Part shown: positions 1 through 64,000 of the stretch, piece by piece
Numbering within the stretch: the first letter of the stretch is position 1
How the letters are laid out: the number at the start of each line of letters is the position of its first letter
Source: an uncultured Nitrososphaerales archaeon
GTDB taxonomy: Archaea > Thermoproteota > Nitrososphaeria > Nitrososphaerales > Nitrososphaeraceae
Assembly: GCA_963695855.1 (NCBI GenBank)
Contig: CAVOHZ010000008.1
Span: 64,001-128,000, forward strand
DNA: 64,000 nt
Reading direction: 5' to 3'
The notes under the pieces: generated by a model
Seen by the model: only the letters and a program-made list of their open reading frames with translations
Told to the model about the DNA's origin: nothing
Databases searched by the model: none
Position numbers and translations under genes: made by a program

Positions 1-9
1 GCAATATCA

Positions 10-270
10 GTGACACGTGGATTTATCATGTATTTAAAAATATTACGCAAATCCGCACTAGAGCAAACAAAGGAAGAGGAAGGCATTAAGCATTATGTAG
101 GGAATGGACTAATTCTTGCACTGGACTTAATGATAGGAAGTGATATTATTAAAACAATACTAATCCCAACAGTACAAGAGCTTTTAGTACTTGCTGTAAT
201 AGTAGCAATAAGGATAATCCTTAGTTGGTCATTATCAAAAGAAATGAGGCTCATATCTGGAAACAAATAA
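10..270 (+). CDS. DUF1622 family membrane protein (N-terminus may lie upstream of the window)
   Basis: Motif LALDLMIGSDIIKTILIPT..L.VLAVIVAIRIILSWSL.KE is typical of DUF1622. Confidence 0.75.
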   Translation: MTRGFIMYLKILRKSALEQTKEEEGIKHYVGNGLILALDLMIGSDIIKTILIPTVQELLVLAVIVAIRIILSWSLSKEMRLISGNK

Positions 271-595
271 GACAGCGAGTAATTCTTTTTAAAATACATT
301 AAACCGATGGACCCATATTTTTCTCGGGTTCATCTATTTGAACATACTTCTAAAAACATCGTTCTACTTCCAACTTCCAACATCTATAAACTACATGTTT
401 TTTATATATATCTACCAAAGTCTCTGCTATAAGCATTTTTTCTCATGATAAACAATGATAACTTTAGAATTAGACATTAACTAAATGGTTGGATCATTAT
501 AAGACATCTATATGTCATTAAATTATTGTAAAATAATACCAAAATATCTTACCAAACCGAAGAAAACATAATGTACTATTTCTTTTAATATTATA

Positions 596-1446
596 TTGAG
601 TAAGTTACTGTCCTTTATAACAGCTAAATTAGTATTAAAAAAATCTGGAATAAAATCATCAAAGGTGGGATGGTTTTGGCTATTTCAAATAATTTTGACA
701 ATAATAGCTACAAGATTTATTGATAAAGCTATTGGATTCTCAATTGATGTAGCTAATAATCGTTGGGAACCTGGAACATATTTGGAAGGAGTTACTGGCC
801 TTTTGGCTATAATTGGAGCAACTATATTTGCCATAATACTTATTCTCATGCATACAGGTAAGATAAAGGAGGATCAACCAAAAGATAAAGAAAAAGTAGA
901 TGATGATGATATTATAGAAGTAATTAAGGAAAAAATTGATATTGATTCAAAAATAGGATTTGCAAAAGAAGAAGTGGATATTGTACTAGACTCTAGTAAA
1001 TATTTCAAACATGGTAGTGACATATTAAAAAGATGTATAAATACTAATACGATAAGTAAAACTCGAATATTAATAGGCTCGTCTGTGGTAGATTACAATG
1101 GAACTAGAGAAAACAAGCAACAAACTTCAAATATAGATACCAATGAGAATTTACTATTTCAATCATTATTACAGGTAATAAAAGACTTTAAAACAGAAAA
1201 AAATAAAACAATTGAGATAAGAATGCTAAATTTCCCTTTGTTTCAATCCATGATAATTATAGATCCATTGTCAATAGAATACGGACAGATATACTTTGAG
1301 CATATATTTTTCCCAACAAAGGAAAAAGAATACAGAAGCATTTCAGAATCTTAAAAAGGTCAAAAAACACAGATACAGAAAATATCTTTAAAATTACATA
1401 TGACATCTTTCTAAATCAATGGAATAAAGCAATTCTAATCCAATAA
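596..1446 (+). pseudogene. Membrane-anchored protein with DUF5919-like C-terminal domain, frameshifted near 1340
   Basis: Two hydrophobic helices, then IEIRMLNFPLFQSMIIIDP..GQIYFEH. The ORF stops at 1354 but the -1 frame continues FRILKRSK...IFLNQWNKA to TAA 1446. Confidence 0.5.
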
Positions 1447-1481
1447 GACATTTTTATTTTTGTTTCTAAAAAATAAATAAA

Positions 1482-1822
1482 TTCGTTTCAAGCATCAATT
1501 GTAGTGTTATCTTGCCAATTATCAGAAATGTGTTTTATATTATTCACCATGATATTGCTATAAAATTTGATGTATTTAGGTAAAAATAACGGTTGAATAA
1601 TTTTCCTATATTGTCTATGAGAATCTCCTTCATTTAATGATAAACCATTACCTAAAAACTGTCTTAATTCTGCTGCTCTTGTTTTAGAAAATAATTTGTA
1701 ATCTCATGTAAAAATTTGCTCTATATGATCAGGATTACTTAAAATATAAACATCATCTTGTTTTAACTTCATGTAAAATAATATCTCCATATTTTGTATT
1801 AAATCCATTAGAAAATTTCTTT
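1482..1822 (-). pseudogene. Cytochrome P450 N-terminal remnant
   Basis: Manual translation KYGDII..YILSNPDHIEQIF*..FLGNGLSLNEGDSHRQYRKIIQPLFLPKYIKFYSNIM..NWQDNTTIDA* matches the P450 B/C-helix region; contains stops and frameshifts. Confidence 0.7.
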
Positions 1823-1871
1823 ATCCAATAATATAAAATAATAAAAAGCATTTGTTAATGTTAATGATAGA

Positions 1872-2924
1872 ATGAAATGGATATTGATAATAATAATGCT
1901 TCTTTCAGTATTTTCATTTTCTATCTTTACAAACGACTTAATAATGCAAAACAATATAATATATGCACAAGTTGAACCTTCACTACCATCATCACCATCA
2001 TCTGACCTTTTAACAACAGCTCAATCTATATTGAAAACACTGGATGAAAATGCAGTTAAAGCATTGGAGAAAACGAATACGATAGAACCTCCACTACCAT
2101 CATCATCATCGGAGTCTTTAACAACACCTCAATCTATACTGAAAACACTGGTTGATAATGCAGGTGAAGCATTGAAGAAAACGAATACGACAAAAACACT
2201 TTTAAATTTAAATATAGTCTTACAAGCATTAAAAGAGTCCAATGAAAATTCATCATCAATAGAAGCAACAAAATTACTTCTAAATGATGCCATTCAAGCT
2301 GTAAACAATAAAGATAACTCTAAAGCATCTGTGTATATGGAACTTGTAAGTGAACAACTTGGAGCTCAACCAACTAACAATGGTACCTATCCTACTGCCA
2401 CAAATGCAAATACCATAGATAGCAAAAATTATCTATCATATCAAAATCCTCTTTTTGAAATAAAAATCAAGTATCCTGATAATTGGTCGGTTAGAACATA
2501 TACATATAATCTTGCATTAAATAATACCATTGTAGGATTCTATTCTCCTTCAAAAACCGCATCTGAACTTGGAAACATATCTGGTGTATCTGGTCTTTTC
2601 GTTCCATATCTAGACATATTCGTATTTTCCTCAAAGAATAAAACATTGGATGAAATAATTGATGGAATAATTAACAGAATACAAAACAGTACATACTATC
2701 TAGTTAGCAAATCAGAACCCTTTATGTTAAAAGGAAATCAATCTGCTTATATGTTGGTTTATTCCATTACAACGGGAAAGGATGAATTATTCAAAAAGAT
2801 TCAAGTATATACAATTTTTAAAAGTAAAGTATATTTGATAACGTTTACTGCACAAGACTCATTGTTCTCAAATTACATGCCAGTAGTGAAAAAGATGATA
2901 GATTCATTTGAATTTGGAAAATAG
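1872..2924 (+). CDS. Exported protein with C-terminal PsbP-like domain
   Basis: Signal peptide; YQNPLFEIKIKYPDNW ... VYLITFTA...FSNYMPVVKKMIDSF; an N-terminal ~37-aa unit is duplicated (1974-2190). Confidence 0.75.
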   Translation: MKWILIIIMLLSVFSFSIFTNDLIMQNNIIYAQVEPSLPSSPSSDLLTTAQSILKTLDENAVKALEKTNTIEPPLPSSSSESLTTPQSILKTLVDNAGEALKKTNTTKTLLNLNIVLQALKESNENSSSIEATKLLLNDAIQAVNNKDNSKASVYMELVSEQLGAQPTNNGTYPTATNANTIDSKNYLSYQNPLFEIKIKYPDNWSVRTYTYNLALNNTIVGFYSPSKTASELGNISGVSGLFVPYLDIFVFSSKNKTLDEIIDGIINRIQNSTYYLVSKSEPFMLKGNQSAYMLVYSITTGKDELFKKIQVYTIFKSKVYLITFTAQDSLFSNYMPVVKKMIDSFEFGK

Positions 2925-3090
2925 TCACACATGACAATTATTATCTTCTCATCATAGCCGATCAGTCAATATCAATATGAATGAAATTTTGTTATATATA
3001 GATGGAATGTCCAAAAATAGAAAATATTATTATTGTAAAGCATTGGGATTTTTTGTCTCATGGATAATAACTTTAACGTGTATATACAAA

Positions 3091-3861
3091 CTATTCTGGA
3101 GGTGTTATTTCAATATCTTTGGGAAAATCTACTCCAATATTATTGAGAATCTTGCATTGTCCTGCTACCGTATCCCCCTTCGAAGGATTATAATCTAGAA
3201 TTATTCCCTTTCCAATTCCACCACAATCAAAAGAATTACTTCCTCCTCCTCCATACATAATAGTAGAACCCGATCCACCACCAATAAGAACATCATTATC
3301 CGAACCTCCTACTAGAAGGTTGTTTCCAATACCGCTGACAAGTACATCATTTCCAGGACCTCCATCTAGTAAGTTGCTTCCAGCACCTGAAATTATAATG
3401 TCATCGTCATTTCCACCGTATAGCTTATTATCTCCTGATCCTCCATAAATTATGTCGTTTCCACCTTTAGCATAGACTTCATCTATTCCTGCTAATGTAT
3501 ATATTATTTCATCACTTTTACCTCCTTCGATAAAGTCATCGCAATTGGTTCCGGTTATTAAATCCCCTTTTTGGGTAATATCAGAAGTTCCTCCTGAGAG
3601 GGCACTTAAAATACACTTTGAATCTTGAATAGATTGTATAGGTTTAGAATTCAATAACGAAAGAATGAGATCTTTAATTATACTTGGATTTGATAGGTCA
3701 AGTAAATCCGACTCTTCTACTAAATCCGATGGTTGTGCATATGAGATGATAATATTTCCAGAAAAAGGAAAGAAGAATATGATAATAATAATAATACTAG
3801 TTGTAATCATCATCATCACCATCATTATTCCAATGATTCTTACAAACTCTATACAGATCAT
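3091..3861 (-). CDS. Hemolysin-type (RTX) calcium-binding repeat protein
   Basis: Repeated GGxGxDx(L/I)x nonapeptides, N-terminal hydrophobic segment, C-terminal FDC...GQC. Confidence 0.85.
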   Translation of the reverse strand: MICIEFVRIIGIMMVMMMITTSIIIIIIFFFPFSGNIIISYAQPSDLVEESDLLDLSNPSIIKDLILSLLNSKPIQSIQDSKCILSALSGGTSDITQKGDLITGTNCDDFIEGGKSDEIIYTLAGIDEVYAKGGNDIIYGGSGDNKLYGGNDDDIIISGAGSNLLDGGPGNDVLVSGIGNNLLVGGSDNDVLIGGGSGSTIMYGGGGSNSFDCGGIGKGIILDYNPSKGDTVAGQCKILNNIGVDFPKDIEITPPE

Positions 3862-4002
3862 ATATTGAGATATAATCTAATCTAATCTATTATTAATAAG
3901 AAATAAGATGAAGTGGATTAGAATAAAAAGTGTGTTAAAGTTAACATAAAAATTTGTAATAATAGAGATCTAGTAGAGTAATAATATAATTTTTAATTAA
4001 AT

Positions 4003-4701
4003 CTAATTTGGCTCGATATCGATGTCAGGTATGTCATTAGAACGTGCTTGACCTTCAGTATTTACTATCTTGCATTGTCCTGCTATGGTATCTCCATTGT
4101 CAGGGTTGTAGTCAAGTACTACTGCTCTGGCTAATCCTAACAAAGATATAGGACAATCAAAATGGTTGGCACCAGAACCTCCATCCATAACACTATCTCC
4201 AGTACCACCAAACAACTTGTCATTTCCTTTTCCTCCTACAATCAACTGGTTCCCAAGGCCACCTAACATCACATCATCACCATTACCACCATCAATTAGT
4301 GCCTTTCCAGGACCACCAAGGATCAGATCGTCGTCTTTTCCTCCATACAATTGATTATCAGCACCCCCATAAATCATATCATCTCCATCTAGAGCAAATA
4401 CCTGTTCGTGAATCCCTCCATATATAATGTCATCTTTATTTGATCCAATACATGTAGCAAGATCCGAACATGTCATTACGTTTCCAAAGAAAACACCTGA
4501 ATTAAAATCAAGGTCGCCAATTTTGTCATTCAATTTTGTTAATTTGGTGACCCCTCCAGTTTCACCAAAAATTTCTGGTATATTTACAACGACTAATAAA
4601 CCTATAAAAATAAATGATAAACCTAAAATAAATACTATTGATTTCCTATTTATAAATAATATAGGATCTCTTTGACACACAACAAAGATAATTAGTTCCA
4701 C
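4003..4701 (-). CDS. Hemolysin-type (RTX) calcium-binding repeat protein, tandem paralog of 3091-3861
   Basis: GGxGxD repeats; shares FDC...LDYNP..GDT.AGQCKI with its neighbour. Confidence 0.85.
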   Translation of the reverse strand: MELIIFVVCQRDPILFINRKSIVFILGLSFIFIGLLVVVNIPEIFGETGGVTKLTKLNDKIGDLDFNSGVFFGNVMTCSDLATCIGSNKDDIIYGGIHEQVFALDGDDMIYGGADNQLYGGKDDDLILGGPGKALIDGGNGDDVMLGGLGNQLIVGGKGNDKLFGGTGDSVMDGGSGANHFDCPISLLGLARAVVLDYNPDNGDTIAGQCKIVNTEGQARSNDIPDIDIEPN

Positions 4702-4920
4702 TTATTTAATATTTCACAAACTAATTCTATATATTTAATTTAAAAAAATATAAGGAAAAAATTTCCGAAATTTCTTTGGAATTTTTAAGAGATTTTACAG
4801 GTTTATCTTTTAAAATAAGATCTAATAAGAACTTCTTAAAAATTAAAAATTGGTAAAAAAATAATAAATAGGAAAGAGATAGGGAAATGAAATAAAATAA
4901 AATATCAAGAATAAATCTTG

Positions 4921-4942
4921 ATGAAATGAAATGAAATGAAAT
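4921..4942. repeat. (ATGAA)4 microsatellite
   Basis: atgaaatgaaatgaaatgaaat in the intergenic region. Confidence 0.7.
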
Positions 4943-4980
4943 AGGAAAAGGATCTACAATTTCATATTTGTATGTTTTTC

Positions 4981-5790
4981 TTAGTGCAGTGGAACACTAC
5001 CTAGATTAGTTACTGCCACATAGGGAACAACAAATATAGTTATAAGATGTGCAGAGGCAGGTCCACTGGTATTATTCTCTATACCAAAGAGAGAACCGAT
5101 ATCAAGCAACCCCATTGTAATAGTACGCGGATACTGCCAGTTCCCTGCAACAATACTCCCTGTTCCAAATTGAATATCTTTTAACAATTGGAATGGCCTA
5201 ATAGAACTCAACGGATCTGAACCAGTCTGACCTCCTAAGAGTCCTCCAGTTTGTCCTATTAGACTGCTCAGAGGACCGGGATTGCTAGTTCCCAGACCAC
5301 TAGTGTTGGCTTTATTACGCATTAATCCTGAATCCTTTACCAAAGATAGTATATCCTCTAGGTCGCTGACTGGAACTCTAACGGCCGTAACAGTTACTGG
5401 TGTAGTGATGTTGGCATTGGTATTCCCACCATCTACCTGTTTCAAAGTTACGGATATTTCAGTATCTCCAAAATTCACTCCGCTTACCTGTATCCCTGGA
5501 ATTTCACTTATCCCTGTTATGACAGTAAATGGTGTTGACAGTAGCTGTTTTAGTTTACCAAGATCGGTTTTTAACACACTAGTAGTGGCATTTTCTATGG
5601 CTTTCAGTCCACTTCCTGCAGCAGTACCGTTTTGCACGTTTGCGGGTGAAGATTGTGCAAACACTTCCTTGAAAAATGGAGTTGTTGATGATATAGATAG
5701 GAAGAGACCTGCCAAAGTAAAACTGCCGATAAGTAATATTAAAAATTTCTGATTCATTAGATAAATAATTTTATAAAATAACCACCACAT
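4981..5790 (-). CDS. Hypothetical exported protein
   Basis: 269-aa ORF, signal peptide ending VFAQ, Gly/Ser/Thr-rich. Confidence 0.65.
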   Translation of the reverse strand: MWWLFYKIIYLMNQKFLILLIGSFTLAGLFLSISSTTPFFKEVFAQSSPANVQNGTAAGSGLKAIENATTSVLKTDLGKLKQLLSTPFTVITGISEIPGIQVSGVNFGDTEISVTLKQVDGGNTNANITTPVTVTAVRVPVSDLEDILSLVKDSGLMRNKANTSGLGTSNPGPLSSLIGQTGGLLGGQTGSDPLSSIRPFQLLKDIQFGTGSIVAGNWQYPRTITMGLLDIGSLFGIENNTSGPASAHLITIFVVPYVAVTNLGSVPLH

Positions 5791-6055
5791 AAATTTTATT
5801 CGCCTTTTCGAGAAATATTACAGCCAAGCTTAAAGCTATAAAACAAGCATCATAGATGTGTTTAAATTAACTACCTCACTTCCTGATTGATGAAAGTTGG
5901 TGTACCAATTATGGATAAGAAAGTTAATATGTCTAAACAACTACGACTTATTTCCCGACATATTCCAAAACATTCTAGTTTATTCATAACCATAGAAAAG
6001 ACAAGAGAACAAAGACTTATGGAGATTCTTTGCTGTCGGTAACTGAACAGATTTA

Positions 6056-6508
6056 ATGACGAACATGAATTCTACTTATTGTATTATGAAAGTCTCTGAT
6101 GAAGTTCAAGGCATCATTACTTATAGTGATGTTATTTCCTTACTTCAAGAAGAAGAAAAGTTTGAAACTATTCCTATTTTTCTTATGGGGCTGCCAGATG
6201 ATCCTTTTGAAGCGGAGCTGGCAAAATCGAAATTCAAAAATATAGTTCAATATATGAAAAAGATTTATCCAGACATAGAACAAGCAAAGTGTCGTATCAA
6301 AATGAGAGATACTCCTTCTCCGAGAAAACGATATGAAGTTACGATAAACATTATGGCAACACATTCTAGTTACCACTACTCTGACATTGGCTGGGACCTT
6401 AAAAATATTTTTGATCAAATAAGTAATGCTATGAAGAAAAAAGTTGGCCAGAGAAGTAAAAGGAGACAAAGAAATACTATGAGAAATATGGAGATTCCAC
6501 AAGAGTAA
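6056..6508 (+). pseudogene. Truncated CBS + HPF/RaiA-like protein (archaeal Hib-type hibernation factor paralog), N-terminal CBS domains missing
   Basis: End of a CBS domain (VQGIITYSDVI), then IPIFLMGLPDDPFEAE...RYEV.I......Y.YSDIGWDL..IFD; no intact upstream CBS frame. Confidence 0.55.
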
Positions 6509-7827
6509 GGTACATGCAGGTTATCAAGTTGTACATGAAAATTATAAACTGAGGATTGATGGCAGATTGAACGCAAGTTGGTATATGATGCATCGTAAAA
6601 TTATAAAATTGTCGGTGACAATATTTAACTGACTATATGGATAGAGAAATATAGATTCTTAAGGGCTTATAACTACCCTTTGTATTGCTAGTAAACGCAT
6701 CAGAATACGGATTGTTTTTAGTATACCAATTCATTTTATTGGACCTTTTTGAAAATCTTGGTAGAAGCAGAAGATATAGTCTTCTGACTCATTAGTTAAA
6801 AAGACACATTTCAAGATGAATTATATTATACAAAGGACTATTGATAGCAAATTTGATCATTCTGATCAATTTCATGTCGTAATCCCTGAATCTCTCTTTT
6901 GTTAAATTGTTATGCGTATCTCCGTGGTTTCATTTTTCACTTTTCTTTACGCACTACATTTCTTAATGAACTTGGAAGAATACCTGTTTTTTCATCGACT
7001 GTTTGCATGAATACCTTAACGAAACAAGTTCCCTGACAATTCCCATGCCTGTTGCAAATCCAGTGATAACAGTTGTTATAAAAAATTTTTCGAAAGTGTT
7101 AGCATTAGCTGGAGAAAAGAAACTTTTATCTCTTCTTATCCTTCTTACATGATTAACTTTTTCGTTTTTTTGTCACAGTTTATTTTTGGTTTTTCAAGCT
7201 TTTAAAGATCCTATGGATCTGTTTTTATATTTTATCCAATTCATTTTTTTAAAAATCTGTGAACACATAAAAATATAAATATTAAATAGTTTCTCCTCAA
7301 TCAGTATATTTTATACAAAATAAATTGAAAAAAATAGATTAAATTTCAAGGAGATTTTTGAAATAATGAAAGATGTTGCAAATAGAAATCTCAATATGGA
7401 ATTGCAGCTTTCTTAACCGCCCTTGATCATCAGGGAATTAGGTATTGATGAAACAACTAGTCTTATTTAGAAATAAGAGCGACAACTCTTAATGAAGGGA
7501 AAGACTTCTTTATTTCTATGGCTCAAAATGACTCCACTCTATAAATATGGATGATAGTAGAAAAGAAATTTTAGATCATTTCAGAAATATTTTGGTGAAC
7601 TTGGGAAAGAAAGTTGAAAATTTGAGAATTACACTATCTAATTGATCTGTCTATATACAACGAGATTATTGTTTTAAAAATATGAAAATATATTAATTGG
7701 AGTTTTCTTTAAATGATAATACCTAGAAGATAAACAAGTTGGATGTGTCAAAGAAATTGAAATAAAAGCTTTCTCTACACGTATTTATAATGTAATTGAA
7801 TCTCTTATTTTAGTGACTATTATATAA

Positions 7828-8940
7828 TCATTTAAGGTCTGATTGAATCATTACGAGTTTATCAGTTGCCGATTCTGCACCCCATACTTCTCCTGACCGT
7901 CCGAGAATCTGACGTACTTCGGCATCTTCGCTAGGCAAGGAATATATCTTAAAACTTTGTTGAATCGGATCAAATCTAACTAAGGCATTAGCTCCGAAAT
8001 CGCTTAACCATACAAAATCATTCGTATCTACATATATAGCATAAGGTTGCGGATTCACTCCTGGAAGTCTCCACTCCGTCCATTTGTCTATAGTAGAATT
8101 ATAGACGGCCAGTTGTCCTGCATTCCACTCACTAACCCATAAATTTCCATGAGAGTCGGACCAAATACGTCTAGCCCCTTGGTCAGGTGTAGGTGGTTCT
8201 AACACAGTACCAGCTCCCGTTTCTAAATCAATATTTACTATATGGCTTCCAGCCAATGAGGCATAGTAGATGCTACCATTTGGTGTGGTGGTAATCCCAT
8301 AAGGTCCTCTTCCTTCAGGTGCATTGAAGATTTCAACATGCCCAATTGATGGATCTAGGCGACCATAAATGCCACTCTGTCCAGTAAACCATAGAACACC
8401 ATCATTGTCGAATGTAGCAGTATTCAGATTAGCATAACTACTATTTGCAGGTAACGGAAAGAGTCTGATCTCTTCAGTTTCGGGATCAACACGTACAATT
8501 GCATTCAGACCACCATCTGTTATCCAAGGTGCACCATCCGGGCCTACAATGACACCGTGAGGTGCTGAGCCGTAACCGAGTTTAATGTGATGGGTCTTAC
8601 CAGTAACTGGATCTAATTGACCCAATTCACCAGATCCTTGTGCAGTATACCATACATTTCCATCAGGGGCAGGAGCAACATCATGTGGACGTGAGCCTGC
8701 TGGAATGGGAAATTCTTTTATAATGTGGTTGACTGATGGTTCAGCATCAATCAATTTAACCATTGTCATAGAAATAAATTTAGACAATAAAATTTCAGTA
8801 TGAAGAGAAAGATCTATTGTAGGTACTGTTGATTCTGGGAGTACTGGCTGAACTGCTGTCTCGATTATATAACCAGAACAAGACCAGATTACCAATAGTC
8901 CTATTAAATATTTTGTAGTTATACTCCATGAATCTAACAA
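7828..8940 (-). CDS. Virginiamycin B lyase (Vgb) family beta-propeller; true start probably ~8770
   Basis: PHDVAPAPDGNVWYT, PHGVIVGPDGAPWITD, GPYGITTTP, QPYAIYVD, VRQILGR..EVWGAES. Confidence 0.85.
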   Translation of the reverse strand: MLDSWSITTKYLIGLLVIWSCSGYIIETAVQPVLPESTVPTIDLSLHTEILLSKFISMTMVKLIDAEPSVNHIIKEFPIPAGSRPHDVAPAPDGNVWYTAQGSGELGQLDPVTGKTHHIKLGYGSAPHGVIVGPDGAPWITDGGLNAIVRVDPETEEIRLFPLPANSSYANLNTATFDNDGVLWFTGQSGIYGRLDPSIGHVEIFNAPEGRGPYGITTTPNGSIYYASLAGSHIVNIDLETGAGTVLEPPTPDQGARRIWSDSHGNLWVSEWNAGQLAVYNSTIDKWTEWRLPGVNPQPYAIYVDTNDFVWLSDFGANALVRFDPIQQSFKIYSLPSEDAEVRQILGRSGEVWGAESATDKLVMIQSDLK

Positions 8941-9810
8941 TTCCTATTGTATAATTTATAATAAATATATTAAAACCATTTCTTATGTTTTGGAGTGAAT
9001 AACCTAAATTTCCGAGATAGAAGATATTGAGTTCAGTAGATTTGAACCTTAAATTTGATCTATAGATAAAATATTATTTTAAACCCCACGACGGTAGGTT
9101 GAAGATCAAAAATTATATTAATTTTATAAACTAAATACGTGTATTCACAAGTTTATATAATTTCCAAAAATATAAGGTGTGCTGTATTTGACTTTTTTAA
9201 ATGTTCGAGTTGAAGAGAGAAGGGCAAGATTTTCAAACGTAAAAAATAATAGCAACGCTCCAAGAAAAAAACTTAAAATAAAATAGGACTTAAACCCCAA
9301 AATGGGACTAAAAGAAAAATCGGAAATTTAAACTACTTGACTATGACGATTAAATCGATTATGCAACAATAAACCATCCTGAACCTATGATCTTACGAAT
9401 TTTTTGTAGATTCGCTAAAATATTACAGATTATCCGGGAAGGGATTATAATTCAAGTGATTTTAATACTAAGACGAAATACAATTTATAATAGAAAATCT
9501 GAATATTCAAGAAATTGCTAATATAAAGAATAGTTTTTGTTTATTGTTATGTTATATTACATATGGACAAAATATTTACTGATGAATAGCTGTAATAAAG
9601 TACGAAATATATACTATTTTCACTCCTGTTTTTTTAGTAATGATAATACCAATTTTAGTACCTAAGAATGGTATTAAGAATAATTAATTATTGTTAGAAT
9701 CATAAAATATAAGACGACTATTTATGTATACACAATCTAGAAAGTACTTTTCACCTCGTTAATAACGCTATTTAATTTATATTTGTTAGTAATTCGAACC
9801 GAGGAATCAA

Positions 9811-9917
9811 TGGAGGAGGTGGGATTTGAACCCACGAACCCCTAAAGGACGGGATCACCCATTATTCAGGATTTGATCTTGAGTCCTGCGCGTTTGACCA
9901 GGCTTCGCGACTCCTCC
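9811..9917 (-). tRNA. tRNA-Leu(CAA) with 22-nt canonical 37/38 intron (9856-9877)
   Basis: Acceptor GGAGGAG/CTCCTCC-A, CT-CAA-G anticodon loop, long variable arm, GTGGG-TTCAAAT-CCCAC T-arm; BHB helix CTCA/TGGG. Confidence 0.92.
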
Positions 9918-10493
9918 AACTCAAAACTAGAGTTTAACAATTTTGCCTGACAATAATACAATTTTAGCTTAGATATTTAGAGTTATCATCTCAAATCAAC
10001 TGACAATAGATCCGGTATTTTTAATTTGAATTTGATCCTGACTAATTTTGATACCAAAATTCTGATGATTTTTGTACTCTGTTTTGAATTTAAAATACCT
10101 ATATACAATAATTTTTTTCTTCTTGAAAAACAATGATCATCATTAAACACAAAATGAAATATAATGGAAGATTTTCATTTTATTTGCAATACCAATAGGC
10201 AACAAGAATACATATATTTTCATTAACTTTTAAATTGGTGATAATTTTTTATTAATACGTTATTTGTTTTTAAATATGAGCCTTTTTTCATTATTAAAAA
10301 ATATAAAAATTATAGCATCAAACTCATGAGTTAATTTTGATTCAACTATAATGTGTTTAATGGGTCATATAATTGCAAACATTTTCTTTAGAATAAGACT
10401 ACGCTGTGAGTATGCCGTCAAATGAAAATTATACCAACTTTTCCACTAATTGCAAAGAATTTAATAAATATCAGGTGCAAATTGATATAGCAT

Positions 10494-11486
10494 TTGTCGG
10501 ATCAAAATAATAAGAGTAATACAACTATTGATGAATTTGCCAGAGATGTAAAATATGGATTAGGCCGAAAAAGAAAGAGACTTGACCCAAAATACTTTTA
10601 TGATAAGACAGGCTCAGAACTTTTTGAATCAATTTGTACTCAACCTGAATATTATTTAACTAGAACGGAATATAAAATAATACTAAAAAATATGGGAGAT
10701 TTAGTTAATTATTTTCACAATCAAAATGTGTCCATTATTGAATTAGGTAGTGGTAGCTCTAAGAAAACCAAAATAATCCTCAAATATTTTCTAGAAAAAC
10801 AAGAGAACAAATTGCATTATTTTCCAATAGATGTATCTTATGAAATGTTGTTCAATAGTAATAAAAAACTGCTAAAGGATTTTCCAAAAATTACGAGTTA
10901 TCCAATATCCTCTGATTATTTTGATGGAATAAGACAAGCTAATGAATATATTCATTCTAATGGTAACATTCCAGATAAAAAATTGATACTATTCTTTGGT
11001 TCAAGTTTGGGAAACTTTCAACCAAAATATGCGATAAGCTTTTTAAGATCCATTAGAAAAGGATTAGCCCCAGATGATTCTTTTTTGATAGGATTTGATC
11101 TTGTAAAGAAAAAGGAGGTTTTGGAAGCAGCTTATAACGACGGAAACGGAATAACAGCTCAATTCAATTTAAACATTTTAAGGAGAATAAATAATGAATT
11201 AGATGGAGAATTTGATTTAGAATCATTTAAGCACTTTGCTTACTTTAACGAAAAAAAAAGTAGAATTGAAATGCATCTTGTTTCAAAAATCAAACAAAAT
11301 GTTAAGATAGGAAAAATTAACAAATCATTTAATTTTTTAAAAAATGAATCAATCCACACTGAAAATTCTTACAAGTACAAGATAGAAGATATTAAAAATT
11401 TCGCTAAAAAAAGTAGTATGAAGGTGGAAAAAAACTTTTTAGATGACAACCACTGGTTTAGTTTATCTCTGTTGGTTCCAAATTAA
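10494..11486 (+). CDS. egtD: L-histidine N-alpha-trimethyltransferase
   Basis: PKYFYD..GSELFE.I...PEYYLTRTE, ELGSGSS.KT, FFGSSLGNF, AAYND..GITAQFNLN, IHTENSYKY. Confidence 0.95.
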   Translation: MSDQNNKSNTTIDEFARDVKYGLGRKRKRLDPKYFYDKTGSELFESICTQPEYYLTRTEYKIILKNMGDLVNYFHNQNVSIIELGSGSSKKTKIILKYFLEKQENKLHYFPIDVSYEMLFNSNKKLLKDFPKITSYPISSDYFDGIRQANEYIHSNGNIPDKKLILFFGSSLGNFQPKYAISFLRSIRKGLAPDDSFLIGFDLVKKKEVLEAAYNDGNGITAQFNLNILRRINNELDGEFDLESFKHFAYFNEKKSRIEMHLVSKIKQNVKIGKINKSFNFLKNESIHTENSYKYKIEDIKNFAKKSSMKVEKNFLDDNHWFSLSLLVPN

Positions 11487-11488
11487 GA

Positions 11489-12828
11489 TTATTTTGCACA
11501 ACGAAATCCTGCAAAGAGGATCCGTTCGTGGGGTTTGAAGTAGTTTCTATAGCTGGTTCGAATTTGACGTCGTGGTGTTGCAAAAGATCCGCCGCGTAAA
11601 ACTTTTTGGTTTATAGCCCATTTATCGGTGTATCCGGAAATTTTGGTTGAAATCCTGGATAAAGGGAGTATTCAGAGCTTGTCCATTCCCAAATATCACC
11701 AATCATTTGATAACATCCGTAGAAGCTCTTTCCCTTTTCATAACAACCACATTTTGATGTTTTCCAAAGAAATGATTCTAACAGATTGGCGTTTTCAGGC
11801 TTTGGAGAATCATCCCCCCAAGGATAAATTGTTTTTCTATTTAGATCTTCATTCCAACTAGATGCCTTTTCCCATTCTGCTTCAGTAGGTAGTCTTTTTC
11901 CTGCCCATCTTGCGTAAGCATCAGCTTCATAGTAACTGATATTTATTACAGGTTCATCGGGATCTACTGGATTTATTCCAAAAAAATCCTTTTTCATCCA
12001 AACACCCTGCCTTTTAAACCAGTAAAGAGGACATTGCCAATCAAATTCTTGAACAAGATCCCACCCATCAGAAAGCCAATACCTGTATTTTTGGTATCCA
12101 CCTTCGTCAATAAATCTCATGAAATCTTCGTTGGATACGGGTGTAGTATCTATTTTAAAGGGATACAAAAACACATTGTGTTCTGGTAGTTCATTATCAT
12201 AAGAGAAACCTTTTCCAGAAAACCCAAGTTCATATATTCCACCCGGGATAGATATCATCTCTTTACGTTGTTCTTCTGAAATAGTTTTTTCTGGGTCCTT
12301 GTTAACTTTAAAAGGTTTGTAGTTATCATGTGGATCGGGAAATCTCTCAAAATAGTTTTGAAAATCATAAATCATCAATTCTTGATGTTGCATTTCATGT
12401 TGATTCCCTAATCGTATATCATACAGGATGTTTGGCAAGAGGTGGTTTTCATTGCCTACTGCTTCTAAAAAGGAAATGACATTCTTTTCAATTTGCTTTC
12501 TGTAGATAAGACTCTCTGATACAGTAGGTCGTGGAAATCTTCCTCTTTCATTTTTTGGTAAAATCGTTTCAAATTTTTGATAATAAGAATTTAAATAATC
12601 TAAATTTAGATTTTCAAAAGATACCTTAATTCCATATTTTGTCAATATCTTATGAAAGAACCATGTTACATGAGATATATGCCAATTTGGCGGGCTTCCA
12701 AACGGGTCGGATTGGATAACCGCATCCTCTGTCTTGAGGGACTTGAAAAGGTTATCAGTTAATTTTCTGACGTCCCCAAATTCAGAAATAAGCGACGAAA
12801 TGCCCTCAGTTATCACCTTAGCCATCAA
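11489..12828 (-). CDS. egtB: Ergothioneine sulfoxide synthase, frameshifted at ~11632 in this sequence
   Basis: DinB-like N-terminus (SPPNWHISH, HEMQHQE) and FGE-sulfatase domain (RLPTEAEWEKA). The other frame supplies YTDKWAINQKVLRGGSFATP...RNYF.PHER.LFAGFRCAK* ending at 11489. Confidence 0.9.
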
Positions 12829-12966
12829 TATTAATTGTGCTTAAAATTAATTAAATCTTTACCTTTTTTTAAATAGGTGAGAAAAAATAAGTTGTTAAAC
12901 AATAAATTGACATAAATAAATATAACATAAATTAATCGATTAATATCTGCTGGAAGTTATGTACAA

Positions 12967-13812
12967 ATGAGTCGCTTTTTCTCCCCTGATAGTGAATCGA
13001 ATCTAATAGAAAAATTAGTTAAAAATTCTTTCAGGTCAATAGATGAAGGGTTGTATGAGGTAGCAAATTTCGATCGTACACATGATGCAATGAGTCTTCC
13101 AAACAACATTCGTTCCATGATCAATATAAGAAAAGTACCGATCATAACAGAAGTAAAATTTTCTTCTCCATCAAAGGGAAATATTGTTGATAGTCAAAAG
13201 GTAAATCCAGTAAATATAGCTAATCAAATGATAAGAGGTGGAGCCATAGGACTCTCTGTTTTAACACAAAAGTATTTTTTTAACGGGTCGATAAATAACT
13301 TTATCGTTATTAGGAAAAATACTAGTGTTCCAATGTTGATGAAAGATATTATCGTGAGTGAAAACCAAATTGATTGTGCTAAAAAAATTGGCGCTGACTA
13401 TGTATTGTTAATAAAGACAGTATTTGATAAAAATTTAGCTGAAGCAAGCATAGAAAAATTTTCAGAGTATTCATACAGAAAAGGATTGAATATTTTGTAT
13501 GAGGTTCATTTAGACGATGAATTCAAAGAGATCCTTGATTTTAAAGTCAGAAGAAATGATTTAATTGGAATCAATAATCGCAATCTCAATAATCTGAAAA
13601 TTGATTTAAAAACTACTGAAAATCTGTTGAAAAAATATGACAAAGGAAGGAACTTGATTGTAAGCGAAAGTGGCATTGAGAGTACAGAACAAATAAGATA
13701 TCTGAAAAAGGCAGGGGCAGATGCATTTTTAATAGGGACGAGCATAATGGAAAAAGCTGAAAATATCTCGTCCAAAGTAAAAGAACTCGTTAATGGTACG
13801 AGTAGCTACTAA
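12967..13812 (+). CDS. trpC: Indole-3-glycerol phosphate synthase
   Basis: IITEVKFSSPSKG, LSVLT...F.GS, PMLMKD, GINNRNL, VSESGI, FLIGTSIM. Confidence 0.95.
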   Translation: MSRFFSPDSESNLIEKLVKNSFRSIDEGLYEVANFDRTHDAMSLPNNIRSMINIRKVPIITEVKFSSPSKGNIVDSQKVNPVNIANQMIRGGAIGLSVLTQKYFFNGSINNFIVIRKNTSVPMLMKDIIVSENQIDCAKKIGADYVLLIKTVFDKNLAEASIEKFSEYSYRKGLNILYEVHLDDEFKEILDFKVRRNDLIGINNRNLNNLKIDLKTTENLLKKYDKGRNLIVSESGIESTEQIRYLKKAGADAFLIGTSIMEKAENISSKVKELVNGTSSY

Positions 13813-14777
13813 CCAGCCAAGACCCCCCCAGAAATAATCGGATTCCTTGAGTAATATCGCAACTCTAGCCAATATTAGATTACCTTCGTTAATTGCTTGT
13901 TGTTACAAAATTGGTATATGATATAGCCTCATTTCATATCGCCACACCAGTAATGTGATAAAGTTTTAGAGATTTTAGAATAATTGCAATTTTAAAATAT
14001 TCGATCTCCATAATCAGAAATATAGGAATTTCCTGCCGATAATTTAATGAATTTTTGTTTATATCTGTAATATCTTTCTGTATTGGTTCTGGAAATATAC
14101 TACCAATAATAATTGCGAAACCTTTACAGAAAAGGAGGAAAAACGTTTCATATTAATGCCTTCTTTTGTCTATACTTTTTCTTTTTGTTTATATCTTCGA
14201 TAGCATTCGGATAGTTATTTGTAAAGACGCTGCTACATAATATTAAATTGAATTTTTAACAAAAAATATATTACTTTATTGTAAATATTACACACATTTT
14301 TGTTTATATCTGCAAACCTCGATGATTTCAATCAATTAAAATTGGCTATTAAATGAAGTGTATACCTCAAAAGTTATGGAGGTCTATCACTTGGATTTGA
14401 TAAAATTTAGTTGTATTATTAATGGCTATCTAATACTCTGGAAAAAATTCGAAAGTTAGAGAATTTCTAGTAAATTGCCGTTTTGTGAAGAAACTTTTAG
14501 GTAATTGAGGTAGTTGATATTCATCAAACCAGTATCGACAGTACTGCATTCCAGAAATTCCTACCATGCATTCCTATTATGCTCGAATTTTTTTTAAAAT
14601 GTTAGTATCAGGTGAAAAAAATAAATTTTAATATATTGGTAGCAGCTCTTTCAATATTTTAATAACGATGATAGGAATTTATTTGGTATACAATTAATTT
14701 ATCTTTTATTTTTATACCAAAATTAAGTATATCAATTCATATTGTCTATAAATTGAATTCATTAACAGCATTACAAG

Positions 14778-15965
14778 ATGAAATATAATTTTCCAAAAGA
14801 TGGCAGATATGGAAAATTTGGTGGGAAATATATTCCAGAAACCTTGATTCCTGCTATAGAAGAATTAGAATATTCATATAAAAAATATAGTAATGATCCG
14901 GATTTTAAAAGAGAACTATCAGAATATTTGAAAGACTATGCAGGAAGACCAACACCCTTGTATTTTGCTAAAAATCTAACAAAATATGTTGGAGGCGCAA
15001 AGATTTACATTAAAAGAGAAGATTTGCTTCACGGAGGAGCTCATAAGACAAATAATACCATTGGACAGTGCATTCTAGCAAAAAGAATGGGCAAGAAGAG
15101 AATAATCGCAGAAACAGGGGCTGGACAACATGGTGTTGGTACCGCTTTAGCATCGGCGGTTCTTGGACTTGACTGTGAAGTTTATATGGGTTTAAAAGAT
15201 ACTGAGAGACAGAAACTTAATGTCTTTAGAATGAAATTATTAGGATCCAAGGTTCATCCTGTACTGTCTGGTTCACAAACACTAAAAGATGCAATTAACG
15301 AAGCACTACGGGATTGGATAACCAATGTCAAAACTACCTATTATGTAATTGGTTCAGTAGTTGGTCCTCATCCTTATCCAATGATAGTTAGAGATTTCCA
15401 GAGTGTTATTGGCAAAGAAATAAAACAACAATGTAATGAGAAATTTGGTGGATTACCCAACGCAATAGTTGCCTGTGTGGGTGGCGGCAGTAATGCAATA
15501 GGTTCATTCTATCCCTTTATTGACGATAAGGAAGTATCTTTGTATGGAATCGAAGCAGGAGGACGTGGTACAAAATCTGGAAAACATGCTGCAACTTTAG
15601 TATCAGGATCTATAGGAATCCTTCACGGGATGAAGACCTATCTACTACAGGACAGCACAGGACAGGTTTCTGAAACACATAGTGTATCTGCGGGCCTTGA
15701 CTATCCAGGTGTAGGTCCAGAACATTCCTATTTGAAGGAGATAAGGCGAGTAATTTACAAATCCTGTACAGACGAACAAGCCATACAAGCCTTCATGACA
15801 CTATCGAAACGTGAGGGAATAATTCCTGCACTCGAATCAGCTCATGCTATCAGCTATGGAATGAAATTAGCGGAAAAGATGCGGTCAACAGAAAAGATTG
15901 TCATCACTTTGTCGGGAAGAGGAGATAAAGACGTAGAAATAGTTCAAAAATATATTGAGAAATAA
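14778..15965 (+). CDS. trpB: Tryptophan synthase beta chain
   Basis: [15 protein letters not shown] (PLP lysine), [39 protein letters not shown]. Confidence 0.98.
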
Positions 15966-16817
15966 TTGGAGATGGCATTTTTGACGAAAATTGTATCAAA
16001 CAGAATAGATAAAAAATTTAAAGAGTTAAAAGAAAAAAAAGATAATGCTTTAATATGTTATGTTGTGGCCGGATATCCAGACATAAAAACTTCTGAAGAT
16101 ATTATTGTGGCTCTGATTGAAGGGGGTGCAGATATGATAGAGATTGGAATTCCTTTTTCAGACCCCATTGCGGATGGTAATACCATACAGGAAGCTATAC
16201 ATCAATCCTTACTATCAGGAATTACACCAGAGCAGTGTTTGGAATTATCACAAAGGATTAGGAACAAATTTCCAGACGTACCATTAATTATAATGACATA
16301 TTCTAATATTTTATTCAGGAAAGGTTATGAAGAGTTCCTGAGCTTGGCAAAGGAAAAAGGTATCGATGGATGTATATTACCAGATATTCCCTTTGAGGAA
16401 TCAGAAGAATATGTTACTGCAGCAAGAAAGACAGGTATTGCTACAATTTTCTTGACAGCCCCTAATACTGAAGAAAAGAGGCTGAAAGATATTAATGACA
16501 TTTGCTCTGGATTTCTATATGTTGTTTCGGTATTTGGAATAACTGGCGAACGTAAAAAGTTTGACAGATATACATATGATGTAATAAAGAAAGTCAAAAA
16601 GATAACTAAGAACAAGATACCTATTGCAGCAGGATTTGGAATAAGCAAACCTGAACATGTGAGGGATATGCTTCAAGCGGGTGCAGATGCAGTGATTGTT
16701 GGAAGCGCTATTATAAGAAAAATAAAAGAAACTGAAAATAAGAAAAACTTACCAAGTATATTAAGAAATTTTACAGTGGACATGAAAACTACTTGTCATG
16801 AAATTAGAGGAATATAG
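15966..16817 (+). CDS. trpA: Tryptophan synthase alpha chain
   Basis: EIGIPFSDPIADG, MTYSN, SVFGITG, GFGISKPE, ADAVIVGSA; directly follows trpB. Confidence 0.97.
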   Translation: MEMAFLTKIVSNRIDKKFKELKEKKDNALICYVVAGYPDIKTSEDIIVALIEGGADMIEIGIPFSDPIADGNTIQEAIHQSLLSGITPEQCLELSQRIRNKFPDVPLIIMTYSNILFRKGYEEFLSLAKEKGIDGCILPDIPFEESEEYVTAARKTGIATIFLTAPNTEEKRLKDINDICSGFLYVVSVFGITGERKKFDRYTYDVIKKVKKITKNKIPIAAGFGISKPEHVRDMLQAGADAVIVGSAIIRKIKETENKKNLPSILRNFTVDMKTTCHEIRGI

Positions 16818-16842
16818 AGTTAAAATACTCTAATATAAATAA

Positions 16843-17169
16843 TCAACAAAGGACTAATCCCGAGATATCTTTTGCAAACAACATATTATTAATAGTAATA
16901 TGATACGATCTTCCATGTCTATCAACTATTAATTCGATATCATCTAATCTTTCTGAAACCAATCCACCTTCATATTTTTTAATTACAACATGAATAGTTT
17001 CATGGGATATCAGGGATTCCATGAAAGGTTCAATATATTGAAAATCATTATTGGAAGACATCGCACCGGATCTGGATTGAATGATAATCATGCTATCTTC
17101 ATTGTCATATGTAAAATATGCTGGCGAATCATCAATAGAACATGCGAAAATAAAATCCCTAATAGACAT
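16843..17169 (-). CDS. Hypothetical protein with HExxH-like motif
   Basis: 108-aa ORF containing SHETIH. Confidence 0.6.
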   Translation of the reverse strand: MSIRDFIFACSIDDSPAYFTYDNEDSMIIIQSRSGAMSSNNDFQYIEPFMESLISHETIHVVIKKYEGGLVSERLDDIELIVDRHGRSYHITINNMLFAKDISGLVLC

Positions 17170-17273
17170 CAGAAGTATATCAGAATGTATTTTAATTAAC
17201 TGTATTTATCGGAAATACATGAAATTGCTTTTATTACAAAAAATACATGAAATAAAAATCACAAATAAAATTG

Positions 17274-19802
17274 CTATAGAATGAAATATTCTGCCTCAGG
17301 ATGATGGACTACTATAGCGGCAGTAGACTGGTCTGGTATTATCTGTCCAGATTCTGTTAATGTCATTCCTGATTTTGACGGATCTAAAAGAGTCCATACT
17401 AACTTATGTTGAGAAATGTCTGGGCAGCTTGGGTATCCCCAGCTATATCTAAGACCACGATTAGATTCCAGTTTTAGATCTTTACGGATTAAATTGTTAG
17501 TCCAATCAGCTAATGCTTCAGCAGTTTCAACTGCAAGACCATGTAAAAAATATGCATCAGTATATAGATTTTCTAAATTCCATTTTTCGATAATCTCAGA
17601 AACCTTCACTCCAACAGTAACTGCTTGAAATGCCACGATGTCGTCCTTTCCAAAATAGTCAGTTATGCACAGGTTTTTTCTCTTTGTAGATCGCGGAAAG
17701 TCAAATACGACCTGACTACCATCGGCAGAATCAACAACAAGTTTATTTCCGTTGTTATGACATCTAAAGTAGCCATACACTACTTTGGGTGAAAATAGAT
17801 CTTCATCTATAACTTTTTTTTTCCATTCTATGAATAACTTTTCTGATTCATCAGATAATCCCTTTGCTGCCTTTCCCCGAAAACTCCAGGAAAGAACAAA
17901 AAGCGATTTTTTATTTATGAATTTCCACACTTCGTTGAGATCGATACTCTCTGATTCAAGTCTAATAGGGATATTCATGTTAGGGGGTATTGGAGGTTCA
18001 ACTGGTTTGATGCCGCTATGTGGAAGTATTTTTTCAGTTGTCCCTATCGCAATTTTTGATTCTTTCCATTGCTGTAATCTTTGTCTCCAATTTAGTACAT
18101 ATTCCTCTCTTGTATCAGACATTATATTATTGACAACATTTAATCCTTCAAAGGCTGTCTTGCAATAGAAGACTCCTGGTTCATAAATTTTTTTTCCTTT
18201 AGCAATTCTGTTAATATAATTACTGTTTATTGCGGCTCCTCCACACAATACGGGTATCCTTAAATTATGTTCTCTTGCGTAATCTACAAATATCTGCATC
18301 TGTTTTGATGTTGACACCAAAAGCGCAGAAAGTCCAACTGCATCTGCTTTTACTTCTTCAATTTTGTCAAGAATATTTTGTAATGGAACCTGTTTACCAA
18401 GGTCATATACTGAATATCCGTTATTTGTCAAGATAGTTTTAACTAGATTCTTTCCAATATCATGAACATCACCATAAACAGTACATAATACAATCTTACC
18501 TTTTGATACATCTTTCTGTTTAATGAGATATTTTTCGAGCTCAGCAACAGCTGCCTTCATACATTCTGCCGATTTAAGAACAAATGGTAAAATTATTTCT
18601 CCGGCTCCAAATTTATCTCCGACTTCTTTCATTGCTGGAAGAAGAGTATCATTTAGAGTCTGGACTGCAGCATCATGAATATCTTGTTTAGAGACAACGT
18701 CAAAAAGTATCTCAAGAGAATCTATCTTTGTTCCTCCTTGTTCTTCTTTTTTCTTATTTGTTATATTGTCCTTTATTGCGCCAATTACATCTCGCTCAAT
18801 ACCATCGGGCAATCTGTTAACAATTCTATAGTAACATTTTTTATCATAACTCCATTTAGGATCTAAATCTAATTTTGTAACCTTTCCTATTTTCTGATCT
18901 GATTCATTTTTGTTTTCAAAATAAGATATCAATTCAGCTAACGCGTTATTATTCAGATTAAATATCAGATTTTCAACGAGTTCCCTTTCCTTAGGTACAA
19001 TATCAGTATATGCTACTATGTCTTTAGGATTTATTATCACCGAATCCAATCCGGCTTTTATTGCATGATATAAAAAGACTGAATTAACTATTTTCCTTGC
19101 TTGAACTGGAAGTCCAAAACTAACATTGCTTAAGCCTAATGTGGTAAAGCAGCCGGGAAGATTTTGTTTTACAAGGCGGATACCTTCTAATGTGTTTTTT
19201 GCAGAATCAAGAAATTCTTCCTGTCCAGTAGCCAAAGTAAATGTTAATACATCAAAAACGAATTGCCAGGATTTTAAACCATATTTCTTTCCTGTTTCAA
19301 ATAAGAGCTGGGCAGTTTCTAGTTTCTCTTGTGGGGTCTTGGCCATTCCCTTTGGACCAATACACATTGCAATTGCTGGTAATCCATATTTTGCCATAAG
19401 AGGTGCTAAAAGATGATATCTGCTTCCATCTCCTTCCAAATTTATTGAATTTATTATTGGTCTTCCTGGAATCTGTTTAATTGCTGCTTCTACTACAATA
19501 GGGTCTGTAGAATCTATTACCAACGGTGCTTCGATCTCTAGACTTAGCTTTTTGACTAGTTTACACATGAAATCCAGTTCGTCGGATCGTTCAGTAGTAG
19601 CAACACATACATCTAAACAATGAGCTCCTTCCTCTACCTGTGTTCTTGCTAAATTTACTAACCCATCAAAATCATCACGTAATACCATATCCTTGGCTTT
19701 TCTTGAGCCTTGACTGTTTACACGCTCTCCAATAATAAGTGGAGGAGGATTTTGTTGTATATCAACTGCATTTAATGCAGAACTAATTCTTGGGATCATC
19801 AA
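17274..19802 (-). CDS. metH: Cobalamin-dependent methionine synthase, pterin-binding + B12-binding + activation domains
   Basis: IIGERVN..GS, IDST, GLSNVSFG, GDVHDIGKN B12 motif, RYSWGYPSCPD. Confidence 0.95.
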   Translation of the reverse strand: MMIPRISSALNAVDIQQNPPPLIIGERVNSQGSRKAKDMVLRDDFDGLVNLARTQVEEGAHCLDVCVATTERSDELDFMCKLVKKLSLEIEAPLVIDSTDPIVVEAAIKQIPGRPIINSINLEGDGSRYHLLAPLMAKYGLPAIAMCIGPKGMAKTPQEKLETAQLLFETGKKYGLKSWQFVFDVLTFTLATGQEEFLDSAKNTLEGIRLVKQNLPGCFTTLGLSNVSFGLPVQARKIVNSVFLYHAIKAGLDSVIINPKDIVAYTDIVPKERELVENLIFNLNNNALAELISYFENKNESDQKIGKVTKLDLDPKWSYDKKCYYRIVNRLPDGIERDVIGAIKDNITNKKKEEQGGTKIDSLEILFDVVSKQDIHDAAVQTLNDTLLPAMKEVGDKFGAGEIILPFVLKSAECMKAAVAELEKYLIKQKDVSKGKIVLCTVYGDVHDIGKNLVKTILTNNGYSVYDLGKQVPLQNILDKIEEVKADAVGLSALLVSTSKQMQIFVDYAREHNLRIPVLCGGAAINSNYINRIAKGKKIYEPGVFYCKTAFEGLNVVNNIMSDTREEYVLNWRQRLQQWKESKIAIGTTEKILPHSGIKPVEPPIPPNMNIPIRLESESIDLNEVWKFINKKSLFVLSWSFRGKAAKGLSDESEKLFIEWKKKVIDEDLFSPKVVYGYFRCHNNGNKLVVDSADGSQVVFDFPRSTKRKNLCITDYFGKDDIVAFQAVTVGVKVSEIIEKWNLENLYTDAYFLHGLAVETAEALADWTNNLIRKDLKLESNRGLRYSWGYPSCPDISQHKLVWTLLDPSKSGMTLTESGQIIPDQSTAAIVVHHPEAEYFIL

Positions 19803-19913
19803 ATTTTCTATCCTCGCTAATATCTATTTCCTCTTTAATTGGGTATACAGAGTAATATTCGTTTTAATAATCATATAAAGTATTGATAACAACGAATCAT
19901 TCTGAAGGTTTAG

Positions 19914-20885
19914 TTAGATGTGTTTATTATCATTTTTATTATATTTATCAAGCATTTTGTGTAATTGTGAAATGTGCTCAGGTGTTGTACCACAACAGCC
20001 TCCTATAATTCTGACTTTCTGAAATTTTAATATAAATTCCTCTAATTTCTTTCCCAATTGTTCTGGTGTCATCTTATAGAGTGCTTTACCTCCATCATTG
20101 AGTGGCATTCCTGCATTGGGAACTATCAAGAGAGGAAGTTCATTTTGTTCATTTAACCATATCACGCTAGGAGTCATCTCATCTGGACCTGTGGAACAGT
20201 TTAACCCAAAGACATCAATTCCCATATCGCTAACAGTAGTAAATGCTGCTTGTACATTGGTTCCAAGAAGCATCTTTCCGTATTGGTCCAAAGTGACATT
20301 GGCAATAAGTGGAATCTTCTTTCCTAGTTTAGACATGGTATTCCTACATGCCTCTATTACTAACTTTACCTCGAGAATATCCTGACTCGTTTCAATTAGC
20401 AACGCATCAACACCTCCAAGAATCAGACCTTCAGCCTGTAATGCAAAAGATTCTATTATCTGTTCCAATGGTATTTGACCCAAATCTGGATCATTTGAGC
20501 TTGGAAGAAATCCAGACGGACCCATTGAGCCTATAACATATCGCGGTTTATCGCGAAATTCATTACATACTTCTCGTGCTAATTCCGCTGCTCTTTTATT
20601 GAATTGAACTGTCTGATCCCCAAATCCATATTCATCTAATTTGAATTTGTTGCCGCCAAACGTATTGGTCTCTATACAATCTGCACCTGCATTTAAGTAA
20701 TTTCTATGGATTTGTTTTATCCATTCTGGTCTACTCAATATCAAACCATCATTAAAACCATCTTTATTGTTTGGAAAATCCTGAGGTTCTGGGTTTAATT
20801 TCTGTATTTCTGTACCCATTGCACCATCAAAAAGCAGTATTCGTTTTTTTAGCTCCTCAGAAAAAGATTCATTCATGTGAAACAT
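19914..20885 (-). CDS. metH: Methionine synthase homocysteine S-methyltransferase domain (split metH, N-terminal part)
   Basis: LFDGAMGT, GADCIETNTFG, GLNCSTGP, PNAG, GGCCGTTPEHI. Confidence 0.93.
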   Translation of the reverse strand: MFHMNESFSEELKKRILLFDGAMGTEIQKLNPEPQDFPNNKDGFNDGLILSRPEWIKQIHRNYLNAGADCIETNTFGGNKFKLDEYGFGDQTVQFNKRAAELAREVCNEFRDKPRYVIGSMGPSGFLPSSNDPDLGQIPLEQIIESFALQAEGLILGGVDALLIETSQDILEVKLVIEACRNTMSKLGKKIPLIANVTLDQYGKMLLGTNVQAAFTTVSDMGIDVFGLNCSTGPDEMTPSVIWLNEQNELPLLIVPNAGMPLNDGGKALYKMTPEQLGKKLEEFILKFQKVRIIGGCCGTTPEHISQLHKMLDKYNKNDNKHI

Positions 20886-20951
20886 AATCGGATAGAATAA
20901 AGTTCAATTTATTATATTCTGTTGATAAATCGACAGATTCACTTTTTCCGG

Positions 20952-21431
20952 TTAGATTTTTTTATTTTTACCATAATCCCATGTGGAAAAATACAGGGGT
21001 GTAATTTCTAAAATAACCGAATTTCCTTGTTCAACATTTTCTAGTAGAATTTTTGCCATATCGTTATCTAGACTTCCTAGATATTTGATCATGATTTTTT
21101 TAGATATCATTAAATTGAAATCAAATGATCGAGAAATTGCTGTTTTGCCTTTTCCTCTTACTCCTTTATATGGAGGTTTGGGATCATCAATACAGAAATA
21201 AATGGTTTGGTTATTTGAGATATTTTGAATTTTTTTTGAGTTTCTATTAGTTTCAACATATATTGTATTCTTATTTGGATCATAATAGTACCAGGTTGGA
21301 TGAATATTTGGATCCTTTTTTTCATCTATTGTACCAAGATGAATGTTATGTGTTTGATTAACAAGAAAAGATACAATTTCGTCTTCCGTTAATGGATCAC
21401 TAAATCCCGGACTAGCGTTAAAAATTTTCAT
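20952..21431 (-). CDS. Pyridoxamine 5'-phosphate oxidase-like (flavin/F420-binding split barrel) protein
   Basis: LGT.....P.IHP.WY, K..NI..N..IYFCID...PYKGVRGKG. Confidence 0.85.
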   Translation of the reverse strand: MKIFNASPGFSDPLTEDEIVSFLVNQTHNIHLGTIDEKKDPNIHPTWYYYDPNKNTIYVETNRNSKKIQNISNNQTIYFCIDDPKPPYKGVRGKGKTAISRSFDFNLMISKKIMIKYLGSLDNDMAKILLENVEQGNSVILEITPLYFSTWDYGKNKKI

Positions 21432-21593
21432 AATAAAAAGAGCTCATAATAGCATATAAGATTTTTTTTCTTTAATACCCCAAATAATAAATAATACTGT
21501 TTATGTTATGAAAATTGAAAATAAATAAAAATGTTAAAAATTTATTTATTTATTATTAATCTATAAGATAATAATTATGACTATTGTTTACCA

Positions 21594-22652
21594 CTAAAAA
21601 GATAATAATTTTGAATCATCAAGAGGATAGACGTATGTATTAGCCCGTTCATCTCCAATTGGAGACGAATGCAGTAATATAGAGTCACGTAATTCGCTGC
21701 CATCAAGACCTGAGCCACCAATACCAAGAGTACATTCTTCCAACATTTGAGAATTGTGTGGATCAATCAGGGTTTTACCGGGATAAGGTTCCAGGGTTAT
21801 TCTCTCTTCACCAAGCACACCTGCAATTTTAAATCCATTACACATAATTCTACCTCCATCATTCAAAATTAGATCTATTTTATGATCCTTTCTTAAGGAT
21901 AATAATGCTTTGAACAGGTTAAATGTTGAACCAGTGTTAATGTATTTTATAAAATCAGATTCGGGTATATATTTTGAGCCATAATCGTATCCTTCTTGGC
22001 TGGTCAAAAAAATGACTTTTCTGATATCTTGGTTCAGAATTGCAATTTCTTTTTTTAAATATGATTCGATTATTCCAGATTTTTTAAAAGAATTTGCTGT
22101 TCGGGAAACGATAATAAAATAAGTTGAATCGCGTTTCTGTTTGTATTGTTGATAAAGTTTACACAAATCATCGTAAACACCAGAATGACTGCTCCTTATA
22201 TGATTGCCAAAAAAAGTCCAATCCCAGATCTGACTTTTACTTGCCATAAGGTTGTTGATACTGAAGAGAATTGCCCTATAACCTAACAAGATTCTGTGTG
22301 TCGATGCAAATACATTGTCACCGATATTTCTTTTATTTCCTGTCAATTTTATTACCCCGCCTCCAGGATATCCAGGTACCTTGTAGATGTACCTTCGACT
22401 TTTAGGAGCAAATTCCGCAGCAAGAAAGCTAGTTGCCTGATATGGGATTTTTAGTCGAGATATGTACTGTTTAGATGCCCCTATGACAATCTTTGGTAAG
22501 ATAGAAGATAAGAATTTTAGTTTTAAATCATCCTGAGTGTCAATGACCTGAATACCACGTTTACGAAGATGTTCCAATTGTTCCAAAGTAAGTTTATTCT
22601 TTTCGTACAGATGATTTAGATTTTCTTTAAATTTTTGTTCAATAGTGTTCAT
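21594..22652 (-). CDS. Hypothetical protein, possibly RibD-C/DHFR-like reductase fold
   Basis: 352-aa ORF; L..LR....IDLILNDGG..M......G.L.E..IT..P resembles the RibD-C EGG region. Confidence 0.45.
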   Translation of the reverse strand: MNTIEQKFKENLNHLYEKNKLTLEQLEHLRKRGIQVIDTQDDLKLKFLSSILPKIVIGASKQYISRLKIPYQATSFLAAEFAPKSRRYIYKVPGYPGGGVIKLTGNKRNIGDNVFASTHRILLGYRAILFSINNLMASKSQIWDWTFFGNHIRSSHSGVYDDLCKLYQQYKQKRDSTYFIIVSRTANSFKKSGIIESYLKKEIAILNQDIRKVIFLTSQEGYDYGSKYIPESDFIKYINTGSTFNLFKALLSLRKDHKIDLILNDGGRIMCNGFKIAGVLGEERITLEPYPGKTLIDPHNSQMLEECTLGIGGSGLDGSELRDSILLHSSPIGDERANTYVYPLDDSKLLSF

Positions 22653-22862
22653 TATGGTAAATTATATATTCAAATATGCCTAGGATTTATATTGTTAATT
22701 CATATATTTTATAGGTTGATTTCTAATGTAATGATGTTGACAGTACAGTACCAATCTAAAAATATAAAAATATAATAGCATCCAATATTGCAAATGTAAT
22801 TAGTATATTTCTAATAAGACAATATTAAATATTTCAGACAATCAATATTTGTAAGTATAAAT

Positions 22863-23792
22863 TTGATTTATAGGCCTGCAATTGATTCAGACAAAGAGCA
22901 AATATTTGATTTTTGTAATAATACTTTTGAATGGGGTGATTATATCCAAGAAGTCTGGGATTGCTGGATTAATGAAAAAGATAGTTTGTTACTGGTAGCA
23001 CAAACAATGGATACGATATCATATGCTAAAAAAATTGTTGCAATGATACATGGAAAATTATGTCATAAAAATATGATTTGGGTTGAGGGAATACGGGTTC
23101 ATCCTGAATATAGAGAGAAAGGCATTGCATCTAGTTTAATTAAAAATATTCTTACATATGGAAAAGATAAAGGAACAACTCTAGCCTCGTTGATAGTATC
23201 TATAGATAACATTGAATCGAGAAAGCTAATGGAAAAATTGGATTTCAATCCAGTTTCTAGATGGATATTCGCAAGCATCAAAGGTCTCAAGAATATCTAT
23301 GAGTATTGTCATATAATAAAAAGAGCAGAGATTAAAGATCAGGAAAGAATATACAATTATTTAACAGGATCAAAATATACAAGATATGTTAAGTCATGGA
23401 GGTGGTACATACTAACAAATTACGATTTATTTAGGATGATAAATAAAGGTCAAATATATTTTTTCGATGATCAGAATATCAGGGGTATTGTGATTATAGA
23501 TATAACAGATTTGTGGAATGGCCAAGACAATTATAGAATTTGTTATTTGGATGGAGATTCCAAAGAGATAATTAGTAGCATGTTAGAATATTGTATATAT
23601 GTTTTTTACAATTATAACAATTATTATTCCCAAAAGGATAAAAAAGAGCAAAAAGATAAATATGAAACTAAGGATAATAGAAATGATAGAGTTCAAATAT
23701 TCTGTCCAGATACCGATTTTAATTTCTCAGTTCTAAGTGACCAAAAGAAAGGATATTTTACAAAACTTATTCTTTATGATAAAGAGATATAG
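22863..23792 (+). CDS. GNAT family N-acetyltransferase
   Basis: WVEGIRVHPEYREKGIAS acetyl-CoA motif; N..S..L.EK..F. Confidence 0.88.
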   Translation: MIYRPAIDSDKEQIFDFCNNTFEWGDYIQEVWDCWINEKDSLLLVAQTMDTISYAKKIVAMIHGKLCHKNMIWVEGIRVHPEYREKGIASSLIKNILTYGKDKGTTLASLIVSIDNIESRKLMEKLDFNPVSRWIFASIKGLKNIYEYCHIIKRAEIKDQERIYNYLTGSKYTRYVKSWRWYILTNYDLFRMINKGQIYFFDDQNIRGIVIIDITDLWNGQDNYRICYLDGDSKEIISSMLEYCIYVFYNYNNYYSQKDKKEQKDKYETKDNRNDRVQIFCPDTDFNFSVLSDQKKGYFTKLILYDKEI

Positions 23793-23968
23793 TATAGAAA
23801 CAACAAGATTGTAGAAGAAAGAAGATAATGGGAGGAACTATCTATGGTTAAAGGTTGCTGATAGTTACTTTTAGAAGAAGATTTGTAAAAGATCTATAAA
23901 GTAATAGAAACAAAAATAATGATATTTGAGTTTTTAGTTTAATTAGAATTTTTAAATGTTCCCTGCAC

Positions 23969-25168
23969 TTACCCAAAAAACTGAGATATTCTTAACTGTT
24001 GTCCATAATTTTTGTAAAGTTTACTTTTATTTATCCAATCTGAAATAGAAACTTTGAAATCTTTGCATGAGTACATTAACGCAGATTGAAAATGATCAAA
24101 GATCTCAGCCGATCCACTTCGTAGAACTTCTCTTATCCCTTCTCTAATTTGCCACACTCCAAGAGGAATAATATAATCTGGATGTATCTCTCTAAAGATC
24201 AATACAGCAGCATTTCTTTTCATTCTTGACAAATATTCTGCAACTGCCAATCTAGCTGCAAAGTAGGCTCCTGCAATCTTTGGATAATGATCTAAACCAT
24301 TTGCATCCTCAAAATCTGATTCTAATACAAATTTTTTATTCGCATCATCGTACCAAGCTTCAACCATTTCAAAATTCCAGACTTCATTTGGAAGTAAAAT
24401 TACAGAGTAATAATTTGAAAAGTGGTTATACTTAAGAACAGTAAATGAATCTATTGAAGGATTTTGTTCCAATTCTTTGATTAAATACGAAGATACTATG
24501 TCATCTGTTGCAGAGATGCTCCATCTAGTTGGAACTAGTTTTCTATTCTTCTTTTTTCCTAGCATGCCCAGGCTCAATATCTTATTTATTTGACTAATCT
24601 CAATCCCTTTTTTGTAAAGTTCTACTACTGCTTTAGCGGCTTTAATATCACCATCAGAAAAATAATATTCAATTTTTTTGTTTGTAGTTATAGATGATAC
24701 TTTAAAAGATTTTAGTTCAACTTTGGGTCCGAAAGGAGGGGATTCAAAGTTGAAACTGGAATTTTGACTGAAAATATTTGAATATAACTGCTGAGGTTTG
24801 GAGTGGAAATTCATTTCGCTTTCTGCGGATTTGGAAGACATTATTAATTCCTGTAAGGACGTGATGAATCTTTGATTAACGTCTGTCACCTTAAAGGAAT
24901 TTACACCACGTACAAGAGATAAACGATAATCTAGAATTTCCTGTAGATTTTTTCCAATCCACATTTCTGGAGAATCCAAAACCTTCGTATCTCCATGCAA
25001 TGGAGGGACCATAGGACCTAAATTCACTCTAGGATATCCATATTGTCCTACAAAAACAGATGGCGGGCTAGCACCAGAAATACTGGAAGAAAAATTTTTT
25101 ATATTTTTATTAAGATAGTCTATCCAATATTTTTCCAACCGTTTTTTAATATCTTCGTAAGATACCAC
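23969..25168 (-). CDS. nreA: Archaeal DNA repair protein Nre (DUF650/651)
   Basis: SPPSVFVG.YGYP.V..GP, RKLVPTRWSISATD, YFAARL, PLGVWQIRE; C-terminal PIP box QLRISQFF. Confidence 0.9.
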   Translation of the reverse strand: MVSYEDIKKRLEKYWIDYLNKNIKNFSSSISGASPPSVFVGQYGYPRVNLGPMVPPLHGDTKVLDSPEMWIGKNLQEILDYRLSLVRGVNSFKVTDVNQRFITSLQELIMSSKSAESEMNFHSKPQQLYSNIFSQNSSFNFESPPFGPKVELKSFKVSSITTNKKIEYYFSDGDIKAAKAVVELYKKGIEISQINKILSLGMLGKKKNRKLVPTRWSISATDDIVSSYLIKELEQNPSIDSFTVLKYNHFSNYYSVILLPNEVWNFEMVEAWYDDANKKFVLESDFEDANGLDHYPKIAGAYFAARLAVAEYLSRMKRNAAVLIFREIHPDYIIPLGVWQIREGIREVLRSGSAEIFDHFQSALMYSCKDFKVSISDWINKSKLYKNYGQQLRISQFFG

Positions 25169-25403
25169 CTGTTTTACTTGACAAAATATTGTTTTTATAT
25201 TATATTAGTTGTATCATAAATTTATTTAACCTCTGTCAGTCTCACTATCAAATACATGAAAATTATTTCGTTTGAAGAAAAGAAGCTAGTAAAAGAAGAA
25301 TTGACAAAGCAGATTATTAGATGGAGGCCTGGGTGGGTGGGTAGACTTTTAATGAGCATTTGATAAGGTTAATACGTAATACTCTATTATTTGGAATTAT
25401 ATT

Positions 25404-26417
25404 TTGATTATACTAAAAGAGCTTACCAAAAAATTTGATAATTTTACTGCTGTTGATAACATCTCCCTGACTATCCAAGAGAATGAGGTTTTTGGACTGT
25501 TAGGCCAGAATGGTGCTGGCAAAACTACAACTATACATATGCTAGCTACGTTATTGAAGCCTACCAGTGGTACTGCCACTATTAATGACTATGATATAGT
25601 CAAACATCCATCAAAGGTAAGAGACAACATTGGGATCGTTTTTCAAGCTCCCAGCAGCGATGATATGCTAACTGGCTATGAAAATTTGAAGATTTATTCA
25701 TATCTTTATAATGTCTCAAACAAAGATAGGGAAAAAAGAATTTTAGAGTTGTTAGAATTGGTGGGGCTAAGTGAGAGAAAAAATGATCTCGTCAAGAAAT
25801 ATTCTGGGGGTATGAGAAGAAGATTGGAAATTGCAAGGGGGTTAATACACAGGCCCAAAGTTATTTTCTTGGATGAGCCTACCCTTGGATTAGATCCTAA
25901 TAGCAGGAAACTTATGTGGAAATATATCCAAGAACTAGTAAGAGAAGAAAAGATAACTGTCATACTAACAACACATTATATGGAGGAGGCGGATCTTCTT
26001 TGTGACAGAATAGGCTTCATTAATAAGGGAAAAATCATCGCTATTGATACTCCTTCGAAGTTAAAAAGTATGATAAATAGAAAAGTTGGAGGAGATATTG
26101 TAAAACTAAGATTTAAAAATGCAGACAGAGACAATGCTAATATCAAAGTTGATGGAGATAATAGTAACAAATTCATTTTAAAAACTATAAAAGGATTTGA
26201 TTTTGTACATGACTTTAGATTAGACAATAATCTATTGACGTTGACTGTTAAGAATGCAAGGTTTAATTTACCGGTTTTATTGAAAGTATTAGATAATGTA
26301 GAATCAGTGGAATTTTCTGAGACCACATTGAATGACGTCTTTTATAAATTTACAAATGAAAATATCAATGAACAACCAGAAGGGGGATTCATGGAAAAGT
26401 TTGCCCAATATGACTAG
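25404..26417 (+). CDS. ABC exporter ATP-binding subunit (DrrA-like)
   Basis: Walker A GQNGAGKTT, signature YSGGMRRR, Walker B IFLDEPT, TTHYMEEAD. Confidence 0.93.
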   Translation: MIILKELTKKFDNFTAVDNISLTIQENEVFGLLGQNGAGKTTTIHMLATLLKPTSGTATINDYDIVKHPSKVRDNIGIVFQAPSSDDMLTGYENLKIYSYLYNVSNKDREKRILELLELVGLSERKNDLVKKYSGGMRRRLEIARGLIHRPKVIFLDEPTLGLDPNSRKLMWKYIQELVREEKITVILTTHYMEEADLLCDRIGFINKGKIIAIDTPSKLKSMINRKVGGDIVKLRFKNADRDNANIKVDGDNSNKFILKTIKGFDFVHDFRLDNNLLTLTVKNARFNLPVLLKVLDNVESVEFSETTLNDVFYKFTNENINEQPEGGFMEKFAQYD

Positions 26418-26444
26418 AATTATTTAAATGGAGATAAAGCTGAT

Positions 26445-27233
26445 TTGAAAAGTACCATAGCAAACACAAGTTATTCTGTTATCAAAAATATTTATGCTAT
26501 TTGGTTAAGGGAGATCAAGGTTTTCTTAAGAGAGAAGAGCAGGTTAATAGCTTCATTATTTACACCTTTATTATGGTTATTTATTGTTGGTTCAGGCCTA
26601 GGATCATCTACTAATACTTCTACTGGTAGTGAATTTAGTTATCAATTGTTTATTTTTCCAGGCATAGTTAGTATGTCTATAATATTTACATCAGTTTTTT
26701 ATGGAGCCTACATAATCTGGGATAGAAAATTTGACTTTCTAAAGAGTGTAATGGTGACACCTGTAAGGAGAGAGGTCATATTTTTAGGGAAAACCATAGG
26801 AGGAATGACAAATTCAATGATACAGGTTATTGTGTTACTGTTTATTGGATTCTTAATAGGAGTTGACTATTCTGCTCTGTCGCTAATACAAATTATTTTT
26901 ATTAGCCTATTACTATCTTTCCTGTTGACTTCGCTTGGTCTTGGTTTAGGAAGTTATATGTACAGCTTGGAAGGATTTCAAATGATCGTAAGTTTTGTAG
27001 TTTTTCCCCTATTTTTTTTGAGTGGTGCTTTATTTCCTCTAAAAAATTTGCCACAATGGTTATATGTATTAACATCTGTTGATCCGGCAACATATGCAGT
27101 AGACGCCCTAAGAATTTCAATGCTAGGAACAGGAAATTTTATCTTTGAGTATGATGTTTTGATATTATTTGGTTTTACTTTAGGATTTGGTCTATTCGGA
27201 ATGTTATCGTTTAAGAGGATGAAGGCGGTTTGA
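26445..27233 (+). CDS. ABC-2 type permease (DrrB-like)
   Basis: Six TM helices, FPLFFLSGALFPL..LP.WL, DPATYAVDALR. Confidence 0.92.
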   Translation: MKSTIANTSYSVIKNIYAIWLREIKVFLREKSRLIASLFTPLLWLFIVGSGLGSSTNTSTGSEFSYQLFIFPGIVSMSIIFTSVFYGAYIIWDRKFDFLKSVMVTPVRREVIFLGKTIGGMTNSMIQVIVLLFIGFLIGVDYSALSLIQIIFISLLLSFLLTSLGLGLGSYMYSLEGFQMIVSFVVFPLFFLSGALFPLKNLPQWLYVLTSVDPATYAVDALRISMLGTGNFIFEYDVLILFGFTLGFGLFGMLSFKRMKAV

Positions 27234-27507
27234 TAAAAAAAGAGGTTCTATAATTAAATCATATTTTTATTAAATAATGAAATTATTGGTCCAATAACAT
27301 AAGTATATGTTTATCCTTAATCGGAAACATTTAATTGATCATAATGTAAGTAACAAAAAGAAAAATAAATTCCACATATATAAAATCAAATAAAAATATC
27401 ATGAAAATCAAGTAATAAATCGATTTATGGAAGAAAAAATGAATTTCATTTGGTTAATAATTTCAGTGTACATTTAATAATAGCATTCATTTATTTGAAT
27501 AATTTGA

Positions 27508-27603
27508 GGGGCTATCGTCTAGCTTGGATCAGGATACCATCTTCAACTTGAGGGTATAAGCCTGGGGCGCTGGCGGTCGTGGGTTCAAATCCCACTGGCC
27601 CCA
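27508..27603 (+). tRNA. tRNA-Pro(GGG) with 20-nt non-canonical intron at 29/30 (27540-27559)
   Basis: Acceptor GGGGCTA/TGGCCCC-A; after splicing CCAGC-CT-GGG-GC-GCTGG; T-arm GTGGG-TTCAAAT-CCCAC; strict BHB (ATAC/GTAT helix, CA^T and AA^G bulges). Confidence 0.93.
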
Positions 27604-27646
27604 TTACCAACCTGTCTCTTTATTTAGACCCATTGTTATATAGGAT

Positions 27647-27762
27647 ATGGAAATAATGTCAATCAATAATGTTCTCGCTGAAATAATTTCAAATGAAGGA
27701 CACAATAAACAAGAACTGACTCCATATCTAATGTTCTAATATGCGATTAAAACAGAGATTAA
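27647..27762 (+). pseudogene. Integrase N-terminal stub immediately after tRNA-Pro
   Basis: ELTPYLMF*YAIKTE resembles ESNAYSLFVYAIRSQ at the start of the 43512 integrase. Confidence 0.5.
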
Positions 27763-27763
27763 C

Positions 27764-28005
27764 CTTGTAGAAGCAGAATAAAAGACTGCAAGCTACGACC
27801 CCAAGATAAAACCGATCTATCAGAGAATTGCAAAAAAAGAAAGGAAATCAGAAAGCAAGGGTTGCAGTAGCAAGAAAGATGCTCGTCAGTATATATCATG
27901 TATTAATAAGGAACGAATTGTACCATAGTCATAAACAAGATGTACAGATAAGAAAGAATAAAAAAATGATACAAAAAATAGGACATTAAAGGAAATTCAT
28001 ATAAG
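27764..28005 (+). mobile_element. IS110-family transposase C-terminal remnant and probable end
   Basis: LVEA.*...YDPKIKPIYQRIAKK/KGNQKARVAVARKMLVSIYHVL..NELY; one stop and one frameshift. Confidence 0.7.
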
Positions 28006-28176
28006 TAAAGCTCTACCTATCAGAAATAATTGTCAATCTAGGCATTTACATAACTGTTAAGGTAAGTCTAAAAGGATATAACATTAAATGAATAGTGGAA
28101 AAATTAGGTAAATGTTTGTCCATCAGCCATTTTTCAAATAAATATTCTTATTAACGAGTTTTAATTAATAGGTTCC

Positions 28177-29220
28177 ATGAAAGAATCAAGAAAAGCCAAT
28201 AAAATACTTTTAAGAAATGGATTAATTGTTGGGATATCTATCGCTTTATTTTCGTTATTTACTATCGGAGTGGAAGCACAACCCGACAATAAAGTGATAA
28301 ATATTCCAGTAGAAGATGGACCACTTTATCTGGCATATGATCCAGTAAATAAGAGGATGTATGTGACTGTTTTTTTAACTCCTAGTGTCGCCGTAATTGA
28401 TACTACTACAAACACAGTAACAGGCAGCCCGATTAATGTATCAGAAAATACTGGAATGGGAGACATAGAATATGATCCAGTAAATAAGAGGATGTATGTT
28501 ACTCATTTTCCGTATAATGTCTCCGTAATTGATACTACTACAAACACAGTAATAGACAGTCCAATTTCAGGAGGAGATAAACCAGTAAACACAACGTCTA
28601 GCTTCATAGAATATGATCCAGTAAATAAGAGGATGTATGTTACTCATTCTAATCTAGATAGCGTTCCTGTAATTGGTACTGTTTCTGTAATTGATACTAC
28701 TACAAACACAGTAATAGGTAGTCCAATTTCAGTAAGAGATGGACCTAGAGACATAGAATATGATCCAGTAAATAAGAGGATGTATGTGACTAATTTTTCT
28801 AATGGTACTGTCACCGTAATTGATACTACTACAAACACAGTAGAGAGTCATATTCCAGTAGGAGGTAATTCAACAACAAACATAGAATATGATCCAGTAA
28901 ATAAGAGGATGTATGTGACTAATTTTTTTGATGGTACTGTCACAGTAATTGATACTACTACAAACACAGTAATAGGCAGTCCAATTTCAGTAGGAAATGG
29001 TACATATGGTATAGAATATGATCCAGTAAATAAGAGGATGTATGTGACTAATTTTTCTAATGGTACTGTCACCGTAATTGATACTACTACAAACACAGTA
29101 ATAGGCAGTCCGATTGATGTAATAGATAGAGGAGCGAGAATAGAATATGATCCAGTAAATAAGAGGATGTATGTTGCTAGCTTGTTCGGAGGAACTGTTT
29201 CTGTGATAAATGTAAGGTAA
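28177..29220 (+). CDS. Exported YVTN/YncE-type beta-propeller protein
   Basis: Signal peptide and seven YDPVNKRMYV repeats, near-identical at DNA level. Confidence 0.9.
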   Translation: MKESRKANKILLRNGLIVGISIALFSLFTIGVEAQPDNKVINIPVEDGPLYLAYDPVNKRMYVTVFLTPSVAVIDTTTNTVTGSPINVSENTGMGDIEYDPVNKRMYVTHFPYNVSVIDTTTNTVIDSPISGGDKPVNTTSSFIEYDPVNKRMYVTHSNLDSVPVIGTVSVIDTTTNTVIGSPISVRDGPRDIEYDPVNKRMYVTNFSNGTVTVIDTTTNTVESHIPVGGNSTTNIEYDPVNKRMYVTNFFDGTVTVIDTTTNTVIGSPISVGNGTYGIEYDPVNKRMYVTNFSNGTVTVIDTTTNTVIGSPIDVIDRGARIEYDPVNKRMYVASLFGGTVSVINVR

Positions 29221-29629
29221 TGAGACCTATCAATAGCACCACCTTTCCCTGTATCTTCTTATATTTCTTAAATGTACTTCCACGAGGCTGGGATCGGATT
29301 CAGGAGGACTGATTATGCTGGAAAAATACGGTTAGTGGGCCTATTTATTCTGTAAACACTATTATTGTAAGGACTGTCACAGAATACCTCCGGAATTCAA
29401 TTGTATAGATTATCTCAATTCCATTTCTGAAAAAATTGCGTCTCCTTTAGGGACTATAATGACAACGCTAGGAGTAATTGTGGGAAGTATTGTGGGTGTT
29501 AGTAAATGGTTCTTTAGCCAGAAAAAAGTCGATGAGAAAAAAGATAATACATGATATTAACTTGTAATAAAAGAATATTTTACGCGAATTATTGATTGTG
29601 AAGTTTAGCACAAATAGTAAATTGAGCAA

Positions 29630-29708
29630 GGGACCAAAAATTAGGTCAAATTTGTTTCACATCCTACTGGCCCCATTGTAATATCAGTCCTCAAATTGGA
29701 TCGACTCA
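29630..29708 (+). repeat. att junction 1 (left arm + tRNA-Pro 3' end + arm A)
   Basis: gggaccaaaaattaggtcaaatttgt-ttcacatcctactggcccca-ttgtaatatcagtcctcaaattggatcgactca. Confidence 0.9.
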
Positions 29709-30060
29709 ATAATGTTAGTAGTGATTTATTAATTCAAAATATACAACGACAATTGTAACAACAACAAAAAGAAAAAGAAGAATTGTGATCTACCGCATGC
29801 ATACAATTGTATATGATTGTTCATATACTGGTATAATATAATGATTAGAAATCTTTTACAAATATTATGAATACTATTGTATTAGATTTTAAAATTCTTA
29901 TTTATCTTAATAAATTTGTAAATAAATGAATAATACAAGTAAAGGTTAATTTCCTAGTTTATATCATGTTATTACTTCATAAATTCTTCTACTGAAAATA
30001 AAGATTGAAATTGAGTTCAATGAGTGCTCTGGGATGTGACCTTTGACATAGAATTGTGTA

Positions 30061-30972
30061 TTATGCTTCAATAGCCTTAACTTCCGCTTTTATTTCTGGT
30101 CTGGAAGAAAAGAATTCAGAAATCTTTTCAGCAATTACGTCACAATCTTCTTCTAAAGCAAAGTGACCGGTATCAAGAATGTATGTCTCTATATCTTTTA
30201 GGTCTCTTTTGTATGGATGTGCTCCCGATTCTGGGAAGATATAGTCGTTTTTACCCCACACAACTAATGTAGGAGGCTGATACTTTCTAAAATTCTTTTG
30301 CCATTGTGAATATAGTGGTGGATTAGTTTTATAATCATAAAGCATTGCTAGTTGAATTGCAGCATTTGCAGGACGGTTCAATCTGGTCTGATCGATTATC
30401 CAATTGTCAGGACTGATTGATTGAGGATTTCTTGTTCCGTTAATATATTGCCACTTTGTTGTCTCTTCTGTTACCAAGTAATGAAGTTTCTTTTCATTTT
30501 CGAGAGTTTTATTATTCCACCAATCTTTAATGGGATTCCAAAATTCTCCTAGACCTTCATCATATGCATTTCCATTTTGTATAATAAATACCTGTACTTT
30601 TTCTGGCTGTATTGAAAATAGTCTGAAACCAATTGGTGCACCATAATCCATCATGTAAAGACTATATTTTTCCAATCCAATTGTTTCTGCAAATTCAAAA
30701 ATAATTTTGGCCATATTTTCAAAAGTATAATCAAACTCATCGACTGTTGGCATAGAGCTGTTTCCATATCCTGGATAATCTGGTGCTACAAGATGGAAAT
30801 CATCAGACAGTTTTTGTATTAGATTCCGAAACATGTGTGATGATGTCGGAAAGCCATGCAACAACAAAATTGTTGGGGCATTCCTTGGACCTGCTTCTCT
30901 GTAAAAAATATCGAGACCATTTATTTTGACAGTTTTGTATTCTATGATGTATTTGGTTTGGTATTTATTCAT
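30061..30972 (-). CDS. Alpha/beta fold hydrolase (epoxide hydrolase/haloalkane dehalogenase-like)
   Basis: LLHGFPTSSHMFR, APDYPGYG, nucleophile DYG, VWGKND, TGHFALE; likely start MNKYQ at 30972. Confidence 0.9.
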   Translation of the reverse strand: MNKYQTKYIIEYKTVKINGLDIFYREAGPRNAPTILLLHGFPTSSHMFRNLIQKLSDDFHLVAPDYPGYGNSSMPTVDEFDYTFENMAKIIFEFAETIGLEKYSLYMMDYGAPIGFRLFSIQPEKVQVFIIQNGNAYDEGLGEFWNPIKDWWNNKTLENEKKLHYLVTEETTKWQYINGTRNPQSISPDNWIIDQTRLNRPANAAIQLAMLYDYKTNPPLYSQWQKNFRKYQPPTLVVWGKNDYIFPESGAHPYKRDLKDIETYILDTGHFALEEDCDVIAEKISEFFSSRPEIKAEVKAIEA

Positions 30973-31125
30973 AAGTATATTATATAACAAAAGAAATATG
31001 AGTAAGCCGGAAATTTTTTTTCCAAAACTAGTCCGATATGGACAAGATTTTAGGTATAAATCATTATTAGATAGCAATAATGTCCAATATGGAAAAGTTA
31101 TTATCTAGTTATTTATAGAAAAATT

Positions 31126-32118
31126 ATGCTTGATAAAGTAGACAAAATTATTCTAGCTCAACTGGGAAAAAATGCCAGATTATCATCACAAGAACTACGA
31201 AAAATTCTTCAAGCTACTGGACATACTATTACAGACAGAGGAGTAAGACACAGAATACAAAAATTAGAAAAAAATAACGTAATTTTAGGATATTCGACAA
31301 TTTTAAATCCTAACATAATCTCAGAAAAAATTAATCGTACCGTTCTATTGAAATTCAAGTATGGAAGGTCGTCACAGGAAAAAATCAAACAATTAACTGA
31401 CTATGTGAACCAATCATCATTTTGTTTATATTCTAACCGATTAAGTGGCGATTATGACTGGATTTGTAATTTTATATTTGATTCAATCGAACAATATGAA
31501 TTGGAATCTGATAATTTTTTAAATAGATTTTCTTCATTGATTTCAGATTTTAGATCTTATGAATCTAAAATGATTAAATCTTCACCATATTCAGTTTACG
31601 ATGAGGAAGGAATTAAGGAGAAAAAAGAAAAGGTATTTCAAATTTTAAGTTCTGTTAGAAAGTACAATACTCTTAATGATAGATTACAGCTAATTGTAGA
31701 AGGTTTGGTAAAATATTTTGATGCTGCATTTGCCAGGGTTTGGTTTGTTGATAAAAATCAAAAATATCTGATTTTAAAGTTTAGCGCAGGAATGTATACT
31801 GGAATAAAGGGAGAATTTTCAAAAGTATCCATTAATTCATTAAAAATTGGTCCTGCAGTAAAAACAAAAAAACCGGTTGTCACAAATGATGTTGCAAATG
31901 ATCCAAGAATAAAGCATCCTGATTGGGCAAAAAGAGAAAATCTAAAGTCTTTTGCTGCATACCCACTGATATACAGAGGAAAATCAGTTGCAGTTTTAGC
32001 AATGTTTAGTAAAAAAAGGCTAACCCATGTTGAATTCGAGGTTTTAGGTATATTTTGTGACCAACTATCAAAAGAATTGGCTGGTTTTTTTGAGGCCAAG
32101 GACTTTTTATTGGAATAA
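31126..32118 (+). CDS. Lrp/AsnC-family regulator fused to C-terminal GAF domain
   Basis: LDKVDKIIL..L..NAR HTH, LSGDYD RAM domain, then V.TNDVANDPRI..PDWAKRE.LKSFAAYPL GAF. Confidence 0.85.
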   Translation: MLDKVDKIILAQLGKNARLSSQELRKILQATGHTITDRGVRHRIQKLEKNNVILGYSTILNPNIISEKINRTVLLKFKYGRSSQEKIKQLTDYVNQSSFCLYSNRLSGDYDWICNFIFDSIEQYELESDNFLNRFSSLISDFRSYESKMIKSSPYSVYDEEGIKEKKEKVFQILSSVRKYNTLNDRLQLIVEGLVKYFDAAFARVWFVDKNQKYLILKFSAGMYTGIKGEFSKVSINSLKIGPAVKTKKPVVTNDVANDPRIKHPDWAKRENLKSFAAYPLIYRGKSVAVLAMFSKKRLTHVEFEVLGIFCDQLSKELAGFFEAKDFLLE

Positions 32119-32318
32119 GAATTTCTAAAATATTTCTTGAGAAAAAAGAACTATAAAAACATTTAAAATAATACAAAACTAACAAACAATTTGTAAATTA
32201 CTGACTTCTGTTTTAATTTCATGTTTATATTCCTATTTTATAATCAAAATTTTATAATTATTTCAAATAAAATTTGCAGGAAAATTCACATTCTGCTGAT
32301 ATTATTTGACTGCTTTTA

Positions 32319-32819
32319 TTATGTAGCCTTTTTCTTTGACATTTCTGCGCAGAAACCTTCGGCTGCTTTTTTAATCTCATCTAGAGAAAGGTCTTTCTTA
32401 TGAGTTGCTATTGACCATTGATATCCAAATGGATCTTTTATCAATCCAACACGGTCTCCCCAGAATGCATCGTTGACTGGGTGTACTACAGTGGCACCTG
32501 CAGATACAGCCTGATTAAAAGTTGAATCTACATCATTGACATATAGATAAAGCCAAACTGGATTTCCTCCAACAGATTGAGGTGAAAAAGATTTCATTTC
32601 TTGGGATTCCTCAGATAACATAATAGCAGAATCTCCTATTATAATTTCTGCGTGCATGATAGTCTTATTATCAGGTCCATACATGCGATGACGTTCTTCC
32701 GCATTGAATGATTTTTTATAAAATTCTATTGCACGTTCTGCATCTTTTATGATTATAAAAGGTGTAATGGTATGGTAGCCATCTGGTACTGGTTTTACAT
32801 TAGCTGTCATATTTGTCAT
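32319..32819 (-). CDS. VOC/glyoxalase (PhnB-like) protein
   Basis: PDGYHTITP, IMHAEI.IGDS, FWGDRVG..KDPFG..W. Confidence 0.9.
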   Translation of the reverse strand: MTNMTANVKPVPDGYHTITPFIIIKDAERAIEFYKKSFNAEERHRMYGPDNKTIMHAEIIIGDSAIMLSEESQEMKSFSPQSVGGNPVWLYLYVNDVDSTFNQAVSAGATVVHPVNDAFWGDRVGLIKDPFGYQWSIATHKKDLSLDEIKKAAEGFCAEMSKKKAT

Positions 32820-32973
32820 AATTATTATTACTTTATTTAAAAATATCCTAAAGAGACTAAATAGAAAATATTTTAAAAGAATTCTAATAATTTAGGTTTA
32901 GTATATTAGACTATACTCTCATTGTAAGGAGAATTTGTTCTGTTTGGTTTTAAACTACATATTACGAATTAAT

Positions 32974-33036
32974 TTCACATCCATAAAACTTGGGATGGGA
33001 CCAACATTTAGGTCAAATTTGTTTCACATCCCACTG
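32974..33036 (+). repeat. att junction 2 (3'-truncated)
   Basis: ttcacatccataaaact...gggaccaacatttaggtcaaatttgtttcacatcccactg. Confidence 0.85.
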
Positions 33037-33197
33037 AAAAAGATACAAAAATGTAGCTAATCTGCCGAATACTTTGTGATTCATAATTAACTATTTAATT
33101 TAATAATAATGTTTTAATAATATACTTATTTTTTTGAATGTAAAAACGGCAATGGATTTTTTATAATCTTTAAATTGTATAATCAATATTTCAGATT

Positions 33198-34297
33198 GTG
33201 AGAGCAGCCATTTTCGAGAAACAAGGATTTGAGAATCTCAAAATCAAAGGTGATGTGGAAAACCCTAAAGTTTTAGACTGTGATGTTTTAATTAAAGTTA
33301 TAGTAGCAGCAGTAAATCCTATTGATTATTATGTGATTTCTGGTTATAAAACAATACAACAACAAAAGGAAACAGACCAACTACGAAAACAAAAAGCTCC
33401 TCAAACAACAGAACTACCAGTAAATCCTCTTCCCCATATCCCAGGAGAGGAGTTTGTGGGAGTAGTTGAAAAGGTAGGATCTCATGTTAGAACAATAAAG
33501 AAAGGCGATAGAGTTGCTATCTATACCAGAGTTTTTGATAATACTTGTGATATGTGTATTAGTGGTAATGAAATGCTGTGTAGAAACGGTGGCATAATGA
33601 GTGTTCTTAATAATGGAGGTTTTTCTGATTATATTTCAGTTCCTGAAAGAAATGTATTTAAAATTCCTGATAATATTGATTGGTATTCAGCTGTAAGCTT
33701 GTCAGTATCAGGATTAACTGCATTTGATGCCTTGAATGAGTCACAATTAAAGATTAATGATTCATTACTCATTTTTGGTGCATCGGGAAATACAGGTATG
33801 ATGGCAGTACAATTAGGTAAGAGAATGGGATCTAGAGTTATTGCAGTTTCAACAAAAAAGTGGATTAAAGATGAATATGGTGCAGATTATCTAATTACAG
33901 ATTATGATAATGTAATAGATAAAGTTAAAGAGATAACTAATGGAATAATGACAGATGTTGTAATAAATTCTCTTGGCAGCGATACCTGGAAAGATAGTTT
34001 TTCTTCAATTGGAGTTAATGGCAGATGTATTTCTTTTGGTACATTGACTGGAAGTAATGTAGAATTAAACATACAGGAATTATATTCAAAGCAGTAAAAT
34101 TAATTGGATCTAATAGAGGAAATATAGAAGAATTTAGAGAATTGATAGAATTTATATCATATTCTAGTACAATTAATGATCCCTTAAAAATTAAAGTTTG
34201 GAAAAGATTTAACCTTGAAAATATAGAACAAGCCTTTGAGGCTCTTAATGAGAGGAAAAGAGAAGGAAGAGTGCTATTGGATATAAATAAAGAATAA
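33198..34297 (+). pseudogene. Zinc-binding alcohol dehydrogenase (MDR) family, frameshifted at ~34094
   Basis: VNPID, HIPGEEF.G, CDMC.SG.E.LC, GASGNTG; the shifted frame continues VKLIGSNRG...REGRVLLDINKE* to 34297. Confidence 0.8.
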
Positions 34298-34623
34298 TTA
34301 AGTTGGAAAAAAATACTTGATAATAAAAGTACAATAGATTATAAAATATAACAGTTATTGTTATTTTATATTCGATATAAAATAGAAATTTCTATAGACA
34401 TCTAATCTTAAATAGGAAGTAACATTTTGAATATTATTGGTTTTAGAGATGGTACATTAAGATATAATTAGCAATGATATATTCAAAAAGCTAATTATTA
34501 GAGTAATAAAATTATAATAAGTAGAACATTTATTTCCTTTTTTATTGTTTAACTTATATTATTGATACCACTTAAATTGATTAAATTTCAATAACTATTA
34601 AAAATATTTTAACTCCTTCTCGA

Positions 34624-34701
34624 GGGACCAAAAAATAGGTCAAATTTGTTTCACATCCCACTGGCCCCATAGTGATATTAGTTCTCTAATTGGATTCACT
34701 C
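34624..34701 (+). repeat. att junction 3 (arm A, followed by integrase stub)
   Basis: gggaccaaaaaataggtcaaatttgtttcacatcccactggcccca-tagtgatattagttctctaattggattcactc. Confidence 0.92.
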
Positions 34702-34731
34702 GAAACAAAAATAAGGTGAACCAAGAAAAAA

Positions 34732-34995
34732 ATGAAATTTGAACAAAGTTTTGAAGAATCTAGTGCTTATTCATTATTTCTGTTTGCAGTTAGAACACAG
34801 GTAACAAGAAACTATTACCTGAGAAGGTTAAGAATTTTTTTCAATTTTATTAACTTAGAACCAGATAAACCAATGGAAGAACGATGTAATTATCTTGCTA
34901 AAAAAGGAACAAAAGATCCTAATTGGGTTCTGAGCTGTATAATAAAATTCTTGCAATTTCAAAAAGAAAGGGTAGAAAAGGTGTCATCTCTCTAG
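34732..34995 (+). pseudogene. Truncated tyrosine integrase (type-1 N-terminus)
   Basis: Clearly homologous to the first ~83 aa of 43512 (EQS.EES.AYSLF..A.R.QVTR.YYLRRLRIFF...FLQFQK.RVEK), then breaks off. Confidence 0.88.
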
Positions 34996-36050
34996 AGGCA
35001 TTCATAATATCCATACGCATTATCATAATTACAATACTGAATGAATTACTCGAGGGACATGATTTCTCTTTTACGAAGTGCCTGAATTAGATTCCTACTA
35101 TTATAGGTAATTTTTGGCCAACTTTTATTAATCGAAAAAATAAAATATTATTTACCTCAATATATTAAGGTAAGTGACGAGTACTTAAAAATATATAAAA
35201 GTTATAGTAAACCGACATATATGCCTAATAGTAACCTTTTAGCAATCAATAATAAATATATTAATACCATTATTTTAGAAGTATGTTGTATAACACATAT
35301 TAATGATAATGTCATATTATTATTATGAGAATAACTCATCGTCCTAAGATAAAAAAGGATCAGAGCAAAGAAAGGCAAAAGCTAAATAGTACATCTGAAT
35401 CCTATAATAGGGCTAAGGCAATAATTGCTTCTGTCTATGGGTTAGATATTATAGAAGACGAACCTATAAGATCTAGATAGGACAACAAATTTTAACATTA
35501 GGATTTCTATGATTAATGGCATTTATTTCAATGGTATATGCGTTGTTAGTTTCAAAATAACCGACAAGTATGTGATTCAAGGGACAAAATGTCTTCTTCG
35601 GGGGTATCAGCATCAAGATATTAACAGGAACGATAATCTACAAAATTCGTCGCAGATAATGAGATGCATTTTTGAAATTCACTAAAAATTAGACAGATAT
35701 ATAAAATTTCGTTTTAATTTTTTTATGGTAAACTCTATCTCGATTGACCTATTGGCTATGACGTCTTATTTTTAATTAAATTATTGTTATTGTGAAGATC
35801 GGCAAAATCATAATATTATTACCGTATCTAGGATATATAATTCTTATAAGAAAAAAATCTCTTAAAATAAACTATAATAATAGTATTGAAAATATTATAA
35901 CTGATCGAGTACTGACCGGTTGATGGTCATTATTGGAGGAGTGAAAATCTAATTATAACCTATAAGTTAATAGCTTTCGGAAATAGAAATTGCTTATAGC
36001 TTACAATCTATAATATTTTGAGTCCATTTTTAGTACCAATATCAAAACGG

Positions 36051-36087
36051 AAACCACTGGCCCCATATAGTATAAGGGGACAGTTAA
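36051..36087 (+). repeat. att junction 4 (5'-truncated, arm B)
   Basis: aaaccactggcccca-tatagtataaggggacagttaa. Confidence 0.8.
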
Positions 36088-36387
36088 TATTCATAAAGAT
36101 AACTTCATAATTTCTAGATATTAATTTTAATATTCTATCTTCTTAATCAAGTATAATTGCTTACATGAGGATAATTTTGGGATAGGCTTTAAATCTAAAA
36201 TTTAGTTTTATCTATCCTAAAAATAGGGTAAAAAAATCCTGGCAGCCCGACGAGCCAGTAATTTTCTCGGGTATATCCACTTCACTTCTTCTTCTAGCTT
36301 TCCTTAGTCTCCTTTACCTTGTTATTATTGTAATTGCAAATATATTACCTTCAATTATACAAATAAATACATCATACAAACATAAAT

Positions 36388-37056
36388 ATGACTCTTCACT
36401 GGACAACATTATCTACGTTTATATACCTTAGTAACGTATATATAATTATGACAACAAAAGAAGAAATAAGAAGAACCGAAAATATAGCTGTAAATGAACC
36501 AGAATTTAATGAAAGAAATGCAACTAAATTTAATAAAGACCACAGTAATTTCAATGAAAGAACAAATAAAGACTACAATAACACCTTAAATCAACAACAA
36601 GATATAATAAACAAGACACTCGACAACACCTTACACAATATAAAGAGAGCTACTGATGAAGCTACACGAGAAATTCCAAAATACACACAACGTATTGCTG
36701 AATATCAAGAACAAACCATTCAGACTATAAAAGACATTGCCTCTGACTTTATTGAAGCAGAAAAAGAAGTAGTAAACTCTTTTCACTCACAACAAGTAGA
36801 TAAAAAAAGTGGTGTAAACTTCACCGGACTATGGGACTTGTATAATCCACAGAAAATTGTTGAAGGTCATGCAGTACTGGTGAATAACTTTACAAGTTAC
36901 CTGTTAAATACGAGTAGTCTCATAAACAATGCTCTAGCATCAAACATGAGGGTATACAATACAGCATTAGAACAAACACGCGACAATCTAAAGGATTTGG
37001 TAAGAACAAATACCAGTTACATAAAATCAGTAGGACAATCAGTCAATAGACAGTGA
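36388..37056 (+). CDS. Helical Q/N/T/E-rich protein, possibly phasin-like
   Basis: INKTLD.T..NIKRATDEA.REIPKYTQ....YQEQTIQ; amphipathic helical pattern; probable start MTTKEE ~36448. Confidence 0.55.
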   Translation: MTLHWTTLSTFIYLSNVYIIMTTKEEIRRTENIAVNEPEFNERNATKFNKDHSNFNERTNKDYNNTLNQQQDIINKTLDNTLHNIKRATDEATREIPKYTQRIAEYQEQTIQTIKDIASDFIEAEKEVVNSFHSQQVDKKSGVNFTGLWDLYNPQKIVEGHAVLVNNFTSYLLNTSSLINNALASNMRVYNTALEQTRDNLKDLVRTNTSYIKSVGQSVNRQ

Positions 37057-37078
37057 TTTACCAGTAACTAAAAATCGA

Positions 37079-37100
37079 CTAGGTTAAATATTTAACCTAG
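37079..37100. other. Perfect 22-bp palindrome between convergent genes (possible terminator or binding site)
   Basis: ctaggttaaatatttaacctag equals its own reverse complement. Confidence 0.6.
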
Positions 37101-37253
37101 CCTAATAATCTTTGGTATTTTTTTAAATTATACCTTTATTAATATTTATTTTATTTTCTAAACAAATTAACAAGTATTATTTTACTAAGAAGAACTATGA
37201 AAATCGAATAATTATATGCTATTATTTGTTATTACCATTACTATTTTCTTTTT

Positions 37254-37580
37254 TCAAAATCTATTCACACTAATATAATACATCATTATCTCTTTTTGTC
37301 GAAACCTCTCTTTTAACTTCTCTTTGTATCCACTTAAAAGATTGTTATTTTCTTTTCGATCTTCACATATAACATGGTATATAGTATTTTCATCATTATA
37401 CAAAATGTCTGAATCTGGATCCTTCCAACTTCCAAGTATAGTATGTTCATCAGCAGAACATCCGCCAAACATTTCAACTAATTCATTAAAAGTGTCAACA
37501 AATTTTGATTTTTCTACTGGTTGTTTATTGTTATAATATAACGGTAAATAAATATCTACTCTGATTGAGGCTGATGACAA
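37254..37580 (-). CDS. Small protein, DUF3574/SAM-lyase-like PII-type fold
   Basis: LPL.YN...V...F......L...FGG.S......G.W......Y.D.....LKERF.Q.EI pattern. Confidence 0.5.
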   Translation of the reverse strand: MSSASIRVDIYLPLYYNNKQPVEKSKFVDTFNELVEMFGGCSADEHTILGSWKDPDSDILYNDENTIYHVICEDRKENNNLLSGYKEKLKERFRQKEIMMYYISVNRF

Positions 37581-37593
37581 CTTACATTGAATT

Positions 37594-37788
37594 TTATGGA
37601 TTCTTTTGAATTGTATAATTTATACCCATAGTATCTAAAATTTTACTGTAGTTCCTATTTATAGTATATTTATGTTGTCCTGTACTCTTTATAGGAATTT
37701 TTTTTGACAATAATATATAGAATCCTTCTACTTCTTCCTCTCTGGAATTGAAGGATATTGTTAATAAGCTAGATTCTAGATTCTGCAT
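37594..37788 (-). CDS. Small hypothetical protein, 13 bp upstream of 37254-37580
   Basis: 64-aa ORF, same strand, operon-like spacing. Confidence 0.55.
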   Translation of the reverse strand: MQNLESSLLTISFNSREEEVEGFYILLSKKIPIKSTGQHKYTINRNYSKILDTMGINYTIQKNP

Positions 37789-37872
37789 ATCACTATTACT
37801 ATTCGTATTGGTAAGGACTGAATATATGTTTTTATCTCAAATCTATGTCTAAACGATGTTTAAAGTATTGAA

Positions 37873-38018
37873 TGGTCTCACTTTATGGAGGGCTTCAAAT
37901 CCCACTGATTTGACTACGAAGGCATATGGACCCATTTTTATAATGAAATATGGAATATATAATGCTAATTAAAAATACATTTTTTAGGTCAAATTTGTTT
38001 CACAAACCACTGGCCCCA
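37873..38018 (+). repeat. att junction 5 (composite double site; same type as 62687-62851)
   Basis: tggtctcactttatggagggcttcaaatcccactgatttgactacgaag...taggtcaaatttgtttcacaaaccactggcccca. Confidence 0.88.
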
Positions 38019-38164
38019 TTGAACTCTGGGTTCCAATCCTATCTTTATCAGAATTCATAAAGCAATAATTATATAAACTAGGAATTAATCTTTACTTTTT
38101 TTATCATTTATTTTGCTTTGTTGCCTAACTCGTTCTTCCTAACACATTTAGCTAACCTATTTTA

Positions 38165-38312
38165 GTCATATTATGTTACCTGGAAGAAATACAATGAATC
38201 TCTAGTGAGAAGAGGAGAAATATTATTTGATTTTGATGTTATTGATAACTGGAATACTGAACTAGATGTGATGAACAAGGACAAGAAAGGTAGAAAATTC
38301 GTATATCCAGAT
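38165..38312 (+). mobile_element. IS5-family (IS903-like) transposase N-terminal remnant
   Basis: VTWKKYNESLVRRGEILFDFDVIDNW..EL..MN..K.GR.F.YPD. Confidence 0.75.
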
Positions 38313-38402
38313 TTGGAAATTTATCGAAAAATTATTATTTGAAATAGAATAAGAATCCAAATGTCTAATTTCTTAACTATTATCATATCCTTTTTCTAAG
38401 AA

Positions 38403-40361
38403 TTATTTTTCTGCATGTTCTGTCAGAGTTTTTAATCTTGTTATATCTCTTTTGAAGAATAGGTCTAAAAACCAGTCAAACATAACTCTCAATTTTTTTT
38501 CAGTAGTTGGAAGATTTCCCCAATAATATAGCCTCCAGAATATCCACCCAATAAAACCTTGAATTTTATATCCAAATACTAAGCCTACACCATTTCTTTT
38601 TCCTATAAGCGCCATCATACCTTTAGTTCTGTAATTAAGAACTAATTCTTCTTTCTTATTGCATTTCTTTGAATATATTTCATTGATTATATTGTTAGAT
38701 GCTATTCTTGCTTCCCTTAATGCATGTTGAGCTGTAGGTGGATATGGTTGTCCAGTATTAGGATCTATTATAAAAGCACAATCTCCTAATGCAAAAATAT
38801 TAGTATATCCATTTATTTTCAGGTTTTCATTAGTAATTATTTTTCCTGATTTATTATGTTCGCAATTTAGAGTCCTTATAATGTTACTCGGTTTAACACC
38901 CCCAGCCCAAACTACTGTATAACTCCATATTTTTTCTTCATTTAATTTCACATAATTCTCACCTATTTCTTTGACTCTTGTATTTAAGATAATTTGAACT
39001 CCATTTTTTTCTAGTTTGTTTAAGGCAAATTCTGATAAATCATTTGAAACTTCTGGTAAAATTCGCGAACCTGAATTTATCAAGATTATTTTAATACATT
39101 TTAGATCAATGTTGTGATAATACTGTTTTACAGAATCACGAACAAAATCATTTAATTCTCCAACAGTTTCTATACCCGAAAAACCGCCTCCTACCACTAC
39201 CAATGTCATTAAATTTTTTTGTAATTCTATATTTCCATATTCCATATCAGCTTGCTCCAGCATATTTATAACATGATCTCTCAATAACAATGCATCACCA
39301 ATAGTCTTTATGGTGAACGCATTTTTAGATTCTCTTTCTAAGTCAAAAAAATTGGTCTCTCCTCCAAGCGCTAAAACTAGATAATCATATTTTAGAACTT
39401 TGATTTTATCATTTAATATATTGGAATATTTCCCTATTTTATATCTTAAAGATACTTCCTTTGCTTCAAGATTTATAGAATCAATATTTGCTTCATAAAA
39501 TCTAGCTCTTTTACAAAATGATCTGATGGGTGTAATTATATGTCTTGTTTCTATTGCACTTGCGGCTACTTCTGGGAGCATAGGAGTAAAGAGAAAAAAA
39601 TTATCTCTACTTACAATGGTTATATCTACATCAATGTTATCTTGAAATTCTTTTTGTAACTGTTGTAACACTTCTATTCCTGCAAATCCGCCACCCAGAA
39701 TCACAATCTTTTTTAGTGTTATTGGTTTGGTGCCATGTATTAGTTCAATATGTTTTTGATATGAATCAATTCTACCGAAAGATATATGGCATTTTGCACA
39801 CCTATATCGAGTACCAAATTTTGTAGAAAGGCTAGAGGAAACAAGACCTACAGTAATACCAAAAATGAGGTGGGTAATTAGTGAACTTATGAAAACAGTT
39901 GACAATCGTGATGAAAGTTCATATTCGATTAATTCTTGTTCATTCTGAGTCAATTTATATATTGTATTTATTGTTTCGGGTGCAATAACAAATTGATATA
40001 CTGGTATAAAGAAAATTATGAATACTACGATACCCGCAAAAATTCCATATATAATTCCATTGGATGGTTTACTAATATTTAATATTCCAGTTTTATATAA
40101 GAAGATGCCTATAACCACCCCGATTGAAATAGCAGTCACCATGTGTATTCCTATTCCTGCTATAATTACAGCATCTGAAGAATACACTCCAATAACATGT
40201 CCAAATACTATCCATGATAAGTAATAAGGCATTCCCATAACCACTTCAAAAATTGTTTTTGGAATAACAAATACAATTGCACCTACAATAGCTCCAACTA
40301 TTACAAAAAATATTTCTCTCTTTAGAGAAAAATCTATTTTTACTTTATTGTGATTGTTCAT
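38403..40361 (-). CDS. NDH-2-like NAD(P)/FAD oxidoreductase with N-terminal membrane domain and C2H2 zinc finger
   Basis: Several TM helices; CAKC-x12-HIELIH; ILGGGFAG, FTPMLPEVA, VVGGGFSGIE, FALGDCA, PPTAQHA, WRLYY..LP. Confidence 0.88.
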   Translation of the reverse strand: MNNHNKVKIDFSLKREIFFVIVGAIVGAIVFVIPKTIFEVVMGMPYYLSWIVFGHVIGVYSSDAVIIAGIGIHMVTAISIGVVIGIFLYKTGILNISKPSNGIIYGIFAGIVVFIIFFIPVYQFVIAPETINTIYKLTQNEQELIEYELSSRLSTVFISSLITHLIFGITVGLVSSSLSTKFGTRYRCAKCHISFGRIDSYQKHIELIHGTKPITLKKIVILGGGFAGIEVLQQLQKEFQDNIDVDITIVSRDNFFLFTPMLPEVAASAIETRHIITPIRSFCKRARFYEANIDSINLEAKEVSLRYKIGKYSNILNDKIKVLKYDYLVLALGGETNFFDLERESKNAFTIKTIGDALLLRDHVINMLEQADMEYGNIELQKNLMTLVVVGGGFSGIETVGELNDFVRDSVKQYYHNIDLKCIKIILINSGSRILPEVSNDLSEFALNKLEKNGVQIILNTRVKEIGENYVKLNEEKIWSYTVVWAGGVKPSNIIRTLNCEHNKSGKIITNENLKINGYTNIFALGDCAFIIDPNTGQPYPPTAQHALREARIASNNIINEIYSKKCNKKEELVLNYRTKGMMALIGKRNGVGLVFGYKIQGFIGWIFWRLYYWGNLPTTEKKLRVMFDWFLDLFFKRDITRLKTLTEHAEK

Positions 40362-40686
40362 TATTATGGTTTATTGTAGTTGCTCATTATAAAATATCAC
40401 ACGCTCTACAAATCGTTTATTAATTTCCACGAAAATGTCTTTATATTTGAATGCAAGAATTACTAAGAAACATCTGATTGTTATTTATGTTTCTAGTTAA
40501 ACTATTCATTAGATATAATCTCTCCTGACAAAGGAATATTGGTAGTATATAGATAAAATAAAAATATGATTTGTAAATGAGAATGACTGTTGTTGTAGAA
40601 AAATTGAGGATGATATTTGTTATGTATTATCTTTTGCACATAATAAGTATCAGTTATTGTTTTTGCTGTTTCTGTTCTTATCATAT

Positions 40687-41334
40687 TCATACATTTGGTT
40701 TAGGTAGTACCAATATTTGACCAGCCATATTAGGCAAGTGCACATGGCAGACGTAATTTATGATTCCGGGATTGTTTGCTACGAATGAAACAGTATTGAT
40801 TTGTCCTCTCTTAAGTTCAAAGGTTCCTATTCCATCTACAGTAATTACATGATGTGCTCCTTGTACTCCTATAAAATGAAGAGTGACTTTATCGCCTTGG
40901 TTAACAACTATTTGATCTGGAGTGAATGTAAATGATCTAAAGTCCCAAGCTCCTGCTTTATTTGGTTCTGTTATCTTGAATCCTCCTCCAGTTGGTATAG
41001 TCGAATTTACAGGAGGCTGCTCTGCTGGATGTAGTGGAGTATTCTGGGGACAAGTATCACATTTTACGGCAGCGTTTATGTTTGTCATTCCATCAAAATG
41101 TACTGTATTTATCCAGAATTCTTTGTTGGTTGTTTGATTTGGAACTACTGTCTTGAATGTAGTAACATTTGATGCCGATGGCATAGTAGTTGTCTTAGAG
41201 GGATAATTTTCTGCGAATGTCTTCTGCAGTGTTTGCCCGCTAATTTCAGTTAATACAGCGGTTGTTGATATAACAGCCATGAAGGTCATTGCTATCAGCC
41301 ACATTTGTTGTGAGCTGATTTTTTTCTTATTCAT
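40687..41334 (-). CDS. Exported cupredoxin (type-1 blue copper) protein
   Basis: F.PDQIVVNQGDKVTLHF, His in GAHH, C-terminal YVCHVHLPNMAGQI. Confidence 0.85.
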   Translation of the reverse strand: MNKKKISSQQMWLIAMTFMAVISTTAVLTEISGQTLQKTFAENYPSKTTTMPSASNVTTFKTVVPNQTTNKEFWINTVHFDGMTNINAAVKCDTCPQNTPLHPAEQPPVNSTIPTGGGFKITEPNKAGAWDFRSFTFTPDQIVVNQGDKVTLHFIGVQGAHHVITVDGIGTFELKRGQINTVSFVANNPGIINYVCHVHLPNMAGQILVLPKPNV

Positions 41335-41370
41335 GTCTAGAATATTAGTTATATTTATTTTATTTAAGCA

Positions 41371-41808
41371 TTGGTTAACGTCGTTAACATTAAAATGATA
41401 AAATATAATGAATCCAATACGTTTTATAAAATGAAAACAAAACTAAATTCAGTAGATGATCAAATTCCAGAGAAAAGAAAAATTACAATAAATGTTCCAG
41501 TATATGATGCTAAAGATATTGAGGACATGAATGTGGTAGCGATGATAAAAGGTGAGTATCAGATAAAAACAATTGATGTACAGGATGAATTAAAGAACAA
41601 AGAAAGCGGCAACAAGGATGGAAGAATTTTAGTACCGTTTATATTTGATAGACAGACAGAAGCCGGACCAATACAACCAGGAGACATGTTCTTTGGATGT
41701 GCAAGCTCTGATGAATTTCCTAACCAAAATTCAGATTGTGAAAAAAGAATCCTGAAAAATCTAAATGGATTTAATGCAATATGCGCAAGAAAGGACAATA
41801 GTTGTTGA
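41371..41808 (+). CDS. Hypothetical Cys-containing protein (possibly an N-truncated exported protein)
   Basis: 145-aa ORF, GDMFFGC...DCEKR...C.....C. Confidence 0.5.
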   Translation: MVNVVNIKMIKYNESNTFYKMKTKLNSVDDQIPEKRKITINVPVYDAKDIEDMNVVAMIKGEYQIKTIDVQDELKNKESGNKDGRILVPFIFDRQTEAGPIQPGDMFFGCASSDEFPNQNSDCEKRILKNLNGFNAICARKDNSC

Positions 41809-42177
41809 ATTTCTTTTCTTTATAGAAATAGATATACCATAACAATATCCATCCATCTGTTTCAAGTATTATCCAAAATCATAATCGAATTGGTATATAT
41901 ATAATCAATAATACTAACTGTACAGTTGAAGGAACAATGTAGTAGAGAACTGTTGGAGACAGGGTAAATGTAATACACTTTCTTATTATTGAGCTATGCA
42001 TGATCACCTTAAAAATACAATTTATATAATATTATAAAATCAAAAAGTTTAACCTAAATATCACAAACTATCTCAAGTCTATGAGGCTAATGTTTGTTAC
42101 TATACTTAGTCTAATAGTCAATCAAATCAAAAATAACAAATATCTTAAAAAGATAGAATCATTATATATATTTATAA

Positions 42178-42768
42178 TTGAATTTAAAAATAATACCAAA
42201 TTTCTACAGTGAAAACTATGTTTTTACTATAATAATACCGATTCTAATTGTGATAGCTAGTGTATCCATTCCTAGTATTTTTAATACTTTATCAGTAGAT
42301 GGTCAAACCTCTTCTTTGTCGAGTTTTGATATTTCCCAATGTGATCAAGTAATAAATGCTACTTCTTCAAGAGGGATGACACATGGAAGTATAACTAACG
42401 ACTGTATAAACGGAACGAATGGTAATGACATTTTGTTTGGAGGATTGGGTTATGATATATTAAACGGAAACGAAGGGGATGATGAACTAATAGGCGATTC
42501 TGGAAACGATAAATTGTATGGGGGAGCAGGAGATGATGATTTAGTTGGTAATTCAGGAGATGATCTACTTGACGGTGGAGATGGAAATGATATACTTAAA
42601 GGAAATAAAGGTGATGATAAATTGATAGGAGGAAATGGTGATGATACCTTGATAGGTAATTCAGGTGCTGATTTTTATATATGTGGACCAGGAAATGATA
42701 TAGCAGTACAGTTTAACACTTTGGAAGGAGATAAAAAAACAGTAGATTGTGAAACAGTAACAAGATGA
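42178..42768 (+). CDS. Hemolysin-type (RTX) calcium-binding repeat protein
   Basis: About ten GxxGxDxL nonapeptides, CGPGND...VDCE tail, N-terminal TM/signal. Confidence 0.88.
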   Translation: MNLKIIPNFYSENYVFTIIIPILIVIASVSIPSIFNTLSVDGQTSSLSSFDISQCDQVINATSSRGMTHGSITNDCINGTNGNDILFGGLGYDILNGNEGDDELIGDSGNDKLYGGAGDDDLVGNSGDDLLDGGDGNDILKGNKGDDKLIGGNGDDTLIGNSGADFYICGPGNDIAVQFNTLEGDKKTVDCETVTR

Positions 42769-43173
42769 AAGTTATGATATGAGTGAGTTTGATGTTTCCT
42801 TCAATTTGATACTTTGTCATTGGTTTCAAGAAAAACAAAAAGTTATTAGTTCTAGCTAAGATTGATATTAATACCTACCTCAATTGACATTTAGGTTTAT
42901 AATACTTGACTCAGATGTTTGTTCATATGTTTATCTCTGTGTTAAGTTACCAAGGATTCTACAAGTTATGGAAGAGAAAGGAAAGAATTGACAAAATTAT
43001 TTATATTGCTAAAATAATAAAATTAGAAATGAATAGAATCTCTGATTGCATCAAAGGTTCTAGTTTCATTGTTCTATTATCTTTCCTTGTTCTAATATTT
43101 TACCTTGGTAAATGATGGAAAAAGAAATCTTCACAACTCGTTTTAAGTCTTCTAAATAATCACTTCTACAGAT

Positions 43174-43300
43174 AGGATCTCCTGGATCTCGTATATGCAT
43201 TTCACAGTACTCCAAAGTCTGGAGTTATGGTACATAGTAAAGATAATCTGTATGTGCCTGATACATATAATCAACGTACACAACAATTTAAGTTATCACA
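43174..43300 (+). pseudogene. NHL-repeat remnant
   Basis: GVMVHSKDNLYVPDTYNQRTQQF resembles the NHL consensus GIAVD..GN.YVAD..N.RIQ.F. Confidence 0.45.
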
Positions 43301-43399
43301 ACATTGGCAATTCAAAATCTGAAAATGATATTGAATGAGTTAGAATAATAGCTAAAATGATATTTATAAAAACAAATTAATTTAATAAAATTTTATTGT

Positions 43400-43478
43400 G
43401 GGTCCAAAATAAAGGACATATTTGTTTCACATCCCACTGGCCCCATTGTGATATTAGTTCTCTAATTGGATTCACTCA
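43400..43478 (+). repeat. att junction 6 (arm A, followed by full-length integrase)
   Basis: gggtccaaaataaaggacatatttgtttcacatcccactggcccca-ttgtgatattagttctctaattggattcactca. Confidence 0.92.
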
Positions 43479-43511
43479 TAAAAATAAAAAAATAGGCGAA
43501 TCAAAAAATAA

Positions 43512-44746
43512 ATGAAAATAACAGAACAAAGTTTAGAAGAATCTAATGCATATTCCTTATTTGTATATGCAATTAGATCACAAGTTACAAGAGATTACTA
43601 TCTTAGAAGATTGAGAATTTTCTTTAATTATATTAATTTAGAACTTGATAAAACAATTGAAGAAAGATGTAACTGTTTTGCAGATAAGGGAACCAATGAT
43701 CCTACTTGGGCATTTAATTCCATCTTAAGATTTTTACAATTCCAAAAAGATCGAGTAGAAAAAGAAGAGATAACAGGAGCGACATTAAGAAATTTCATAA
43801 AAGCAATCAAATTATTTTGCGAAATGTCTGATATTCCCATTCCTTGGAAGAAAATTACAAGAGGACTGCCAAAAATCAGAAGATATGCAGATGATAGAGT
43901 ACCAACGATAGAAGAGATACAACAACTTTGTGAATATCCTGACCGACGAATCAAAGGAATTGTGTATACAATGGCATCTTCAGGAATAAGATTAGGAGCA
44001 TGGGATTATCTACTCTGGAAAGATATTCAACCAATAAACGTCAGGGCAAGATAGTAGCAGCAAAAATTATTGTTTATGCTGGAGACGATAAAGAATATTT
44101 TTCATTTATTACTCCAGAAGCATACTATGAACTCCAAAAATGGATGCAGTATAGGCAAGACAGTGGTGAGGAAATTCATGAAAATAGTTGGGTAATGAGA
44201 CAGTTATGGGATACAAAAAAAGGTTATTATCATCATGGAACTATAAAAAATCCAGAAAAACTCAAATCTTCAGGCCTTAAGCGATTGATGGAAGATGATC
44301 TATGGACGCAAGGTATTAGAAAAAAATCTAACTTAAAAAGAAATAGATATGAATTTGAATCAGACCATGGATTTAGAAAATGGTTTAAAACTAGATGCGA
44401 AATCTCTGGAATGAAAAGCATTAACATAGAGATTTTGATGGGTCATTCAATAGGAATTTCTGATTCCTATTATAAAATAACACAAGATGAACTATTAATG
44501 GAATATTTGAAAGCATCAGATTATTTGATGATAAGCAATGAAAATCAAATACAAAAACAATATAACAAGATACAAATACAAAATCAAAATGACTTTAAAT
44601 TTATAGAAGGCAAATTATTTGAAAAAGAGAACGAAATAGAAGTATTAAATCGTAATGACCAAAATAAATCTGATGCTATTGCAGCATTAGCAGATAAAAT
44701 TGATGAATTGGTATTAGAAATTGAACGATTAAAAAGAAGTCGATAA
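43512..44746 (+). CDS. Tyrosine recombinase/integrase (~411 aa), split by a 1-nt deletion at ~44037
   Basis: SSGIRLGA (Arg), HGFRK (HxxR), LMGHS.G...SYY (His/Tyr), C-terminal coiled coil; the two ORFs join if one A is added to ataaacgt. Confidence 0.92.
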
Positions 44747-44802
44747 ATTGCTTGAACTTCCCCCACTCCCCCTATAGCGCACCATAACTTTTTTATGTAA
44801 AT

Positions 44803-45303
44803 ATGGGTAAGGATATATATTTGAGATCAAATAGTGACCATGACTACTCTCATATAAAAAATAGTACCCCCTCTGATATACTCCAAAACTCTAATTTGTC
44901 TGAGGAAAAGCAAATTTTTTCTTCTGATGCTCAAATTATGGAGTATGTAAAATCTAAAGGGATCCAAGCTAGAACTGGCGTAGAGGAAAAAAATTTTGGA
45001 ATATTTATTCTAAAGGAATTAATTGACAATGCATCAGATTTTATTGAAGATCACGTATCAACATTTTTAGAAAAAGATGAAAAGCAGACAATAGAGATAA
45101 TAATAGATCAAATAGACTCAATAACAAAAATTAGAGTTATTAATTCGAATGCAGAAATAGATGTTTTTTCTGAAGATCTCGTTAGGAAAATATTTAATTT
45201 TAACAAATTTTATAGTAGTAAACGAAATAGATATCAAATTAGTAGAGGGGCTCTCGGCGATGCATTAAAAGAAGTTTTATGTGTACCTTATGCATTTAGA
45301 TAA
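44803..45303 (+). pseudogene. GHKL (topoisomerase VI-B-like) ATPase N-terminal fragment
   Basis: LKELIDNA.D (N box), F.SSK......SRG.LG.ALK (G boxes); terminates early. Confidence 0.7.
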
Positions 45304-46421
45304 GAAAGGTAATGACAATGAAGAGCTAATAGTAGAAACGGATAAAATACAAAACCTAAATAGAAACAATGCCTTATTTATAGTAGATTTCAATGGTAAA
45401 ATGCAAGGAAAAGATCCTATAACAGGTAAAATAAAGACACTTAAGGATATTAATGCAATTGCATTATTCAATAAATCTCAACAGACAATAGATTTTAACT
45501 CAGGTAACAGTCTCGCTATATCTGCTGTACTAAAATCCTAATCAAAATCATTGTTGATTCCAACAGCAGAAGCAGCAGAAGCAATAATAAGAAAAAGAAG
45601 TAAATTTTGTAAAGTTTAATTGATGAGATATATATTTATTTGTGTCTGTTGTATTTAGTTAGATAGGTAAGCATGACCTAAACAAAAAACAGATACAAAT
45701 ATATATTACAAATGTGATTTCTCACAAATTACTTTTTCTTATTGCTGCCAGAAAAAAAGAGAATAATAAGTAGAAATAATAACTGTTTAGGTAATGCTTA
45801 CATATACTTCTTCTACTAGCCGCTAAAAGCACACGATGTTCTCAAAGAACGTCTAGTTTTCTAAGGGATATATTCGTGAAGTGCTCCCAATCGAAGCAAA
45901 ACAAATGGCGCATGCTGTTAGACAAAAAAAGAAATTTGAAGAATCAGTTCCTCAAACCCCTAGCGCATTAGAAGAATTTCGACAAAAGAAAGGTAAAACT
46001 AGTCGAACCTGGCGAAGAGGATTCTACTTTTGCAATGGCACCAGAAACAATTGGATTAGTCTACAATGTAGAAGAAATTACAGCAGAACCTCATCGAATC
46101 TATGAAAATCTTAATTGAATAATAAAACAATATAAAGAACAATTTAGGAACGTGTTAATATGAATTTTTTTAATTTTTTAGTCTTTAGTATTTTAATTAG
46201 TAAATGATTTTCTGTTAGATATATTCATACCGATAATTGGACAGAACTAAAATTTCGTATTTGGATTATAGTCTTTGTCGATAGTATATTCATAGTTTTT
46301 ATTTATGAATTTCTGTACATAAATCTTATATATATTGTATAAGCATAACTGTTATGGTTATCCAGTTTGCGAAATCAAGAAAATATGATAAACTTCTAAA
46401 TATTACGATCGTGAGCCACAT

Positions 46422-47435
46422 ATGGCAGTAGCAAATGTAGCAGCAGTAGTAGCAGTAATAAAAGCTATTTATGACCTTAGCAAGGAAATGAGTAAGGATA
46501 CGATAGATGTATTGACAAGTCTTAATTCTAGTCGTTCCGTTGTTTTGATCGTTGCCAATGCTACAGGTTTACCTTTAAGATTAGTCAATACTCATCATGA
46601 CCACGGCAATTTTGCAACAAGTCCTGAAGCCACTATTGAGCCTGGTAAGCCTGGTGTATTTGGTTCTGTCAATAAGGCGAATAGCATTGGCACTGGGACT
46701 GAAGGGAACGCGACTTTTGGTAACGCAAACGGCCTAAATTTTAGAATTTCATGGGATAATCCTTTTATCGGTGGTAATGAGTCTAGCGCAGTTACGTCTG
46801 GAAACGACGGACTTTATAGGGCAATCGCTACAACGGGCGCTGGAGATCAGAAGGCTGAAATGCGCTATACATTACTACAGTATCCCCATCCTATTATAGG
46901 CGCAATAAGAGGGAAATATAGTCAGATAGGATGGGAATCATCTCTATTAGGATTTCCTACTACAGCGGAAAAACCTACGTCCGATAATGTAGGCAGATTT
47001 CAAGCATTTGAAGGAGGCACGATCTATCATCATCCAGATGCTAAGATTGGTGCTCATGTTGTTTGGGGTTTAATAGGTCAGAGATGGCAGGCGTTAGGTG
47101 CAGAAAAATTTGGTTATCCTATTACTGATGAAACAGCTACATCAGACGGAGTCGGTAGATTTAATCATTTTAGAGCGTTTAAAGATGGTAAGACACCTGA
47201 AAGTTCAATTTATTGGGATCCAGAAACAGGCGCTTGGGAAATATTTGGAGCAATAAGAGATAAATGGATTTCAATGGGGTCGGAAAAAGGTATAGGATTT
47301 CCGCTCGATCATGAAATGAAAGTAATACCTGCTCATCCACCACCAGGAACTCAACCTATTCCCCGCAAAATACAAAAATTCCAAAGAGGAAGTTTAATTT
47401 GGAACAGTCAAACTGGTCAAGTATCACAAGAATGA
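46422..47435 (+). CDS. Aegerolysin/Cry34-like domain fused to LGFP repeats
   Basis: RSV...V.N.T...L.......HG.F...P...I, GTEG, WDNPFIGGN; then GAIRGKY..IGWE.S.LGFPT..E, FGYPITDE, GAIRDKW...G.E...GFP..E; visibly more GC-rich than flanks. Confidence 0.8.
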   Translation: MAVANVAAVVAVIKAIYDLSKEMSKDTIDVLTSLNSSRSVVLIVANATGLPLRLVNTHHDHGNFATSPEATIEPGKPGVFGSVNKANSIGTGTEGNATFGNANGLNFRISWDNPFIGGNESSAVTSGNDGLYRAIATTGAGDQKAEMRYTLLQYPHPIIGAIRGKYSQIGWESSLLGFPTTAEKPTSDNVGRFQAFEGGTIYHHPDAKIGAHVVWGLIGQRWQALGAEKFGYPITDETATSDGVGRFNHFRAFKDGKTPESSIYWDPETGAWEIFGAIRDKWISMGSEKGIGFPLDHEMKVIPAHPPPGTQPIPRKIQKFQRGSLIWNSQTGQVSQE

Positions 47436-47598
47436 AATCGGGCTAACCCGATGCGGTCGAATCATAGTGAAGTCTTCGAGTTGACTCGCTGTCCAGTTCC
47501 TATTGCACAACATATGAATAAATTTCTCTTTACCTACTCATTCTCCTCAGGATACTTTTCTAATCTTCAATAAATCCGTCCACTTATTCCATTTAATT

Positions 47599-47618
47599 GT
47601 CTGTCTGTCTGTCTGTCT
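47599..47618. repeat. (GTCT)5 microsatellite
   Basis: gtctgtctgtctgtctgtct. Confidence 0.7.
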
Positions 47619-48371
47619 TATTATGTGCTTCTATCTTGCTTTGTTTTTCTTATAAAAATGATATATATTTTTAGGGGTTATTTTTTCATTGGCTTTTGTT
47701 CCTAGACCCATCTATAATTTTACTTTTTTGTCACTAAAGATAAACCTACAGTCAATTTTTTTCTCCAGTAAACTCCTGGTTTATTATTATTAAAAGAAGA
47801 GAATATTAAAAGCAGATTCAAAAAGATAGAACTGTATTCGACGTTTTTAAATTCACACTAGTTAAAAAAACAAGCGCAGATTAAGAAACAAAGATAGAAT
47901 TACAGGATAAACCAAAGTAAGAGAAAATTTTTTCTCTTCTGAAAATTTTATTGCTAAATAACTAATATAATAAATCTAATAATTTTTTTCGGCGCCGAAA
48001 AATATTATAGATAATAATGTCCCTTTTTTATTCATTGAATATGCTACAGGAAATTCTTTTTAGTGAGCCGTTTTTTACTAATATTCATGAGATAGGTCAA
48101 AAAAATTGATGGGCCGAGGAGATATGGGCCTCTTTATGTGACAGAGTTTTTTGCCCTCGGAAAATCTAGATTTCTTTTATACTAATTCACAAGGGGAGGT
48201 ATTGCATTTTATAAGGTTACCTTTATAGTTCAAGTTACTATCTTTTTTGTTTTATAAATAAATAGTAAAATAATTATGAAAATCTAAGTTAGTCAGATAA
48301 TCAGTTTAAGTATATAACAACAATAACAACAATTTATTTTAATAGCAGTATTCATATAATAGTTTTTAATA

Positions 48372-49223
48372 ATGCATCGTTCTTTAGATTCTAGAGAATT
48401 TAAGTTAATATTAAAGCCAGAAATATTTCGAAACTTAAATGAAGGTGTTAAAAAGATCCAAAAAATAATTGACTCAAAAGTTGATAACTTAAATGGCAAA
48501 TTTAAACCTGATATTGATATAAAACCAAAATATAGAAGAACATATTACTTGGATACAGTCAATTACAAATTAAGATCCAAAAATTTCTTTTTGAGAGTAA
48601 GAGAAGATAAAGAATCAAAAAAATATACTATTACATTAAAATGCAGACATCCTGACAGGTACATATCAGCAGCATATGATCTTTCAGGTCCGAATCATAA
48701 AATTAAATTCGAAGAAGATATAATTGCTCCACATGTAAGTAAATTTTCTATTTCAGCTGAGTTTAATGATGATGAAGAACCAGAAATCAACAATCTGGAA
48801 GACCTGATAAAAATCTTTCCAGGATTACGTAAATATGATCTTGGTGAAGGAAGACTGGAGAAGGTAAATAAATTTGAGGCTAAAGAAATTTCAGTTGAGC
48901 TTGGAAAGATTTCATATAGCGATAAGAATGGGGAAGGTTATGATAATGAAATTAAAACATTTCTAAATTTCTGGTATTTACCAAAACCAAAGAAGGAAAA
49001 GATGCCATTAATTGTGGAATTTACTTATGATTATTCTGCAATAAATAAAAAGGAGGAAGAAGAAAAAAATAAAAGCAATAAAGTGAAAATATCAATTGAG
49101 GAATTTCCTTTATTTGTTGTAAGAAATACATACGAATTGTACAGTTCATTACAGGACACAAAAGTAGTAGATCTGAAATCTTCAAAAACAAAAACAGAAT
49201 TTGCATATCAATACAAATTATAG
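48372..49223 (+). CDS. CYTH/triphosphate tunnel metalloenzyme-like protein
   Basis: N-terminal SREFK (ExExK-like), YYLDT...L....F.LRVR.....ITLK, KFEEDI. Confidence 0.7.
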   Translation: MHRSLDSREFKLILKPEIFRNLNEGVKKIQKIIDSKVDNLNGKFKPDIDIKPKYRRTYYLDTVNYKLRSKNFFLRVREDKESKKYTITLKCRHPDRYISAAYDLSGPNHKIKFEEDIIAPHVSKFSISAEFNDDEEPEINNLEDLIKIFPGLRKYDLGEGRLEKVNKFEAKEISVELGKISYSDKNGEGYDNEIKTFLNFWYLPKPKKEKMPLIVEFTYDYSAINKKEEEEKNKSNKVKISIEEFPLFVVRNTYELYSSLQDTKVVDLKSSKTKTEFAYQYKL

Positions 49224-49405
49224 ACGATTTTCGTCTCTGTTACTCTAAGAAAAGTTTATCTCCCTCTTTCAATCCATTAATAAAATAATTTTTTGAAATG
49301 AAAATTTTTGAAATGGCTTCATATGTCATTATTAGTTGATTTTCTGTTCAATGAGTGTCACTTCACTAATATTTCTCTGATACATCTTTAGTTTGCAGGA
49401 AAATT

Positions 49406-49537
49406 ACTGATCTCACTTTATAGAAGGGTTCAATCCATAGAATTATCATGGGACCAAAATTCATGTCAAATTTGTTTCACATCCCACCGGCTCCATATAG
49501 TATAAGGGGACAGTTAAAATATAAGAATATTATGTAA
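49406..49537 (+). repeat. att junction 7 (composite, arm B)
   Basis: actgatctcactttatagaagggttcaatccatagaattatcatgggaccaaaattcatgtcaaatttgtttcacatcccaccggctcca-tatagtataaggggacagtt. Confidence 0.9.
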
Positions 49538-49860
49538 GAGAATAAAACAAGATACGTATTACGGCCCTGTTAACTTAAGGATAAAGTAATGTGTATATTC
49601 TACTTTTATATTATGTTCTATGCTCAATTTCAAAAGAATTTTTCAATTTATTTCATAAATTTTCCTTAACTTAACATCTATGAAAATCTCTATCTGTATC
49701 AGGTCATCCTTATGTTCCTGTTAAGCGTAATATTCTATTATAATTCATCATATTAAAAATTATCTAAAATAGCATATGCTATACTTGTTACTTTCCCTTG
49801 ATTTTGCTTTTTTTCATTCTTTTTTTATTTTATTTTCTTTTTTTTATGTCGGCTAACAGG

Positions 49861-50011
49861 CGGCAAACATCTATTCACCTTCTTTATGAGGTAGTAGTAT
49901 AGCCGCTCGGATATTGGTTCAGTCAGAGCCTCACTCTCGTACGGAGTATGTTAACTTTGAACCTAGCCTGAATACAGAAGGGATTGGTACCCAATAAAGA
50001 TTTTCATATAG
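49861..50011 (-). mobile_element. Probable IS110-family left end with bridge-RNA-like non-coding region; transposase truncated after ATG
   Basis: Flank GGCTCTGA-CT then ATATGAAAATC; the same GGCTCTGACT recurs inside; ends GGTGA (SD-like) + ATGTTTGCC. Confidence 0.5.
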
Positions 50012-50398
50012 TCAGAGCCATTTTTAGCATAGGAGAATAGTCTATCTTTGTAAACAGACCTTCTATTCCATTATTATCATTGAATTTATGAATCCACTTC
50101 CTAATTGTTTTGTCGTAAGTGTTGGTCATCTCTCTTATCTCTGGTACTGTGTACCCGTCATTAGCAAGTATAATTTTTATTCTATATTTTATTTCTGGAT
50201 TTGTATCCCATGCAAAAGAGTATACAGTTTGTTTATCTCTTTATCTGTAATTTCTCTGATGGGAGTTATCTTACCACACCACTGAGTAAAATACACTCAG
50301 CTAAAGTACTACCTATCAGAAATAATTTGTCAAAAAGGTAAATGGTAGTTTACTATAATTGTCAATCTATGCATTTACATAACTCTTAACTTAACGTA
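50012..50398 (-). mobile_element. IS630-family transposase N-terminal remnant and left end (partial second copy of the end at 28006-28066)
   Basis: YRIKIILANDGYTVPEI.......KTIRKWIHKFN...GIEGL HTH; ctacctatcagaaataat...gtcaatcta.gcatttacataact shared with 28013-28054. Confidence 0.7.
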
Positions 50399-50408
50399 GC
50401 CATTAAGA

Positions 50409-51491
50409 CTATTTGGTTAATTCAAAGTGATCTATTATTTTATCATTATCATTTGAGTGAAATTCTCCTACTATTTTTGTACCATTATTTTCCAATTCTA
50501 AATTAAGAAATCCAAAATCGTCTTCGTCCTGTATTACATAATAATCTTCTCTATCCACAATCTCTTTTAGTTTATCTCCTGCAGTACCGACAGTTAGAAA
50601 TATGATACCATTCGGATTATGATAATAGTTAGGGTTAGGATAATCTTGAGATATAGAATTATTTTCTAGAGTTCTAGTATAGATATATTCTAGGTCAGTT
50701 TCCTCATCATATATTGTTACAATTTTAACTTTATTTGGTTTATAAGTTACATAGTCATTAGTTAGTGGATATGTCCTTTCATAATATTGGTTATGACTTG
50801 AAATTACCAAATCTACATTATATTTTTCAAAGAGAGGATGATAGGTATCTCTAAGTTCTTGTGCAATATCCAGATCATTTCTAGTAGAATATAATGGTTT
50901 ATGACTATGAACTATTATCCAATCAATAGTTTGGTTCTTGGATGTTTTTTCTAGATCATTTTTGATAAATTCGTATTGCTTACTTCCTTCTTCAAAAGGA
51001 TGTTCGGTAGACAAACTTATGAAATGAATATTTCGAAAGTCATGTGAATAATATGGATTTGTTAAATTATGGTATTTAACAAGTTGTGTATATATTTTTT
51101 TAAATTCAACATCATGGTTTCCTATAGCAATTTCCATCTTGTTCTTTATAGGCTCTGACATTTCAGCCCAGCATTTGATAGATTGTACATCTTTCACATG
51201 ATCTCCAGTAGTAATTATCAGTTCAGGATTAATAGAAATTATATTTTCAATAGTATTTTGTGTTTCATCATTACAGTAAAAATCGCCAACAGCAACTATA
51301 TTGATATCATTGTTTTGATCATCGTTTATTGTTAATTGAGAAAAATCGGATTGTTGGCCATACACTATTACATTATTCATATAAAAAGAAAAAAATAATA
51401 ATAAAAAAGATATTACTGCAATTTTTATATTATTATTAAAGATTCTAATTTGAGAATAAAAAAAACTATTATTATTACCATTGTGTGGCAT
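50409..51491 (-). CDS. Exported metallophosphoesterase (purple acid phosphatase-like)
   Basis: AVGD, TTGD, IGNHD, HKPLY, SHNQYYERT. Confidence 0.88.
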   Translation of the reverse strand: MPHNGNNNSFFYSQIRIFNNNIKIAVISFLLLFFSFYMNNVIVYGQQSDFSQLTINDDQNNDINIVAVGDFYCNDETQNTIENIISINPELIITTGDHVKDVQSIKCWAEMSEPIKNKMEIAIGNHDVEFKKIYTQLVKYHNLTNPYYSHDFRNIHFISLSTEHPFEEGSKQYEFIKNDLEKTSKNQTIDWIIVHSHKPLYSTRNDLDIAQELRDTYHPLFEKYNVDLVISSHNQYYERTYPLTNDYVTYKPNKVKIVTIYDEETDLEYIYTRTLENNSISQDYPNPNYYHNPNGIIFLTVGTAGDKLKEIVDREDYYVIQDEDDFGFLNLELENNGTKIVGEFHSNDNDKIIDHFELTK

Positions 51492-52120
51492 ATCAATTAA
51501 TGATTTTATCCTTAGTCTTCGAATTTAATAGTTTTATGACATCATTCTGTAATGAGATAATATTAAATAATTCGATATTGTTAAATGAAAAATATTTCTG
51601 GAATCAAAATATTATGGATAATCATGAAACTGGAATCTTTTGCAATATACCTGTAAATTGTACTTTTTTACACCCATCAACTTCCTTATTCATCTCTTAT
51701 ACATATTGTTGCTGCATTGATTATATACTGGCTAACTTAATTGCGTGTATTCTGTGATATTGGAAAATATCAATTTCAAGTGTAATAAACATTTTTTATC
51801 CAAAGAATTTGTAAATGAATTTTTGTTAGTCAGTATAGTAATGGGTTTTCTGTTACTCGATGGAGCATTATCTCTATTGACTAACACCTTGATAGGCACT
51901 TTTGCCATGTTTGGATAAGTATCCATTTATTATCTTATAAAGATCGTTCTCTAAATTCCTCAACTATTTGGAAAGATTCGATTTTGTATAATTAATGCCT
52001 TGGTTATTTTTATATTTGTATTTAGAAGAATCTAATCGTATGTATTATCGCATGTAGTAGTATTATTAGTCCTAGTAATTTCTATGTTTAATAATTTTAG
52101 AAATGTATGATGATTAAATT

Positions 52121-52253
52121 ACTGGTCCCACTTTATAGAAGGGTTCAAATCCATAGAACTATCATGGGGCCGAAATTCATGTCAAATTTGTTTCAAATCC
52201 CACTGGCCCCATATAGTATAAGGGGACTGTTGAAGTATAAGAATATTATGTAA
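52121..52253 (+). repeat. att junction 8 (composite, arm B; close copy of junction 7)
   Basis: actggtcccactttatagaagggttcaaatccatagaactatcatggggccgaaattcatgtcaaatttgtttcaaatcccactggcccca-tatagtataaggggactgtt. Confidence 0.92.
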
Positions 52254-52321
52254 AACAATAGATCAAGAAATGTATTCCTTTATTTTTATTTTACATTTAA
52301 ATAGACATACTTGTATGGTAG

Positions 52322-52340
52322 TCGAGTCCCACTCCCGGCG
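52322..52340 (+). repeat. 3' fragment of a different tRNA (tRNA-Ser-like), probable foreign attR
   Basis: TCGAGT-CCCAC-TCCCGGC-G = T loop, T stem, acceptor 3' strand and G discriminator. Confidence 0.5.
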
Positions 52341-52912
52341 CTCAACTCGTGGGTTGTTTAAGAACACCATTTTATTGCCTAAAATCTGCAATGTTGAATA
52401 CAAGAAGAATAAGAGTTTTCGGTACCCGTATTTTTCATGTCTGATGCTTGTCCCCAGAGATATTATGGTGCAAGTGGCAGGTTATTTATCTAATGTAATA
52501 ACTAAAATATGTAAAACTACCGAAAGCAGGAAGGATCTTGAAAACAAGCAAGAATATATGACTACATATCAAGGAATGAATTCCCTAGAAAGTTAAAACC
52601 TATTAGCGGAAGATAAATAGATTAATAAGTTGACCAGATAATGTAGATATTATAAACATAGATATAAAAATTAAGATTGATAGAATGAGAAAAATAAGTT
52701 CAAGCACTGTAATAGTTCTGATATCAGACCTTAATTCTTTATACTCTTCTAATAAAGCTCGTGTTTTGATATTATCTTGACTATGAAATTCGTTCAACCA
52801 ACAGAATTAACATCTAGTATGTAAATATACATATCTTTGAACAATATTTTAAAATTTATCATACTATTAGTCATATGTATAAAATATTATATCCATTTAC
52901 AAGTAATTATAA

Positions 52913-54559
52913 TTGATAAATAAAAATAAATTTCTGTGGGGTGCATCAACTTCTTCTTATCAAGTAGAAGGAGCAATAACAAAAAATGATTGGCATATCT
53001 TTACAACCTCTGAAAAAATAAAGAAAAGAATATCAAATTTAACTAAACCCAATTTATTCTATAACGGAACTAATCAGGTTTTTTTACAACCAGCCGGTGA
53101 TGCGTGTCGAGTATGGGATCCGCTTTATTATAAAGAGGATTTTGATATAGCCAAAAAACTAGGAATGAATGCTATTAAATTAAGCATAGAATGGTCGAGA
53201 GTAGAACCTGAAAGAGATGAGTGGAATGAAAATGCAATTGATCATTACAAGACAATGTTAAAATATATAGTAGAAAAAGGCCTAAGACCTGTTGTAACAT
53301 TAAATCATATAACTTTGCCAATATGGATACTAACACCACCAACAGAATTTAAAAAGAGAATATTTCAATTCTTTTTGCCATCACCTTATTCAGATATTCC
53401 TTTATCAGAACCTCCTTCTTCTGATCCATATTGGAGATCTTTTAGGGGATGGGAAAATGATAAAACTATTGAAGAATTCACTAAATATGTATCAAGAATA
53501 GTTCAAGAATTCAAAAATTTAGTTGATTATTGGATAACACTATCTGAACCTATTTCTTTAATAGGTGGAGGTTATATATCTGGAATTTGGTCTCCAGGCT
53601 TTTTTCTAGATGGAAATCGAAGTAAAAAAGTATTACATAACCTTATAGAAGCACATATACAAGCCTATAATATAATAAAAGAATTTGATGATGTTGATGC
53701 AGATAATGATGGAAACACAAGTATTGTAGGATGTTCACATATGATGATTAATGTATGTCCTGCTACATCAAAAAAATCTTTAGGAATAACTATTAAAGAT
53801 AACGAGAATAATATTAATGCAGCCAAGAAATTCGACTATTTCGTTAATGATTATTTTCTAAATGCAATAATAAAAGGAGAAGAAGATGTAAACTACTTAA
53901 ATAGCTTAGAAATAGGAAACAAATATAGCAAAAATTTTTTAATTCATAAAAATTGGATTAATAAATTAGATTTTATAGGTTTAAACTATTATCGCAAAAT
54001 GGTTGTTTATGAGAATAAAATAGTTTCTTTATCTTCAGCAAAATTCGTAGGAGGAGCTGTTATAACTAATCTTCATACTCAACGTAAAAGAAGAATAGAT
54101 GATAATACTATTTTAAATGATTTAGGATGGGAAATTTATCCTATTGGACTTTACAATATGAGTAAAAAAATTAATAATAAATGCGCAAATATTCCAATTA
54201 TTATAACTGAAAATGGTATAGCAGATAAAAATGATAAAAATCGTGGTCCGTTTATTATAGCACATCTTGAACAAGTAAGAAGAGCAATTAATGATGGAAT
54301 AAATATTATTGGTTACCTACATTGGTCTTTATTAGATAACTATGAATGGCAGGAAGGTTACAGGGAAGAAGGCAAATTTGGTTTATTATATATTGACCAT
54401 GAAAATTCTGATTTTAAAAGATCGATAACAAAGGGAGCAAACATATACAGCTTTATTATAAAAAAATCTATAAATGCTAATGAAAAAATTAATAGTTCTG
54501 CAATAATAGAGGCTAAGAAAACTTTTGGAGTATTTACAGAAGAAGGGACATTAATGTAA
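52913..54559 (+). CDS. Glycoside hydrolase family 1 (beta-glycosidase)
   Basis: FLWGASTSSYQVEG, SIEWSRVEP, TLNHITLP, acid/base TLSEP, GLNYY, nucleophile ITENG, WSLLDNYEW..G...FGL. Confidence 0.93.
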   Translation: MINKNKFLWGASTSSYQVEGAITKNDWHIFTTSEKIKKRISNLTKPNLFYNGTNQVFLQPAGDACRVWDPLYYKEDFDIAKKLGMNAIKLSIEWSRVEPERDEWNENAIDHYKTMLKYIVEKGLRPVVTLNHITLPIWILTPPTEFKKRIFQFFLPSPYSDIPLSEPPSSDPYWRSFRGWENDKTIEEFTKYVSRIVQEFKNLVDYWITLSEPISLIGGGYISGIWSPGFFLDGNRSKKVLHNLIEAHIQAYNIIKEFDDVDADNDGNTSIVGCSHMMINVCPATSKKSLGITIKDNENNINAAKKFDYFVNDYFLNAIIKGEEDVNYLNSLEIGNKYSKNFLIHKNWINKLDFIGLNYYRKMVVYENKIVSLSSAKFVGGAVITNLHTQRKRRIDDNTILNDLGWEIYPIGLYNMSKKINNKCANIPIIITENGIADKNDKNRGPFIIAHLEQVRRAINDGINIIGYLHWSLLDNYEWQEGYREEGKFGLLYIDHENSDFKRSITKGANIYSFIIKKSINANEKINSSAIIEAKKTFGVFTEEGTLM

Positions 54560-55267
54560 CTTAAATGGATTAAAATTTAAAAAATAACAAATCACTTAGT
54601 AATGTAAATTTTTGGGAAAAATTAAGTTCAAAAACCGTTTAAATGTATTATTTTATAAAACTTTTTAAATTTCGTCTATTTTCTTTTGTAAGAATTTTAG
54701 GGTTACATAAAATGTTTATGAATTATGCATTAGGCCTCTAACATAATATAAGAAGTTATAACATTCGCAATTTTACTACAAATACGGAGTTTTGTTGTGT
54801 GGTCATTTTGCCTAGTCGTAAATTTATTTATTATTATGATAGATATAATATTAATGGATTTAGAAAAAATAAAGATATCTTGTCTAATGTATAGTAGTTG
54901 ATTGATTCAAAGATACTTTATAGCACTATAATTATCCTCTGTGGTTCACCTGATGCTGTTGGACTTGCATAAGCTATATTACATTCAAAAGATTGACTAA
55001 CCGTATCAACTCCTAATTGAATGAGACAACCATAAACTACAGAACCTGTTTTCACCAGATTATCCATGGCTATGGGAACATCTACCATTTTGAGGAGAAA
55101 ATGAATCTTCTTGACCTGGTTGAATAACAGCCTTAGATCAACTTTTTTCATTTGAATTTCTTTGTCGGTACTTATCAGATCAACTCTTATTTTTAACAGA
55201 AAGAATACAAGAAATAGAAAGAAAACAATCAAAATAATATGTAAATTTATCTATTAAAAGGGTTCTC

Positions 55268-55302
55268 TGGGATTTGAACCCTTCTATAAAGTGGGAACAG
55301 TA
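55268..55302 (-). repeat. Inverted att-like site (type-2 arm) just downstream of the E2 gene
   Basis: Reverse complement tactgttcccactttatagaagggttcaaatccca matches 52120-52152. Confidence 0.85.
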
Positions 55303-55479
55303 CTTTGTGATTTGAATATATATGCACTATATTCGATTAACATTATTAGACTGAAACCGAATTGGCAGTATAATGACCTATTTTCCAGAACCAATTCGTA
55401 ATCTCTCCTTAAAAGGTCTTTTATCGATAAATCTTATCATATCATATTTGGGTTTGATGTATGGCTAGAAGAGTTCAGG

Positions 55480-55935
55480 TTACGGTTCTTGTTCTTCTCT
55501 CCAGCCCCATATCCCCTTCTTTTTCCATCTTATATAAGCAAAAATCCAAGTCTTGATCATTAACCCTACATCATATGAGCTATAGTCACTTGACCAATCT
55601 TCATCAGGTTTTAGATAACAGATAGTATTGTCTATGAACATATGGGGAGTTTGTGTTGGATCAAGATCAGGTTCTATTATACGTACTTTAGGAGGAAACA
55701 AAGGATAGTCTTGAACATATTCTATTAGAAAAATAAAGCATGTTTTTTCAAAGCTTCCTTCAATTTGAAGTTGTGTTACAGGTAATTCAATTACTAACCC
55801 AATATTCCCATTGTCCATAATGTGAAACTTCCATCTGGTATTCAATTCAAATGCTCCGGCTATCTCGTTTGCTTCGTATTGTATACTTCTATCACCATTT
55901 CCTACTACATTAATTGAGTTGTTCAAGTTAATCAC
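55480..55935 (-). CDS. Prokaryotic E2 (UBC-fold) conjugating enzyme
   Basis: IEY..DYP..PPKV....P......PHM.....ICY.....W...Y....V...IKTW; catalytic Cys retained; overlaps the E1 stop. Confidence 0.85.
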   Translation of the reverse strand: MINLNNSINVVGNGDRSIQYEANEIAGAFELNTRWKFHIMDNGNIGLVIELPVTQLQIEGSFEKTCFIFLIEYVQDYPLFPPKVRIIEPDLDPTQTPHMFIDNTICYLKPDEDWSSDYSSYDVGLMIKTWIFAYIRWKKKGIWGWREEQEP

Positions 55936-57184
55936 TTGTTGGAATGCCTTTGGAACATATTTGGCAGTCGGGTATCCGTTCTAATATACGGTCTTCCTGA
56001 TATAAGACAAATGTTTCTACTTTATGATCAGGTAGGTTCTTATTAAACCAATAATAAATATCGGACTTGAATGATCCATCCATGTCTTTTTCTTCTAATA
56101 AAGTACTCAAAATAAATTTTACCGTTGGCAGGGTTATAAGATCAATATCTATTCCTAGCCCTGGTTGTGTCAACATGTCCTTTATATCTCTTCCATAATT
56201 TTTAATATAATTTTTATCTATAATTTGTGGCTTTTGAAATATTGTGTCATCACCATATTTTTTATATATACATCTATAACATATGGATTTTTTACGTGGG
56301 TCTATCCTTATCATTATTCCTCCAGTGATTTTTTCAAATGCACCTGCAAATATAATTGGTATATTTCTTCTGTAACCAAATTCATTAATCGATTCATTCA
56401 TGATATTGTCTCCTGTAGCAGAAACTATAAGGTCAGCCTTAGACAATAAATGATCAAAAAAATCTTCTATATTTCTATTTTCTCTAGAAAAAGGTTTTTC
56501 GATTGTAGTAATGTTAATTATAGGAACTCTGTCTAGAATATAATCTTTAACGGCTAATGTTTTGTATCGTCCAACATCCTTCAAAGAACAAATATGCCTA
56601 ACTATATTATGATCCATTATAACATCACCATCTATTAAAGTTAAATTTCCTACTCCACTCTTAGCTAGATGCAATGCTATTAATGAACCACCAGAACCTA
56701 GCCCTATTATTGCAACGTTTTTTTTATTAATTATTGATAACGGATATTCAGGAGTAGCAATCCTGAGATATAAATTTGAATAATCCTGTATAATAACAAG
56801 TATTTCGTATAAATTATTAGTCTCACTATCTTTGATAAAAATTTTTAAAGAACTTTCCTCTATTAATTCTTTCAAAGATATTTTAAATTGAGGAAGATCT
56901 GATATATTAAAAGTTAAATGAGAGTTGGCTAATATAATATTACCTAGATTGGGTAACTGATACGGTCGTGTGTTGTTGACGATTTGATCAATTCTTTGTA
57001 TTTGATATGTTGATTCATCAATGATAAAACCATTAACGGAAAATAGAAACTTTTCATTATTTTGGAATTTTTTGTCTAATAATATTTCTTTAACAGGAGG
57101 AAATATAACTAGAAATATAGTTTTTGTGTTTGTATTTGTTTTATCCTTATTATATAATATTAATTTATGATCTCTCATTGACAT
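55928..57184 (-). CDS. ThiF/E1-like adenylyltransferase with ~140-aa N-terminal extension
   Basis: IIGLGSGGS, IDGD....HNIVRH, G.YK, ATGD, Zn pairs CYRC and CQIC. Confidence 0.92.
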   Translation of the reverse strand: MSMRDHKLILYNKDKTNTNTKTIFLVIFPPVKEILLDKKFQNNEKFLFSVNGFIIDESTYQIQRIDQIVNNTRPYQLPNLGNIILANSHLTFNISDLPQFKISLKELIEESSLKIFIKDSETNNLYEILVIIQDYSNLYLRIATPEYPLSIINKKNVAIIGLGSGGSLIALHLAKSGVGNLTLIDGDVIMDHNIVRHICSLKDVGRYKTLAVKDYILDRVPIINITTIEKPFSRENRNIEDFFDHLLSKADLIVSATGDNIMNESINEFGYRRNIPIIFAGAFEKITGGIMIRIDPRKKSICYRCIYKKYGDDTIFQKPQIIDKNYIKNYGRDIKDMLTQPGLGIDIDLITLPTVKFILSTLLEEKDMDGSFKSDIYYWFNKNLPDHKVETFVLYQEDRILERIPDCQICSKGIPTSD

Positions 57185-58178
57185 TTTTAGCTTTCTCCTT
57201 TAAATAAATATTGGATAAAGAAAAAGCTTTTAAACCTGTAAATACATTTTTTAACCTCCTTTTCAAGACACTAATTCTTGTCTTATCACTTAGATGAGAA
57301 GTCTTATCACTTAGATGAGAAGTCTTATCAATATAATATTGTGATCTATCCACCATATTTTTTATTTTAGGCAATAATTCTACTCTATTAAAAAAAATAT
57401 CTGAAAATAGAATTTCTTCAACTATTTTAGTAAATTTACGATCTAATGTAACGCCGATACTAATTCTATCATTCATAGATATATTGAGATGTGGAAATTT
57501 AATAAATACAGAATAGACAATTTTATCCTTTGAAGTATACCAATTATCATTTGAACTGTAAATTTCTTCATAAAATAATTTATAATTCCGAGACTTATTA
57601 GATTGTGAATGGAGAAATGTTTTGCCAGTATAGTCTTTCAAATTTTTCGATAGATTGTCAACGAAATTTCGAACGTTTATTGTTTTACCATTAAAAAATT
57701 TATTTGACTGTTGTATATTAGTTATCCTCTTTATTTGAAGATCTTTTTTAACAAATTCATTTTTATCAAAATAATAATTAGTGGCTATGAGATTATAATC
57801 ATAATCATAAAAATCTATTATTAATGATAAATAGTTTCGTTTATGGCTATTCTGTAAGAGAAACAACTCAGCTTGTTTATCATCACCATTACTGGGACCG
57901 CCATATCCTAAATGCTTATGCCAATTTCCTAGATAAGTCAGATTATTTCTTTCCATTTGTTTGGTTATATTTATTGCAAAATCTTCATCCATTTCAAAAT
58001 AGACAGGTGTTCTTTTTGCATTAGCTGATGGTAACTGAATTATTTTTAAGATTATTAGATATTCTCCTATGATCCTACCAAAAAGTAATCCACCTGTTTC
58101 AACGTTTTTGTGACTATTACTTTCTTCGATGATATCATCAATTGTATTCTCTGTTATGATTAACTTGTTATGACTCAT
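57165..58178 (-). CDS. JAB/MPN+ (JAMM) metallopeptidase with C-terminal extension
   Basis: ETGGLLFG and YLGNWHKH.....PS..D; 21-bp tandem duplication (DKTSHLS)x2 at ~57280-57328; overlaps the E1 start. Confidence 0.9.
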   Translation of the reverse strand: MSHNKLIITENTIDDIIEESNSHKNVETGGLLFGRIIGEYLIILKIIQLPSANAKRTPVYFEMDEDFAINITKQMERNNLTYLGNWHKHLGYGGPSNGDDKQAELFLLQNSHKRNYLSLIIDFYDYDYNLIATNYYFDKNEFVKKDLQIKRITNIQQSNKFFNGKTINVRNFVDNLSKNLKDYTGKTFLHSQSNKSRNYKLFYEEIYSSNDNWYTSKDKIVYSVFIKFPHLNISMNDRISIGVTLDRKFTKIVEEILFSDIFFNRVELLPKIKNMVDRSQYYIDKTSHLSDKTSHLSDKTRISVLKRRLKNVFTGLKAFSLSNIYLKEKAKNVNERS

Positions 58179-58333
58179 TGTAATGTATAAAAATGTTTAA
58201 TATTGGGAATGGTTACTTTGCCTGTATCGACATCAACCATATTATCTTCATCTTTTCTTCTAAGAACTACTTCTGCAGCTTTATTTTTTATCCCTTCTAA
58301 ATCTTCAAACACATGCTTCAAATCTCTGGGCAT
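58175..58333 (-). CDS. 52-aa ORF heading the JAB-E1-E2 operon (not in the ORF track)
   Basis: MPRDLKHVFEDLEGIKNKAAEVVLRRKDEDNMVDVDTGKVTIPNIKHFYTLQ*; its TGA overlaps the JAB ATG (ATGA coupling); TATA box 22-29 nt upstream. Confidence 0.7.
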   Translation of the reverse strand: MPRDLKHVFEDLEGIKNKAAEVVLRRKDEDNMVDVDTGKVTIPNIKHFYTLQ

Positions 58334-58354
58334 GATATTATATATTAATAAGAT

Positions 58355-58370
58355 ATATTTAAGCTCTGTT
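58355..58370 (-). promoter_or_regulatory. Putative BRE/TATA promoter of the JAB-E1-E2 operon (leaderless)
   Basis: aacagagc-TTAAATAT centred ~26 nt upstream of ATG 58333. Confidence 0.45.
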
Positions 58371-58659
58371 AATTTAAGCTATATTCACTTCTTCCATTCA
58401 ATTCGTTAATAAAATAATTCTCCAATATTGTATCATTATACATAGAAAGGAAGAATTGTAACCAGCTATAAACGTGAAATAGATTGCATTCATTTGTGAT
58501 ACATGAATAGTAATCATGGATAGTAATCATCAAAAGATTCAGTCCGATCCTTGAAATACTGGTTAACTCTTTCCATCACATTTTTCTGAAATGGTGAATG
58601 TAGATAATGTTTTAATTCAATTACGTTACATGCTTTATCGTACCATCATATACCACGCA

Positions 58660-59276
58660 GATTCCCGCTTGACATTTAAAAGCTGATTATGTTGAAACAT
58701 GTAATTGTGATTATGGCTGTCCATGTAATTTCAACGGGGTTCCTACGTATGGTTTTTGTAGAGATTTACTATTATATCATATAAGAGAAGGAAATTATAG
58801 AGTTATAAAATTAGATGGTTTAGATGTATTTAGTGCATGTTCTTGGCAAGGCAATACCTGAAGGAAATGGCACAATGCAACTCTATATTACTAAAAAATC
58901 ATTGGAAGATAATAATGCAAAACATGCATTAATTGATATATTTTCAGGTAAAGCTAAAGGAGAAGATCCTTTTGCTATCTTTGCAGGGACAATAAAATAT
59001 TTTCTTGAACCTCAATTTGTAGATATCAATGTCAAGATAGATGGAAAGAAAAGTAGTTTCTCTGTTCCCGATATCATGGATGTACAATTAGAAAGTTTTA
59101 TAAATCCTGTAACTGGGGAAGAACAAGATACAAAGATACAACTACCAAAAGGGTTTATTTGGAAACTTGCAGAAGCAGCAAAAACAAAGATAATGCGTAT
59201 TACTACTCCAAGTTTAAATTTTGATGATTCTGGCAAGAGTTCATTTTATTCAGTTGTAGAGTATAGAGGACCATAA
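58660..59276 (+). pseudogene. DUF1326 family protein, disrupted
   Basis: ADYVETCNCDYGCPCNFNG.PTYGFC motif in a different frame from the C-terminal ORF; in-frame stop and frameshifts. Confidence 0.8.
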
Positions 59277-59395
59277 CTGTAGTAATAATAATAAATTCTC
59301 TATCTTCGGATTTCAAATTTGATTGGAGTGGATCATAATTTTAGTAAGTAATTAAGGTTAAGTATTTTAAAGTAATTAAGGTAAAATATTTTATA

Positions 59396-60211
59396 GTGTA
59401 TAAAGTACAAAAAATAATTCTTGTATCTCTAATCTTTGCTTCTTTGATAGCATGGATGTTCTCTATCAGGCAACCTGCCATAATGATGGATACCATGATA
59501 ACACTAAATCCTATTACAGTATTGCTATTTACTTTAGTCTGGACAGTAGGAATGGTTGCCATGATGTTTCCAGCTATTGTTCCTATGGTGTTATTGTATA
59601 ATCGATTGATAATTGCAGAGAATAAGAGTGATTATCTTTTTGATATTTCTAAACAAAAAAATAAGCGACAATTTCCATTAATCTTTTCCATTAATTATTC
59701 TGTAATGACGATAGTTTTTGTTACATCTTATCTTTTAGTGTGGTCATTAACTGGAATTTTACTCTTGTTGTCTTGGTCTTTCTTAATGAATAACTTCTTC
59801 ATAACTTATGGAGCAAAAGAATTAGATATTGTGTATGGATTGCTACTTGTTATTACTGGGCTATACCAATTTAGTTCATTAAAAGGAAAGTGTCTGGGAT
59901 ATTGTGAATCTCCTTTAGCCTTCTTTACGAGGAGATGGAAAGGAAATGGGATAAGAGGTGCAATAAAAATGGGAACATATCATGGACTATATTGCTTAGG
60001 GTGTTGTTGGCCTTATTTTCTATTAATGGTAGCATTAGGATGGATGAATATAGCATGGATGGGTCTATTTGCTGGAATAATATTTGGAGAAAAAATATGG
60101 TCAAAGGGAATATGGATATCCAGGTTTTCAGGAATTGCTTTTGCTATTGTAGGAACCCTGACTATTTTTGGAATGATTACATTGCATAATGATATTATAA
60201 ATATGCGTTAG
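59396..60211 (+). CDS. DUF2182 family predicted metal-binding membrane protein
   Basis: W..GMVAMMFP, YQFS.LK..CL.YC.SP, G.YCLGCCW...L.MV.LG.MN..WM; usual partner of DUF1326. Confidence 0.9.
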   Translation: MYKVQKIILVSLIFASLIAWMFSIRQPAIMMDTMITLNPITVLLFTLVWTVGMVAMMFPAIVPMVLLYNRLIIAENKSDYLFDISKQKNKRQFPLIFSINYSVMTIVFVTSYLLVWSLTGILLLLSWSFLMNNFFITYGAKELDIVYGLLLVITGLYQFSSLKGKCLGYCESPLAFFTRRWKGNGIRGAIKMGTYHGLYCLGCCWPYFLLMVALGWMNIAWMGLFAGIIFGEKIWSKGIWISRFSGIAFAIVGTLTIFGMITLHNDIINMR

Positions 60212-60467
60212 TAAATTCATTTTGTCAAAAAGAAGATGATTCTATAGTGTTATAAGATTAATTATAAAAATATCTTTTAAGAATCGAGTTCGCCTAAATA
60301 TTCAGTAAGCTAGTCTGGAGTGGACTCGTCAATGAGTAGGGTTCGACTTGTATTTAGCTTTTATTATTAGAAACTTATTTTGAATTAATAATAATAAATA
60401 TTATTATAATAATAAGTTTGACTGTACATTTCCGAGAATATTATAGAAGCACATGAACGTAAAATTT

Positions 60468-60537
60468 GGGGCAAAAATTTAGGTCAGATTTGTTTCACAT
60501 CCCACTGACCCCATTTATAAATGGATTCATATACTTT
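60468..60537 (+). repeat. att junction 9 (arm C, followed by type-2 integrase stub)
   Basis: ggggcaaaaatttaggtcagatttgtttcacatcccactgacccca-tttataaatggattcatatacttt. Confidence 0.88.
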
Positions 60538-60584
60538 TTGTGTATCATACCATTTGTAGAAAAAAAGGAGGAATAAACCGGTGA

Positions 60585-60872
60585 ATGCTTATGAAACTAA
60601 TTAATACCATTGGAAAAATTCAAACGGTTCCAAATTCTACTACTAAATAAATATTAAATAAATTTCTTGGATATATGAAAGGTAATGGTTCTTCTTACTA
60701 TCATCAAAATAATAATCTAAAAGTTGTTATTCCATTTGCCATTTATTTGGATCCATTACTACATTCTATAATATCAATAAAAAAGAACAAATACTATCAT
60801 TTCTAAACATAAAAATAAAGAATCAAGAAGATGACCCAGATAAGAGATGGATTACAACATGGAACAATCACC
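60585..60872 (+). pseudogene. Probable integrase N-terminal remnant (type 2)
   Basis: MKL..TIGKI...PN...*..FL.YMK.NGSS..HQNNNLKV...KEQILSFL..KIK....DPDKRWITTWN; homologous to 62906; stop and frameshift. Confidence 0.7.
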
Positions 60873-60956
60873 TGGCTACATGTTAGCAATCATAAGATTC
60901 ATCGAAAATCGCTGAATAGCGAAATACAGGATCGTAGAATTCTATAATAGGTTCTA

Positions 60957-62051
60957 TTATACGAAAGAAACATGTGAAAGGAACAAGTCGTCAAAAAATT
61001 GAATAAAATCCTTATTATTAATAACATCATCTCCAAATATCCCAAAGCTTATTACTTTGCCATTTCCATATTCCAATTCATAAGCAGCTATAAGATAATT
61101 GTACATAGATTGAGCTTTATAATCTATTAAAATATTTACATTTGGATTGGTTATATATTGCTCTTCGTGATGAACGTATGAAAATGGATTGTTATTAAAA
61201 TCAATAGAACATGAACTACCACAACCGAAATTACTACCCACCCATTCAGTAGTTTCATCAGCCCATCTTTCTTTAATATCTCTCCAAGCCTTTTCTCCAT
61301 CGAAAGCCCAACGATGTCCTTGAACGAGTGTGATCTGCTGATCCATTGGATCATAAATAACTTCAGTATAGAATACATTTGAATCAAGTAAAATAAGGAT
61401 ACCGCCGTTTTCTACAAATTTTTTGAAGCTATAGTATTCTTCTTGAGTTACATATTCTTGGTGTCCTAGAATAATAAATTTATAGAGATTTTCGGCTTTC
61501 TCACTAAACAATAAACCATTATGTATATCTATGTCCGTTAAAAATGATACTTCCATATTCGGGGACAGGAATGAGATGCGATCAGCTAAATGTTTTAAAC
61601 CACTAGACTTCTTATTTAAAAATGCTAGTTCCTTGGTAGGAACCTGAGATGATAATAACTGAAGATCTGTAGTTACGAATTCATTTTGAGTAACTTTGCC
61701 ATATTTTTTAAAAAAAATATAAAATGAGTTGTCATAGGCTGCCATAGTGAAGGTAGGCAATACAAAGGCTATTTTGTTATCCTTTTCTTGGCTAAAAGGA
61801 GTAACGATAGATTTTCTATCCTCTTCAAGTGTTGGGCCACTTTTATATGAACGAAAATCTTTTATAATTTCTTTTAAATAGTAATTTTGGATAATTGTGT
61901 TATCTAAATTTTTTTCATCCATTTCGCTTGCATATTCATCTTCAAAATCATAATAAGTCTTCTCACTTTGCGAAAAAGTATTACCAACGGAGAGTATAGA
62001 TGAAGAAAAGATCAGAATAACAGACAGTGCCAAATTAAAAGTAATAAGCAC
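60957..62051 (-). CDS. Exported N,N-dimethylformamidase beta-subunit-like (GATase-like) domain protein
   Basis: P.FT.AAY, TDIDIH, ILGHQEY.T..EY.....FV.NGG.L..L.SN.FY.EV. Confidence 0.7.
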   Translation of the reverse strand: MLITFNLALSVILIFSSSILSVGNTFSQSEKTYYDFEDEYASEMDEKNLDNTIIQNYYLKEIIKDFRSYKSGPTLEEDRKSIVTPFSQEKDNKIAFVLPTFTMAAYDNSFYIFFKKYGKVTQNEFVTTDLQLLSSQVPTKELAFLNKKSSGLKHLADRISFLSPNMEVSFLTDIDIHNGLLFSEKAENLYKFIILGHQEYVTQEEYYSFKKFVENGGILILLDSNVFYTEVIYDPMDQQITLVQGHRWAFDGEKAWRDIKERWADETTEWVGSNFGCGSSCSIDFNNNPFSYVHHEEQYITNPNVNILIDYKAQSMYNYLIAAYELEYGNGKVISFGIFGDDVINNKDFIQFFDDLFLSHVSFV

Positions 62052-62686
62052 AATTACTTATTCCAAAAATTATTTAAATAGGGAATGTAGGACTCTCTCT
62101 ATACATTTGTTAATGCTTTCTTACAGTTAGTATCTTATTTTTTCTTATATAGTGACAATATAAAATAAAATTATATCCTTATATTCTTAGTAACAAATCT
62201 ACAAACGGTAACTTTTAAAAATCGGATCGTTATATAATCTACATACATCAATAACATATCTTATCAATTTATCATGGTCCATAAATCCATGAACCATGCA
62301 ACAAGGCAGGAAAGTTATCAAATTTAATTAGAGAGAATAACAAGTATTATGTCAGTTGGAAATGAGTTTTCCACTCGTTACCTCTCTAGAAGCATATATT
62401 GCTGAATTAGAAGCTAAAATATCGAATGTGATAATCACAAAAAAACTAAATAACAATCGAAAATACAAATTACAAAAGACGTTATTAGATTCTAATTCAA
62501 GAGGCAATCAAGATCAGACTTAAATAGATCATCCTGAAGCAATATTTTAAGGAAATTTATCAACGACTAAAAGAAAGATAAGTTCTGTTTGTTATTTGAT
62601 CCAATAACGAAAAATCCATTTGCTTTATAATATTGAAATAAGTACGGGATTAACTGTTATTAAAAAATCTTTAATCTAAAGAAGTA

Positions 62687-62851
62687 ACTGGTCGCACTTT
62701 ATAGAAGGGTTCACATCCTACTGGTTTGACTACGAAGCCATTGAACCCACTTTTATAATGAAATATATAATGCTAATTAAAAATCCATTTTTTAGGTCAA
62801 ATTTGTTTCACATCCCACTGGCCCCATTATATAAGTGGGGTCATATACTTT
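62687..62851 (+). repeat. att junction 10 (composite double site, arm C)
   Basis: actggtcgcactttatagaagggttcacatcctactggtttgactacgaag...taggtcaaatttgtttcacatcccactggcccca-ttatataagtggggtcatatacttt. Confidence 0.92.
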
Positions 62852-62905
62852 GAATTTGATATTAGAATTTGTAAAGAAGGATAAGAGTAAGAGTAAAGAA
62901 AGAAA

Positions 62906-63390
62906 ATGTCACTAAAACTATCTACAACAATAGGAAAGATTAAGAATATTCTTAATACAAAAAATATAGAGATTATAAATGAATTCCTTGAGTATATGAG
63001 AAGTAATAATTCTTCAGAACATCATCAAAATAACAATTTAAAGGTCGAAATATCATTTAGTAATTTTATAGGTAAAGATAAATCTTTTTATGGCATCAAT
63101 AAAAAAGAACAAATTAGAATTTCTTAATACTAAAATTAAAAACTATGAGGAAGCTTCTGATAAAAGATAGATAACTACTTGAAATAACTATCTAAATAGG
63201 TTTAGACTATTTTATAGATGGTTGTATAATCATGAGAAAGATATTGATCATGAAAATTGGCAAACTCCTGAATTAAAATAAAGAATAAAAAAAGTAAAAG
63301 AATATCCTCATACCTAGAAAGGGAAATTTGGGAAAAAATCAATTATTATCAATAATCTAATACGAGCCTTATACTAGGAATGAGGTCGCT
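62906..63390 (+). pseudogene. Probable integrase N-terminal remnant (type 2)
   Basis: MSLKLSTTIGKI...EFLEYMRSNNSSEHHQNNNLKV, continuing across lesions as NNYLNRFRLFYRWLYN...WQTPE...KRISSYLE.EIW. Confidence 0.72.
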
Positions 63391-63482
63391 TGGAAATTTA
63401 GAATACAAATGTCATAAAACATCAAATAATAGATAGCTAAAAATGTATCTACGATCTTTGGTTAGTCAGTATATTTTGGGAA

Positions 63483-64000
63483 TTAATCATAGACATATCC
63501 CAAATCTATTGTTTTACGTAATTCAGATTCATTGTAAGTCCAAGGATCCATTATTGCATCATTACCATTGAGAGAAGGATGTAAATTCAGATGGTCTTCT
63601 TGCCACTGACTCCATATACGATCAATATTGGCATGATGTAACCAAAATAAAATATCAACAGGAGATAAGCTAGTAGCCATGATGCCTCCTACCCAGCGGT
63701 GAAGTCTATTATGTGTATCGGTTTCTAATCCAAATGTTCTATATTTCCAGCCTTCTAGTGCATCAGTAAATTTTGTGAAAGTTTGTTGTTGTTTTACTAT
63801 ATTTATATCACTTGAAGGGGGTAATCTATTAGCATTCGGATCTAAACCTGGTCTTCTTTGAACGTTTCTTGGTATGCCTTCAACAACTACGGTCGGAGTA
63901 AAATTTTTTAGCCAATCGGGAATATCTGTGTCTACAGTCCAATCCCAATATGGAATATATAGAGAAGGATTCCATGCCCTTAACCCTTGTTCTAATTCAA
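63483..64000 (-). CDS. Tyrosinase (type-3 copper), N-terminus outside the window
   Basis: Open frame from the window end: IPYWDW ... HNRLHRWVGG.M....SP.D.LFWLHHANIDRIW (CuB site). Confidence 0.9.
   Translation of the reverse strand, partial: ELEQGLRAWNPSLYIPYWDWTVDTDIPDWLKNFTPTVVVEGIPRNVQRRPGLDPNANRLPPSSDINIVKQQQTFTKFTDALEGWKYRTFGLETDTHNRLHRWVGGIMATSLSPVDILFWLHHANIDRIWSQWQEDHLNLHPSLNGNDAIMDPWTYNESELRKTIDLGYVYD

Follow-up and report, generated by a model that had tools for sequence, protein, structure and literature searches.

Soil ammonia-oxidising archaea of the present family have large and variable genomes, and the way in which they acquire flexible genes is, to our knowledge, poorly documented. 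The DNA analysed here, a window of 64,000 nucleotides from an uncultured Nitrososphaerales archaeon, raises the question of how a long series of short gene modules came to be stacked behind a single tRNA-Pro gene, and whether these modules still move. The evidence set out below indicates that this tRNA-Pro gene was probably hit repeatedly by small integrating elements, giving rise to a strain-specific island; the mechanism is not new, and islands of this kind are already known from other microbes.

The anchor of the array is a tRNA gene that ARAGORN detects with an odd anticodon (Table 1). Once candidate introns were removed in silico, tRNA-Pro(GGG) was the commonest call (139 variants), counted only among the intron-removal variants that ARAGORN scored as a tRNA, and an orthologue with an identical 3' half in L120 is called as tRNA-Pro(ggg) with an intron. 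The last 20 nt of the gene form the recurring core: the pattern TTCA[A/C]ATCCCACTGGCCCCA, with up to two mismatches, has nine matches in the window, all on the + strand, against a mean of 0.00 in 100 dinucleotide shuffles, and the last 15 core bases, with up to three mismatches, have 10 matches against 0.42 expected. Because the shorter search adds a copy at 36051-36065, and a core truncated to 14 nt and preceded by a full left arm lies near 33.03 kb (33023-33036), 10 displaced copies accompany the one in the tRNA gene, at the places and in the single orientation that the sequence-only reading had claimed. A profile of left arm plus core, built from the matched sequences themselves with the exception of 33036, finds nine matches (29675, 33036, 34669, 38018, 43445, 49495, 52211, 60513, and 62826; E 1e-11 to 1e-15), in agreement with the nine conserved left arms described earlier; these are all of P1 type, and the core copy at 36065 follows a different left arm, named P3. 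The array outruns the window, extending over about 81 kb to C8:172,949 or further, and comprises no fewer than 17 junctions; those past the window lie at C8:130313, 149086, 155737, 159351, 164019, 172081, and 172949. The overall layout is that of an island: the tRNA gene at its edge is intact, and the modules are separated by copies of the gene's 3' end on the same strand.

Table 1. Features of the tRNA-Pro array in the window (positions in nt from the first base of the window; strand of individual genes in brackets where given).
Feature	Position	Strand	Arms, core, and integrase	Cargo and repeats
tRNA-Pro(GGG) gene	27508..27603	+	array anchor (attB side); non-canonical intron; last 20 nt are the recurring core	
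Arm A	29675 (degenerate), 34669, 43445			
Arm B	36065, 49495, 52211			
Arm C	60513 (degenerate), 62826			
Arm D	from 27604		the tRNA's own flank	
Arm E	38018			
M1	27604..29675	+	D-type right arm; ends with P1 arm and core (29628-29675); no integrase	beta-propeller/lactonase-like ORF 28177-29220
M2	29676..33036	+	degenerate A arm; ends with P1 arm and truncated core	alpha/beta hydrolase 30061-31077 (-); HTH-GAF regulator 31126-32118 (+); glyoxalase-family gene 32319-32819 (-); final 790 nt repeated at C10:1363902-1364698 (97%), stopping at that junction
M2b	33037..34669	+	ends with P1 arm and core (34622-34669)	zinc alcohol-dehydrogenase-like ORF 33198-34097
M3	34670..36065	+	A arm; ends with P3 arm and core, last 12 nt only (36054-36065); type-1a integrase stub 34732-34995, 87 codons, decayed beyond	
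M4	36066..38018	+	B arm; ends with P1' arm and core; no integrase	222-aa ORF of a multi-copy family 36388-37056
M5	38019..43445	+	E arm; ends with P1'' arm and core; no integrase	dispersed 200-nt repeat near the start, 38114-38313; NDH2-like oxidoreductase 38403-40361 (-); cupredoxin-like gene 40687-41334 (-); RTX-repeat protein 42178-42768 (+)
M6	43446..49495	+	A arm; ends with composite P2-like and P1 arm, core; type-1a tyrosine integrase pseudogene 43512-44746	cargo includes LGFP-repeat protein 46422-47435
M7	49496..52211	+	B arm; no integrase	metallophosphoesterase 50409-51491 (-); repeat of about 150 nt (P2-like arm, P1, core, B arm) at both flanks
M8	52212..60513	+	B arm; ends with P1 arm and core; no integrase	GH1 glycosidase 52913-54559; E2/E1/JAB trio 55480-58178 (-); DUF1326 gene 58824-59276; PpoB2 copper chaperone 59396-60211
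M9	60514..62826	+	degenerate C arm; ends with P1' arm and core; type-2 integrase stub from 60585, with stops	DMFA2_C-like ORF 60957-62051 (-)
M10 (start only)	62827..64000	+	C arm; type-2 integrase stub 62906-63127	continues beyond the window

Module sizes range from 1.4 to 8.3 kb, with a maximum of about eight ORFs per module, and both strands are used. The right arms, earlier sorted into three classes, fall into five (A to E); the right side of 33036 fits none of these. Arms A and D lead to a type-1 integrase and arm C to a type-2 integrase, the remnants beginning 60-90 nt past the arm, and in M1 the D arm resembles, over about 150 nt, its counterparts at C8:155737 and C5:25779, both of which precede a type-1b integrase. 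Integrase fragments are present at the four positions proposed from the sequence, type 1 at 34732 and 43512 and type 2 at 60585 and 62906. The gene at 43512, taken earlier for full-length, is frameshifted, having lost one base near 44035 relative to intact 411-aa homologues, and across the genome no type-1 or type-2 integrase adjoining a core is intact, every such copy being broken. Intact type-2-like genes are located at other tRNAs, with their own arms.

The assignment of the type-1 proteins to the tyrosine recombinases, whose genes adjoin the att sites, is based on (i) the HxxR and GH...Y motifs, read by eye, and (ii) distant relatives that exceed the gathering score of 27.1 bits of Pfam Phage_integrase (PF00589), P0066 with 28.6 and P0084 with 28.2 bits, the intact homologue P0004 lying under it with 21.6 bits. 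The family is large, comprising 1132 proteins at E<=0.001 among 1476 candidates, and includes the intact 411-aa homologues in metagenomes, at 93-94% identity. An ARAGORN scan of tRNA adjacency, covering 34 of 80 metagenome loci, places the integrase gene 3' of tRNA-Pro(CGG) in eight, tRNA-Met in three, tRNA-Lys in two, and tRNA-Arg in one; in addition, the body of an intron-bearing tRNA-Pro(GGG) followed by an A arm precedes the integrase, by sequence, in L019, L050, L091, and L092, and L050 also displays the A...P3 layout of M3.

Comparison with relatives locates the breakpoints at the cores. Most of the 61 family genomes, the present one included, hold one core copy; the present genome holds 23, and the next hold 7 and 6. 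In G048 and G067 the tRNA flank is common at 94-97% and homology ends at the tRNA 3' end, with the B arm there and not the D arm, and neither genome has a match of >=90% longer than 113 nt to window positions 44001-64000. Likewise, metagenome locus L007 matches C10:1161396-1165085 at 96% to the end of the core, past which its arm and integrase are different ones; L005 and C8 are homologous from the P arm onward. The close relatives have the flank of the tRNA in common with the present genome, and not its modules. Some blocks common with relatives cover only parts of modules. An exact junction 31-mer, searched among 185,579 species genomes, occurs in Nitrososphaerales MAGs only.

The account that we favour, and hold to be likely, is a genomic island at one tRNA-Pro(GGG) gene, formed, like tycheposon islands, by repeated site-specific integration and later decay. 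Small tyrosine-integrase elements (type 1 with A or D arms, type 2 with C arms) would carry an attP (P arm, 20-nt core, P' arm) recombining with the tRNA 3' end; each integration would rebuild the tRNA and leave the displaced core copy behind the element. The product predicted from such a series is the order tRNA-core-P'(n)...P(n)-core-P'(n-1)..., with same-strand hybrid junctions. The same-strand cores, the varied arm combinations, and the homology breaks at cores support the tRNA-anchored array of att-delimited modules and P-core-P' junctions that had been proposed. After arrival, the integrases would have decayed through frameshifts, stops, and deletions while the cargo was kept and the modules became fixed; arm combinations may have been mixed by recombination among the many cores and by the arrival of composite or integrase-less units. 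We infer the order of events, a crossover within the core, and the same entry route for the integrase-less B and E modules, and likewise that the system in the present genome is now largely fossil. Against this account, cores and integrases display no decay gradient along the distance from the tRNA, the tRNA-proximal M1 being already devoid of an integrase, and clusters of junctions are also present where there is no tRNA.

Arm B complicates this sequence of events. It stands directly after the genuine tRNA in six genomes of three genera, for which reason it is probably the native flank of the gene; it recurs at least five times within the array, a pattern that simple one-site serial insertion does not predict. 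The claim that arms are interchangeable holds, P1 being paired with all right-arm classes both here and in other Nitrososphaeraceae MAGs, where the right arms of 36 junctions are E in nine, A in seven, C in seven, B in one, D in one, and others in nine, with two at a contig end. The B modules M4, M7, and M8 have no integrase, as noted earlier, and none of 29 B- or E-arm junctions in relatives across the genus is followed by a recombinase homologue, so that B and E modules may not be decayed autonomous elements.

Read as an island, the locus represents one concrete route of gene gain, in which a single tRNA-Pro gene accumulated a strain-specific stretch of at least 81 kb. Its genes include oxidoreductases, hydrolases, a glycosidase, proteins that handle copper, and an E1/E2/JAB module, and probably entered via small integrase elements, intact relatives of which are frequent in soil metagenomes. 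The conserved junctions may serve as markers to trace gene flow among Nitrososphaeraceae in long-read metagenomes, and the defined att sites together with natural integrases are candidate genetic tools for these archaea, for which we know of none at present.

Several known systems resemble the locus. The tycheposon islands of Prochlorococcus, as presented in the accessible part of Hackl et al. (10.1101/2020.12.28.424599), employ tRNA-specific tyrosine recombinases, as here; tycheposons adjoin the island tRNA, neighbours are split only by a partial tRNA copy, newcomers displace older elements inward, and the islands contain scattered fragmented integrases, partial tRNAs, and niche-related cargo. 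The present locus shares the tRNA-targeting tyrosine recombinase and the partial-tRNA flanks. Unlike tycheposons as that portion describes them, it (i) resides in an archaeal host with all cognate integrases dead, (ii) packs its junctions much more closely, at least 17 of them at one tRNA, and (iii) has a non-tRNA left arm common to nearly all junctions; in addition, the 33 window ORFs scanned include no Pfam match to the tycheposon replication module (primase, helicase) or hallmark genes. The available text of the survey of integrated mobile elements of Thaumarchaeota by Krupovic et al. 2019 (PMC6563490) describes integration into the 3' part of tRNA genes, intron-bearing ones included, at short att sites (median 17 bp, compared to 20 nt here), cryptic integrated elements with integrase and cargo and without virus or plasmid hallmarks, and the building of arrays by tyrosine-recombinase elements through site re-use. 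It reports single elements and tandem pairs, with a maximum of five elements in four tRNA genes of one genome; in the available main text, a long array with recurring arm classes is not described and Nitrosocosmicus is unmentioned (PMC6563490). The suggestion that so dense an array is uncharacterised therefore stands for the density, no comparable number of junctions at a single tRNA having been found in full-text literature searches, and not for the process, which is known from tycheposons (10.1101/2020.12.28.424599) and archaeal tyrosine-recombinase elements (PMC6563490), as far as the accessible parts of these sources go.

A different view of the arm B pattern takes the B and E modules to be recombinase-free, att-flanked cassettes, moved in trans by type-1 or type-2 integrases via P1 and the core, with the locus acting as a lineage-wide exchange platform. 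We offer this tentatively and think it rather doubtful; if true, the tRNA-Pro locus of soil Nitrososphaeraceae would be, in an archaeon, the equivalent of integron cassettes or CIME accretion. The interpretation given in the sequence-only reading, an active platform in which all junctions are usable att sites and modules, integrase-less ones included, are excised, reinserted, and shuffled in trans by a resident or incoming integrase, as in integrons or ICE/CIME accretion, we judge unlikely. Trans movement of integrase-less modules is hinted at by several observations: M4 recurs at C3:451953-449921 (88-93%), with a core at either end of the copy; a dead type-2 integrase module occurs at both C10:1165072-1167205 and C8:548913-546790 (92%), with the same broken reading frame, different left neighbours, and homology that begins within the core; and a metagenome contig of depth 3.8, X6, connects the left side of junction 62826 with a variant A arm and the start of the integrase (62828 to 43480). 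The absence of recombinases after B and E junctions, the pairing of P1 with every right-arm class in other MAGs, and the intact metagenomic integrases point the same way. Against movement in this genome stand the want of an intact cognate integrase and the separate arms of the type-2-like genes at other tRNAs; moreover, duplicated modules lie 3-12% apart, so that copying was not recent, the C10/C8 duplicate terminates at an IS-like repeat instead of a junction, and the X6 arm is diverged, so that the joint is most simply explained by the arrangement in another strain. The public metagenome contigs, which are short, of low depth, and bridge no junctions, showed no product of excision or integration.

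The models invoked by such a platform differ from the locus in further respects. ICE/CIME accretion, the site-specific stacking of ICEs with cis-mobilisable elements (CIMEs), places integrase-less att-flanked modules next to integrase-bearing ones in a tandem at a single site, where co-excision and trans mobilisation are possible; unlike this, the array reveals no conjugation or packaging genes and no intact resident integrase. Integrons comprise an IntI-type integrase, attI, and a promoter at the array head, with attC sites that form imperfect hairpins and mostly single, promoterless genes in the same orientation. The likeness lies in cargo units split by recombination sites and stacked at a fixed anchor. 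Unlike in an integron, no integrase or attI heads the array, whose first ORF after the tRNA encodes a beta-propeller protein, many modules contain an integrase remnant of their own, placed within the array and following its own arm, the multi-gene modules carry cargo on both strands, and the junctions lack an attC-like consensus fold (RNAalifold on 18 P1-core units, 0 predicted pairs, consensus energy 0), each of which counts against the integron-like cassette array envisaged earlier. Phage-ICE tandems, as far as the accessible text describes them (PMC13651849), can be set beside ICE/CIME accretion.

It is very improbable that the P1 arm plus core is instead a MITE-like repeat dispersed in the genome, or owes its spread to segmental duplication and homologous recombination, without site-specific integration. 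Junctions do occur where no tRNA is present, at about a dozen further places and in either orientation, with clusters on C3, C5, C10, and other parts of C8, the direct repeats of about 150 nt flank M7, and the genome holds true dispersed repeats and about 50 IS240-like copies. Even so, the repeat is not scattered genome-wide as a MITE would be: 14 of the 25 strong P1-core matches in the 3.55-Mb genome fall in one 81-kb stretch (C8:93-173 kb), all on the + strand, behind the very tRNA whose 3' end they copy. Specific arms followed by integrase genes, the position of integrase relatives at tRNA 3' ends, and the exact stop of homology with relatives at the core also argue for integration rather than a dispersed repeat. 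Scarcely credible is an assembly artefact, in which alternative island versions of co-existing strains were concatenated at common repeats: the repeats are common, the region is strain-variable, and public runs give only short contigs that bridge no junctions, but the array lies in a 601-kb contig of an 11-contig assembly (99.87% complete, 1.61% contamination), the repeats are just 20-150 nt long, the modules are not duplicates of each other as alternative versions would be, and fragmented relatives, too, carry several junctions on single contigs.

ARAGORN reports a single tRNA gene in the window (27508-27603) with an odd anticodon call; read by eye, it is a tRNA-Pro(GGG) whose anticodon stem holds an intron of ~20 nt. 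When candidate introns were removed by script, tRNA-Pro(ggg) was the commonest ARAGORN call among the variants scored as tRNA (n = 139 variants), and an orthologue from another genus (L120), with an identical 3' half, is called outright as an intron-containing tRNA-Pro(ggg). The last 20 nt of this gene, the core, recur downstream in 10 displaced copies, with nine matches at ≤2 mismatches, tRNA included, against none in 100 shuffles. The left arm P1, conserved as the sequence-only reading had proposed, precedes nine of the 10 displaced cores (profile search E 1e-11 to 1e-15, all nine window copies except that at 33036 having contributed to the P1-core profile); the copy at 36065 carries the left arm P3, found again at C8:548902 (C3 to C10 denote contigs of the source genome, the window being C8:64001-128000) and in relatives. 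The right arms, for which three classes had been claimed, fall into five (A-E). Further junctions, each comprising left arm, core, and right arm, continue past the window on C8, and the array therefore spans at least 81 kb and at least 17 junctions.

Across the source genome, 14 of the 25 strong P1-core profile matches fall in C8:93-173 kb, all on the plus strand; 21 of the 25 served to build the profile, the new finds being C8:47300, 97036, 149086, and 332115. The remaining matches group into small clusters on contigs C3, C5, and C10 and at other places on C8, with no tRNA and in both orientations. Among 61 genomes of the family, including the source, the core mostly occurs once, as the tRNA itself, with 23 copies at ≤1 mismatch in the source, 7 and 6 in the next genomes, and 2 in G035, a genome used in this survey alone. 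Many surveyed genomes are fragmented MAGs with contigs ending at the tRNA, and the counts for these are lower bounds. No decay gradient was found along the array.

Core copies, right arms, integrases, and located cargo (window coordinates unless a contig is named; core copies, given by end coordinate, match the last 20 nt of the tRNA unless noted)
Feature	Position	Strand	Remarks
Right arm D			flank of the tRNA itself
Displaced core	29675	+	right arm A (degenerate)
Displaced core	33036	+	truncated, 14 nt
Displaced core	34669	+	right arm A
Displaced core	36065	+	weaker copy; right arm B
Displaced core	38018	+	right arm E
Displaced core	43445	+	right arm A
Displaced core	49495	+	right arm B
Displaced core	52211	+	right arm B
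Displaced core	60513	+	right arm C (degenerate)
Displaced core	62826	+	right arm C
Junctions past the window	C8:130313, 149086, 155737, 159351, 164019, 172081, 172949
Type-1a integrase stub	34732		broken, core-adjacent
Integrase copy	C3:358110		truncated, core-adjacent
Integrase copy	C3:367953		5'-truncated, shifted, core-adjacent
Type-1b integrase	C5:25832		behind D arm; in-frame stop
Type-1b integrase	C8:155768		behind D arm; frameshifts
Type-2 integrases			behind C arms; all stubs
NDH2-like oxidoreductase	38403-40361	-	module M5
104-aa ORF	54918-55232	-	adjoins E2/E1/JAB trio
E2-like	55480-55935	-	trio
E1/ThiF-like	55928-57184	-	trio
JAB-like	57165-58178	-	trio

The integrase gene at 43512-44746, previously taken as full-length, spans two frames, and comparison with intact 411-aa proteins shows one base lost near 44035; an intact cognate integrase is absent from the genome, all other core-adjacent copies being broken. 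A short-read contig from the public run X1 spans 43826-44204 with no difference from the window, and the frameshift is thus no obvious assembly error, although X1 may be the source sample. Pfam returned nothing on either half of the gene, even at E ≤ 1, and a PDB sequence search with type-1 and type-2 integrases gave nothing useful; membership of the tyrosine recombinases was shown via homologues. The C-terminal half matches 1132 of 1476 candidate proteins at E ≤ 0.001, including the intact 411-aa homologues (93-94% identical). These close homologues score 21.6 bits, just under the Pfam Phage_integrase cut-off of 27.1, and more distant members of the type-1 family exceed it (28.6 and 28.2 bits), which identifies a tyrosine recombinase family. 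Scanning IMG/VR with the intact homologue yielded no relatives, and therefore no link of the elements to known viral contigs. Intact type-2-like integrases (427-448 aa) are encoded at C8:2892, C8:291544, and C10:1147485, all three with C-like arms of their own and two directly behind other tRNA genes.

The tRNA scan of metagenome loci encoding type-1 relatives covered 34 of 80, in which the integrase starts 60-90 nt past (i) tRNA-Pro(CGG) in eight, (ii) tRNA-Met in three, (iii) tRNA-Lys in two, and (iv) tRNA-Arg in one. In L019, L050, L091, and L092, the integrase follows an intron-bearing tRNA-Pro(GGG) body and an A arm, and other loci show P1-core-A, P2-core-A, or P2-core-D, then the integrase; L050 also has the A...P3 layout of module M3 (34670-36065). 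Such a tRNA-adjacent position is usual for integrative elements that target tRNA genes. Separately, L020, L021, and L025 encode type-1 integrases 83-84% identical to the query P0004, an intact type-1 homologue, with the same A arm, another core (TTCAAATCCCTCTGAGCCCG), and a P2-like left arm altered to match it, which looks like a target-tRNA switch inside one integrase lineage.

The A, D, and C arms lead directly into integrase genes; the simplest reading takes them as the integrase-proximal P' arms of three types of element. In four members of this genus (G026, G048, G065, and G067) and in two genomes from other genera (G127 and G094), the genuine tRNA-Pro(GGG) is directly followed by the B arm, which is therefore probably the native downstream flank or a copy of it; in G026 the sole core copy is the tRNA, with the B arm behind. 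The genes downstream of the G026 tRNA, tried as a guide to the native flank and the distal end of the array, have no counterpart in the source genome. Conservation of the E arm is very high over about 45-60 nt, and 18 of the 25 genomes of the genus have a core followed by this arm; a search downstream of E arms found no conserved ORF, with only that stretch kept. No recombinase homologue follows B or E junctions in relatives (0 of 29), and a lone type-2 fragment within an E module (L112) lies behind its own degenerate C-arm junction. Exact P1-core junctions are all from Nitrososphaerales among 185,579 species genomes, and of the 36 from other MAGs, nine continue into E, seven each into A and C, one each into B and D, and nine into other sequence, with two at a contig end, P1 being found paired with every right-arm class. 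Parts of arms B, C, E, P1, and P2 were read, by eye only, as apparent inverted or direct repeats of the tRNA's 3' end.

Comparison with relatives places breakpoints at junctions, in agreement with the earlier expectation that module boundaries would coincide with them: (i) L007, from G059, matches C10:1161396-1165085 at 96% up to the core end, past which L007 has an A arm and type-1 integrase, whereas the source has a C arm and type-2 stub; (ii) homology of L005, from G048, with C8:149057-153144 resumes at the P arm of a junction; and (iii) the last 790 nt of module M2 (29676-33036) are repeated at C10:1363902-1364698, ending at a junction. The hydrolase-regulator pair of M2 is a shared sub-block, so some shared blocks are smaller than a whole module. 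G048 and G067, of the same genus, are 94-97% identical to the source upstream of the tRNA and as far as the last base of that gene, and then continue into the B arm, not D; neither has a match of ≥90% longer than 113 nt to window 44001-64000, and the first half of the array is represented by scattered pieces only, on other contigs. The public runs yielded Logan contigs from soil metagenomes that are all short, and cover holes, depth differences, and missing circles in them are uninformative; a joint in run X3 from 49433 to 62742 crosses truncated copies of the core and seems to be the arrangement of another strain.

The locus is best read as the product of serial site-specific integration at the tRNA followed by integrase loss with cargo kept: elements would have integrated one after another at this gene, displaced cores probably serving as further targets, and would later have lost their integrases while retaining their cargo. 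A cassette platform, in which modules, the integrase-less ones included, are mobilized in trans in the manner of cis-mobilizable elements (CIMEs), appears rather unlikely. It would account for observations that exceed plain decay: the B arm recurs at least five times within the array, B and E modules are never accompanied by a recombinase, and there are two duplications, in that the integrase-less module M4 (36066-38018) has a second copy at C3:451953-449921 with cores on both sides (88-93%), and a dead type-2 module is present twice, with the same broken frame, different left neighbours, and homology beginning inside the core. The same observations also fit recombination among array copies. 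The duplicates differ by 3-12%, so that the events are not recent, and the genome lacks the intact cognate enzyme. The integron likeness proposed earlier fails in each feature tested, with no integrase at the array head, no consensus attC-like fold among the junction units, and multi-gene modules on both strands instead of single genes in one orientation; its mobilization in trans does fit the B/E and duplicated modules.

Serial integration is the same process as that of the Prochlorococcus tycheposon islands, where neighbouring elements are parted by partial tRNAs, newcomers displace older elements inward, and older events are marked by fragmented integrases and partial tRNAs (Hackl et al., 10.1101/2020.12.28.424599). 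Krupovic et al. (2019, PMC6563490) describe archaeal and bacterial tyrosine-recombinase elements building arrays via site re-use; of 68 iMGE from Thaumarchaeota, they located 39 in tRNA genes, and the att sites were short. A skin Nitrosocosmicus paper mentions islands flanked by integrases, and a marine AOA preprint mentions short tRNA fragments within flexible islands. Full-text searches of main texts turned up no such array at tRNA-Pro in Nitrososphaeraceae. The process is already known, and the tRNA-Pro array is a well-documented, unusually dense archaeal example.

The cargo, identified by Pfam and PADLOC, includes a beta-propeller/lactonase-like protein, an alpha/beta hydrolase, an HTH-GAF regulator, a glyoxalase-family protein, a zinc alcohol dehydrogenase, a cupredoxin-like protein, RTX-repeat and LGFP-repeat proteins, a metallophosphoesterase, a GH1 glycosidase, DUF1326, a PpoB2 copper chaperone, and a DMFA2_C-like protein. 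The NDH2-like oxidoreductase has a paralogue at C10:1262125-1264088 (89%) and is matched at 85-88% in genomes of this genus, so some island cargo is a second copy of an ordinary genus gene. The E2/E1/JAB trio, matched by PADLOC E2, E1-E2, and JAB models (E down to 2e-29), may be a ubiquitin-like conjugation defence module, in which no cyclase gene was recognized; replication, conjugation, and capsid genes were likewise not recognized in the window. The source genome (3.55 Mb, 11 contigs, 99.87% complete) encodes archaeal amoA, and its placement in Nitrososphaeraceae follows named homologues and MAG titles.

Several minor features accompany the array. A ~200-nt repeat directly downstream of the E arm in M5 (38114-38313), with ~30 copies at 81-85% across the genome contigs, looks like a MITE-like element or small RNA gene, and one of ~360 nt in M7 (49661-50019) is 97-99% identical to C10 1354501, 1407611, and 1746097; for the latter and for 58341-59007, summed depth is very high in contigs from soil metagenomes. 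A gene family of ~730 nt with ~50 genome copies (e.g., C8:153144-153605 and L001:9734-10384), with copies within and beside the array outside the window, encodes an IS240-type DDE transposase (Pfam E 1.1e-10). A second intron-bearing tRNA gene, missed by ARAGORN, is located at 9811-9917 on the minus strand (Rfam 45.6 bits). Outside the window, a tRNA-like sequence without an ARAGORN call (C6:177,455-177,552) shares its last 25 nt with tRNA-Pro(GGG), with a different body, a possible CGG anticodon loop, and a D-like 3' flank, and is possibly an element-borne copy of a tRNA. Finally, the right arms behind type-2 integrase sites (C8:2734-4238, C8:291544 on the minus strand, C10:1147352-1148795, and window 62827-62850), compared by eye, carry in three target contexts an inverted copy of the targeted tRNA's 3' end, 9-10 nt past the tRNA end and followed by a shared ATATAC motif, which hints at putative core-type binding sites of the type-2 family.

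Follow-up and report, generated by a model that had tools for sequence, protein, structure and literature searches.

The window analysed here is a stretch of 64,000 nucleotides, and towards its end lies a compact group of four genes on the minus strand of a soil archaeon that oxidises ammonia, encoding a small protein, a JAB-type peptidase, an E1-like enzyme and an E2-like enzyme. The first-pass annotation had described these genes, with their overlapping stop and start codons, and an ORF check bore the arrangement out at the same coordinates, the E2 start codon being GTG. The features, read along the minus strand, are as follows.

58334-58390, minus strand: 5′ limit of the cassette, with its promoter block, from alignment of loci of the genus
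58175-58333, minus strand: small ORF, 52 aa, putative (proposed) modifier precursor
57165-58178, minus strand: JAB/JAMM metallopeptidase, 337 aa (Pfam, PADLOC and predicted structure)
55928-57184, minus strand: E1-like adenylating enzyme, 418 aa (Pfam, PADLOC, PDB sequence matches and predicted structure)
55480-55935, minus strand: E2-like conjugating enzyme, 151 aa (weak Pfam match and PADLOC)

The overlaps amount to 4 nt between the small ORF and the JAB gene, where stop codon and start overlap, 20 nt between JAB and E1, and 8 nt between E1 and E2. The cassette measures 2.9 kb and is self-contained. A TATA box had been claimed ahead of the operon, and an AT-rich TATA-like element is indeed present at 58353-58363, about 24 nt upstream of the small-ORF ATG, within a block of about 55 nt that is conserved in 9/9 aligned loci of the genus and beyond which upstream similarity is lost. 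Since the element stands so close to the ATG, a leaderless or nearly leaderless mRNA is suggested. Contigs from RNA libraries (four runs from three studies) span the small ORF/JAB junction and extend to 58323, none going further, which gives a weak hint as to the 5′ end. At the 3′ limit, conserved cassette DNA stops about 50 nt past the E2 stop codon.

The small ORF has no Pfam or PADLOC match, and its relatives form 39 clusters, none with a Pfam domain and all, where named, called 'hypothetical protein'. It is found upstream of the JAB gene in every archaeal-type genome or metagenome locus with enough upstream sequence; within the genus it is present in 8 of the 8 loci with a complete cassette and in two further loci that reach it, at 73-90% identity and with a pN/pS of 0.28. 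A pair of Asgard copies shows 16 synonymous differences over 21 sites against two non-synonymous over 78, and their DNA is similar from about 7 nt ahead of the start codon as far as the stop codon. On this comparative evidence the small ORF is a genuine gene, inherited along with the others, and is under strong purifying selection.

Its product divides into a conserved part, residues 1-49 (58187-58333), ending ...KHFY, and a variable tail, here TLQ (58178-58186). All 27 distinct archaeal versions begin MPR and are conserved through [K/D]H(F)[Y/F], after which come 13 tail variants, 0-5 residues long; in six of the 27 the sequence terminates exactly at Tyr, as it does in several Asgard copies. 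A conserved aromatic end followed by a variable tail is the pattern of ubiquitin precursors, so the peptide is likely to be a modifier, and the conserved end, the disposable tail and the copies ending at Tyr together would give it the look of a substrate activated at its C-terminus. Some of the tail variability could stem from overlap with the start region of the JAB gene rather than from propeptide status, and the modifier model leaves the invariant N-terminal MPR without explanation. The 52-aa product is hydrophilic and rich in Lys, and the trimmed form is rich in Lys and Glu. At 33 aa, the Asgard relatives would, by an argument from size, be too short for a beta-grasp fold.

The catalytic motifs named in the first-pass annotation (JAMM, P-loop, NxxR, two CxxC pairs and the E2 PHM...ICY) are all present on a codon-by-codon check. 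The PADLOC run that it had recommended matched the JAB, E1 and E2 proteins to CBASS-type models, JAB with E 2e-12, E1 to an E1-E2 model with E 2e-29 and E2 with E 7e-9.

The peptidase carries its motif residues, E27, H87-x-H89, S96 and D99, invariant in 21/21 sequences, within a catalytic domain formed by residues 1-152 (Pfam Prok-JAB, E 1e-5). Its predicted structure (pLDDT 83.9) resembles JAMM1 (Z 17.9), Cap3 (9ild_A; Z 15.9, rmsd 2.7 over 138 residues), BilC (Z 14.4) and BubCD (Z 13.2). Downstream, the model shows a C-terminal alpha/beta domain at about 164-295, whose structural matches reach only Z ≤6.6, and then a long helix at 298-333. The gene contains a 21-nt tandem duplication (57280-57321) that is specific to the window. 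In one relative, P0119, JAB and E1 are fused, which argues that the two are functionally linked.

At its N-terminus the E1-like enzyme is predicted (pLDDT 82.2) to have a beta-rich domain (about 20-132), which is followed by a single adenylation domain of ThiF/UBA5 type (134-418). Its Pfam ThiF match (E 1.5e-27) covers residues 152-312. The motifs comprise GLGSGG from G161 (P-loop G161-G166), N193/R196, D259, C302xxC305 and C407xxC410, and the P-loop, N193, R196 and D185 are kept in 38/38 sequences. The structural matches are UBA5 (Z 27.1), ThiF (Z 26.9), MoeB (Z 26.8), Atg7 (Z 26.0) and MccB (Z 24.7), and the model also aligns with Cap2 over 463 columns. A profile of the N-terminal domain finds 24 representatives among 1.84 billion, and its comparison with the E2 family gives an hhalign probability of 0.2%, that is, no similarity. 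The enzyme has five Cys residues in all, at 199, 302, 305, 407 and 410, and no conserved Cys lies between C305 and P341 among the 38 sequences. Residues 322-341 have pLDDT below 50 and the crossover loop is modelled as flexible; Y330 within it (codon 56195-56197) is found in 38/38 sequences. A crossover loop lacking Cys counts against the handover of the modifier from E1 to E2 that is proposed below.

The E2-like protein matches its Pfam families below threshold (UQ_con, E 0.0045; Prok-E2_B, E 0.013). The codon check gives TPH98M and IC106Y as its motifs, with Cys106 encoded at 55618-55620 and aligned to the catalytic Cys of UBE2A. H98, C106, P82, P89, W130 and Y134 are invariant across 26/26 E2s. 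The host genome holds only one member of this E2 family, and in some relatives the gene is multiplied, with two copies in Asgard and at least four around locus L082.

The nature of the E1 raises the question of whether the product might be a free peptide. Its best PDB match by sequence is MccB, in an alignment starting from residue 116, and PaaA is matched as well; in the available parts of the literature, ThiF-like enzymes that carry a further, peptide-binding domain at the N-terminus adenylate small precursors at their C-termini, among them the aromatic-rich NWYFI end of IndA, and our enzyme likewise has an extra, in the model beta-rich, N-terminal domain. The cassette might then carry out a RiPP-like maturation, the E1 activating the C-terminus for cyclisation or nucleotidylation, JAB serving as follower or leader peptidase, and the product being a free bioactive peptide. 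We consider this decidedly improbable. An E2 with invariant His and Cys is present in all archaeal-type loci long enough to include it, and is even multiplied in some, while neither E2 nor JAB is mentioned in the accessible part of a review of ThiF-dependent RiPPs. No exporter, immunity or further tailoring gene belongs to the cassette, whose conserved DNA ends about 50 nt past the E2 stop, and the peptide itself is long, hydrophilic and Lys-rich.

The four-gene cassette occurs in 13 of the 24 other species of the genus, at 60-90% identity, with intact motifs, without stops and amid unrelated flanks. Diverged cassettes are present in other Nitrososphaeraceae, in 13 of 301 Asgard genomes and in metagenomes. 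All four genes recur with identical order in every related locus of sufficient length, which places the arrangement far from chance. Since neighbourhoods differ between species, the cassette either moves or is often lost.

As for mobility, the first-pass annotation regarded the cassette as mobile cargo, citing an inverted att arm some 180 bp past the E2 stop. The repeat exists, at 55270-55306 (174-210 nt past that stop), and it proves to be dispersed: its 24-nt core has 24 copies in the genome at ≤3 mismatches, 14 of them on the contig and five in the window, and an exact 21-mer of it is missing from 36 of the 37 loci checked. The att-arm role is therefore not supported, as the repeat does not accompany the cassette in the loci of other genomes. 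Family scans of neighbouring ORFs in the window found no integrase or transposase flanking the cassette, and with the repeat unlinked to the cassette elsewhere the description as mobile cargo was not upheld.

Scans of the neighbouring ORFs for the ubiquitin, ThiS, RING and SMODS families gave no matches, either among the 8 ORFs in 52913-60211 or among the 14 ORFs of at least 90 aa in 36388-63998, in line with the earlier observation that no Ubl, RING E3 or CD-NTase lies nearby. The first-pass annotation had also advised a survey of homologous neighbourhoods, and in 15 diverse related loci none of 90 neighbour ORFs matches the ubiquitin, ThiS, MoaD or Urm1 families. A search of the complete assembly (99.87% complete as a genome) matched neither SMODS (PF18144), with a control positive in 3 of 14 genomes, nor DUF6527 (PF20137), with a control positive in 1 of 14. 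A genome-wide search for ubiquitin (PF00240) likewise gave no match and was uninformative, its control being positive in no genome.

The absence of a cyclase, effector or Ubl among the neighbour ORFs scanned and of SMODS from the genome, together with PADLOC matches that are all to CBASS ancillary models, is what might be expected of a decaying CBASS or Bil remnant from which the cyclase or Ubl has gone and which no longer serves any function itself. Such decay is very hard to reconcile with an intact unit in more than half of the congeneric species, in other Nitrososphaeraceae and in Asgard genomes, with purifying selection on the smallest of the genes and with the presence of the cassette in RNA libraries, and we regard it as highly improbable.

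Bacterial cousins of the module offer an independent parallel: they have an ORF of 60-87 aa directly upstream of E1 in 24 of the 27 loci examined, in which an invariant Phe is the last conserved residue before variable tails. Archaeal and bacterial peptides have no detectable homology, so the parallel between them is one of organisation only. Some of these cousins adjoin SMODS plus 4TM, TIR or STAND genes, and in one, L106, the module lies between two SMODS genes and a 4TM effector. No defence genes were seen beside the archaeal cassettes, whose neighbours are ordinary; the antiviral role earlier thought probable is supported indirectly, by the bacterial cousins. Most likely, the biological role is that of an accessory system for conflict, defence or stress.

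The L106 locus also bears on what the small protein might be, since at that locus the cyclase might serve as substrate, with a different part for the peptide. More generally, the small protein could be an accessory factor (a regulator, an adaptor or a pseudo-substrate restraining JAB or E1), with E1 and E2 conjugating a host protein of ThiS/MoaD/SAMP type or else an unlinked protein at its C-terminus, in the manner of the CD-NTase of type II CBASS. Three ThiS/MoaD-family beta-grasp genes are indeed present elsewhere in the genome, and the CBASS substrate, in the portions of published work available, is a non-Ubl protein from another gene. Yet one of the three ThiS-family matches shares an open frame with a housekeeping ThiF-type E1 that is kept in nearly all relatives, with or without the cassette, and the genome lacks any SMODS match. 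An aromatic end, a disposable tail and copies ending at Tyr are not expected of a regulator, nor does the rival account readily for a peptide gene that travels with the enzymes across phyla. We judge an accessory role unlikely, while giving it more credit than peptide maturation. Among the three candidates first put forward as modifier (the 52-aa product, a JAB-released fragment or a host SAMP/Ubl), comparative evidence favours the 52-aa product.

We therefore consider it probable, on the sequence comparisons above, that the four genes form a self-contained conjugation pathway of ubiquitin type, with the product of the first gene, and not a beta-grasp protein, as its modifier. The four genes would be co-transcribed from the conserved TATA-like element, with a start site placed by inference. 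JAB would cleave behind the invariant aromatic residue, so that the variable tail, here TLQ, is lost and a peptide of 49 aa ending ...KHFY remains, and may also undo conjugates. The E1 would adenylate the C-terminal carboxylate of the Tyr, probably acting as a homodimer in the way of ThiF and UBA5, the peptide probably being held by its N-terminal domain. More speculatively, E2 Cys106 might then receive the peptide, either straight off the adenylate or by way of a Tyr330 oxyester, as in Bub E1s. Finally, the E2 would join it to target lysines without an E3, and the extra E2 paralogues of relatives would broaden the choice of targets.

A more specific formulation, which we hold tentatively and regard as rather less secure, is that of a new class of protein tag: a probably unstructured peptide of 32-49 residues, with a Pro-Arg start (after removal of Met) and a His-(Phe)-Tyr/Phe end, matured by JAB and conjugated to lysines by E1 and E2 through an E1 Tyr oxyester, or no covalent intermediate on E1, and an E2 thioester. 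It would be found in Thaumarchaeota and Asgard archaea, with an organisationally parallel, Phe-ended version in bacterial defence islands.

The pockets of E1 enzymes in ubiquitin-like systems normally accept Gly, which counts against this reading. To our knowledge, all characterised E1-E2 systems attach either a Gly-ended beta-grasp Ubl or a whole enzyme, as in CBASS. A short, aromatic-ended peptide would, if confirmed, be a third kind of modifier and would mean that peptide tags came to use E1/E2 chemistry independently of the beta-grasp fold. The cassette would test how far E1 adenylation and JAB specificity pockets may stray from Gly-Gly, and it would carry Bub-type cysteine-free E1 chemistry into archaea, including Asgard lineages relevant to the origin of ubiquitin signalling. 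Trypsin would then leave on the modified lysine a diGly-like remnant, calculated from standard residue masses as HFY (about 447.2 Da) in the genus and HY (about 300.1 Da) in Asgard.

Compared with known systems, the cassette is, as judged from its sequences, outside the described CBASS, Bil and Bub subtypes. The first-pass proposal of a distinct protein-conjugation system in a thaumarchaeon was sustained in that the E1/E2/JAB set is a separate module of conjugation type, the host being one of the Nitrososphaeraceae. Type II CBASS is approached in several respects: the best defence-library matches of all three enzymes are CBASS models, the JAB is of Cap3 type and the E1 model aligns to Cap2. 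According to the accessible portions of the CBASS literature, Cap2 acts on the cGAS C-terminus and Cap3 cuts precisely behind the final cGAS residue; activation of the C-terminus of a non-beta-grasp polypeptide, with JAB cutting right after it, is what we propose here. By contrast, Cap2 is an E2-E1 fusion while the cassette E1 and E2 are separate ORFs, neither a CD-NTase nor a cyclic-nucleotide effector accompanies the cassette (neighbour scan, and SMODS genome-wide), a dedicated 52-aa peptide gene comes first in its operon, its E1 lacks a Cys in the crossover loop, and its JAB bears a C-terminal extension of about 185 residues.

The E1 of Bub (6E/DUF6527) systems is, in the available text of the preprint, a minimal enzyme of homodimer type whose crossover loop has an invariant Tyr and no Cys (Ye et al. 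2024 preprint, PMC11601596), and the cassette E1, with its Cys-free loop and invariant Tyr330, would seem to resemble it. The JAB-E1 fusion of type I Bub, described in the same text (PMC11601596), recurs in P0119, and the cassette JAB matches BubCD. That text also has Bub modifiers as beta-grasp Ubls ending in Gly, a Ser in place of Cys in the E2, and the DUF6527 protease BubE as a constant component (PMC11601596), whereas the cassette has no Ubl, retains Cys106 in all 26 E2s and resides in a genome with no DUF6527 match.

Bil (BilABCD, families 6c/6d) shares with the cassette separate E1, E2 and JAB genes, the lack of an E3 and a similar JAB, which in the part of the Bil literature available pre-processes the C-terminal extension of the modifier. 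In contrast, BilA is a beta-grasp Ubl of one or two domains with Gly at its end, where the small product of the cassette ends ...KHFY-TLQ, and the Bil E1 has an inactive and an active adenylation domain arranged in tandem, with a mobile Cys domain, against a single adenylation domain here and no mobile Cys domain.

The ThiF-like RiPP enzymes (MccB/MccA, PaaA, IndF/IndA) have in common with the cassette a small gene-encoded peptide with a non-Gly C-terminus and a ThiF-type enzyme with an extra N-terminal domain; in the sources as available, MccB and IndF activate the C-termini of small peptides that lack both a beta-grasp fold and a terminal Gly, and such activation is proposed here. Those pathways are there described with no E2 or JAB, with free modified peptides as products and with an RRE as N-domain. 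The cassette instead combines the small ORF with JAB, E1 and E2 and has no transporter or immunity genes.

Actinobacterial Pup is a short, probably unstructured, non-beta-grasp tag that the glutamine-synthetase-like PafA and Dop ligate through the side chain of its C-terminal Glu. The concept of a short non-beta-grasp tag is thus shared, whereas the enzymes of the cassette are E1, E2 and JAB and the conserved end of its peptide is aromatic. The Caldiarchaeum and Asgard ubiquitin operons also have an archaeal host and combine E1, E2 and an Rpn11-like JAB in one operon, and the cassette JAB superimposes on the Caldiarchaeum Rpn11 homologue with TM 0.74-0.77 (normalised to target). They include true ubiquitin and a RING E3, neither of which gave a match among the cassette neighbours scanned, and the E1 of the cassette is of the ThiF/UBA5/Cap2 type.

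The cassette occupies four minus-strand genes of the window, in the order small ORF-JAB-E1-E2:

58175-58333, minus strand, small ORF, 52 aa
57165-58178, minus strand, JAB, 337 aa
55928-57184, minus strand, E1, 418 aa
55480-55935, minus strand, E2, 151 aa

An ORF check bore out these frames, as drawn in the first-pass annotation, together with the overlaps at their three junctions (4, 20 and 8 nt). In Pfam the JAB matches Prok-JAB (E 1e-5) and the E1 ThiF (E 1.5e-27); the E2 gives sub-threshold matches only (UQ_con 0.0045, Prok-E2_B 0.013) and the small ORF none. The CBASS ancillary models of PADLOC score 2e-12 for the JAB, 2e-29 for E1-E2 and 7e-9 for the E2. The earlier family calls agree with both scans, and all of the motifs then named are present in the translated genes: E27, H87-x-H89, S96 and D99 in the JAB; GLGSGG 161-166, N193/R196, C302xxC305 and C407xxC410 in the E1; H98 and C106 in the E2. 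Separately, the C-terminal tail of the JAB gene contains a perfect 21-nt tandem duplication (57280-57321), giving a repeated DKTSHLS heptad absent from orthologues.

The names of the organisms in which homologues occur assign the host to the Nitrososphaeraceae. Of 24 further genomes in the genus, 13 carry a high-identity orthologue of the E1. Among 36 genomes taken from the rest of the family or order none does, and just 26-35% matches appear, to a housekeeping ThiF-type gene that the window's genome also encodes. Across the 11 genus loci examined the gene order is kept as far as each contig reaches, all four genes being present in eight, with identities of 73-90% (small ORF), 60-71% (JAB), 78-84% (E1) and 78-87% (E2). 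The window's flanking genes (GH1, DUF1326, PpoB2 and others) were found in none of these 11 loci, excepting 31-47%, paralogue-level matches to the metallophosphatase in two. The neighbours, which vary by species, are ordinary accessory genes, with IS fragments in one locus. DNA similarity begins ~55 nt before the small ORF and fades no more than ~50 nt past the E2 stop, and the four genes are one conserved, self-contained unit. Within the conserved upstream block lies a TATA-like stretch, ~24 nt before the small ORF ATG, in keeping with the TATA element originally proposed. Contigs from RNA libraries (four runs, three studies of soil or rhizosphere) lie over stretches of the operon, span the small ORF/JAB junction and reach upstream as far as 58323; they record presence only, with neither strand nor level, and their gaps over parts of the operon carry no meaning. 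A bacterial-type scan, uninformative for an archaeon, returned 29 sigma-70 sites against 27.5 expected and no terminators. Adjoining the cassette, at 58824-63998, are copper-related genes: DUF1326, a PpoB2-type copper chaperone, a DMFA2_C-like protein and, at the window end, a tyrosinase-domain ORF.

The cassette had also been described as mobile cargo bounded by att, with an att arm past the E2 stop. The sequence in question exists (55270-55306, pairing with copies at 52116-52152 and 62682-62718) but is one copy of a dispersed repeat. When up to 3 mismatches are tolerated, the genome has 24 copies of its 24-nt core: 14 are on the window's contig, clustering around the window, which itself holds 5. 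Of 37 loci, only the window genome's own contains the exact 21-mer. The family is intergenic (52116-52218, 55252-55306, 60478-60537 and 62682-62851; also 37879-37902 and 49414-49437) and comprises two modules of ~37 nt, one holding the tRNA T-arm-like GGTTCAAATCC. Since the repeat is dispersed and missing from other loci, and no integrase, transposase or tRNA gene stands beside the cassette in the window, we reject the att arm and the integrated element and find no support for mobile cargo. Rfam gave no match in 50000-64000. The repeat may be MITE-like, or it may mark a variable part of the genome. ARAGORN makes a single call in the window, at 27508-27603: a strange tRNA-like gene of 96 nt whose anticodon has four bases (caac) and to which no amino acid is assigned, perhaps a tRNA with an intron or of an unusual kind. 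Because its neighbourhood changes and its distribution is patchy, the cassette is evidently gained or lost often.

Beyond the genus, an E1-alignment scan of species-representative genomes found 17 loci (15 Nitrososphaerales, one Promethearchaeota and one Hodarchaeota), and 13 of 301 genomes in an Asgard phylum sample carry an orthologue at E <=1e-40. A metagenome scan yielded 138 relatives; the 80 best were retained and grouped by identity and gene order.

Groups of related loci
Group A: the window's genus
Group B: other Nitrososphaeraceae-like loci; E1 ~52% identical; JAB only ~220 aa
Group C: Asgard-like loci; ~36-44% identical; order JAB-E1-E2-E2
Group D: acidic-proteome archaeal-like loci; E2 genes on both sides
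Group E: high-GC bacterial loci; ~31% identical; order JAB-E2-small ORF-E1

In one group D locus (L082, 1213-8878) four E2 paralogues surround a peptide-JAB-E1 core, a 413-aa protein joins a long N-terminal region to a C-terminal E2 of the same family, and a DDE transposase lies nearby. The E1 type is rare, since a profile of its N-terminal domain, run against 1.84 billion proteins, retrieves just 24 representatives, 10 of which reach E <=1e-10. Viral carriage was considered and rejected, IMG/VR giving no member of the cassette family and one distant E1 of other architecture. That contig (L118, 1911-5792) carries a family unrelated to the cassette: a different E1 of 503 aa follows a 424-aa protein whose C-terminus is a JAB domain, and '...DQDGTVLNPAD...' segments recur in the N-terminus of the E1 as well as in the ORF before it.

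Every archaeal-type locus that extends far enough upstream has the small ORF ahead of the JAB, including an apparent exception (L078) where it sits 150 nt upstream. Twenty-seven distinct archaeal peptides of 32-54 aa were gathered, first by position and BLAST, the final count using a regular expression that presupposes the motif. All 27 start with MPR, are rich in Lys, Glu and Asp, and are conserved as far as a C-terminal ...[T/N]xPxx[K/D]H(F)[Y/F]. Past the aromatic residue the sequence is free, with 13 tail variants (none, F, GN, DS, TLQ, NGT, NDT, SDT, NDS, FLL, LLL, LLNDL and LLNDP); six peptides, all from Asgard-type or group D loci, end exactly at Tyr. In databases the small protein falls in 39 clusters, called 'hypothetical protein' where named and none with a Pfam domain, and an ESM Atlas search with the 52-aa protein gave no usable match. 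Its reading frame is under clear purifying selection. Between Promethearchaeota and Hodarchaeota, where DNA similarity runs from ~7 nt before the start codon to the stop codon, there are 16 synonymous differences (~21 sites) vs 2 non-synonymous (~78 sites); within the genus mean pS is 0.31 vs a pN of 0.087 (45 pairs). Alongside this selection and the intact enzyme motifs, the idea that the cassette is a functionless remnant is highly improbable.

Ubiquitin-like precursors have this look: a C-terminal motif that is conserved, then an extension that can be dispensed with. In the accessible text of the Bil preprint the Bil JAB is documented to trim its modifier's C-terminal extension, and in that of the Cap2 preprint Cap3 cuts exactly after the last residue of cGAS. 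We think it reasonably probable that the small protein is a modifier precursor, trimmed by the JAB, adenylated by the E1 and passed to E2 Cys106 and then to target lysines. The JAB would remove the tail, exposing ...KHFY; the E1 would adenylate the Tyr carboxylate; the peptide would reach Cys106 through Tyr330 of the E1 or directly; and the E2 would place it on target lysines, with E2 paralogues setting the target range. What was observed is the gene content, the intactness of the motifs, co-inheritance, purifying selection, the pattern of a conserved end plus tail, a loop that lacks Cys and bears Tyr, and presence in RNA libraries; the chemistry throughout, the site of processing and the role are inferred.

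The enzymes were examined through structure models and sequence relatives. The E1 model (pLDDT 82.2, pTM 0.81) has a beta-rich N-domain (~20-132) and an adenylation domain (134-418) that aligns equally well with UBA5 (Z 27.1), ThiF (26.9), MoeB (26.8), Atg7 (26.0) and MccB (24.7); Foldseek ranked ThiF first and aligned Cap2 over the most columns (463). The N-domain was considered as a degenerate E2 and showed no similarity to the E2 family. The best solved relative by sequence is the RiPP enzyme MccB (8e-12), which would suit a RiPP-like maturation pathway acting on the peptide; a 38-member E1 profile orders its solved relatives ThiF, MoeB, UBA5, Cap2, MccB, PaaA. We regard such a pathway as distinctly unlikely. 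The E1 has five cysteines only, two Zn pairs plus C199 beside the Arg-finger motif; its crossover loop (C305-P341, modelled at pLDDT <50) varies in length and lacks a conserved Cys, while Tyr330 within it is invariant (38/38 sequences). The genome encodes a single member of the E2's family, the cassette's own; its H98 and C106 are invariant (26/26), and C106 aligns with the catalytic Cys of UBE2A. In the JAB model (pLDDT 83.9) a standard JAMM domain (P. furiosus JAMM1 Z 17.9, Cap3 15.9, BilC 14.4, BubCD 13.2) comes first; the alpha/beta domain after it (~164-295) is modelled with confidence and bears a conserved FPxx[FY]P-like motif. Whether this second domain could be an inactive E2, RWD or UEV was looked into, and the searches, which assign it no fold, speak neither for nor against the idea. 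Against the family E2s, hhalign aligned only the FPxxYP motif of this domain (31 columns, probability 5.9%); Pfam gave RWD in 1 of 21 members (E 0.17) and nothing else; and a structure search with the domain as it stands in the whole-protein model gave Z <=6.6 (Med17C, DR_1245, 2plg).

Bacterial group E offers a parallel. A 60-87-aa ORF lies directly upstream of the E1 in 24 of 27 loci examined (exceptions L085, L087 and L116), and the last conserved residue of its product is Phe (...DGFF, ...EGFF, ...KRF, ...TRF, ...KMF), invariant across an alignment of 11 representatives. The tails after it are none, A, I, C, SC, AC, CC, AR, AS, SARS, YLAK, ACRLP, ARRLLP and one long tail. As archaeal-bacterial peptide homology was sought and none is detectable, the parallel is one of logic, descent being unproven. 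Group E surroundings are those of defence islands: STAND NTPases in L087 and L114, the latter also with a PIN/Phd pair; ThsB-TIR and TIR_2 genes and an integrase in L091, where (2062-8141) JAB-E2-peptide-E1 precedes a ThsB-type TIR gene, an ORF without assignment, a TIR_2 gene and an integrase fragment; and, in L106, a pair of SMODS genes on the upstream side with an S_4TM effector on the downstream side. On the patchy distribution, the shifting context and these bacterial neighbourhoods, we put the odds that the archaeal cassette itself serves in defence or conflict close to even. The L106 operon (1-5719) and its twin L107, from a bacterial metagenome, read SMODS-SMODS-JAB-E2(UEV-like)-60-aa peptide ...KRF+I-E1-S_4TM, CBASS-like but with E1 and E2 split and a small aromatic-ended peptide added, and there the conjugated species might be the peptide, the cyclase or both. 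A reading in which the peptide is only accessory, and something else is the conjugated substrate, is accordingly worth weighing; the window's genome does hold three ThiS-family genes elsewhere. We judge the accessory role rather unlikely. None of 90 neighbour ORFs from 15 diverse loci matches the ubiquitin, ThiS, MoaD or Urm1 families. One of the three ThiS matches shares a 464-aa open frame with the housekeeping ThiF-type gene (G000:C2:31773-32465, in the window's genome), which suggests a ThiS-ThiF fusion; the ThiF part, ~27% identical to the cassette E1, is conserved across most relatives.

Comparison with described systems agrees with the initial view of a distinct system: the cassette is not of the CBASS, Bil or Bub type, parts required by each (SMODS, effector, Ubl, DUF6527) being missing. 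Unlike type II CBASS it has no SMODS gene, none being found genome-wide, and no effector, and its E1 and E2 are unfused; unlike Bil it lacks a beta-grasp Ubl and an IAD-AAD-CYS type E1; and the ubiquitin and RING of eukaryote-like ubiquitin operons are absent among the neighbours scanned. The reported absence of a beta-grasp Ubl, RING or CD-NTase nearby also stands. A PF00240 genome search was uninformative, its control matching no genome. The cassette fits none of the five operon types 6a-6e in the available text of Iyer et al. 2006, and the openly readable literature, supplementary tables aside, describes no E1-E2-JAB operon with a short aromatic-ended peptide. One feature is shared with Bub: the available text of its preprint (Ye et al. 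2024, PMC11601596) describes an E1 whose loop is free of Cys and has one invariant Tyr, together with a Ubl~Tyr oxyester, and the cassette E1 loop, judged by its sequence, appears to match. A natural JAB-E1 fusion of the cassette family (P0119, a 676-aa metagenome protein) likewise shares its domain order with the BubCD fusion. The cassette nonetheless lacks DUF6527 and a Ubl, and its E2, unlike that of Bub, retains the His/Cys pair. What appears to be new is E1/E2/JAB conjugation with a putative new class of modifier and a predicted mixed chemistry, pairing a Cys-free E1 with a Cys-bearing E2.
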